From Desulfobacteria bacterium (GTDB taxonomy: Bacteria > Desulfobacterota > Desulfobacteria > Desulfobacterales > C00003060), in assembly GCA_040326175.1 (NCBI GenBank), contig JBEQLC010000001.1, forward strand, positions 1 to 25,672: a stretch of 25,672 bases of DNA, in the 5' to 3' direction. The notes beneath the pieces are model-generated. The model was not told the origin of the DNA. It ran no database searches and saw nothing but the letters and a program-made list of their open reading frames with translations. Numbering within the stretch: the first letter of the stretch is position 1; every line of letters begins with the position of its first letter. Below, one piece after another: positions 1-25,672 of this stretch. Both the position numbers and the translations under genes were made by a program.

Positions 1-7
1 AACTGAA

Positions 8-227
8 ATGCCTAAAGTGAGCTAAAGTGTCTAAATAAAGTGCCTAAAGTGAACTAAAGTGCCTAAAGTTAAAAGAAGAAAAACAATGTCTGTAAAAAGC
101 TAATAATTCCAAAAGAAGAGTGGATAGAATGCCTCAAGCTAAAGTAATAAACACAGGTTTTACAAGGGATTTCCTCAAGTTCTTAACTTTAGCTCACTTT
201 AGGCACTTTAGGCATTCTAGCTCACTT
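8..227. repeat. Inverted pair of 9-10 bp tandem arrays (unit GCCTAAAGT/GAGCTAAAGT) around an AT-rich spacer of about 110 bp
   Basis: Left arm 8-72 (ATGCCTAAAGT GAGCTAAAGT ... GCCTAAAGT GAACTAAAGT GCCTAAAGT TAA). Right arm 183-227 is the reverse complement of the same units (TTAA CTTTAGCTC ACTTTAGGC ACTTTAGGC ATTCTAGCTCACTT). The element may be cut by the window edge. Confidence 0.85.
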
Positions 228-1220
228 GAATTTTGCCTGGTGGTCTGAGCAAAGCCGCATCATCATGACCTCCAGGGCCAGCCGCGGATTTGAGTTCCGG
301 GAAATTGCGGCTTGTGCCGAGTTTACAACTTCTATCTTCCCCAACAGTTCACTGATTGATTGCCCCTTTGAGGCATGCTGTATCTTGTCCATTAAGTCCT
401 TATTAATGATCCTTTCAGGTGAAACTTTGTACATAAGAGCATCCCTGAACCAGGTCATAAGCATGTCCAAGGCATCGGCTAACCTGTCTTTATCACCGGA
501 TAAGGTCTCGGCGAAGGCGAAAACAGGCTGAATCGACCTCGTCGAAAAGGATGAAACTTGCTCAAGGAGGCTGGAGCGCCAAACGGTCCACTCTTCTCCG
601 TCTACTGACAGGGCCTTGCCCAGACTTCCCTTCGTCAACACAGCAAGTGTTGTTGCTGTTTCTATCTCCAGCCCGCGCAGATCCACAAGCACCTCAGCGA
701 CCTTGTCATACGGAATCGGCTTGAAAGCTACTTGCTGGCACCTGGAGACGATGGTGGGCAGAAGGTCCGTTGTCTGGGTTGCCGTGAGAATCAGCATAGT
801 GTGTCTGGGCGGTTCTTCTAAGATCTTTAGAATAGCATTCGATGCTTGAAGGTTCATTGCCTGTGCGTCATTGATGATTACGATCCGTTTGTTTCCCTCA
901 AGGGGCGCAAATCTGAGTTCCCTAGATACATCCCGGACTTGGTCGATCTTGATAAAGACACCGGCTGGTTTTACGGTGATCATGTCCGGGTGGGATCCAG
1001 AGATTATCTTGTGACATGAGAGACACTCTCCACAAGCCGACACGCCCGCAGGGCTCAAGCAGTTGAGGGCCATGCCCAGGGCTACAGCCGTTTTTCGTTT
1101 GCCGATTCCATCGATCCCTGTGAACAACAAGGAGTGAGGAATGCTCCCTTTTTGGAGCATTTGGGTCAAGAACCGGATGGGGCGATCCTGCCCAATGATA
1201 GATTCAAAGGTCATCCGCAT
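222..1220 (-). CDS. holB: DNA polymerase III delta-prime subunit
   Basis: Starts FESIIGQ; HSLLFTGIDGIGK P-loop-like segment; zinc motif C...ACGECLSC; SGSHPD; IKIDQVR; ANAILKILEEPP-type motif (SNAILKILEEPP); sensor TIVSRC. The start could be 1220 or 1214. Confidence 0.93.
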   Translation of the reverse strand: MRMTFESIIGQDRPIRFLTQMLQKGSIPHSLLFTGIDGIGKRKTAVALGMALNCLSPAGVSACGECLSCHKIISGSHPDMITVKPAGVFIKIDQVRDVSRELRFAPLEGNKRIVIINDAQAMNLQASNAILKILEEPPRHTMLILTATQTTDLLPTIVSRCQQVAFKPIPYDKVAEVLVDLRGLEIETATTLAVLTKGSLGKALSVDGEEWTVWRSSLLEQVSSFSTRSIQPVFAFAETLSGDKDRLADALDMLMTWFRDALMYKVSPERIINKDLMDKIQHASKGQSISELLGKIEVVNSAQAAISRNSNPRLALEVMMMRLCSDHQAKFK

Positions 1221-1767
1221 CTGCCTTCTCTGTAAACCACCACTCGTCAGAAGCAGTCTTTAGAATTTCCTTTGCCAACGATTTACCAACACTGGTTTTC
1301 ATTCGATGCACTACATGCGGAAGCCAGCCCTCCGGCCCATTATTGCCTGTATCATGCAAGGCTTTTAGTTCCAGTATTAGCGCTAACTGGTCTGCGTCGT
1401 GGGCAAGCTGGGCTTCCAGAGTCTTTGCCGCATTAAACTCTTCAATGAGATCACCCACCGCCTGACCAAAGGGAAGGTTCTCGGTCAGATCCGCAATAGC
1501 CTGGGATTCGTCCACCGAAAGGTATTTCTTTTGAACATAGTTGAGATCGCCCGTTCTGGCCTCTGTGAGGTCATGGATCAGGCACATCTGCAGCAGTTTG
1601 AGAGCGTTCGCTTCAGGGACGATTTGTGAGAAGACGAATCCGATGAAACTGGCAACGAAGCTATGGTCAGCTACTGACTCGCTACCAGATCCCAAGAAGT
1701 GAAACCCGGATCTGGGGATGTCTTTCAGAATCCTTGCCTCAAAGAGCAGATTTGCTATGGCTTTCAT
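1204..1767 (-). CDS. HD-domain phosphohydrolase, YfbR/HDDC2-like 5'-deoxynucleotidase family
   Basis: LKDIPRSG, ESVADHS, CLIHDLTEARTGD and HDADQL motifs typical of HD_3-family proteins. The stop overlaps the holB start. Confidence 0.85.
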   Translation of the reverse strand: MKAIANLLFEARILKDIPRSGFHFLGSGSESVADHSFVASFIGFVFSQIVPEANALKLLQMCLIHDLTEARTGDLNYVQKKYLSVDESQAIADLTENLPFGQAVGDLIEEFNAAKTLEAQLAHDADQLALILELKALHDTGNNGPEGWLPHVVHRMKTSVGKSLAKEILKTASDEWWFTEKADADDL

Positions 1768-1852
1768 AATGTCTACCGTTTTTTGGAAAAGGTTTGTTAG
1801 TAATTATTTGACGTCCTTATTGCGTCATTTCTATGGCGATCAAGTAAAAGCT

Positions 1853-1890
1853 CAGGGCGCATGGCTCAAGACGCAGGGCGCTTGAGCCTG
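1853..1890. repeat. 7-bp-period tandem array with a short inverted arm
   Basis: CAGGGCG CATGGCT CAAGACG CAGGGCG followed by CTTGAGCCTG. GCTCAAG (1864-1870) pairs with CTTGAGC (1881-1887). Confidence 0.6.
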
Positions 1891-2005
1891 GTCGTTTTGA
1901 CCGCAACGCTGTGAACATCCCCTAATACTCCGTTACAACCCGAGAGCCTTTTTCGTAAGGCCTACATTTATACAATTGGCGCTACGAAGGCAACCCGAAA
2001 ATGAC

Positions 2006-2034
2006 TTGACACCCTTATGTGCCTCATATAACTT
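2006..2034 (+). promoter_or_regulatory. sigma70-type promoter for the tol-pal operon
   Basis: TTGACA (2006-2011), 17 bp spacer, TAACTT (2029-2034), 45 bp upstream of the tolQ ATG. Confidence 0.6.
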
Positions 2035-2078
2035 TCGCTCAAAATTGCATATTTCGCAATATGTTCGAGAGGAGCGCC

Positions 2079-2804
2079 ATGCCAGTCGGAACCAGCAGTG
2101 AAATCATCCAGATGATTCTTTACGCAGGCCCCATGGTGCGGTTTGTCCTGTTGCTTTTGTTGTTTTTCTCAGTAGTGTCCTGGGCCATCATCTTCGCAAA
2201 GCATTTCTCTATTAGGAAGGCACGCAAAGAATCGGCCCGGTTTCTTGATCTCTTCTGGAACAGCCGTGATCTTTCTGAGGCGTTTGCATCCTCAACGCGT
2301 CTCAAGAGCAGTCCCTTAGCGAAAGTGTTTTGTGTGGCTTATGTTGAGCTTAAAAAGGTCAATAGATCGCAATCATCCTCCACAGGTGATGAGGTGACAG
2401 GCCAGGCGTCGCTGAGTCAAAAGATGGTTGGGGTTGACAACGTTAAACGGGCGCTTCGACGGGCTGTGAACATGGAACTCACTGGACTGGGCAAGGCGCT
2501 CCCTTTTTTGGCAACGACCGGGAATACAACACCTTTCATAGGCCTTTTCGGCACTGTTTGGGGGATCATGAATGCCTTTACCGGAATTGGCTTGAAGGGT
2601 TCTGCAAACTTGGCCGTTGTGGCCCCGGGAATTTCAGAGGCTCTCATTGCCACGGCTGCGGGACTGGCTGCTGCAATACCGGCGGTTGTGGCATATAATT
2701 ATTTCACAAATAAGGTTCGTATTCTGGAGTCGGAAATGCACAATTTTTCTGCTGACTTCTTGAATCTCATAGAACGTGATCTGATAAGGCGAGGGGGGGC
2801 ATAG
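2079..2804 (+). CDS. tolQ: TolQ (MotA/TolQ/ExbB proton channel)
   Basis: FLATTGNTTPFIGLFGTVWGIM and VVAPGISEALIATAAGLAAAIPAV signatures. Start moved to ATG 2079, behind the GAGAGGAG RBS (2067-2074). Confidence 0.95.
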   Translation: MPVGTSSEIIQMILYAGPMVRFVLLLLLFFSVVSWAIIFAKHFSIRKARKESARFLDLFWNSRDLSEAFASSTRLKSSPLAKVFCVAYVELKKVNRSQSSSTGDEVTGQASLSQKMVGVDNVKRALRRAVNMELTGLGKALPFLATTGNTTPFIGLFGTVWGIMNAFTGIGLKGSANLAVVAPGISEALIATAAGLAAAIPAVVAYNYFTNKVRILESEMHNFSADFLNLIERDLIRRGGA

Positions 2805-2808
2805 ACTC

Positions 2809-3231
2809 ATGGCTATGGAACGAGGCAACAGCCCTTTCATGTCGGATATCAACGTAACACCGCTGGTAGATGTGATGTTGGTACTCCTTATCATTTTCAT
2901 GGTTACGGCTCCCATGATGATGCAGGGGGTCAATGTGTCACTACCTAAGACCACATCCAAGCCCCTTCCGTCAGAAAAGGAACATCTAATCATCACTGTC
3001 GACCGCAGCCAGCAGATCTATATCAATGATTATAAGGTAGGGCTGGAGGCCCTCCAGGCCAAACTGAAAAAGATCTATGAGGGCCGTTCCGATGAGAAGG
3101 TTTACCTCCGAGCTGACAAGGGGGTACCATACGGGGTCGTCGTGCGAGTTATGTCAGAGGTGAAGAACGCTGGCGTGGAAAGGCTGGGAATGGTCACCGA
3201 GCCTTTGAAAGAGACAACTAAGAGCCGATAG
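2809..3231 (+). CDS. tolR: TolR (ExbD/TolR family)
   Basis: SDINVTPLVDVMLVLLIIFMVTAPMM signature; VYLRADKGVPYG; follows tolQ by 4 bp. Confidence 0.95.
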   Translation: MAMERGNSPFMSDINVTPLVDVMLVLLIIFMVTAPMMMQGVNVSLPKTTSKPLPSEKEHLIITVDRSQQIYINDYKVGLEALQAKLKKIYEGRSDEKVYLRADKGVPYGVVVRVMSEVKNAGVERLGMVTEPLKETTKSR

Positions 3232-3248
3232 CATGAAGAACTGAACCC

Positions 3249-4091
3249 ATGCCTGCCCGTACAGATGCTTTGGACCAAGACCGTGTCACAGTCCGAATCT
3301 GGGTCGGGATGACGGGCCTTTCCATACTGTGCCATGTCCTTTTCTTCTCGGGTGTTATCCTTCTGCCGCAGGTACGACTTGATAGAGACTACATACCTTC
3401 TTCAGTTGAGGTAGATTTGGTCAGCCACCCGCCAGCGGTATCCAGGTCACAGAGAGCCCCTTATCATGCACCCCTTCCCGCAAGGCCGGAGAAAACACCA
3501 AAAGCAGTGCAAGAACCTATTCAGGCCGTAAAGCCTGCAGAGGTATCTGAGCAGCCGGCGTCAATGGCCCCAAAGCCGCTGGAAGTCAAAAGGTCGCTCA
3601 AGAAAAAGACCTATGATGCATCGAAGGTGATCAAGAGTGCTATTGCAAGAATCGAGAAAGAAGCCCCCAAATCAAGGCCCCATTCCGTGCTTGAAGCCAT
3701 TGGTAAGCTGGAACAGGAAGTCAAAAGTCAGGAAGGTGTGATAATCAGGGGAGGGTTGGCCTCAGGCGGAGCGAGTAAGAAGACGGTGGAACTTCTGGAT
3801 ATTTACAACGCAGAAATTTGGCACCGGATACAGAAAAACTGGGCTTTTTCCAATGAGATGGCCAGGGGCCGCACGGGCCTGGAAGCCACCATAATAGTGA
3901 AGATCATGAAGAGAGGCGAGATAAGGGATGTCTGGTTTGAAAAGAGGTCGGGCAACAGCTATTTTGACGATTCAGTCTTTAAGGCTGTGAAAAAAGCTGA
4001 TCCACTGCCCCCGCTTCCTGAAGGATATCGCGGGCCTTTTTATGAGGTCGGTTTCAGATTCAACCTTTCTGAATTACAGAGGGGATTCTGA
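3249..4091 (+). CDS. tolA: TolA / TonB-family energy transducer
   Basis: N-terminal TM helix with an S-x3-H motif (SILCH), a Pro/Lys/Glu-rich linker and a TonB-C-like end (IQKNW...SGNSYFDDSVFKAVKKADPLPPLP). It lies between tolR and tolB. The exact start is uncertain. Confidence 0.82.
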   Translation: MPARTDALDQDRVTVRIWVGMTGLSILCHVLFFSGVILLPQVRLDRDYIPSSVEVDLVSHPPAVSRSQRAPYHAPLPARPEKTPKAVQEPIQAVKPAEVSEQPASMAPKPLEVKRSLKKKTYDASKVIKSAIARIEKEAPKSRPHSVLEAIGKLEQEVKSQEGVIIRGGLASGGASKKTVELLDIYNAEIWHRIQKNWAFSNEMARGRTGLEATIIVKIMKRGEIRDVWFEKRSGNSYFDDSVFKAVKKADPLPPLPEGYRGPFYEVGFRFNLSELQRGF

Positions 4092-4198
4092 TTTTTTGTG
4101 GAGCTGGTTTCAAAGCCCGTTTGTATATGATTATCAGGGATAATGGGCATAGCACTAAATGCTTCCTGGGCATTAATATTTTGGAGGGTTGAAAAAAG

Positions 4199-5524
4199 TT
4201 GAAGAGATCACATCTATCTGTACTTCTGGCACTTTTTGTCATACTGGTTGTCTGTTTAAACAGGCCTTGCCAGGCGAGGGTCTATATCGATATTAACGCC
4301 CCGTATCTGAGGAAAATCCCAACTGCCATCCCGATTTTCAAAGACATGAGCGGAGGGCAGCCCAACAGTCAGCTTGCTAAAACCCTTTCTGAACTCCTGA
4401 CAGAATCAACAGACTTTACCGGTTTTTTCAAAATTCTAGATCGCGAAAGTTTTCTCGAAGACCCCCAAGAAGCTGGTCTAGTGCAGCGTGAAATAAATTT
4501 CAAGAACTGGACCGACGTCGGCGCCGAACTCCTAATAAAGTGCGGGTTCAAGTACAACGGGGACCTGCTTGAGATGGAACTGCGGCTGTTTGATGCCTTT
4601 GATGGCCGTCTAATTATGGGCAAACGATACACAGGTCGACAGGAGGACAAGAGGCGTATTATCCATCGGTTCTGTGATGAAATGATCCTTCGTCTGACGG
4701 GCCACCGCGGCATTTTCAGTAGTCAGATTGGGTTTGTGTCGACCACCACAGGGCCCAAGGAGATTTACATTGCAGATTTCGACGGATACAACCCAAGACG
4801 GTTTACAAACACCGGAACGATTACGCTGTTTCCTGCCTGGTCCTCAGATGGCAAGTGGCTGGCTTATACGGATTACAGGCATGGAAAACCGGATATTTTC
4901 ATAAGACACATCAAGGAGAAGCGGGGCACGGTGGTCAGTCTCAAGGGATCGACAAGTATCACTCCGGCTTGGGTTCCAGGACAATTTGCACTGGCGGCAT
5001 CTCTTTCCCATGAAGGCAACCCATCGATCTATCTGTTGAGTGGAAACGGGAAGGTCATGAGGAAATTGACACGACATTGGGGTATTGATGTTGCCCCTAC
5101 ATGGTCGCCTGATGGTAAAAAGTTTGCCTTTGTTTCAAACCGATCCGGATCTCCCCAGATTTACGTAAAGAACGTCGCAGGCGGCAATGCCCGCAGGCTT
5201 ACCTATGAAGGACGCTACAATACCTCACCCCAGTGGTCACCCCGGGGCAATTTCATAGCTTACGTTGGTTTGAGCAAGGGTAACTTTGATATTTACCTTA
5301 TAGGGGCGGAAGGACAGGGCCCAATTCAACTGACCCAGGATGCCGGGAATAATGAATCGCCAACGTGGTCTCCGGATGGGACTCTCATTGCCTTTAGCTC
5401 GACCAGAGAAGGGCCATCCAGGATCTATGTGATGAATGCTAATGGGACTGACCAGCGTCGCCTCTTGATCCTTAATGGTGAACAGACCAGCCCGAGTTGG
5501 TCGCCTAGGCTCACTGGTTACTGA
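4199..5524 (+). CDS. tolB: TolB periplasmic beta-propeller protein
   Basis: Signal peptide, TolB N-domain and repeated PxWSPDG (PD40) motifs. TTG start with GGAGG at 4183-4187. Confidence 0.95.
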   Translation: MKRSHLSVLLALFVILVVCLNRPCQARVYIDINAPYLRKIPTAIPIFKDMSGGQPNSQLAKTLSELLTESTDFTGFFKILDRESFLEDPQEAGLVQREINFKNWTDVGAELLIKCGFKYNGDLLEMELRLFDAFDGRLIMGKRYTGRQEDKRRIIHRFCDEMILRLTGHRGIFSSQIGFVSTTTGPKEIYIADFDGYNPRRFTNTGTITLFPAWSSDGKWLAYTDYRHGKPDIFIRHIKEKRGTVVSLKGSTSITPAWVPGQFALAASLSHEGNPSIYLLSGNGKVMRKLTRHWGIDVAPTWSPDGKKFAFVSNRSGSPQIYVKNVAGGNARRLTYEGRYNTSPQWSPRGNFIAYVGLSKGNFDIYLIGAEGQGPIQLTQDAGNNESPTWSPDGTLIAFSSTREGPSRIYVMNANGTDQRRLLILNGEQTSPSWSPRLTGY

Positions 5525-5715
5525 AATCCCGAAGAGATTCCGGAATTTGGGCACTTGACTTTTTCCCGGGTTTCAAGTAACCAGCAGATTCCAGGAACCG
5601 AGATAGCTTTTGAACTGCTACAGCGAGTTTCAATATAAATCAGCTTCTGTGAGGCACACACTTTTGGGCAACAGCTTGTTGGTTCTTTAACTTTTGCTTC
5701 AGAGGAGGTAAGATT

Positions 5716-6261
5716 ATGACAAAGAGGTTCTGGATAGGTTTGGCGTTTTTGTTGGTTATTCCGGGGCTCATATTTACAGCTTCCTGTGCCAAGAAACAGG
5801 TTAAGTCTGAGCCTGCGGTGACTGGGACGGAGGACGCTGGGGCAAAACGTCTGGAAGGGGACGCCCAAGCAACGGCCCTGGAAGAGGAGCGTTTGCGGGA
5901 GCAGCGTGCAGAGATGGCTGCGAGGCAAAAGTTCCAGAATGAAGATATCCACTTCGAATTTGATAAGTCAGGACTCTTGCCTGAGGCCAAGCGTATTCTT
6001 AGGGATAAGGCAAAATGGATGATGGCACACCCTGACGCCTCAGTCATTGTTGAAGGCCATTGTGATGAACGCGGGACCAATGAGTACAATATGGCCCTGG
6101 GCGATCGCCGTGCTAGTAGTACTAAAAGTTTTCTGGTTAATGTAGGGATTGCATCTCAACGCCTGACGACCATTAGTTATGGCGAGGAGAAACCTCTTGA
6201 TCCAGCCAGCAATAATGAGGCATGGGACAAGAATAGACGAGCTCATTTTGTTTTAGAGTAG
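5716..6261 (+). CDS. pal: Peptidoglycan-associated lipoprotein Pal
   Basis: Lipobox FTAS-C; IHFEFDKS; VEGHCDERGTNEYNMALGDRRA; SYGEEKP; NRRAHF; AGGAGG RBS. Confidence 0.96.
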   Translation: MTKRFWIGLAFLLVIPGLIFTASCAKKQVKSEPAVTGTEDAGAKRLEGDAQATALEEERLREQRAEMAARQKFQNEDIHFEFDKSGLLPEAKRILRDKAKWMMAHPDASVIVEGHCDERGTNEYNMALGDRRASSTKSFLVNVGIASQRLTTISYGEEKPLDPASNNEAWDKNRRAHFVLE

Positions 6262-6445
6262 ACTATTAGTAAAATCATCATCGGCTTTTCCGTTGATCTC
6301 TCAGGAAAAGGATCAGAGGAAAAGTCTCGCTTCAACTTTTTTCTCAAGAGAAGATACCTGACCCCTTTTATGCCAGGAGCAAAGATTCTAATCTCTCAAA
6401 GTGCCTGAACTTAGCCAATTTGCAAATTTCAAAGGGTCCAAAGGA

Positions 6446-7273
6446 ATGAGCAAGAAGATAGGTGCATCGTGGATGGCCCTTGTAGTATTTGGGCTCATCT
6501 TATTGGGCGGCTGCGCCTTCCAGGACGATCTTGTAACGGTCAATGACCGAGTGATATCCTTGGAGCGGGAGAAGGCATCGCTTCGGTCTGAAGTTGAGCG
6601 TTATCAAGAAGAGCGGGCAAAGTCCGATCAGGACTCTCGCGACAGATATGCTGAGCTCCATGCGCTCGCAGATGACCTCAGAAACGAAATGGGACAATTT
6701 CGTGGAGAGTTGGAACAAAGCCAATATGGTGCCGGTAAGTTGGAGACCCGCTTACAGGGCCTGGAAGAGTCTCTTCAAAGCACCATAGATCGACTTGTCC
6801 GGATAGAACAATATCTGGGGATGGAGCCTTCAGAAAACCTTGTCGCTTCGGATGCAGACCAGGATGAACCTGAAAAGGGAGACGAGGGAGTAGGGGAAAC
6901 CCCAGAAGCCCTCTATTCCATGGCCAAACAACGCTTTGACAGGGGTGAGTATGAGAATGCTCGAGAATTGTTTCGGTCCTTTTTGAAGCAGTATCCGAAG
7001 TCCGAAATGGCTGACAGTGCGCAGTTCTGGCTTGGCGAGATCTACTATCACGAGAAGTGGTACGAAAAGGCCATACTAGAATATCAAAAGGTGATTGAAG
7101 GCTACCCCAAGGGGAATAAGACCCCCAGCGCCCTGCTTAAGCAAGGTTTGGCCTTTCTTAATCTCGGTGACAACGCGAATGCGGGGCTTATCTTAAAGGA
7201 ATTGATTCGAAAATTTCCGGATTCCAACGAGGCTAATGTCGCCAAGAACAAATTGAAGACATTAAAAGATTGA
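6446..7273 (+). CDS. cpoB: CpoB/YbgF (tol-pal associated coiled-coil + TPR protein), predicted lipoprotein
   Basis: Follows pal; coiled-coil N-half; TPR C-half (AQFWLGEIYY, YPKGNKTPSALLKQG); lipobox LLGG-C. Start placed at ATG 6446, with some uncertainty. Confidence 0.88.
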   Translation: MSKKIGASWMALVVFGLILLGGCAFQDDLVTVNDRVISLEREKASLRSEVERYQEERAKSDQDSRDRYAELHALADDLRNEMGQFRGELEQSQYGAGKLETRLQGLEESLQSTIDRLVRIEQYLGMEPSENLVASDADQDEPEKGDEGVGETPEALYSMAKQRFDRGEYENARELFRSFLKQYPKSEMADSAQFWLGEIYYHEKWYEKAILEYQKVIEGYPKGNKTPSALLKQGLAFLNLGDNANAGLILKELIRKFPDSNEANVAKNKLKTLKD

Positions 7274-7291
7274 CGGGGCCGGCACCTGGGT

Positions 7292-7777
7292 TTGAAACCA
7301 GCACTTACGGTTATCGGAATAGATCCTGGCCTAGCCGCAACAGGTTATGGGATAGTCCAAGGATCTGGTTCCCGGATTAGAGAATATACCTTCGGCACGA
7401 TTCGAACTTCAAAGGCCGAGACCTTGCCTGACAGGCTGCAACAAATTTTTTCTGAGCTTTGTTCCGTCCTTAATTCCCAGAAACCCGACCTGATGGTCAT
7501 CGAAGACATCTTTTCCGTCAAGCAATTCCCTAAATCGGGTATTACCCTCGGAAAGGTGTGCGGGGTAATACTGCTGGCGTGTTCTCAGTGCCGCATAGCG
7601 GTAATTGAGGTCCCTGTTCGGGAAGTCAAGCGAATACTGACCGGAAACGGCAATGCCACAAAGAGTCAGATGGAGAGGGCGGTCAGGCATCTCTTGAAGA
7701 GAGATACACCCATTACGCCGTCACACGCATCTGACGCCGTAGCCCTCGCCCTGGTGGGCATGTTCAGGCATGCATAG
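7292..7777 (+). CDS. ruvC: Holliday junction resolvase RuvC
   Basis: VIGIDPGLAATGYG, MVIEDIF, GNGNATKSQM and HASDAVALA catalytic motifs; TTG start. Confidence 0.95.
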   Translation: MKPALTVIGIDPGLAATGYGIVQGSGSRIREYTFGTIRTSKAETLPDRLQQIFSELCSVLNSQKPDLMVIEDIFSVKQFPKSGITLGKVCGVILLACSQCRIAVIEVPVREVKRILTGNGNATKSQMERAVRHLLKRDTPITPSHASDAVALALVGMFRHA

Positions 7778-8024
7778 AAGCCATTTCAAAACCCCATCTA
7801 ACGCTCGATGGCTGTGTTGAAAACCTGTTGTTTTGCTGCGCAAAACTTAAATCTAAGCGCCTAATCGCGCCCTTAAGTACTCGCTTCGCTTTGTACTTAA
7901 GGCCATCCCGCCAATGGCGGTCTGGCGGTTTATGCAAAATGCTCACATACTCCCGTGTATGCTGCGCTTTTTCATCGGCTTTCGCCTTGCCCTCGAACGC
8001 GATCTGAGGTTTTGCAATGGCTTC
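7777..8024. mobile_element. 248-bp MITE with 17-bp terminal inverted repeats and TA duplication
   Basis: GAAGCCATTTCAAAACC (7777-7793) matches the reverse complement of GGTTTTGCAATGGCTTC (8008-8024) at 16/17. TA lies at 7775-7776 and 8025-8026. There are several internal hairpins and no transposase. Confidence 0.88.
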
Positions 8025-8128
8025 TAATTACCCTAACGTTGCATAAACAACACGCCTGGGGTATTGAGTATGCGATAATACCCACCAGTTGTAGCGGTTT
8101 TAAGGCCCAGGGATAACAGAGGCAGAAG

Positions 8129-8746
8129 ATGATTGGATATTTGGAAGGCAAATTGCTAAAGAAGGATGAGGATCGAATCTTGCTGCTGAACAATCAAATT
8201 GGTTACGAAATACTTCTGCCTTTTTTTGTCAGAAAGACCTTTAATGCCAAAAAGACTGGAGACGAGGTTGCCCTGTACATCCACTATCACCAGACTGAGC
8301 GACAGCCTAAGCCGACGCTGATCGGTTTCAACTTAGAGGTGGAGAGGGAGTTCTTCCGTCACTTCATTTCGGTCGAAGATATAGGACCCATGAAGGCGGT
8401 TCAGGCCCTCTCAGTGCCGGTTCGCGATATTGCCAGGGCGATCGAATCGAGGGACTCGTCGTATCTTGAGCGATTGAAGGGGATAGGTAATAGGACAGCC
8501 CAGAAGATTCTGGCTACCCTGGAAGGTAAGGTGGCCAAGTTTGCCTTGATCCGTCAGGCCGAAGAGCCTACCGCGGCTCCCATTTCTGAAGATTTTGTTG
8601 ATCAGGTGCAGGAAGTCCTTTCAAAACAGCTTGGCCATAAGGTAAGAGAGACCAGGGAGATGATAGCCGCAGCCTTAAGAAGAAACAGGAACATAGCCAC
8701 AGCAGAGGAGCTGTTTGAAGAAGTCTATCGCGGAGAGACCTCCTGA
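8129..8746 (+). CDS. ruvA: Holliday junction DNA-binding protein RuvA
   Basis: MIGYLEGKL start, QIGYEI, and two HhH motifs ([21 protein letters not shown]). It lies between ruvC and ruvB. The C-terminal domain is divergent. Confidence 0.88.
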
Positions 8747-9798
8747 TGGGACAGGAGAACTCTTCAAAAGGTGCGGCTGATGACATCGCCCCTTCCACAC
8801 TTTCTACGGGGTCAGTAGATATGGAGGAGAAATCAGAGTTTATTAGCCTCAGGCCAAAACGTCTGAAGGAATATGTCGGTCAGGCGAAGGTGGTGGAGAC
8901 CCTCAAGATTGCCATCGAGGCGGCGCTTGGGCGGAAAGAGCCCCTGGATCACGTCCTGTTTCACGCCCCTCCCGGTTTGGGGAAGACGACCCTTGCCCAT
9001 ATTATTGCCGAGGAGATGGGTGTTAATATCACAGTAACCTCCGGGCCTGCCCTTGAAAAGGGGGGCGATCTCCTGGGTATACTCACTCATCTTGAAGAAC
9101 GGGATGTGCTCTTTATCGACGAGATGCATCGTCTTCCCAGGATTGTTGAGGAGTTTCTTTATCCTGCCATGGAGGACTTTGCAGTCGATTTTATCTTTGA
9201 CAAGGGAATTCATGCAAGGAGTCATCGTTATCGCCTGGAACAATTTGTCTTAGTCGGGGCCACGACGCGGGCAGGCTCGCTTTCGCCACCCCTTCGTGAA
9301 CGCTTTGGGATATTCAGAACCCTTGATTTCTATTGTGATGAGGACTTGACTCAAATTGCCAAGCGTTCTGCCGCCCTGTTGGATATCAGCATCGACAACG
9401 ATGGTGCTCAAGAGATTGCCTGCCGTTCACGGGGAACGCCTCGAATCGTGAATAGGCTGTTGAAGCGGGTACGGGATTTTGCCCAGGTGAGGGGAGATGG
9501 GATCATCCACAAGGCCACGGTTCAGGAGGCATTGGAACTCGAAGGAGTGGATGAAAAGGGACTGACATCCTTGGACAGGAAGTTTTTGAAAGCCATCATA
9601 GAGTTTTACAAAGGCGGTCCCGTAGGAATCGAGGCAATTGCAGCAACACTACAAGAAGAGGCTGATACCTTGGTGGATGTTGTGGAGCCGTATTTGTTGA
9701 AGATCGGATTCTTGACTCGCACCTCATCCGGCCGGAAGGTCTCAGAAGAAGCCTGCCGACATTTCGGTTTGCCAGTCCAGCCAGGGCTGTTTAAGTAA
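8746..9798 (+). CDS. ruvB: Holliday junction branch-migration ATPase RuvB
   Basis: [12 protein letters not shown]; [12 protein letters not shown]; TSGPALEK; FIDEMHRL; GATTRAG; [24 protein letters not shown] coupling to ruvA. Confidence 0.97.
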
Positions 9799-9861
9799 CG
9801 GAGTAATGGAGTGTTGGAGTAATGGAGTATTGGGGTACTCCGACATGCTTCATTGCTCCGT
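9798..9861. repeat. 8-bp tandem array (GGAGTAAT-type x4) with an inverted arm forming a hairpin
   Basis: ACGGAGTAAT GGAGTGTT GGAGTAAT GGAGTATT GGGG TACTCCGACATGCTTCATTGCTCCGT. The reverse complement of the right arm, ACGGAGCAATGAAGCATGTCGGAGTA, resembles the left arm. Confidence 0.8.
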
Positions 9862-9909
9862 GGCGTCTGTGAGAGATAAGAATCCCCATTATCAGGGCTG
9901 ACTGTTGCT

Positions 9910-10788
9910 ATGAGAAGAATCCCTGTTATTACTCTGCTTACCGATTTTGGCTTTCAGGATGAGTATGTAGGGGTGATGAAGGGAGTCATCCTCTCCATAA
10001 ACCGAAACGTTCATATGGTTGACATTACCCATAACATTGCCAGACATGACATCAGGCAGGCAGCTATAGCCACAAGCGCGTCCTTTAAGTATTTTCCAAA
10101 AGGTTCCATTCACGTGATCGTGGTAGACCCCGGTGTTGGTGGAAAGAGGAAGATCATTTGTCTGAAAAAGGAAGGCCATTTCTTCGTGGCGCCCGACAAT
10201 GGCGTCCTGACGATGGTCATACAGGACAAGAAAGTCGAGAAGATCTGTGCGATAACAAACTATAAGTATTTTCTGAAGCCGGTGAGTGACACATTTCACG
10301 GCCGTGACATATTGGCCCCGGTCGCAGCCCACCTGTCAAAGGGCTTGGATATGCTACGCTTGGGGCAGGAGGTTGAACTCAAGGACATAAATAGGATTGA
10401 GATCCCTGCACCACTTGTTTCTGCCGGAGATGAACTCGTTGGCACCGTGATATCGATTGATCATTTCGGGAATCTTGTCACAAATATCAGCCAGGCAGTC
10501 TTTGAAGGCTTTAAAGGTGATACGAGATCAAAAGGGGTTGTAGTCAGGCTGGGAAGGTTTAAGATTCGAGGGGTGTCAAAGTCTTATGAGCGAGTAAAGG
10601 CCGGCTCTCCTGTCGCCATCTTCGGAAGCCGCAAGCTTCTTGAGATTTCCTTGAACCAGGGAGATGCTCGTAGCCATTTCAAGGCCAGAGTCGGTCAGGC
10701 CGTAAAGGTGAAGCTTCCCGCCCTGAAGGGCGGGGGTTCGCTTCGCGGGCTTACGCGCCCGGTAAGGAAAATAGACATTTTCATATAG
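9910..10788 (+). CDS. DUF62 / SAM hydroxide adenosyltransferase (SAM hydrolase; fluorinase-chlorinase superfamily)
   Basis: TLLTDFG..DEYVGVMKG, VVDPGVGGKR, FVAPDNG, TFHGRDI, IDHFGNLVTNI. The last 26 residues come from a repeat element. Confidence 0.92.
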   Translation: MRRIPVITLLTDFGFQDEYVGVMKGVILSINRNVHMVDITHNIARHDIRQAAIATSASFKYFPKGSIHVIVVDPGVGGKRKIICLKKEGHFFVAPDNGVLTMVIQDKKVEKICAITNYKYFLKPVSDTFHGRDILAPVAAHLSKGLDMLRLGQEVELKDINRIEIPAPLVSAGDELVGTVISIDHFGNLVTNISQAVFEGFKGDTRSKGVVVRLGRFKIRGVSKSYERVKAGSPVAIFGSRKLLEISLNQGDARSHFKARVGQAVKVKLPALKGGGSLRGLTRPVRKIDIFI

Positions 10789-10827
10789 CTCCCCTTGACC
10801 CCGCCCTTCAGGACGGGGAAGCTTCAC
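10708..10827. mobile_element. 120-bp non-autonomous element with inverted IS200/IS605-right-end-like hairpin termini (copy A)
   Basis: GTGAAGCTTCCCGCCCTGAAGGGCGGGG (10708-10735) matches the reverse complement of 10799-10827 with one gap and one mismatch. Each end carries a CCCGCCC/GGGCGGG-type hairpin and a TTCAC terminus. No target duplication is visible. The family assignment is an inference. Confidence 0.75.
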
Positions 10828-10904
10828 ATATGTTGGACTGCCCTGAAAGCGTATTGAGTTTCCTGTGTAATGAAGTTCCGATCGGGTTTACGCTCACTTT
10901 GCGT

Positions 10905-11414
10905 TTAGATATCAAGATGCATTTCAAACATCTGCTCGGTTAACTGACGCCCCCACTGGTCGACATTGTGCTCTTCACAATGCCGAAATCCTGCACGTTC
11001 ATAAAGAAGACGAGCTGCCTCCAGACCCTTGAAAGTCCATAGATACACTCTTTTGTAACCCGCACGTTTGCAGAATTCGATAGCCTCTCTGATCAGCACA
11101 CCCCCGAGCCCGCGCCCTTGAAAGCTTGGAGCAACAATAAGCCACCGCAAGCGTGCGCCCTGCTGGCGCGTCTGTCGTCCGTCTACTGCCATGGAGCCTG
11201 CGAACCCCCCTGCTACAGTGGCCACCCAGAATCCATCCCGATTCTTCTCAAATTCACTGATGAACTCTGACAATTCTCTTCCAACCTGGGTTTCAAAGGA
11301 GACATCAAGATTCCAGTTTTCATAGTAATATGTTGCATGGAGATCAGTTATCTTCCCGACTACGCCCGGGAAATATCCGGTTAATTTCACGTCACTCAGT
11401 TTCGGATTTCTCAT
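10905..11414 (-). CDS. GNAT-family N-acetyltransferase
   Basis: ARLRWLIVAPSFQGRGLGGVLI (acetyl-CoA motif A) and VYLWTFKGLEAARLLYERAGF. Start moved to ATG 11414, 4 bp after the upstream stop. Confidence 0.9.
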   Translation of the reverse strand: MRNPKLSDVKLTGYFPGVVGKITDLHATYYYENWNLDVSFETQVGRELSEFISEFEKNRDGFWVATVAGGFAGSMAVDGRQTRQQGARLRWLIVAPSFQGRGLGGVLIREAIEFCKRAGYKRVYLWTFKGLEAARLLYERAGFRHCEEHNVDQWGRQLTEQMFEMHLDI

Positions 11415-11418
11415 ACGA

Positions 11419-11868
11419 TCAATTGCCATCAGGTTGTGTGTTGGCAAGACTGGATGTTGGCACTGCCATTAACGTTACCATGGCCTTGGAGACAAGTCTT
11501 TCGTCTCCGCCTGATACACTTAACACCTCGGACTCTGACACGATAATTCTCTTGCCTTTATTGATCACTTTTGAACGGCAGACTATAATCTCTTCCGTGG
11601 CAGGCCTGAAGTAATTGATCTTGAATTCGATGGTCAAAATGCGAAAGTCATCTGTGACAGTTGTAAAGGCTGCATATCCCGCTGTATGATCTGCCATAGT
11701 GGCAATCACGCCTGCATGCACGAACCCATCCTGCTGCCTGTGATCCGGGCGAATCTTAAGGCTGGTATGAAACTTGCCGTATTCTACTACGTCGACTTGA
11801 TAACCGCAGTAGGCGGGAAAGCCCTGAACAAAATCCCTCTTTAGGAACTCAGCCCATTCCTTATTCAT
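11419..11868 (-). CDS. PaaI-family (hotdog-fold) thioesterase
   Basis: HRQQDGFVHAGVIATMADHTAGYAA and LTIEFKINYFRPA; AGGGGG RBS. Confidence 0.92.
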   Translation of the reverse strand: MNKEWAEFLKRDFVQGFPAYCGYQVDVVEYGKFHTSLKIRPDHRQQDGFVHAGVIATMADHTAGYAAFTTVTDDFRILTIEFKINYFRPATEEIIVCRSKVINKGKRIIVSESEVLSVSGGDERLVSKAMVTLMAVPTSSLANTQPDGN

Positions 11869-12206
11869 TTATCCCCCTTATGCCGCCAAGATCCGATTAT
11901 TCTGTATATTCAATGTGATGTGCCCATTCAGCTATTCGGGTCCTACACAGATATAAGGTACAATAAAGATCGTCAAGACAAAATAAGGCCTTGTGTCTTT
12001 ACTATGCCACTAGTTTTCAATGCGTACTTTGCCCGCAATAATCGAGTGTTGCAATCACAGGAGTTTGTGCCATGGTGCAACGCGGGAGAAGGTTGTTGGG
12101 TGATTTGAGAAGAATAGACTGGATGCGAAAGAGCGTGGCAATTGGCCAAACCGGGATGATGCAGGGGGGTCGGAAAGAGAGTAGAATTGAGCAAAGGAGG
12201 ATTACA

Positions 12207-12488
12207 ATGAAGGCATTGAAAAAGATCGTAGCATTATGTTTGGTGATGTGTGTGGTTATGGCACTGGCCCTTCCCACATGGGCTGAGGAAGTAGAAAAGA
12301 TCAATATTAATAAGGCAACTGTGGAGGAACTTGCGCATCTGAAAGGGGTAGGGCACCAATACGCCCAGCGTATTGTCCAGTATCGCGAAGAACACGGTCC
12401 CTTTACATCCGCTGAGGATATGATGAAGGTTCCGGGCATAGGTCCCAAGACTTGTGAGAAAAACAGGGATCTAATTACTGTAGAGTAA
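12207..12488 (+). CDS. comEA: ComEA-family helix-hairpin-helix DNA-binding protein with signal peptide
   Basis: Signal peptide ending TWA; KININKATVEELAHLKGVG...AQRIVQYREEHGPF...KVPGIG. AAAGGAGG RBS at 12193-12200. Confidence 0.9.
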   Translation: MKALKKIVALCLVMCVVMALALPTWAEEVEKININKATVEELAHLKGVGHQYAQRIVQYREEHGPFTSAEDMMKVPGIGPKTCEKNRDLITVE

Positions 12489-12623
12489 TCTCTCGCCCCC
12501 CCCTCCCGGACAAATAGAACGTACAAAAGCAACAGAGAATCTTTCTTGACCGGTTCATAATTAAAGATCCCTGCGATCCCAATGGATCCCAATAAATCGG
12601 GATACATCGCGACAAGTCCGGAA

Positions 12624-12721
12624 GGGGTCAAGGCGAGCTATGCAAAGATGTTCAACTTCGTTGCCGGGCGTGTAAGCCCGTGAAGCGTCCCCCCGCCCTT
12701 CGGGGCGGGGGGACGCTTCAT
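12624..12721 (+). mobile_element. Second, diverged copy (copy B) of the IS605-end-like element, ending in a perfect 18-bp hairpin
   Basis: Colinear with the reverse complement of 10708-10802 (about 80% identity by hand alignment, one 3-nt gap). TGAAGCGTCCCCCCGCCC-TTCG-GGGCGGGGGGACGCTTCA at 12681-12720. Confidence 0.8.
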
Positions 12722-12889
12722 ATTGACAAGGCCGGCCTTAGGGACCGGGTCCGTCTGCCGAACGTTGGTCCGGTTACAGTAGTGAGAGTATACGAGCAAG
12801 AGACACGCACGGTCTTTTTAATAATTACAGGTATAGGTGATAGGGCCTACCATCTTCGCAGGCATTCGATATTATATCCGAGTGCGCTA

Positions 12890-13214
12890 GAGTGGTTCTC
12901 AAAAATATGTTCCGTTTTGAACCATTATGAGCAACTGTCAGGCAGCATGCTCTTGTACTCCAATCATGTGGCTTCGCCTCATAGCTGTCGGCAAGTAGCA
13001 ACCCTGGCTAACCACAGACCTTATTCCACCCACGCTTGATCCATCTGCAAACCCGCTACCCAGGGTATAGGGGCATTGCCGTGTGCCTATCCCGTAGAGT
13101 TCCGTGCATGTTGCCTCCAACGAGCGAAGGCGGGGATTGACCTGGTTCAAAAAGAGATGCCCCTGGCAGCCCAGAAAGACTGCCGTAAACGGAACATATT
13201 TTTGAGAAACGCTC
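12890..13214. mobile_element. 325-bp MITE with 28-bp terminal inverted repeats and TA duplication
   Basis: GAGTGGTTCTCAAAAATATGTTCCGTTT (12890-12917) matches the reverse complement of 13187-13214 at 26/28. TA lies at 12888-12889 and 13215-13216. Internal inverted repeats are nested. Confidence 0.9.
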
Positions 13215-13420
13215 TAACGTGGGCCGTTCGCTTCGCCCGGATGGGGTACCCCAAAAAGCTCATGAGGGCCGTTCCAAGGAGTTATGCAAAGGTGTCTCGC
13301 TGCATGCCAACATCAAGATAGAAAGCCGGGTCTGGGCTGAATCTAATTCGTGGTGTTCTTAAGGCGTGAGCTGCAAATCCCTGTACGCCATCGCGAGACT
13401 CAGGCGAGGCAGGCGGGAAC

Positions 13421-13445
13421 AATCAACAATCTTCAATCTAAAATC
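13421..13445. repeat. 7-bp-period AATC array abutting the fbp stop codon
   Basis: AATCAAC AATCTTC AATCTAA AATC, directly followed by CTA (the fbp TAG on the minus strand). Confidence 0.6.
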
Positions 13446-14462
13446 CTATATCTTCCCCTGCACGTACTCTTCTGCCAATTCCACATCTTTTTTGCTGCCG
13501 ATAAAGAGGGGCACCCTTTGGTGGAGTTCTTCAGGCTCTACCTCAAGGATCGGTTTTTCCCCGTTGCTGGCATAGCCGCCTGCCTCCGTCACCACAAAAG
13601 CCATAGGATTGGCCTCGCACATAAGGCGCAGTTTGCCATGGGGTTTCCTGGGATCTTTCGTATCTGCGGGATACATAAAGATGCCGCCCTGCAAAAGATT
13701 ACGGTGAAAGTCTGAGACCAGAGAGCCGATATATCGGGCTGTATAGGCCGGTTTGTTGTCCGGGGACTTGAAATGGTCGACCAGACGCCTGACGTTTTCA
13801 CTCCAGTAGTTGTAATAGCTTTCATTCACGCTGAAGATTTTCCCCCGCTCCGGAATTCGAATATTTTCGTGGGAGAGCAAGAATTCCCCTACGCCCGGAA
13901 GGAGTGTAAAGCCGTGGACCCCACGGCCGGGGCCGGTAGTGAAAACCATCATGGTGCTTGAGCCGTAAATGAAATAGCCGGCAGCCACCTGCTTGTATCC
14001 CGGTTGTAAGACGTCGCTTAAAATGCAATCCTCATCGGAACTGATTTTCCTGTGTATCGAGAAGATGGTTCCGATGCTTACATTGACATCAAGGTTGGAT
14101 GAGCCATCCAGGGGATCACATATGAGGACGTAATTCCCTTTGGGGTACCTGGCAGGGATTTTAATAAGATCCGCATTTTCCTCAGATGCTATGGCGCAGA
14201 GCTGCCCGACATGCCCCATCCTTTGAATTATTGTCCGGTTGGCAAATTCATCAAGCTTGTGAACCTCTTCTCCCTGGACATTTTGACGACCGACATAGCC
14301 CAGGATATCCGCGATCCCCGCCTTATTCACCTCCCTTGAGATGATCTTTGCAACCACAATCAGCTCTGAAAGGAGTGAAGTGAAAGCACCTGTGGCTTCA
14401 GGGTTTTCGCGTTCCTCTTCGAGAATATGCTCTGTAACCGTCATGCCTATGGATGTTTTCAA
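13446..14462 (-). CDS. fbp: Fructose-1,6-bisphosphatase class I
   Basis: [73 protein letters not shown] start 7 nt after GGGAGG. Confidence 0.96.
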
Positions 14463-14502
14463 GGTCTTTCCTCCCGATAGGTCTTTATTCCGGTCGAAAA
14501 TG

Positions 14503-14532
14503 AGTGTATTAAGTAAAGCACAGCACTGTCAA
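14503..14532 (-). promoter_or_regulatory. sigma70-type promoter for fbp
   Basis: On the minus strand: TTGACA (14532-14527), 18 bp spacer, TACACT (14508-14503). The -35 box overlaps the AAGGAG RBS (14531-14536) of the divergent gene. Confidence 0.6.
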
Positions 14533-14546
14533 GGAGAAACCAGACC

Positions 14547-16241
14547 GTGGAAACCGTACTGACATTGATCAAACCTCGTGTATGGGCTTTCAGGCACCGG
14601 TTCAAGGGGCGGCTGGAGGGTATGGCATGGGTGAGGATTCTTCTTGCTCTGATAAGCTTCCTCTTTTGGGCGGGCATCTTTGCGGTGGTTTATCGAGTGC
14701 TGGTTTACTTCCAGGGAATTGAAGGTTTTGGCGACATTCTGGCCCGAAAGCTGCTGTCCATGGTGCTCCTTACCTTCTTTTCCATACTCATATTCAGTAG
14801 TATCCTTACGGCCCTCTCCACACTCTATCTTTCAAGAGACCTGCCGTTGATCCACGCGGCACCTGTTTCAGTCGAAAAGGTGTTCCTGGCCCGATGGATT
14901 GAGAGTACCTTTGACAGCTCATGGATGCCCTTTCTGTTCGGCCTGCCAGTCTTTTTGGCGTACGCTCTGGTATATGGCGCAGGCGTTAATTTCTATCTGG
15001 CGCTGGTCGGCTCACTCCTTCCATTCTGCGTGCTTGCTTCTGCTGTCGGCACACTGATTGTTTTGTTGCTGGTAGTATCTCTTCCGGCCAACCGGATGAG
15101 AGACATCTTTGTCTTCCTTTCCGTAGTACTGGTCATCCTTCTATATTTCATGTTTCGCTTCATGAGGCCCGAACGGTTAGTAGACCCGACTGCATTGGCG
15201 AGCCTGGCTGGCTATCTCGGGTCTCTTGAGGCCCCTGGTTCTCCATTTCTGCCCACCACGTGGATACTCGAGGCCTTGTGGCCGGTTCTGACACGCACAA
15301 GCGGCATGGCCTTGTTTTATCTGGGACTTTGTGTGACAGGCGCCTTATCTATGGTCTTTATTAACATAAAGCTTGCAGGGCTCTTTTACTTCAAAGGGGT
15401 TTCAAAAGCCCAGGTGGCCCGCCGGGGTGGGCGAAGCAGAAAGAGATCCTTTGGAATTCACGGGAAACGATCCCTGCTGACTTCCGGCAAGGTTGGCGCG
15501 CTCCTTTCGAAGGATATCAAGACATTCTTCCGGGATAACACCCAGTGGTCTCAGCTCTTTCTGTTGGTGGCTCTTATTATCGTATATCTTTACAACTTCA
15601 TGGTGCTGCCCATCGACAAGGCTCCGATCAAGACCTTTTATCTTCAAAACATTCTGTCGTTCTTGAACATGGGCCTGGCCGGTTTTGTGCTTGCCGCCAT
15701 GGCCGTGCGTTTTGTATTCCCGGCGGTGAGTATCGAGGGGCAAGCCTTTTGGATCGTAAGATCGGCACCGGTTCCTCCGAAGGCATTCCTATGGGTGAAG
15801 TTCTGGACGTACCTGGTGCCCCTGCTCATCTTGTCTGAAATACTTATCGTGCTGACAAACAAGTTACTTTCAGTGACCCCCTTTATGATGGGGCTTTCCA
15901 CAATTACCATCTTCTTCATGGTCTTTGGTATTACGGCTATGGGAGTGGGTCTGGGTGCCGCCTATCCCAATTTTCGTCTTGAGAACATGGCCCAGGTGGC
16001 TACCAGTTTTGGAGGCATGCTCTTTATGTTCCTTTGCGTGGGTTTCATTGGATCAGTCATAGTTCTTGAGGCAGGTCCCGTCTATACAATCTTTATGGCC
16101 AGAATTCGTGGGGAGGCCGTACCTATCGTTCACTGGATCTGGATCACCGTTTCCTTCATATTGGTGGCAGTCATTAATGGGGTGGCCGTTTTCTGGCCGA
16201 TGCGGTTGGGGTCGGAGAGCCTCTGTCAGCTGGAGGAATGA
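14547..16241 (+). CDS. Putative ABC-2-type exporter permease (multi-pass membrane protein, two TM clusters)
   Basis: About 12 hydrophobic segments; LYLSRDLPLIHAAPVS and KDIKTFFRD...FPAVSIEGQAFWIVRSAPV motifs typical of the putative ABC exporter permease family. GTG start after AAGGAG. Confidence 0.75.
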   Translation: METVLTLIKPRVWAFRHRFKGRLEGMAWVRILLALISFLFWAGIFAVVYRVLVYFQGIEGFGDILARKLLSMVLLTFFSILIFSSILTALSTLYLSRDLPLIHAAPVSVEKVFLARWIESTFDSSWMPFLFGLPVFLAYALVYGAGVNFYLALVGSLLPFCVLASAVGTLIVLLLVVSLPANRMRDIFVFLSVVLVILLYFMFRFMRPERLVDPTALASLAGYLGSLEAPGSPFLPTTWILEALWPVLTRTSGMALFYLGLCVTGALSMVFINIKLAGLFYFKGVSKAQVARRGGRSRKRSFGIHGKRSLLTSGKVGALLSKDIKTFFRDNTQWSQLFLLVALIIVYLYNFMVLPIDKAPIKTFYLQNILSFLNMGLAGFVLAAMAVRFVFPAVSIEGQAFWIVRSAPVPPKAFLWVKFWTYLVPLLILSEILIVLTNKLLSVTPFMMGLSTITIFFMVFGITAMGVGLGAAYPNFRLENMAQVATSFGGMLFMFLCVGFIGSVIVLEAGPVYTIFMARIRGEAVPIVHWIWITVSFILVAVINGVAVFWPMRLGSESLCQLEE

Positions 16242-16265
16242 GAGGACTGGGGAATGCGGTGTTGC

Positions 16266-16294
16266 TTGACTATGTTCTGTGACATTGGTAGAAA
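16266..16294 (+). promoter_or_regulatory. Possible sigma70 promoter for the lipoprotein-coaBC-udg-nfeD cluster
   Basis: TTGACT, 17 bp spacer, TAGAAA with an upstream TG (extended -10). The -10 box lacks the final T. Confidence 0.4.
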
Positions 16295-16356
16295 GAATTT
16301 GGGTAACAGCATAAGGGCGAAACAAACAACCAATCTAAGGCATAGGAGGGATTGTC

Positions 16357-16836
16357 ATGGCAGATTTTGGAAGGGTTAGGATTCTTGTTGGGATTTCAGC
16401 GCTATTGCTTGTCCTCGTAATCTCTTTGGGCTGCGCTCGGTTGAGCAGTAATACTACAAGCTCAGAATCTGCTCCAACCACGGAGGATGTGGAACCAACA
16501 CCTCTTTACCATGACTTTGAAGATGTTCTAGTCCCTTCGGAGCTCAAGGTAGACGCAAAGAGGACTTTTGTTCATCATGCCCCAGACTTCAGAGCCGGAG
16601 TCCTGGTGTTGACAGGGCGCGTTGAGATAAACTCTCTGGTCAGATTCTTTGAGGACAACATGGCACAGGATAACTGGCGACTCGTGACCACTTTCAGATC
16701 TCCCCGTACGATGATGATTTTCCAAAAGCCGAATCGGAACTGCATAATCAACATCACTGAAAAACAATTCAGGGCCGAAGTGGAGATCTGGGTCGCCCCT
16801 ACCACAAGGACTCAGAGAGAGACTCTACTGAAATAA
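16357..16836 (+). CDS. Hypothetical lipoprotein
   Basis: Hydrophobic signal with lipobox SLG-C, GGAGG RBS and a compact soluble domain. I recognise no function. Confidence 0.8.
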   Translation: MADFGRVRILVGISALLLVLVISLGCARLSSNTTSSESAPTTEDVEPTPLYHDFEDVLVPSELKVDAKRTFVHHAPDFRAGVLVLTGRVEINSLVRFFEDNMAQDNWRLVTTFRSPRTMMIFQKPNRNCIINITEKQFRAEVEIWVAPTTRTQRETLLK

Positions 16837-16907
16837 CACAAAGCGCATAGAGTTTTTGGCTATTCGCTGTTGCTATACTCTATCCGCCAAAGACAGCAAA
16901 GAGGCAA

Positions 16908-18128
16908 ATGTCAGATCCCCTGAAGGATAAGAATATTGTATTAGGCGTGTGCGGTGGGATCGCTGCTTACAAGGCCTTGGACCTTCTCAGGGTCTTTGTC
17001 AGAGCCGGAGCCCGAATCCGGGTGATTATGACCGGGGCGGCCCAGGCGTTTGTTGGCCCGACCACGTTTCAGGCTCTCTCCGGACATTCGGTATGGACCC
17101 AAATGTTTGGGGAGCAAGAAGGCGCACCCTTTCGACATATCGCATGGGCAGAAGAGGCCGATGCTGTTGTCATCGTGCCGGCCACTGCCAATATCATTGG
17201 CAAGATGTCCCACGGGATTGCAGATGATCCTTTGACCACCTTTGTCCTGTCGGTTCGAGCGCCAATCTTGGTCTGTCCGTCCATGAACGTTCACATGTAC
17301 GAAAACCGTCTCGTCCAGGACAACATTGAGAAGCTTGAGCGGACCGGCATCAAGGTGCTCCGTCCCGAAACCGGAGTACTCGCCTGTGGCGACGAGGGGC
17401 CAGGTCGGTTGCCAGATGTCGAGACGATAGCGGAAGAAGTTCGCTCACTGTTGTGTCCCAAGGATTTGGCTGGAGAGAGGGTCCTGGTAACTGCCGGGCC
17501 CACTCAGGAACCGATCGATCCCGTCAGGTTCATCAGCAATCCTTCTTCGGGCAAGATGGGATATGTGCTTGCGCGCGTTGCCCGGAGGCGGGGGGCGGAA
17601 GTCTCGTTGGTTAGCGGGCCTACAGTGCTTGCTGACCCTCAAGGCGTCAGGGTGATCCGGGTCAGGACAGCCGAAGAGATGTATAACGCGGTGATGGAAA
17701 CGGCGGAAGAAGCTACAATCATCGTAATGGCCGCTGCGGTATCAGACTGCCGGCCCGCCAGTCTCTTTGAACACAAGGTCAGGAAGGAGGAGATGGCGCA
17801 GGATCTACGTCTGGAGCAGACGGTTGATATTCTAAAGGTACTGGGGGAGAACAAGAACAGACAGATTCTGGTCGGTTTTGCTGCTGAAACTCGAGATCTA
17901 CAGGAAAGTGCCTGCGCCAAGCTGTCTGCCAAGAACTTGGATCTTATTGCTGCCAATCTAATCGGGCAGGCTGATTCAGGGTTTGGCTCAGACACCAACC
18001 AGGTAAGTCTTTTTTACAAGGACGGTCGCAAAGAGGCTCTGCCGCTTATGGACAAGGGAGCACTTGCAGAAGTACTATTCGACAAAGTCTTGGAGATTAA
18101 GAGAAAAGCGGATGACGGAAGCGATTAA
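16908..18128 (+). CDS. coaBC: Bifunctional phosphopantothenoylcysteine decarboxylase / phosphopantothenate-cysteine ligase
   Basis: GVCGGIAAYK, PATANIIGK, PSMNVHM, LACGDEGPGRL, VTAGPTQEPIDPVRFISNPSSGKMG, VGFAAET. Confidence 0.97.
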   Translation: MSDPLKDKNIVLGVCGGIAAYKALDLLRVFVRAGARIRVIMTGAAQAFVGPTTFQALSGHSVWTQMFGEQEGAPFRHIAWAEEADAVVIVPATANIIGKMSHGIADDPLTTFVLSVRAPILVCPSMNVHMYENRLVQDNIEKLERTGIKVLRPETGVLACGDEGPGRLPDVETIAEEVRSLLCPKDLAGERVLVTAGPTQEPIDPVRFISNPSSGKMGYVLARVARRRGAEVSLVSGPTVLADPQGVRVIRVRTAEEMYNAVMETAEEATIIVMAAAVSDCRPASLFEHKVRKEEMAQDLRLEQTVDILKVLGENKNRQILVGFAAETRDLQESACAKLSAKNLDLIAANLIGQADSGFGSDTNQVSLFYKDGRKEALPLMDKGALAEVLFDKVLEIKRKADDGSD

Positions 18129-18831
18129 AGCCTTCAATGAGAGTTCCACACAGCTCTTGCCTGAGATTCGAGAGGATCTGAAGGCTTATCTCCAATATAT
18201 GAAAGGATTGGGATATCAGGGTGTGGTCTTGTCTGAAGACTCTGTCAGGATCCTGGAACGCTGGAATAAAGGCGGAGTAGCAGAGACTCTGGACACGATT
18301 CAGGTGGATCTTGGCGCCTGCGAGAGGTGCAAACTCCACAAGGGGCGCAAACATATCGTTTTTGGAGTCGGGAATCCAAGGGCAAAGCTGGCTTTTGTGG
18401 GTGAAGGGCCGGGCCACGAAGAAGACATACAGGGCGAGCCGTTTGTAGGCAAGGCGGGTCAACTGCTTACTAAGATACTTCGGGCGATCGGATTGACCCG
18501 GGAGGATGTCTATATTTGCAACATCATAAAGTGCAGGCCTCCGGGGAATCGGAATCCTGAACCGGACGAGATCGCCGCGTGCATTCCTTTTCTCCGAAGA
18601 CAGCTGAGAGCTATAGGACCTGGGCTGATATGTGCCCTGGGCACCTTTGCGGCCCAAACACTTCTGGCGACCAAAACGCCGATATCTCGGTTGCGGGGCA
18701 ACTTCTATACTTATGAAGGTATTCATCTCCTTCCCACATATCACCCAGCTTTTCTTCTCCGAAATCCCGCAAAGAAGGCCGACGTGTGGGAAGATATGCA
18801 GAAGCTTCAGGAGGCATATGAAAAGACTTAG
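18112..18831 (+). CDS. Family 4 (Fe-S cluster) uracil-DNA glycosylase
   Basis: [40 protein letters not shown] and TYHPAFLLR. Start at ATG 18112, overlapping the coaBC end. Confidence 0.94.
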
Positions 18832-20254
18832 AAACCTTTACAAAGAATCCCCTTTTGTCCAATCTCTGCGTCAGACTCAGATTTTGGTCCTCAAAATACT
18901 AAAAGTATTCCTGCGGCCAAAATTTTCATCTTCCTTGACCTTGAACAAAATTGAACACCTTGTAAAGGTTTCTCCTGGACATGCACTTGCTGTATTTGCA
19001 TTGGCAGGGGTGCTGGTCTTTGCCTTTCCCCTGGCAGCCCAGGCTGCCAAAGGAGAGGTCTATGTGGTTGAAGTTTCTGGTACGATCAACCCGGGCTTGG
19101 CAGAGTATGTGATAAGAAACATTGAAAAGGCTGATGGGGAGGAAGCTGCCTGTCTCGTTATGCAGCTTGATACCCCTGGTGGGCTGGGCCTATCCATGCG
19201 TTCAATCGTCATGGCCATGCTGGCCTCGAAGATCCCTGTGGTCGTCTATGTATCGCCGAGCGGGGCACGAGCAGCCTCTGCCGGTGTGATGATCACCCTT
19301 GCGGCTGATATTGCGGCCATGGCTCCCGGCACCAATATTGGTGCGGCCCATCCGGTCAACCTCGGCCAAAAGGAGATGGACAAGACCATGGCCGAGAAGG
19401 TGGTCAACGACATGGTGGCCTACACCAAAAGCATTTCAGAAAAACGGGGTCGCAACAGCGAATGGGCGGAAAAGTCGATTCGGGAAAGTGTTTCCGTCAC
19501 AGAAAAGGAGGCCTTGGAACTCAAGGTTATTGACCTCATTGCTGAGGATTTGGACGATCTCCTCGAGAAGATCGATGGTCGAGAACTCAAGGAAAAGGGA
19601 ATTCTTCACACCAAAGGGGTTAAACGGGTGGTCCTTACTGAAAGCTTCAGGGACAAGATCCTTAAGACCATCAGCGACCCCAACATTGCGTATTTGCTCA
19701 TGATGATCGGTATGGCCGGGCTCTATTTTGAACTATCCCACCCCGGAACGATCTTCCCGGGGGTTATCGGCGCCATCTCTCTGATTCTGGCCTTCTTTGC
19801 ATTTCAAACACTGCCGGTCAACTATGCTGGAATCTTGCTGATCGCGGTTGCCCTCATCCTCTTCATCCTCGAGATGAAGGTGACCAGCTACGGTCTTCTG
19901 AGCCTGGGCGGCATCATCTCCCTCTTTTTGGGGTCCTTGATGCTGTTCCAGGGGCCCGGGCCCGAGATGCGCCTTTCCTGGCGTGTACTGATTTCCACGG
20001 TTGTCATGGTTTCCGGGTTCTTTGTTGTCGTGGCCGGCCTTGTGTTTCGTTCCCAGATATCCAAACCCCGAACGGGAGACAAAGGGTTGATTGGGGAGGT
20101 TGGCGTGGTCAGGGAAAGGCTTGCACCTGGAGGCAAAGTCTTTGTCCATGGGGAGCTTTGGAACGCCGAGGCTCGGGAGCCGATCGAGGCAGGCGCCAAG
20201 GTCCGCGTCACAGGTGTGGATAAGCTGGTTTTGAGAGTCGAGGAAGTTCGGTAG
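18818..20254 (+). CDS. nfeD: Long-form NfeD (ClpP-like serine protease domain + membrane domain + OB-fold)
   Basis: LDTPGG, VYVSPSGARAASAG, AMAPGTNIGAAHPV, ELSHPG, GKVFVHGELWNA. ATG 18818 follows GGAGG. The N-terminus is interrupted in frame by a MITE. Confidence 0.9.
   Translation: MKRLRNLYKESPFVQSLRQTQILVLKILKVFLRPKFSSSLTLNKIEHLVKVSPGHALAVFALAGVLVFAFPLAAQAAKGEVYVVEVSGTINPGLAEYVIRNIEKADGEEAACLVMQLDTPGGLGLSMRSIVMAMLASKIPVVVYVSPSGARAASAGVMITLAADIAAMAPGTNIGAAHPVNLGQKEMDKTMAEKVVNDMVAYTKSISEKRGRNSEWAEKSIRESVSVTEKEALELKVIDLIAEDLDDLLEKIDGRELKEKGILHTKGVKRVVLTESFRDKILKTISDPNIAYLLMMIGMAGLYFELSHPGTIFPGVIGAISLILAFFAFQTLPVNYAGILLIAVALILFILEMKVTSYGLLSLGGIISLFLGSLMLFQGPGPEMRLSWRVLISTVVMVSGFFVVVAGLVFRSQISKPRTGDKGLIGEVGVVRERLAPGGKVFVHGELWNAEAREPIEAGAKVRVTGVDKLVLRVEEVR
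18831..18972. mobile_element. 142-bp MITE inserted at the udg stop codon and inside the nfeD 5' end
   Basis: GAAACCTTTACAA (18831-18843) pairs perfectly with TTGTAAAGGTTTC (18960-18972). Internal hairpin AATACT-AAA-AGTATT (18895-18909). Left flank TA, right flank TC. Confidence 0.85.
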
Positions 20255-20314
20255 TCTATGGTTTTTCCGTTCGCCTTAGGATTGTTGCGGTGAACTCAAG
20301 GGATAAAGGTGTTA

Positions 20315-20401
20315 GAGTAGTTCTCATAAAAAGACTACTTCGGAAGCAATAAGATGCCTTACTGAGCTTGGATGCTGGAACATGGTTCTGGAGAATCACT
20401 A
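20315..20401. mobile_element. Degenerate 87-bp mini-element related to the 12890-13214 MITE
   Basis: TA|GAGTAGTTCTCATAAAA resembles TA|GAGTGGTTCTCAAAAA. The right end GGAACATGGTTCTGGAGAATCACTA|TA resembles GGAACATATTTTTGAGAAACGCTC|TA. Confidence 0.45.
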
Positions 20402-20451
20402 TAAGACACAGAAGATACAGCAGGGACCGTGGGGCGCTTGGGCATTAGAGA

Positions 20452-20480
20452 TTGACAATATGGTAGCGTTATCATATAGT
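20452..20480 (+). promoter_or_regulatory. Near-consensus sigma70 promoter
   Basis: TTGACA (20452-20457), 17 bp spacer, TATAGT (20475-20480). Confidence 0.75.
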
Positions 20481-20601
20481 ATAAGGTCATATCCAACGCA
20501 AAATAGGGAGTCGCTATAATCAAGGCAAGAATGTTTTAGGACCAATGTCAAACATTGCGGCCTGCCACGGAGCTGTACGGGTGACAAGGGAGACCTTGAT
20601 A

Positions 20602-20829
20602 ATGGCCCCTGATCAGCAAAACCTGACGCAAGTTATATGGGGTATTCTTTTGGTCGGAATGGGGGTCCTCCTTTGCGTCACTACACCGCATGCCTTGCGC
20701 GTATCAGCGGACTCCGCTTTTTTGAACTTTGCACGATACTTTATTGCAGTCCTCCTCATAGTCGCCGGTGCCAAGAAATTGTACGGGTTCTATTTTGCCA
20801 AGGACAAGGAACCCCCTTCGGGCGAGTAA
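20602..20829 (+). CDS. Small hypothetical membrane protein (2 TM helices)
   Basis: VIWGILLVGMGVLLCV and FIAVLLIVAGA hydrophobic segments. GGGAG RBS before ATG 20602. Confidence 0.7.
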   Translation: MAPDQQNLTQVIWGILLVGMGVLLCVTTPHALRVSADSAFLNFARYFIAVLLIVAGAKKLYGFYFAKDKEPPSGE

Positions 20830-20881
20830 GTCGGACATAAATTTGGAACCAAAACCTTTTGGCATGGAGATTTGACCTGTC

Positions 20882-23200
20882 ATGGCTGTAGAGATGGCGG
20901 AACAGCAGACAGCTGATAACAGCGTGGAGAGTGGCTCTGCTTCTGAAGAAGCCATGGGCCATCAAGAAAGGCTCTTGGGCATTACGAACCGTGTCCATGC
21001 CGCGAGCAACATCGATGAGATTCTGATTGATCTACAGGATGATATCATCAAATTGTTCGACGCTGAGCGGCTAACAATCTACGTGGTGGACGGAATAAAG
21101 AAGGACCTGGTGTCCCGGGTCAAGTCAGGAGATGAGATCAGCGAGATCCGCGTGCCCATCTCCACCACAAGTGTTGCAGGTTACTCAGCGTATAAGGGAC
21201 AGTTGATCAACATCAACAACGTCTACGATAAGAAAGAATTATCCGCGATCGATGAGAAGTTGAGTTTCGACAAAGCCTGGGACGAAAAAACCGGTTTTCG
21301 CACACGACAGGTCCTGGTGGCGCCTGTAAGCTTTCAAAAGTATCTCATGGGTGCCATCCAGCTTATCAATCGCAAGGATGGGACGGCCTTTAGCGAGAAG
21401 GACGAAGCGGCTGTCCAGGAACTATCCCAGACCCTTGGAATCGCCCTGTTCAATCAGAAGAGGATGGCAAAGGCCCGCCCGGGTAAATTTGATTATCTAA
21501 TAGAGAATGGGCTCGTAACACAAAAGGAGTTGGACAAGGCGATACTGGAGGCCCGGAAGACCAGGCAGGACATTGAAGCACTCCTGATGAAAGCCTATAA
21601 GATTTCCAAGAAAGACATCGGGCAGGCTTTGAGCCACTACTACAGGGTCCCATTTGTTGAGTATAACGAGCGGGTTCCAATTCCGGGTGATCTTCTGGCC
21701 GGTCTGAAGGTACCGTTCATGAAGCAGAACAATTGGGTTCCGATTGGACAGGATCAAGCAGGCCAAAGAGTTATTATTGCGATTGACAATCCATACCATC
21801 TCCAAAAAGTAGATATGATCAAGCCGCTCTTTCCCGGGAAGGACATTATATTCCATGTAGCGCTTGTAGAAGACATCGAAAGTTTTCTCACCCTCTTCTA
21901 CCAGGACGAAAAGGAACTGGGCTCTATTGAAGATATCCTCGGGCAGTTGGAGGCAGAGGAGGATGAGATTGTAGAGGCGGAAAAGGGTGTGACCGAAGAG
22001 GACAGCGCCATCGTCCAAATGGTTAACAAGATGATTTTGGATGCCTATGAGCGGAATGCCTCAGATATTCACGTCGAACCTTATCCTGGGAAGAAACATA
22101 CGGAAGTGCGGTTCAGGGTTGACGGTGCATGCCAGCTTTATCAGACCGTTCCGTACAATTATCGTGCGGCAGTCGTTTCCCGCCTCAAGATTATGGCCAA
22201 TCTGGACATTGCTGAGCGTCGCAAGCCACAGGACGGCAAGATAGATTTCAAAAAGTACGGTGGAAAGGCAATTGAACTCCGAGTTGCCACGGTACCGACA
22301 GCGGGCGGCATGGAAGATGTTGTGCTGCGTCTATTACAGGCAGGTGAGCCTATACCGCTCAGTAAGATGGGATTTTCACAGGTGAATTATGATAACTTCC
22401 TAAGCGTAATTACCACCCCATACGGGCTCATCTTTGTGTGCGGGCCTACCGGGTCTGGAAAGACCACAACTCTGCATTCGGCCCTTGCCTACATCAACAA
22501 ACCTGACCTCAAGATCTGGACGGCTGAAGACCCTGTGGAGATCACTCAAGTGGGCCTCAGGCAAGTTCAGACTCTGCACAAGATAGGTTTTGATTTTGCC
22601 ACTGCCATGCGAGCGTTCTTGAGGGCTGACCCGGACGTCATTATGGTCGGTGAGATGCGTGACAAAGAGACCACGCATATTGGTATCGAGGCCTCACTTA
22701 CCGGCCACTTGGTCTTTTCCACCCTGCATACAAACAGCGCTCCTGAGAGCATTACACGACTCCTGGACATGGGTATGGATCCCTTCAACTTTGCAGATGC
22801 CATACTTTGTATCCTTGCCCAGCGGCTGGTTCGTACGCTTTGCAAAGAGTGTAAGAAGGAGTACAATCCTTCTCAAGAAGAATATGATGAGCTGGTTCGG
22901 GAGTATGGCCCGAAAGCTTTTGAAAAACTGAACATGCCCTATTCAGATGACATAATGCTATGCAAAAGCGTAGGTTGTAATGCATGCAGCAATACCGGGT
23001 ATCGGGGTCGTATGGGTATTCATGAGCTCTTAATGGGGACCGACGAGATGAAGAGGCTGATCCAGGATAAGGCCCAGATGGAATTCATTCGGGAGCAGGC
23101 TGTCGAGGATGGGATGAGGACACTGAAACAGGACGGTATTGAGAAGGTCTTTGCCGGCCACACCGACCTGAAAGAGGTCCGGAAAGTTTGTATAAGATAA
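20882..23200 (+). CDS. GspE/PulE/PilB-family secretion or pilus-assembly ATPase with N-terminal GAF domain
   Basis: GAF domain at about aa 25-195; Walker A GPTGSGKTT; Asp box TAEDPVE; Walker B DPDVIMVGEMRD; His box TGHLVFSTLHTN; zinc CKEC...CNAC. Confidence 0.93.
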   Translation: MAVEMAEQQTADNSVESGSASEEAMGHQERLLGITNRVHAASNIDEILIDLQDDIIKLFDAERLTIYVVDGIKKDLVSRVKSGDEISEIRVPISTTSVAGYSAYKGQLININNVYDKKELSAIDEKLSFDKAWDEKTGFRTRQVLVAPVSFQKYLMGAIQLINRKDGTAFSEKDEAAVQELSQTLGIALFNQKRMAKARPGKFDYLIENGLVTQKELDKAILEARKTRQDIEALLMKAYKISKKDIGQALSHYYRVPFVEYNERVPIPGDLLAGLKVPFMKQNNWVPIGQDQAGQRVIIAIDNPYHLQKVDMIKPLFPGKDIIFHVALVEDIESFLTLFYQDEKELGSIEDILGQLEAEEDEIVEAEKGVTEEDSAIVQMVNKMILDAYERNASDIHVEPYPGKKHTEVRFRVDGACQLYQTVPYNYRAAVVSRLKIMANLDIAERRKPQDGKIDFKKYGGKAIELRVATVPTAGGMEDVVLRLLQAGEPIPLSKMGFSQVNYDNFLSVITTPYGLIFVCGPTGSGKTTTLHSALAYINKPDLKIWTAEDPVEITQVGLRQVQTLHKIGFDFATAMRAFLRADPDVIMVGEMRDKETTHIGIEASLTGHLVFSTLHTNSAPESITRLLDMGMDPFNFADAILCILAQRLVRTLCKECKKEYNPSQEEYDELVREYGPKAFEKLNMPYSDDIMLCKSVGCNACSNTGYRGRMGIHELLMGTDEMKRLIQDKAQMEFIREQAVEDGMRTLKQDGIEKVFAGHTDLKEVRKVCIR

Positions 23201-23356
23201 CATCTATGTTGTGCGAGTTATAAGATTTAGGAGTATTCTAGTAGCTTCCAGTTTTTCCCTACCTAAGGAAAACCCGAAATCTGAATATCGACACGAAGTG
23301 CATTTTCTCAAGCCGTAAGTCACAACTTCGCGCCAAACAATTTTCGAGACTTCAAC

Positions 23357-23438
23357 GACCAAAATCTGAGTCTAACGCAGGCACTTTAGTGAAGCTTTGG
23401 CGCTGATTGGGCAAAAGAGGGCGTTTTGGAAAGGTCTC
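23357..23438 (-). mobile_element. Reversed half copy of the 18831-18972 MITE, overlapping the uvrB RBS and start codon
   Basis: 23357-23380 matches the reverse complement of 18866-18889 at 23/24. After an insert of about 24 bp, 23405-23438 matches the reverse complement of 18831-18864 at 26/34. Confidence 0.85.
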
Positions 23439-25432
23439 AGTCTCCCTTTAAACTGATTTCAAGCTTCTCGCCTAAAGGCGACCAGCCGAGAGCCATTGAA
23501 GCGTTAAGTCAGGGGGTCAGAGAGGGCCTCCGTAATCAGGTGCTTCTGGGTGTGACCGGTTCGGGCAAGACCTTTACCATGGCCCACGTAATCGCCCTGT
23601 TGGACAAACCCACCCTTGTAATCGCTCCAAACAAGACTTTGGCCGCCCAACTCTACGAAGAATTCAAGAACTTCTTTCCGGACAATGCCGTCGAGTATTT
23701 TGTCAGCTACTATGACTACTACCAGCCTGAGGCCTACCTGCCGGTCACCGACACCTACATTGAAAAAGATGCCTCGATAAATGAAATGATCGATAGATTG
23801 CGACATTCTGCCACACGGTCTGTTATGGCCCGGAGAGACGTGATTGTGGTGGCGAGCGTATCCTGCATCTTTGGTCTGGGTGCTCCTGAAGATTACCTGG
23901 AGATGTGCCTCGAACTCAAGCAAGGCACCGACTTTGTGCGGGACTCCATGTTAAGGCGTCTGGTGGCAATGCAGTATAACAGAAACGACTATGATTTCCA
24001 TCGTGATACCTTCCGGGTGAGGGGAGACAGGGTTGAGATTTTCCCGGCTTATGAGGACGACAAGGCTGTCCGCGTGGAGTTTTTTGGTGACACGATCGAG
24101 CACATATATGAAATCGACCCATTACTGGGTAAGGTGGTAAGGCCGCTTAAGCGGGTGATCATCTATCCGGCCACGCATTACGTCACCTCAAGGGTCACTT
24201 TGAATAATGCTGTGAAATCGATAAAGGAAGAACTCAAAGAGCGCATACCATACTTCAGAGATGCCAAGAAATGGATTGAGGCCCAGCGGATCGAGGAGCG
24301 GACCGATTTTGATCTGGAGATGATGCGGGAGCTGGGATACTGCCAGGGGATCGAAAACTATTCACGCCATTTGACCGGAAGAAAGCCAGGCGACCCTCCG
24401 CCGACCCTGCTCGAGTATTTCCCTGAGGATTTTCTCCTATTTGTTGATGAAAGTCATATAGCGGTTCCCCAGCTAAGGGGTATGTACCGCGGGGATCGGT
24501 CTCGAAAGGAGACACTCGTCGAATATGGATTCAGGCTTCCTTCGGCCCTGGACAACAGGCCCCTTGCCTTTGAGGAGTTCACAGAGAAGATATTGCAGGT
24601 GATCTATGTGTCGGCCACACCGAGCGACTACGAGATTGAGATGGCCGGAGGACAGGTCGTTGAGCAGATCATCCGTCCCACAGGGCTTATTGATCCCAGC
24701 ATTGTGGTGAAGCCTGCCGGGGGCCAGGTGGATGATCTCCTTGATGAGATCAGGGCCCGCGAAGAGCGCAAGGAGAGGGTGCTTGTGACAACCCTGACCA
24801 AACGGATGGCAGAGGATCTGACCGATTATTACAGCGATCTGGGGGTCAAGGTCCGGTATCTTCATTCTGATATTACTACCATGGAACGAGTCGACATAAT
24901 CAGGGATCTGCGTCTGGGAGTCTTTGATGTACTAATAGGGATTAACCTGCTCAGGGAGGGCCTGGACCTGCCCGAGGTCAGCCTGGTAGCCATATTGGAC
25001 GCTGACAAAGAGGGGTTTCTCCGCTCGGAACGCTCCTTGATCCAGACGTGCGGCCGTGCGGCCAGAAATCTCTTTGGCACGGTAATCTTTTACGCCGATC
25101 GTGTTACTCGGTCTATGCAGAAGGCTATTGATGAGACGAATCGGCGGCGAAGGCTTCAGACGGCATATAACAAGAAGCACGGGATTACCCCTGAGACCAT
25201 ACAAAAAGAGATTACGAGCATACTCAGCTCGGTCTATGAGGCAGACTACGTTACAGCACGGAAGGTCTCAGAACGGGCTGCTGAGTTTAGCTCTGTGGAC
25301 GATCTGGAAAATATCATTCAGGGACTCGAGTCTGAAATGAAAGAGGCCGTCAAGGAATTGGCTTTTGAGAGGGCAGCAGAGCTAAGGGATCGGATCAAAG
25401 AGCTTCGAGAGCTCGACTTGGATTTGAGATGA
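23426..25432 (+). CDS. uvrB: Excinuclease ABC subunit B
   Basis: [79 protein letters not shown] and a C-terminal UVR domain ([11 protein letters not shown]). TTG start. Confidence 0.98.
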
Positions 25433-25672
25433 AAGTCGACTATCCACTCCAGATGTGAACATTTCACGAGCGTCCCCTATTTTTCATAAGCGATATACGA
25501 AGATGTGACCCCATCCTTCACCCATCCCCCATCGCTATCCTTTTTGATATTAATTACTTAGTGTGGCCCGAGCCTATCTCTAACCTATCTTTTTTGAGAA
25601 GGATGATTTATTTCTTGACTTCACAGACAGAACAGTATATCTGCACAGAGATAGATAGTGACTGTATCGCTT

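Follow-up and report, generated by a model that had tools for sequence, protein, structure and literature searches.

Introduction

TA-duplicating MITEs of the IS630 family include RUP of Streptococcus pneumoniae and Nezha of cyanobacteria. In the IS5 family, IS1301 of Neisseria meningitidis inserts at the target AYTAG and duplicates its TA (PMC2193550). The ends of ISNme1 and ISPg1 have also been published, with GAGACCTTTGCAAAA listed for ISNme1 of N. meningitidis (PMC4596501, Table 2). Intragenic MITEs, Rickettsia palindromic elements among them, have been reviewed (PMC10969869). The rebuilding of stop codons by landing MITEs is known, ordinary behaviour.

The window considered here, the whole 25,672-nucleotide stretch of DNA that was analysed, comes from an uncultured marine-sediment Desulfobacterales MAG (G000; 1.96 Mb, 83% complete). 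It holds four elements, E1 to E4, which are genuine small non-coding transposons (MITEs) of three families: A (E1), B (E3 and E4) and C (E2). Very probably, these three unrelated families were moved in trans, and the survivors are copies whose ends rebuild the signal that they interrupted.

Four similar ends in the window

A preliminary description of this DNA had singled out four 15-mers as element ends, and all of them were located: GAAGCCATTTCAAAA at 7777, GAGTGGTTCTCAAAA at 12890, GAAACCTTTACAAAG at 18831 and GAGACCTTTCCAAAA as the reverse complement of 23424-23438. All four begin with GA and have CAAA at positions 11-14. As that description also held, the three complete elements (E1, E2 and E3) each follow a TA, and two stop codons, those of ruvC and udg (both TAG), are split by elements such that the G of each stop is the element's first base. 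The gene identities in the window were verified with Pfam.

E1, E2 and E3 are all multi-copy repeats. Iterated nhmmer searches of the 1.96-Mb MAG returned 48 hits for E1, 47 rows for E2 (many loci being reported on both strands) and 15 rows for E3, and almost every searched genome of the genus has these repeats, as do several others of the order. The elements measure 248, 327 and 142 bp, below the limit of about 500 bp for MITEs, and carry no transposase gene. The terminal inverted repeats of families A, B and C match the ends of autonomous IS elements; the families show target-site duplications, occur in multiple copies and differ between genomes in presence or absence. Two of the families pair with IS5-type transposases and one with an IS630-type transposase.

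Family A and the stop codon of ruvC

E1 occupies 7777-8024 on the forward strand, with ends GAAGCCATTTCAAAACC and GAAGCCATTGCAAAACC. The ruvC stop (7775-7777, forward strand) consists of the left TA duplication, 7775-7776, and the first base of E1; the right TA duplication lies at 8025-8026. E1 corresponds to a 143-bp core form, present on C66, C20 and C106, plus ∼105 bp of additional internal sequence. RuvC terminates at the same codon in ten relatives. In a near-identical strain (L237), the stop reads TAA, the element's G having mutated to A; this closest strain carries the same insertion, and an exact empty site for E1 was not found. More distant relatives have either a compact ruvC-ruvA junction or different insertions. 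A second, unclassified repeat (8027-8110, no strand assigned) lies between E1 and the conserved ribosome-binding region of ruvA. It is missing from the compact junctions of G009, G002, G006 and G016, and positions 8030-8106 of the window match G001:293434-293510 at 81%.

The ends of E1 are identical at 17/17 nt to those of 942-bp IS5-family (IS427-type) elements from genomes of the same order. Two such parent-type elements (L073:1048-1989 and L074:735-1676) have exact GAAGCCATTTCAAAACC ends with TA on both sides and two overlapping ORFs that match the NCBIfam model NF033580, those of the L073 element at 116 and 139 bits (cut-off 110). The hosts of L073 and L074 belong to other genera of the order. 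Within the MAG, 57 motif-matched family A ends are TA-flanked. TA stands on both sides in 23 of 37 family A pairs. The flanks carry A at -2 in 54% and C or T at -1 in 87%; the target is A-Y-TA-R-T, with the TA duplicated, and the AYTAG target of IS1301 agrees with this profile. An IS427-type transposase of the IS5 family probably mobilised family A, judging from the sequence of its ends. The earlier assignment of the whole set to IS427-like IS5 elements with TA duplication thus holds for family A, but not for family C, an IS630 derivative, or for family B, which duplicates ∼5 bp.

Family A is the only family enriched at stop codons. In the MAG, 12 of the 57 TA-flanked ends and 5 of 19 complete elements abut a stop, and in the closed genome of a relative, G001, 8 of 47 ends do so. 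The site-level null for stops in the MAG was 6.0% when uniform and 9.0% when weighted by flanks (four positions on each side). Genes were called with a simple in-house ORF scorer that optimises start codons, and any miscalled stops would add noise. Together, 20/104 ends abut a stop against ∼4.5% expected per end (P = 4e-8 with the half-site rate as the expectation and P = 9e-4 with the full rate); the complete-element test, run in one genome with flank weighting, gives only P = 0.02. Since the null counts all intergenic TAs as equally tolerated, this enrichment does not split cleanly into target preference and selection. The genome-wide excess at stop-codon TAs that had been predicted is accordingly present for family A, in two genomes, but absent from families B and C. 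Orthologous empty sites, likewise anticipated, were recovered in related genomes: eleven clean ones for family A, with the stop at the same codon, in addition to those in nfeD described below.

Target sequence alone might place family A at stops, with A-Y-TA-R-T preferred and no selective niche added. TAA and TAG are TAR by definition, the flanks have a pyrimidine at -1 in 87% and A at -2 in 54%, with flank weighting stop sites are expected to make up 9.0% instead of 6.0%, and TAG is commoner than TAA among the orthologous empty sites. However, the flank-weighted excess is still about 2.5- to 5-fold in the two genomes (12/57 and 8/47 against ∼4.5% per end), and family C, which also requires TA, lies at stops in only 1 of 26 cases. 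We consider the target-only account somewhat unlikely and favour selection as the probable cause of the enrichment. Because the ends of family A are G...C, an insertion into a TAA or TAG stop leaves TAG. The earlier proposal that a G at both ends restores TAG in either orientation fits family A; in family C, one end type starts with T and would not restore a stop.

Family B at udg/nfeD and uvrB

E3 and E4 have ends of the ISNme1 type (IS5). Family B ends begin GAGACC(T/A)TTGCA, as ISNme1/ISPg1-type ends do, and the consensus end GAGACCTTTGCAAAA agrees with the published ISNme1 end at all 15 nt; the preliminary description had given this sequence as the beginning of IS1106 ends, and it is indeed a published end of the IS5 family. 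Parent-type elements of 1.3-1.45 kb (L220 and L222) encode an NF033581 transposase between GAGACCTTTGCA ends. Their hosts, too, are other genera of the order. TA precedes just 2 of 30 family B ends and flanks none of 19 pairs on both sides. The duplication signal is strongest at 5 bp (2.32 matches versus 1.37 ± 0.24 with shuffled partners), although the duplications have decayed, with single copies showing 4-7 bp, the L222 element 6 bp and the L220 element none. The TA-flank counts and the ∼5-bp signal rule out TA as the family B duplication, and with it the claim that all four ends target TA. Stop-codon enrichment is absent from this family.

E3 (18831-18972, forward strand, 142 bp) has the ends GAAACCTTTACAAAG and GAAACCTTTACAAGG and splits the udg stop TAG at 18829-18831. 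Its 5-bp target, ACTTA, lies at 18826-18830; TCCTG (18973-18977) is the decayed second copy. TA is found on the left only and is merely the end of the 5-bp target, given that family B has no TA preference and duplicates ∼5 bp. The nfeD ATG lies at 18818, so that udg and nfeD overlap by 14 nt, and E3 with its 5-bp copy reads as 49 in-frame nfeD codons. G018, G002 and G037 have the empty site GGCTTA/GAAGTGC; the junctions of G016 and G008 are likewise empty and equivalent, though diverged. G001, G005 and G013 share the filled site; the nfeD frame is open in every case, and the filled site is longer than the empty one by 147 bp. Four species thus have a 49-codon N-terminal NfeD extension derived from E3. 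Translation probably proceeds through E3 as part of NfeD. Selection on the encoded peptide was not detected (pN/pS 0.70 in frame versus 0.50 and 0.69 in the off-frames).

E4 (23357-23438, reverse strand) is a terminal segment of a family B element, with the end GAGACCTTTCCAAAAC. Its left-type end faces uvrB, and it has ∼24 bp of additional internal sequence; an inverted repeat of 24 nt (I7) links it to E3 at 96%. The stretch upstream of it, 23201-23356, is made up of other repeats. Both a Shine-Dalgarno-like GAGG (23417-23420) and the uvrB TTG start (23426-23428), on the forward strand, fall within the E4 end. This arrangement is found in this genome and in one relative, G005. Elsewhere, uvrB starts with ATG (G001, G009) or TTG (G013) directly before the conserved (S/T)-x-F-K-L. 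In the window and in G005, the gene reads TTG GAA AGG TCT CAG, followed by TCT C/GCC TTT AAA. A genome-wide scan for long ORFs with their sole start in an element end yielded uvrB as the only convincing case. Other candidates were discarded as having alternative starts within about 20 codons or as chance motif matches.

These features suggest that uvrB is translated from the element-borne TTG. As a start codon, the TTG is weaker than the ATG of G001 and G009, and uvrB might instead begin at a rare downstream codon (CTG or ATT, codons 10-11) or go unexpressed. This is quite unlikely: an in-frame stop blocks any start further upstream, no ATG, GTG or TTG lies between the TTG and the conserved FKL motif, and GAGG stands 5 nt upstream of the TTG. 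Moreover, TTG GAA AGG TCT CAG is identical in G005 although the whole region is only 82% identical, and UvrB (668 aa) is otherwise intact. Element-borne initiation at the TTG is thus the preferred reading. The notion that some copies have become parts of host genes fits the uvrB start and the nfeD N-terminus; both, however, belong to family B and not to a TA-targeting family.

Family C and the parent elements

E2 spans 12890-13216 on the forward strand (327 bp) and has 28-nt inverted ends (GAGTGGTTCTCAAAAATATGTTCCGTTT), with TA duplications at 12888-12889 and 13217-13218. Its site is intergenic and not a stop codon. Among family C ends, 26 of 32 are TA-flanked, and TA is present on both sides in 10 of 14 pairs; with 1/26 at stop codons, there is no enrichment. 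In most copies, the two ends differ in their outer 6 nt (TAGTAA versus GAGCGG). The parent type is a 1115-bp IS630-family element with TA on both sides (L056:1408-2522), found in two genomes of the same genus. Its 351-aa transposase matches DDE_3 (125.7 bits) together with HTH_33, HTH_32 and HTH_29. Its ends are identical to those of family C at 22 of 28 positions, and GCGGCA just inside the end is common to both.

In the MAG, at 83% completeness, searches with PF13586, PF01609, PF13358, NF033580 and NF033581 found no parent IS, and the closed genome G001, in which 44 kb reads N, yielded no autonomous parent copy for any family. No copy of the family A parent was found within this genus. Twenty PF01609 loci in the genus and the single PF13586 locus (L033) were considered as parents and set aside, as they lack family A, B or C ends. 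An autonomous transposase with matching ends, the search for which had been suggested earlier, is therefore available in other genomes (L073/L074, L056 and L220/L222) but not in the MAG. Because no parent IS was found in the MAG or G001, we infer mobilisation from the identity of ends with elements in those other genomes.

The preliminary description had treated the four elements as a single TA-targeting family. A version of that idea, in which they form one superfamily with one kind of transposase and differ by sub-family drift only, can appeal to the shared GA and CAAA, to the 12 of 16 positions at which the ends of families A and B agree and to the IS5-family parents of both. It is nevertheless very unlikely. 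The family C parent carries an unrelated IS630-type DDE_3 transposase and its end, TAGCGGTTGTCACAAT, has no CAAA core, and families A and B differ in parents (NF033580 versus NF033581) and in duplications (TA versus ∼5 bp). Least credible of all is that the repeats are host regulatory modules (terminators or mRNA-stability hairpins at gene ends) rather than transposons: they are rich in hairpins and lie at gene 3′ ends and operon junctions, but IS elements that encode a transposase have identical ends, target duplications are present, many loci are filled or empty between related species, a consensus scan found no terminator-like site in E1, and copies diverge freely.

Proposed survival by repair of interrupted signals

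We favour three unrelated families, each of which would depend for its movement on a transposase that is encoded elsewhere and acts in trans. On the gene side, a family A copy entering the TA of TAA or TAG would leave TA+G and hence a TAG stop, with no change to the protein. Such copies would survive, whereas copies inside genes or regulatory DNA would be lost; the TAR-containing target may add to this survivorship, bringing about a fifth of family A ends onto stops. The same filter could account for the two family B cases. E3 would have entered the 14-nt udg/nfeD overlap, its first G rebuilding the udg TAG, and would have persisted solely because it contains no stop and keeps the nfeD frame. 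E4 may have replaced the native uvrB start region and been tolerated as its end happens to hold GAGG and TTG in frame.

A more speculative and rather improbable extension is that, in this genus, a few compact junctions (ruvC/ruvA, udg/nfeD and the 5′ end of uvrB) receive insertions again and again, in separate events and from different MITE families in different species, with some ends serving as portable initiation cassettes (an outward Shine-Dalgarno and TTG or ATG) or tolerated N-terminal extensions. If so, core genes would regularly gain new starts and signal-peptide extensions through the turnover of MITEs, and the present cases would be no one-off accident.

These elements offer a clean example, backed by statistical tests, of the way in which small transposons last in densely packed bacterial genomes, namely where an element end rebuilds an interrupted stop codon, reading frame or start codon. 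For annotators of uncultured Desulfobacterales MAGs, contig breaks often fall within these repeats; an element may be the origin of a TAG stop, a start codon or an N-terminal extension beside one of them, and look-alike repeat ends can derive from unrelated transposase families.

Comparison with known systems

Family A resembles IS1301 and other IS427-type IS5 elements (NF033580) in its AYTAG-like target and TA duplication, and the 942-bp NF033580 elements have ends identical to its own. It differs in being 104-250 bp long and devoid of a transposase, and has nothing in common with its parent past the first 17-18 nt. Family B shares its 15-nt end with ISNme1/ISPg1 and the related MITEs, ATR of Neisseria and BrickBuilt/MITEPgRS of Porphyromonas gingivalis (PMC4596501). 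Its duplications are short and variable, like those of BrickBuilt (PMC4596501), but its host phylum (Desulfobacterota) and internal sequence are different. Family C duplicates TA as the IS630 family and its MITEs do, and its 28-nt ends match an element with HTH and DDE_3 domains; it departs from them in the unlike outer 6 nt of its two ends and in having no association with stop codons. Finally, E3 invites comparison with Rickettsia palindromic elements (PMC10969869). It is a single case, N-terminal and ahead of a signal-peptide core, and its peptide bears no sign of constraint; like them, it appears to be an in-frame part of a host protein that has been kept across species.

Three families of MITEs

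The window is the entire contig C111 of a metagenome-assembled genome (MAG; 1.96 Mb, 368 contigs, 83% complete). All four 15-mer ends lie where the preliminary description, which assigned them to one TA-targeting family, had placed them: at 7777, 12890, 18831 and, in reverse, 23424-23438. An inverted-repeat search of the window returned three complete elements. E1 (7777-8024) and E2 (12890-13216) have TA on both sides, and E3 (18831-18972) has it only on the left. E4 is incomplete, a terminal fragment with its end at 23438. BLAST and iterated nhmmer searches against the MAG found each element in multiple copies, frequently at contig ends. The repeats fall into three families, A (E1), B (E3 and E4) and C (E2), and the four window elements are ordinary MITEs of these families.

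The family A core form is 143 bp long with ends GAAGCCATTTCAAAACC; a sub-family has ends GAAGCCATCTCAAAAA, and E1 is the core form with ~105 bp of added internal sequence. The ends of family C are 28 nt long and come in two types, GAGCGGTTCTCAAAAATATGTTCCGTTT and TAGTAATTCTCATAAGTATGTTCCGTTT; its forms measure ~308 and ~78 bp. Family B ends read GAGACCTTTGCA(A/T)AAC, and its forms are ~142 and ~202 bp. A TA lies before 57 family A ends and 26 of the 32 in family C, whereas family B has it at just 2 of 30. Pooled over the MAG and a closed relative, G001, paired ends with TA on both sides number 23/37 in family A, 10/14 in family C and 0/19 in family B. Left and right flanks of family B are most similar at 5 bp (2.32 matches versus 1.37 ± 0.24 for shuffled partners); perfect duplications were TGATT, in a copy on contig C222, and GGCGTC, in one other copy. 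A family B end of the GCATAAC sub-type, GACACCTTTGCATAAC, also occurs on the minus strand at 13281-13296, 65 bp past E2; part of a second MITE is thus adjacent to E2 and upstream of the gene for fructose-1,6-bisphosphatase.

Parent transposons

Searches of the MAG gave no match to PF13586, PF01609, PF13358, NF033580 or NF033581; the parent elements were located in relatives. The family C parent is an IS630-family element of 1115 bp in a genome of the same genus (G006, L056:1408-2522), with TA on both sides and a 351-aa transposase carrying HTH and DDE_3 domains. The element's ends and those of family C agree at 22/28 positions, the GCGGCA directly inside the end is common to both, and a second copy is present in G042. 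The family A parents are two 942-bp elements from the same order (L073:1048-1989 in G181 and L074:735-1676 in G021); both are flanked by TA on either side, and their ends are exactly GAAGCCATTTCAAAACC. Each has two overlapping ORFs, both matching NF033580 above cut-off, in the frameshifted layout typical of IS427-type IS5 elements. The sub-family ends GAAGCCATCTCAAAAA are found on additional NF033580 elements. For family B, the parent type is represented in G028 and G134 by NF033581 elements 1.3-1.45 kb long, with ends GAGACCTTTGCA. Set against these parents and the published ends, the preliminary description gave the correct end sequence and the correct IS5 assignment where families A and B are concerned. 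For E2, whose parent belongs to the IS630 family, it was wrong.

Insertion at stop codons

Enrichment at stop codons, previously proposed for all these ends together, holds for family A and not for families B and C. Genes were called with a codon-bias ORF scorer with start-codon optimisation, and an end was counted as stop-abutting when the TA before it and its terminal G formed the stop of a called gene. By this measure 12 of 57 TA-flanked family A ends in the MAG abut a stop, as do 5 of 19 complete elements; in all five the base past the far TA restores TAA or TAG. Stop codons make up 6.0% of the MAG's TA sites that are intergenic or in stop codons. Family A flanks favour A at -2 (54%) and C/T at -1 (87%), and when every site is weighted on its two sides by this profile, the expected share rises to 9.0% per insertion (~4.5% per end). 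The association recurs in G001 (CP070769.1, 2,383,205 bp), where 8/47 ends are stop-abutting and the uniform and weighted expectations are 5.3% and 8.4%. Together, 20/104 ends do so (P = 4e-8 at the per-end rate; 9e-4 at the conservative per-site rate). Elsewhere, stop-abutting ends number 1/26 in family C and 0 in family B. The association is thus real for family A, the one family with a TAR-containing target and G...C ends.

Could these insertions instead have truncated genes? Of the 20 stop-abutting events, 12 have a coding flank that could be aligned between the MAG and G001. As the preliminary description anticipated, empty orthologous sites exist: 11 of the 12 are clean and empty, with the gene stopping at exactly the same codon (TAG 5, TAA 3, TGA 3), and the twelfth may contain a decayed copy. 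The insertions are therefore lineage-specific and lie in real stop codons, which rules out truncation. The association is best explained by target preference together with survival of silent insertions. TAG accounts for ~31-32% of predicted stops (566/1766 in the MAG, 677/2154 in G001), a high share for which the MITEs do not account, because only ~1-2% of TAG stops in these genomes abut family A ends. Repeats with at least 3 other copies occupy ~11% of intergenic DNA and 1.8% of the genome in G001, a moderate load.

Insertions at ruvC, udg and uvrB

Pfam confirms RuvC, RuvA, UDG, NfeD and UvrB as gene identities in the window. The ruvC stop, TAG at 7775-7777, consists of the flanking TA and the first G of E1. 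RuvC terminates at one and the same codon position in 10/10 relatives examined, and in the near-identical strain L237 (JAQYVR010000239.1) the terminal G of E1 is A (stop TAA) and the right TA is CA, showing that the duplication decayed while the stop was retained. The ruvC-ruvA junction (window 7775-8128; loci L002-L010 in relatives) is an insertion hot spot in the genus. In G009, G002, G006 and G016 it is compact, at 4-20 bp, and in G001/G005, G003, G013 and G018 it holds differing insertions; the non-compact junctions contain at least four unrelated insertions of 85-230 bp, that of G018 with an 8-bp duplication, AATCGTAG. A terminator-like site was sought in E1 and not found. An additional repeat of ~84 bp (8027-8110) separates E1 from the ruvA ribosome-binding site; 8030-8106 is 81% identical to a copy elsewhere in G001 (293434-293510).

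The udg stop, TAG at 18829-18831, likewise joins the flanking TA to the first G of E3, which replaced the G of the native TAG. Relatives lacking the insertion have udg and nfeD overlapping by 14 nt (ATGAAAAGGCTTAG). The empty site GGCTTA|GAAGTGC is found in G018, G002 and G037, with equivalent but diverged empty junctions in G016 and G008, and E3 is common to the MAG, G001, G005 and G013. Filled and empty sites differ by 147 bp (142 plus a 5-bp duplication). In the frame of nfeD this makes 49 codons, and in 4/4 species they contain neither a stop nor a frameshift. In G003 and G006 a remnant of 36 nt is left, in frame, and different elements of 138 bp (L015, G017) and 144 bp (L021, G009) at the same spot are also open in the nfeD frame; all four length changes are multiples of three (chance ~1 in 81). 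These in-frame lengths fit translation of nfeD through the element from an upstream ATG, which has an AGGAGG. The E3 peptide shows no sign of acquired function, since its codons have a pN/pS of 0.70, no different from the off-frames (0.50 and 0.69), and the family B consensus is itself stop-free in this frame. The junction of G007 (L019) holds an insert of 330 bp containing arrays of the GTGCCTAAAGT type, similar to window 1-227, after which nfeD has a new ATG.

uvrB begins directly ahead of a conserved (S/T)-x-F-K-L motif, with ATG in G001 and G009 and TTG in G013. In the window and G005 a family B end abuts this point, and the sole in-frame start is a TTG at 23426, which lies 13 nt into the element and has GAGG ahead of it (23417-23420); TTG GAA AGG TCT CAG is identical in both. 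A genome-wide scan for element-borne starts gave none convincing besides uvrB. The insertions at uvrB and nfeD are probably accidents that were tolerated, having passed the same survival filter as the family A stops. Upstream of uvrB in G001 (L026), the intergenic position of E4 is instead taken by GAAAGGTGAAAGCTCAAAGG-type units in a palindromic array. Between the stop of the PilB/GspE-like ATPase gene and the family B fragment, window 23201-23356 belongs to another repeat family, with nhmmer matches on C119, C55, C345, C210 and C300.

Comparison with known elements

The family A flanks, A at -2 and C/T at -1, correspond to the published target of IS1301, AYTAG with TA duplication (PMC2193550). 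Family B ends are akin to those of ISNme1, an IS5-family element listed with ends GAGACCTTTGCAAAA/TTTTGCAAAGGTCTC in a published table (PMC4596501); ISPg1, BrickBuilt and the ATR MITE, in the same table, have related ends. In-frame MITE fusions have precedents, among them the Rickettsia palindromic elements and others covered in a review (PMC10969869), and E3 in nfeD would be a fusion of this kind.

Follow-up and report, generated by a model that had tools for sequence, protein, structure and literature searches.

An in-frame MITE in the signal-peptide coding region of nfeD at a udg-nfeD junction of the Desulfobacterales

The udg-nfeD junction and its 147-nt insertion

The window analysed here is the whole stretch of 25,672 nucleotides at the start of contig JBEQLC010000001.1, which belongs to a draft genome (1.96 Mb, 368 contigs) of a Desulfobacteria bacterium, a relative of marine sulfate reducers. 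On the plus strand, the gene udg extends from 18112 to 18831, with a provisional ATG start at 18112 and a TAG stop codon at 18829-18831. It encodes a uracil-DNA glycosylase of the family-4 type, with a PF03167 UDG domain (E 8.7e-40, 136.5 bits). The last 14 nucleotides of udg (ATG...TAG, 18818..18831, plus strand) overlap the beginning of nfeD (18818..20254, plus strand), which encodes a long membrane protease of the NfeD1b type of 478 amino acids, MITE-derived codons included. The domains PF25145 NfeD1b_N, PF24961 NfeD_membrane and PF01957 NfeD were all found above the cut-off, and the protein combines the N-terminal ClpP-like domain, the membrane domain and the C-terminal NfeD OB-fold domain that define this type. 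Its orthologues in the genus are 73-89% identical. A Shine-Dalgarno-like AGGAGG (18809..18814, plus strand) is located inside the udg codons, 3 nt before the nfeD ATG, and the arrangement CAGGAGGC.TATG at the nfeD start is common to most relatives. Since AGGAGG also encodes residues of udg, its conservation is no independent evidence. The spacing of 3 nt is short, which counts against initiation at this ATG as assumed in the reading proposed below.

The start of nfeD is interrupted by a miniature inverted-repeat element (MITE) of 142 bp at 18831..18972 (plus strand), with its left repeat at 18831-18845 and its right repeat at 18958-18972. The terminal inverted repeats of the window copy measure 14-15 bp, and the family consensus ends are GAGACCTTTGCAAAAC ... 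GTTTTGCAAAGGTCTC, with the tips GAGACC... and ...GGTCTC. The longer arms (18830-18862 and 18941-18973) are 79% complementary. From the tips inwards, the window copy forms 13 contiguous Watson-Crick pairs, and nearly all family copies have 13-18 perfect terminal pairs. The element folds as one long hairpin (dG -38.4 kcal/mol, z -5.7), and an alignment of 24 copies shows covariation, with double changes at 12 of the 36 predicted pairs. The draft genome itself contains 12 matches to the element, and matches occur in 31 of 37 genomes of the genus, at least 20 of them in some genomes. The relatives compared were metagenome-assembled genomes of Desulfobacterales and Desulfobacteria, many of cold-seep or marine-sediment origin, and forty further copies of the family were examined. 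The family shows terminal inverted repeats, a fixed-length target duplication, a small size, no transposase gene and many dispersed copies. The preliminary description of the locus, which had identified 18831-18972 as a MITE, is thus borne out by the inverted repeats and by the matches in its own and the related genomes. In the draft genome, a type of assembly in which insertion sequences rarely assemble, a search for an autonomous parent insertion sequence revealed no two family ends at a distance of 1-2.5 kb. Two runs labelled as RNA (X18 and X19) held pieces of other family copies only, and nothing unique to the udg-nfeD junction.

The target duplication was defined from fresh copies, in which perfect 5-bp duplications (GAATC, GAAGC, AAATA, AAACT, AAAGC, GCTAT) directly abut GAGACC...GGTCTC. 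Two metagenome loci of the same family likewise carry the 5-bp duplications GAATA and GTTGC, and the target sites show no preference for TA. The earlier model with a TA target of 2 bp was rejected for the family, because the fresh copies carry 5-bp duplications. At nfeD, the left copy of the target site would be ACTTA (18826..18830; GCTTA in relatives), as placed from the end of the element. The right copy, TCCTG (18973..18977), has decayed and is assigned on the basis of the 147-nt length difference with the empty sites; its variants in relatives are TCACA, TCGTA, GCCAA and ATTCA. Between fixed protein anchors, the filled junction measures 259 nt and the empty junction 112 nt, a difference of exactly 147 nt. 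A 142-bp MITE and a 5-bp duplication add up to this length, so that the insertion unit amounts to 49 codons. The 2-bp duplication, the total of 144 bp and the 48 codons proposed previously have to be replaced by these values.

The first base of the element, G18831, is physically the G of the udg TAG, as was read from the sequence before. It had also been claimed that the empty site reads TAC, that udg would run on without the element, and that one insertion had reshaped two overlapping genes. These claims are contradicted by the comparison of thirty-two udg-nfeD junctions. All element-free junctions have the overlap ATGAAAAGGCTTAG or a close variant, which ends with TAG (TAA in two of them); the sequence ATGAAAAGGCTTAG itself is present at the empty sites of G018, G002, G043 and others. 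The 14-nt overlap is native and conserved in relatives that have no element, and so is the C-terminus of UDG, ...EAYEK(T/A) followed by the stop. Excision of 18831-18977 from the window gives ...CTTAGACAT..., which restores CTTAGA, and udg then still ends with ...EAYEKT-stop, as at present. In G001, the native AGAAGTGCAC comes after the element and 5 nt, and the insertion must therefore have split the TAG codon after its A. As both ends of the MITE family start with G, and as the native base after TA is also G, an insertion at this point keeps TAG automatically. The TAC codon and the run-on of udg were an artefact of the 2-bp excision model. The MITE neither creates nor alters the udg stop codon, and the UDG protein is identical with or without it. 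This corrects an attractive reading in which a mobile element builds the stop codon of a neighbouring gene.

Since the genome is a fragmented draft of 368 contigs and the MITE family breaks assemblies, the repeat might have been misjoined into the junction. This is highly improbable, because the same element is found at the same nucleotide in independent assemblies, including the single-contig chromosome of G001. The element is also present in protein records from other sources, and the left junction is spanned, without a single mismatch, by Logan contigs of two further runs.

Length changes and reading frame at the junction

The MITE family has one stop-free frame out of six, and it is this frame in which nfeD reads the element. 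The earlier proposal that the element is stop-free in the nfeD frame and lies inside the signal-peptide coding region holds. Among the intergenic full-length copies, 14 of 25 are open in this frame, and 0 to 5 in each of the other five. Against this background of 56%, the four orthologous open copies taken alone are weak evidence (P about 0.1).

The lengths of the junctions are more informative. Compared with the empty site, the full MITE adds 147 nt in G000, G001 and G005, and the MITE of G013 adds 144 nt. Remnants were found in several relatives. A right-end remnant of 36 nt is present in G006 and G003, and the 9 additional nucleotides of G041 consist of the right tip GGTCTC and a flank that is common with G013. 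In the strain of run X1, an in-frame internal deletion of 132 nt has left GAAA+GGTTTC, a net gain of 15 nt, with a loose end at 18834. Other repeats account for the +138 nt of G017 and the +144 nt of G009. Further differences are +96 nt (G042), +111 nt (G011 and G021) and +27 nt (G012). All these in-frame inserts are stop-free from the overlapping ATG. The two others are the insert of G023 (+169 nt), which is out of frame, and that of G007 (+330 nt), a nested insert with stops; in both genomes nfeD has its own downstream start. In the sister species G044, the junction has the length of an empty site and the leader is very divergent. At least 9 of the 10 informative length changes are multiples of three (binomial P about 4e-4), a count that leaves out the intrinsic +147, the stop-containing insert of G007, and a change of +15 in G051 that is located in the udg tail. 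Among the changes are four independent in-frame partial deletions of the MITE.

The inserts of G009 and G017 are not copies of the MITE. The first belongs to a different repeat family, which matches G009 at 22 places and is absent from four other genomes. The second consists of other repeats, common in both G017 and its sister G018, although the site itself is empty in G018. The two inserts are in frame, have no stop and are located no farther than ~22 nt into nfeD. Since udg and nfeD are joined with no intergenic DNA, the few codons that separate the udg stop from the hydrophobic core are the sole place where an insertion would not be destructive. We read the hot spot at the nfeD start as the result of a selection filter of this kind, and a target preference may also be its cause.

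The nfeD leader, its start codon and selection on the insert

Downstream of the element, nfeD encodes a hydrophobic core (about A56-L72) and an A-Q-A site (18983..19045, plus strand), with a predicted cleavage after A76 (19045|19046). The hydropathy maximum of the leader, 2.2-2.5, is at residues 55-58. By hydropathy, charge and inspection, 28 orthologues carry a predicted cleavable Sec-type signal peptide, with a basic n-region, a hydrophobic core of 10-20 residues, and small residues at -3 and -1. In all orthologues the core and the AxA site, followed by AKGEVYV, are conserved; the variation is confined to the n-region, which ranges from about 6 residues up to about 56 in MITE-bearing leaders. 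The leader of the excised window reads MKRLRHALAVF...PLAAQA, then AKGEV. This agrees with the alignment of the junctions, in which the element-free relatives have a short textbook signal peptide of 27 residues (MKRLR...AxA), as had been expected from the removal of the element. The 49 inserted residues contain 9 K/R and 2 D/E (net +7) and are located wholly upstream of the core and the AxA site. The MITE peptide was also considered as a membrane helix, which was rejected since its maximum 19-residue Kyte-Doolittle mean is 1.15, as compared to 2.2-2.5 for the core; no additional membrane segment is predicted. The change in NfeD export or topology that had been suggested earlier may or may not occur, and the same applies to export efficiency and expression.

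We propose, with a probability of roughly 0.7, that translation of nfeD runs through the MITE and lengthens the n-region of a cleaved leader by 49 residues, and that the element is a tolerated passenger. A non-autonomous element of 142 bp would have entered nfeD behind its nucleotide 13, so that the last two bases of the udg stop codon (A and G) were separated. Together with its duplication (147 nt), it would have landed in the sole stop-free frame of the six, so that nfeD would remain open from its original ATG at 18818, with AGGAGG 3 nt upstream. The insert would then be read as part of the n-region of the Sec signal peptide, before the core and AxA, and the n-region would grow from about 6 to about 56 residues while being strongly positive throughout. 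It would presumably be removed together with the signal peptide, leaving the mature NfeD unchanged, and the element would contribute no functional domain. The site would tolerate it because there is no intergenic DNA and because hardly any constraint acts on the initial codons of a leader that is cleaved off. The identity and limits of the element, the empty sites, the frame counts and the selection measures are observations; that the insert is translated and the protein exported and cleaved is what we infer.

The hairpin starts 13 nt past the nfeD start codon and could, from its predicted folding, affect or hinder initiation. If it blocked initiation at ATG 18818, the start of nfeD might now be inside or after the MITE, and the frame opened at 18818 would be unused or abortive. 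Two in-frame TTG codons at 18935 and 18941 (18935..18943, plus strand), in the right part of the element, are candidate alternative starts that would give a leader of normal length (MNKIEHLVKVSPGH and the core). At the equivalent place, close to the right end of the element, G001 and G005 have acquired an in-frame ATG, and nfeD of G007 and G023 uses the separate downstream starts mentioned above. G017 and G018 also have another gene that has lost its original ATG and whose start must fall inside a MITE-derived insert, which indicates that start shifting does occur. We nevertheless regard an internal start of nfeD in the window as unlikely. The TTG codons have no Shine-Dalgarno motif upstream and are in paired parts of the hairpin, and the native ATG, the AGGAGG and the coupling overlap with udg are intact. 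Moreover, an unused upstream frame predicts unconstrained lengths, yet at least 9 of 10 length changes are multiples of three and stop-free.

Selection was then compared between the mature protein and the insert. The mature NfeD has pN/pS values of 0.07-0.15 in lineages with and without the MITE, including the pair G001 and G005, which both bear it. These low values show that strong purifying selection acts on the mature protein when the insert is present. The peptide encoded by the MITE has values of 0.56-1.17, and intergenic copies read in the same frame have a median of 0.85; selection on the MITE-coded peptide was rejected, its pN/pS being neutral. A conserved frame with unconstrained residues is the expected pattern for a passenger whose leader is translated but does not persist in the mature protein.

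The nucleotide sequence of the element behaves differently from its peptide. Between species, the MITE body differs by 13-22%, whereas the nfeD synonymous sites there differ by 45-61%. The stems of the nfeD copies keep their pairing through double changes, with compensated pairs at positions 3/140 and 10/133 in the window and at 10-11/132-133 in G013, and the fold has the low z value given above. These data could mean that the element has been co-opted and is kept by selection, either because its hairpin, as RNA or DNA, regulates nfeD, or because the long basic n-region modulates targeting. Attenuation of initiation, an RNase III site, or the uncoupling of nfeD from udg would be possible routes. 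We consider such a co-option improbable, as the same covariation and conservation are observed in the intergenic copies and are a property of the family. Transposition requirements, hairpin-templated repair or gene conversion between copies are possible causes. Furthermore, nfeD is conserved despite four or more deletions of the element and an empty-length site in G044; the peptide, as said, evolves neutrally.

The decayed target duplications argue for old insertion events. The G013 copy, whose target duplication has decayed as well, shares 93-94% identity with copies elsewhere in its genome and in other genomes; being so close to the consensus, it speaks for gene conversion or an insertion of younger age. 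For the choice between a single and several insertions, the MITE tree has bootstraps of 12-30% and the two-gene species tree is weak at depth. Structural constraint and hairpin-templated repair are possible explanations for the conserved stem and body and for the G013 copy, as are gene conversion between copies and recurrent insertion at one nucleotide.

In-frame copies in other exported proteins and comparison with known systems

Further in-gene copies were looked for with the MITE peptide, using HMMER over 1.84 billion representatives and a word index over 5.8 billion clusters. Most of the protein matches are short spurious ORFs over intergenic copies. Beyond NfeD, three intact genes carry the element in frame, in each case after the start codon and ahead of the hydrophobic core. 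The first encodes an exported protein of 330 amino acids (G007, G015 and G046) that begins with MK, the element, and KPRASYL..core..SHS. The element is flanked by a perfect GAAGC duplication, and the site is empty in G048 and in at least 20 other genomes. The second is a TPR lipoprotein (MN, the element, and NRVKIG..LFAC; GAATA duplication), whose start overlaps an upstream MlaD-like gene. The third is a lipoprotein-like protein (MKPDISL, the element, and RRPSIW..LSTGC; GTTGC duplication). With NfeD, all four intact in-gene cases (4/4) are thus found in the n-regions of predicted signal peptides. Three other matches were discarded: in the TatD match P0155, the ORF call was extended through a copy in the 5′-UTR and the usual MLIDSHAH start lies downstream; the SBP_bac_5 match P0076 is a truncated fragment of 189 amino acids; and the WecB-like match P0096 is a disrupted gene.

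Taken together, these data lean towards a broader picture, to which we give somewhat better than even odds. The n-regions of cleavable signal peptides would be the sole coding positions where this MITE family survives (the four intact cases), and at least three different repeat families would have landed recurrently within the initial ~22 nt of nfeD, where the copies keep their hairpin through concerted or compensatory evolution while the peptide drifts. If this is true, cleaved leaders are a possible general safe harbour for selfish DNA inside bacterial genes, and nature has provided a length series of n-regions, from 6 to 56 residues, for studies of Sec tolerance. The comparison provides evidence that a mobile repeat can persist for long inside a gene if it is in the disposable leader of an exported protein. 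At nfeD, the allelic series runs from the empty site to the full insert, with four remnants of in-frame deletions and inserts of two further repeat families, and could be used to test which length and charge of a Sec n-region are tolerated. For annotation, gene callers extend or mis-start ORFs across the stop-free repeat, and the insert should not be taken for a new domain.

Long n-regions are compatible with export in other systems. In autotransporters with an extended signal peptide region, and in other Sec leaders with a long n-region, the leader reaches 50 residues or more, the extension being placed before an ordinary n-h-c signal. These extensions are conserved motifs with a proposed function and are not known to involve mobile DNA, whereas the extension of NfeD is derived from a repeat, neutral and repeatedly lost.

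Among mobile repeats, the nearest parallel is given by the Rickettsia palindromic elements (RPEs; Ogata et al. 2000), which, as summarised in PMC10969869, are in-frame repeats within protein genes that are still functional. The parallel had been drawn in the preliminary description and is apt. RPEs resemble the present MITE in being palindromic, of ~100-150 bp, with a stop-free frame and an added peptide that has no known function. In contrast, the present element has the classical anatomy of a MITE, with clear terminal inverted repeats and a 5-bp target duplication, its host is in the Desulfobacterales and most of its copies are intergenic. RPEs serve here as a functional analogy only. The intact in-gene cases also differ from the RPEs in being all four in signal-peptide n-regions and none in mature protein bodies.

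Intragenic MITEs of bacteria have been described as QMITE1/2 of Coxiella (PMC5896051), and, in PMC10969869, as intragenic ERIC, the pneumococcal BOX and the MITEs of Anabaena. They overlap gene ends or sit in frame and fold strongly as RNA, like the present element. The reports concern extensions of 3′ ends, donated stops and insertions in hypothetical ORFs, whereas the present MITE donates no meaningful stop. A location of in-frame MITEs or RPEs in signal peptides is absent from PMC5896051 and from PMC10969869, and a search of the accessible literature found none. In-frame fusions of MITEs are already established, and the present case adds to them a new family, from a new host, that behaves alike.

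The udg-nfeD junction in related genomes and the region downstream of nfeD

The junction in the sister of the window's genome (G044; locus L033 on contig C267) has exactly the length expected of the empty site. The tail of udg and the leader of NfeD in this sister are strongly unlike those of the window, and the remainder of both proteins is very close. This pattern possibly results from an allele replacement by recombination, or from a precise loss of the element followed by rapid drift. Another insert, of 96 nt, was found 3′ of the udg stop codon in two relatives, G042 (L035) and G007 (L017), and carries at its end a diverged second copy of the start region (ATGCGTGTACTTAG versus ATGAAAAGGCTTAG). 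In G007, an extra AT-rich, repeat-bearing insert of 234 nt is nested within it; because this nested insert introduces stops, nfeD of G007 uses the second ATG.

No gene for an SPFH/stomatin protein was detected 3′ of nfeD in the ORF list or by Pfam between positions 20255 and 20881 of the window. The sole ORF of this interval (20545-20829; 94 aa) is without Pfam match, and the gene that follows it encodes a PilB/GspE-type ATPase.

Conservation and copies of the MITE

Covariation across the 24 family copies of the MITE alignment (A1; window element, 18831-18972) concerns the internal stems as well as the terminal repeats, as exemplified by columns 45/100 (AU, 10; GC, 10) and 57/88 (AU, 15; GC, 9). 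The synonymous sites of nfeD diverge 2-4 times faster than the MITE copies resident in that gene.

The window also carries an incomplete, inverted copy of the family on the minus strand (23357-23438; a 24-nt match with 96% identity), whose terminal repeat ends at 23438, immediately 5′ of the following gene. Further terminal-repeat matches lie at 8009-8024 and 13281-13296 (GTTTTGCAATGGCTTC, GTTATGCAAAGGTGTC). The window's genome additionally harbours a second MITE subfamily, whose members measure about 200-240 bp and have GAGACCTTTGCATAAC as their ends, for instance at C66:9588-9788, C88:9450-9671 and C368:15964-16205. Public gene calls frequently read through the stop-free repeat: dozens of "proteins" of 55-190 aa among the protein-search matches P0001-P0150 are nothing but intergenic MITE copies, and a TatD gene (P0155) was called about 70 residues too long through the repeat.

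The gene of the 330-aa exported protein

The gene encoding the 330-aa exported protein is MITE-bearing in three species (loci L167, on G007:C267, L168 and L169); its orthologue in the window's own genome lies at G000:C343:5860-6357. Read by eye, a near-consensus promoter-like motif, TTGAAA-N17-TATATG, ends about 7 nt 5′ of the ATG and is kept throughout the genus; the mRNA may be leaderless or almost so.

At loci L172 (G018:C37) and L173 (G017:C3), the native ATG of this gene is lost (..CAATAGGAAGC..), and a rearranged MITE-derived insert lies 3′ of the destroyed codon. The sole open route into the signal peptide begins within this insert, where the candidate starts are an ATG, or a TTG in the LNKIE part. 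The gene in G017 and G018 exemplifies the donation of a start codon by DNA derived from a repeat.

What the first reader, a model, noticed from the sequence alone, without database searches (positions are those of the whole stretch)
23357..23450. uvrB ribosome-binding site and its only available start codon lie inside a MITE end
Seen: 23357-23438 is a reversed half of the udg/nfeD MITE (23/24 and 26/34 matches either side of an insert of about 24 bp). The GAGG (23417-23420) and TTG (23426) fall within this terminal repeat region. An in-frame TGA at 23390 blocks upstream starts, and no ATG, GTG or TTG lies between 23426 and the conserved [13 protein letters not shown]. Base differences from the other copy create both the in-frame TTG context and the GAG(G) spacing. 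Inference: a repair gene depends on a domesticated mobile-element end for translation initiation.
Basis: partly seen in the sequence, partly recalled or inferred. Interest (0 to 1): 0.75.

Follow-up and report, generated by a model that had tools for sequence, protein, structure and literature searches.

The report
MITE end supplies uvrB start codon
In this marine-sediment sulfate-reducer relative, the DNA-repair gene uvrB lost its original start codon when a small mobile repeat inserted, and it now most likely starts at a TTG, preceded by a ribosome-binding site, inside that repeat's end; the case is well supported by comparison but is of a kind already described.

Summary
uvrB (23426-25432) has one usable start, TTG 23426. 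GAGG lies 5 nt upstream and an in-frame TGA lies at 23390. Positions 23357-23438 are the right-hand ~59 nt of a real MITE plus a 24-nt module.

The family is a 142-bp element with IS5-type terminal repeats and a 5-bp target duplication. It is abundant in Desulfobacterales MAGs. The uvrB copy matches the family consensus end at 31/33.

In 23 of 27 relatives uvrB starts exactly three codons before the conserved Phe. Here, and in two other species of the genus (G036, G005), that codon is CAG, and its C is the last base of the MITE. All three keep GAGG-N5-TTG in frame.

uvrB stays under strong purifying selection (dN/dS 0.08-0.13). uvrA and uvrC are intact. The junction recurs in independent metagenome contigs.

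Its side claim is not: the TTG and its spacing belong to the family consensus, and GAGG is a subfamily variant.

Close precedents exist (MITEAba12 "MQQS" 5' fusions, Neisseria REP2), so this is a new member of a known kind. No N-terminal protein or ribosome data exist. Earlier notes of this scan concern this same window only, not other DNA.

The parts
23426..25432 (+). uvrB coding sequence (668 aa), including a MITE-encoded N-terminal extension
   Evidence: This is the only long ORF here. It scores 1090 bits against NCBIfam NF003673, cut-off 743, with residue 8 aligned to profile position 2. PDB UvrB chains align from residues 5-7 onward, where the chains have 3-4 residues before the Phe.
23426..23428 (+). 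TTG, the only available start codon; it lies in the MITE terminal repeat at consensus positions 130-132
   Evidence: TTG (95) or ATG (28) stands at this position in 123 of 124 family ends that match the search pattern.
23417..23420 (+). GAGG Shine-Dalgarno core, 5 nt upstream of the TTG, inside the MITE end
   Evidence: GAGG-to-ATG spacing in this genome peaks at 5-8 nt, and SD-like motifs occur upstream of 37% of long ORFs against 12% in a control position.
23406..23438 (-). Right terminal repeat region of the MITE (consensus positions 110-142); the element's last base is C at 23438
   Evidence: It matches the 142-bp consensus at 31/33 and copies C222 and C31 at 30/33. Metagenome contigs from other copies diverge at 23438-23440 (table 7).
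23381..23405 (.). 24-nt module nested in the MITE; it marks the ~166-bp subfamily and contains the in-frame TGA at 23390
   Evidence: The same module sits at the same site in copies L126, L131, L168, L110, L149 and L162 and in own-genome copy C317. It is absent from the orthologous G005 copy. G036 has a further 73-nt insertion inside it.
23357..23380 (-). MITE internal segment (consensus positions 84-107)
   Evidence: It matches 18866-18889 at 23/24 in inverted orientation and the consensus at 19/24.
23246..23356 (.). Member of a second dispersed repeat family that takes the place of the missing left part of the MITE
   Evidence: It matches C345, C119, C55, C300, C210, C323, C88 and C350 in the own genome and many genomes of the genus.
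23438..23440 (+). CAG codon at the position of the ancestral uvrB start codon
   Evidence: In 23 of 27 relatives this codon is ATG, TTG or GTG. Only G000, G036 and G005 have CAG.
23439..23443 (+). AGTCT, the 5 nt flanking the MITE end; presumed right copy of the target duplication
   Evidence: The family makes 5-bp duplications. The left copy cannot be checked because the left end of this copy is gone.
18830..18973 (+).
20882..23200 (+). Upstream PilB/GspE-like ATPase gene; no terminator is predicted between it and uvrB

Best explanation
A copy of a 142/166-bp MITE with IS5-type terminal repeats inserted at the 5' edge of uvrB in an ancestor of this genome. The insertion removed the ancestral start codon: its position is now CAG, and the C is the element's last base. 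The right terminal repeat of the family natively reads outward as a purine run, five bases, then TTG. This TTG ended up in frame with uvrB. Ribosomes most likely bind GAGG (23417-23420) and start at TTG 23426. The product is a UvrB whose first four residues (M-E-R-S) are encoded by the element and which is four residues longer than in relatives. The rest of the element has since decayed and been overwritten by other repeats, so this copy can no longer move. Shown: the MITE origin of the sequence, the loss of the old start, the absence of any other start, retention in three species, and purifying selection on uvrB. Inferred: actual initiation at the TTG, and the source of the transcript, possibly read-through from the pilB-like gene.
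For: The sequence features are. The family is defined by a 142-bp consensus, terminal repeats and a 5-bp target duplication. The duplication is perfect in 25 of 54 copies and has at most one mismatch in 41 of 54, against 2 of 54 in a shifted control. The uvrB copy matches the consensus end at 31/33. In 23 of 27 relatives ATG, TTG or GTG stands exactly three codons before the Phe. G000, G036 and G005 instead have CAG preceded by the MITE end, with GAGG and TTG conserved. dN/dS of uvrB is 0.077 (G000-G005, dS 0.74) and 0.131 (G000-G036), similar to pairs that include element-free genomes. uvrA and uvrC are intact in the genome. The GAGG spacing of 5 nt falls in the genome's own preferred range. 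The junction is spanned by contigs of two independent marine-sediment metagenomes with 0 and 1 differences.
Against: There are no protein or ribosome-profiling data, so the start is inferred by exclusion. TTG is a weak start codon, although at least seven relatives also use TTG for uvrB. The initiation region is not more conserved between G000 and G005 (37/41) than the neighbouring repeat segment (97/111), so selection on it specifically is not shown. No promoter was found. The genomes carrying the element do not form a clade in the local tree.
Confidence: 0.85

Rival explanations
1. The insertion silenced uvrB: the gene is not translated, or only at trace level, and is on its way to becoming a pseudogene.
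For: The ancestral start and its GGAG site are gone. TTG is a weak start. No expression data of value were obtained.
Against: The 668-codon frame is intact in three species that have diverged to dS 0.74, with dN/dS of 0.08-0.13, as in comparisons that include element-free genomes. uvrA and uvrC are intact. The organism with this junction is common in marine sediments.
Confidence: 0.05
2. Active domestication: mutations specific to this copy created the TTG and the GAGG spacing after insertion.
For: Against the udg/nfeD copy the bases do differ. GGGG to GAGG improves pairing with the anti-SD, and GAGG is rare order-wide, in 6 of 124 ends.
Against: The TTG and the 5-nt spacer GCGTT are exactly the family consensus. 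The GAGG variant with the same spacing occurs in at least four other copies in this genome, which lie next to no gene start.
Confidence: 0.07
3. The similarity reflects a conserved regulatory motif of uvrB, or an assembly chimera at a repeat, not a mobile-element insertion.
For: MAG contigs often break or mis-join at repeats. Depth at 23360-23443 is inflated by other copies.
Against: Relatives lack the sequence upstream of uvrB. The sequence is the end of an element with target duplications and empty sites. The same junction occurs in three separately assembled genomes and in contigs of two other studies that span it by more than 31 nt on each side.
Confidence: 0.02

Closest known systems
MITEAba12 5' gene fusions in Acinetobacter (Adams and Brown 2019, PMC6382973)
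   Same: MITEAba12 is described there as a non-autonomous IS-derived element named after ISAba12 (assignment of ISAba12 to the IS5 family is from my own knowledge). Its terminal repeat, read outward, supplies the start codon and the first four residues (MQQS) of the adjacent gene. Here the consensus reads M/L-Q-R-S and the uvrB copy reads M-E-R-S.
   Different: Those fusions were noted from annotation ('could create fusions'), without evidence that the native start was lost or that the arrangement persisted. Here comparison shows loss of the ancestral start, no alternative start, retention in three species and purifying selection. The element family is also different.
Neisseria REP2 repeats and Borrelia IR sequences (reviewed by Delihas 2011, PMC3184786)
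   Same: [quoted passage not shown]
   Different: REP2 has no terminal inverted repeats and also supplies a promoter. Here the donor is a classical MITE with terminal repeats and a target duplication, and no promoter was detected.
5' and 3' extensions and in-frame insertions by RUP/BOX/SPRITE and Rickettsia palindromic elements (cited in PMC3184786)
   Same: Small repeats are fused in frame with chromosomal ORFs, including 5' extensions. The same MITE family does this inside nfeD in this window.
   Different: In the uvrB case the element is not an internal passenger. It replaces the initiation signals.
ISNme1 and ISPg1-type IS5-family elements and their MITEs (ATR, BrickBuilt; PMC4596501)
   Same: The outermost 15 nt of the right terminal repeat equal the ISNme1 right repeat listed in Table 2 of that paper, and the left end matches its first 10 nt.
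   Different: No autonomous element with these ends was found in this genome or among the 15 best transposase loci of the genus. The internal sequence is unrelated as far as checked.

Membership tests
Bacterial MITE (non-autonomous element with IS5-type ends) | Terminal inverted repeats | tested here: met
   The consensus ends are inverted copies over the first 10 nt, followed by an A-rich stretch. The udg/nfeD copy has 33-nt arms at 79% (I4).
Bacterial MITE (non-autonomous element with IS5-type ends) | Small size with no transposase gene | tested here: met
   The canonical length is 142 bp in 55 copies, with variants of 165-168 bp and longer.
Bacterial MITE (non-autonomous element with IS5-type ends) | Target-site duplication | tested here: met
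   The family makes a 5-bp duplication: perfect in 25 of 54 copies and with at most one mismatch in 41 of 54, against 2 of 54 in a shifted control. For the uvrB copy itself this cannot be checked, because the left end is missing.
Bacterial MITE (non-autonomous element with IS5-type ends) | Many dispersed copies, with filled and empty orthologous sites | tested here: met
   There are about 12 copies or fragments in this 83%-complete MAG. The nfeD site is filled in G000, G001 and G005 and empty in G036. The uvrB site is filled in G000, G036 and G005 and lacks the element in the other relatives examined.
Bacterial MITE (non-autonomous element with IS5-type ends) | Autonomous partner IS with the same ends | tested here: inconclusive
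   The own MAG has no DDE_Tnp_1 hit. The 15 best DDE_Tnp_1 loci of the genus lack these ends. The identity to the ISNme1 ends comes from the literature only.
UvrB (NCBIfam NF003673 / TIGR00631) | Full-length match above the curated cut-off | tested here: met
   1090 bits against a cut-off of 743, with residues 8-662 covering profile positions 2-652 of 653.
Repeat-borne translation start (MITEAba12-type 5' fusion, REP2-type) | The element end carries an SD-like site and a start codon reading outward, in frame with the host ORF | tested here: met
Repeat-borne translation start (MITEAba12-type 5' fusion, REP2-type) | The host gene has no other usable start and its ancestral start is lost | tested here: met
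   In nine other ORFs fused to this end in other genomes, an alternative start lies 6-15 codons downstream.
Repeat-borne translation start (MITEAba12-type 5' fusion, REP2-type) | Initiation at the element's start codon shown experimentally | not testable with these tools
   Only contigs of RNA-labelled runs were available, and they cannot show starts or strand.

The most novel reading that the evidence does not exclude
The right terminal repeat of this MITE family may act as a portable translation-initiation cassette: a purine run, five bases, then TTG or ATG reading outward. This would let the element land in the A/T-rich RBS-to-start region of genes without killing them. It would explain why about one in ten right ends in Desulfobacterales genomes read in frame into an ORF of 100 codons or more. 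On this reading uvrB is the clearest of many genes whose initiation has been rewired by the family.
Probability: 0.15. Interest if true: 0.6.

Novelty: new member of a known kind. Interest (0 to 1): 0.4.

Why it matters
This is a clean, comparatively dated example of a non-coding mobile element replacing the translation-initiation signals of a conserved core repair gene rather than merely sitting near it. It shows how an insertion into a start codon can be survivable when the element's end happens to carry an SD-like site and an in-frame start. It also has practical value for annotation. Gene callers and curators of Desulfobacterales MAGs will meet this element next to gene starts often, and its outward-reading M/L-Q-R-S can create or mask true N-termini. 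It does not reveal a new mechanism.

Tried and rejected
- Rfam scan of the whole window: no match.
- Promoter and terminator scan of 23000-23600: no plus-strand promoter and no terminator.
- RNA fold of 23330-23470: less stable than shuffles (z +1.6), so there is no structure around the start.
- Expression: only Logan contigs of RNA-labelled runs were available. One 151-nt contig covers 23270-23420 and one covers 23531-23750. Neither bridges the start, and they cannot show strand or ends. I draw nothing from them.
- Extra conservation of the SD/TTG segment between G000 and G005: not shown. The figures are 37/41 against 97/111 in the adjacent repeat.
- A single clean clade of element-bearing genomes: rejected. 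The local tree is ((G000,G036),(G001,G005)), and the AU test rejects G000+G036+G005 at p 4e-4.
The duplication is 5 bp of variable, A/T-rich sequence.
- Autonomous IS partner: not found.
- Other genes dependent on the element's start: in the own genome only uvrB reads on from a MITE end. In other genomes all nine fused ORFs checked keep a nearby alternative start.

Full report
**1. Observation**

uvrB is the ORF 23426-25432. It is a full-length UvrB: 1090 bits against NCBIfam NF003673, cut-off 743. Residue 8, the conserved Phe of F-K-L, aligns to profile position 2.

Reading the DNA confirms each stated feature:
- TTG at 23426.
- GAGG at 23417-23420, five bases upstream of the TTG.
- An in-frame TGA at 23390.
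- No other ATG, GTG or TTG, and no near-cognate start, in frame before the Phe codon at 23447.

The next in-frame GTG lies about 38 codons into the gene, just before the Walker A motif.

The repeat tool finds the 23/24 inverted match between 18866-18889 and 23357-23380 (I9). The 26/34 terminal match is visible.

**2. What the repeat is**

The udg/nfeD element (18830-18973) is one member of a dispersed family. The own genome is an 83%-complete MAG of 368 contigs, and the window is its contig C111. It holds near-full copies on C302, C68, C310, C222 and C317 and fragments on several other contigs.

Nearly all came from MAGs labelled Desulfobacterales, Desulfobacteraceae or related deltaproteobacterial names, from marine sediment and seeps.

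From these copies the canonical element has the following properties:
- It is 142 bp long and highly conserved.
- It has terminal inverted repeats.
- It makes a 5-bp target duplication. The duplication is perfect in 25 of 54 copies and has at most one mismatch in 41 of 54. A control shifted by 6 nt gives 2 of 54.

Filled and empty orthologous sites exist. The nfeD site is filled in G000, G001 and G005 and empty in G036.

The outermost 15 nt of the right end equal the right terminal repeat of the IS5-family element ISNme1, as listed in Table 2 of PMC4596501. No autonomous partner was found in this genome or among the 15 best DDE_Tnp_1 loci of the genus. The element is therefore a genuine MITE.

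**3. Anatomy upstream of uvrB**

| Window positions | Content | Evidence |
|---|---|---|
| 23406-23438 | MITE consensus positions 110-142, 31/33 match | |
| 23381-23405 | ~24-nt module | |
| 23357-23380 | MITE consensus positions 84-107, 19/24 match | |
| 23246-23356 | second dispersed repeat family | |

The ~24-nt module occurs at the same site in many other copies, which form a subfamily of about 166 bp. The left ~83 nt of the MITE are absent, and the second repeat family stands in their place. The copy is thus a decayed solo end.

The element's last base is C at 23438. Metagenome contigs from other copies diverge at 23438-23440, which marks the same boundary.

**4. The start codon was replaced**

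I compared uvrB 5' regions in 27 relatives, 15 from the same genus and 12 from other families of the order. In 23 of them ATG, TTG or GTG stands exactly three codons before the Phe, giving N-termini such as M-S-A-F, L-S-A-F, V-S-G-F and M-S-P-F.

Three genomes are different: the own genome, its close sister G036 (97% nt identity) and G005. In these:
- The codon at that position is CAG.
- The CAG is preceded by the MITE end.
- GAGG, the 5-nt spacer and the in-frame TTG are all kept.
- The N-terminus reads M-E-R-S-Q-S-P/A-F.

G005 also has an in-frame stop upstream and no alternative start. The whole intergenic region of G000 and G005 is orthologous. G001 and G017 have an unrelated intergenic region ending in ATG-TCC-GCC-TTT.

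**5. The gene still works**

| Pair | dN/dS | Note |
|---|---|---|
| G000-G005 | 0.077 | dS 0.74 |
| G000-G036 | 0.131 | |
| Pairs that include element-free genomes | 0.077-0.137 | |

uvrA (C66) and uvrC (C311) are intact.

The genome uses Shine-Dalgarno sites. SD-like motifs occur upstream of 37% of long ORFs, against 12% at a control position. The GAGG-to-start spacing peaks at 5-8 nt, and the uvrB spacing is 5 nt. At least seven relatives also start uvrB with TTG, so a TTG start is normal for this gene in this genus.

**6. Not an assembly artefact**

The junction occurs in three separately assembled genomes. It is also spanned by contigs of two independent marine-sediment metagenomes:
- Run X3: 23403-23564, 0 differences.
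- Run X4: 23387-23728, 1 difference.

The stretch is held by runs from at least 11 studies.

**7. How the old start was lost**

The 5 nt after the element are AGTCT. Two routes fit the data.

(a) The target was TGTCT, that is, the last two bases of the start codon plus the Ser codon, as in G012, which reads ATG-TCT-CCC. The insertion then split the start codon and put the element's TTG in frame at once. A later T-to-A change gave CAG.

(b) The target was AGTCT, which stands immediately before the TG of the TTG start in G013 and G002. A later 5-nt deletion then removed the native start and brought the element's TTG into frame.

Both routes are inference. The left flank that could decide between them is gone.

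**8. What is not supported**

- The TTG and the spacer are the family consensus. TTG stands at this position in 95 and ATG in 28 of the 124 ends that match the pattern.
- GAGG instead of GGGG is rare order-wide (6 of 124 ends). It is, however, present in at least four other copies in this genome that adjoin no gene. There is no sign that the signals were created after insertion.
- The initiation segment is not better conserved than the neighbouring repeat.
- The element-bearing genomes are not a clade in the local tree, and the AU test rejects that grouping at p 4e-4. Recombination or retained polymorphism must be involved. This remains unexplained.

**9. Comparison with what is known**

- The closest precedent is MITEAba12. 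Its terminal repeat, read outward, gives the first four residues (MQQS) of adjacent genes in three Acinetobacter replicons (PMC6382973).
- 5' extensions by RUP/BOX-type repeats are reported in the same review.

The present case adds comparative proof of loss of the native start, exclusivity of the new start, persistence across species and purifying selection, in a core repair gene and in a MITE family for which my literature searches found no description. It is a new member of a known kind.

**10. Limits**

Use of the TTG is inferred by exclusion and from selection on the gene. No proteomic, ribosome-profiling or usable transcript data were available. No promoter was identified.

Noticed in passing
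window 18819-19030; L065 (G036), L063 (G001), L064 (G005), L066 (G017): The udg/nfeD copy of the MITE (144 bp, or 48 codons) lies in frame between the nfeD start ATG at 18819 (SD caggagg) and the signal-peptide core. It is open in G000, G001 and G005. G036 has the empty site with a normal short signal peptide. G017 carries a different palindromic element in frame at the same spot.
   Followed up: partly
window 23246-23356; own genome C345:7859-7956, C119, C55, C300, C210, C323, C88, C350: A second dispersed repeat family, with a conserved core around CGACACGAAGTGC and TTCTCAAGCCGTCAGGCGCAACC, has at least 10 copies in this MAG and occurs in most genomes of the genus. Its nature is unknown.
   Followed up: partly
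window 23381-23405; L126, L131, L168, L110, L149, L156, L077: A ~24-nt module (GCACTTTAGTGAAGCTTTAGCGCT and variants) sits inside many MITE copies, usually at one site but also at other sites and in the opposite orientation. This suggests a tiny nested mobile or converting unit. It contains the GTGAAGCTT motif that another note links to IS605-like ends. G036 has a 73-nt insertion inside it.
   Followed up: partly
own genome C88:9462-9671, C368:15964-16206, C34:~730-946, C115:3308-3500: A sibling MITE family of about 210-240 bp has the same terminal repeats but a different interior. Its ends read outward as GGAG-TT-ATG-CAA-AGG-TCT-C.
   Followed up: no
L107, L126, L081, L174, L146, L114, L150, L115, L177 (other Desulfobacterales MAGs): Of 124 right ends, 13 read in frame from the element's TTG or ATG into ORFs of 100 codons or more, including an ABC transporter, class-II aldolase, PhoH, a lipid A acyltransferase and a methyltransferase. 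All nine checked keep another start 6-15 codons downstream. The element therefore often sits within about 40 nt of gene starts and may displace native ribosome-binding sites.
   Followed up: partly
L021-L023, L052 (pilB-like 3' end plus uvrB 5' end): The local tree is ((G000,G036),(G001,G005)) with 100/100 support, yet the MITE-bearing uvrB allele is in G000, G036 and G005, and the nfeD copy is in G000, G001 and G005. Each site has one odd genome out, which points to recombination or precise loss.
   Followed up: partly
L022 (G001) and L028 (G017), about 110 nt upstream of uvrB: The element-free relatives carry a long imperfect palindrome of gaaagc/gctttg-type units between the pilB-like gene and uvrB. 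Its last ~40 nt are nearly identical in G001 and G017, although the flanking genes are only about 77-85% identical.
   Followed up: no
window 1-230 and L067 (G007, upstream of nfeD): Arrays of CTAAAGTG-type 9/10-mers at the window start resemble the 24-nt module (I18). Similar arrays fill the udg/nfeD spacer of G007.
   Followed up: no
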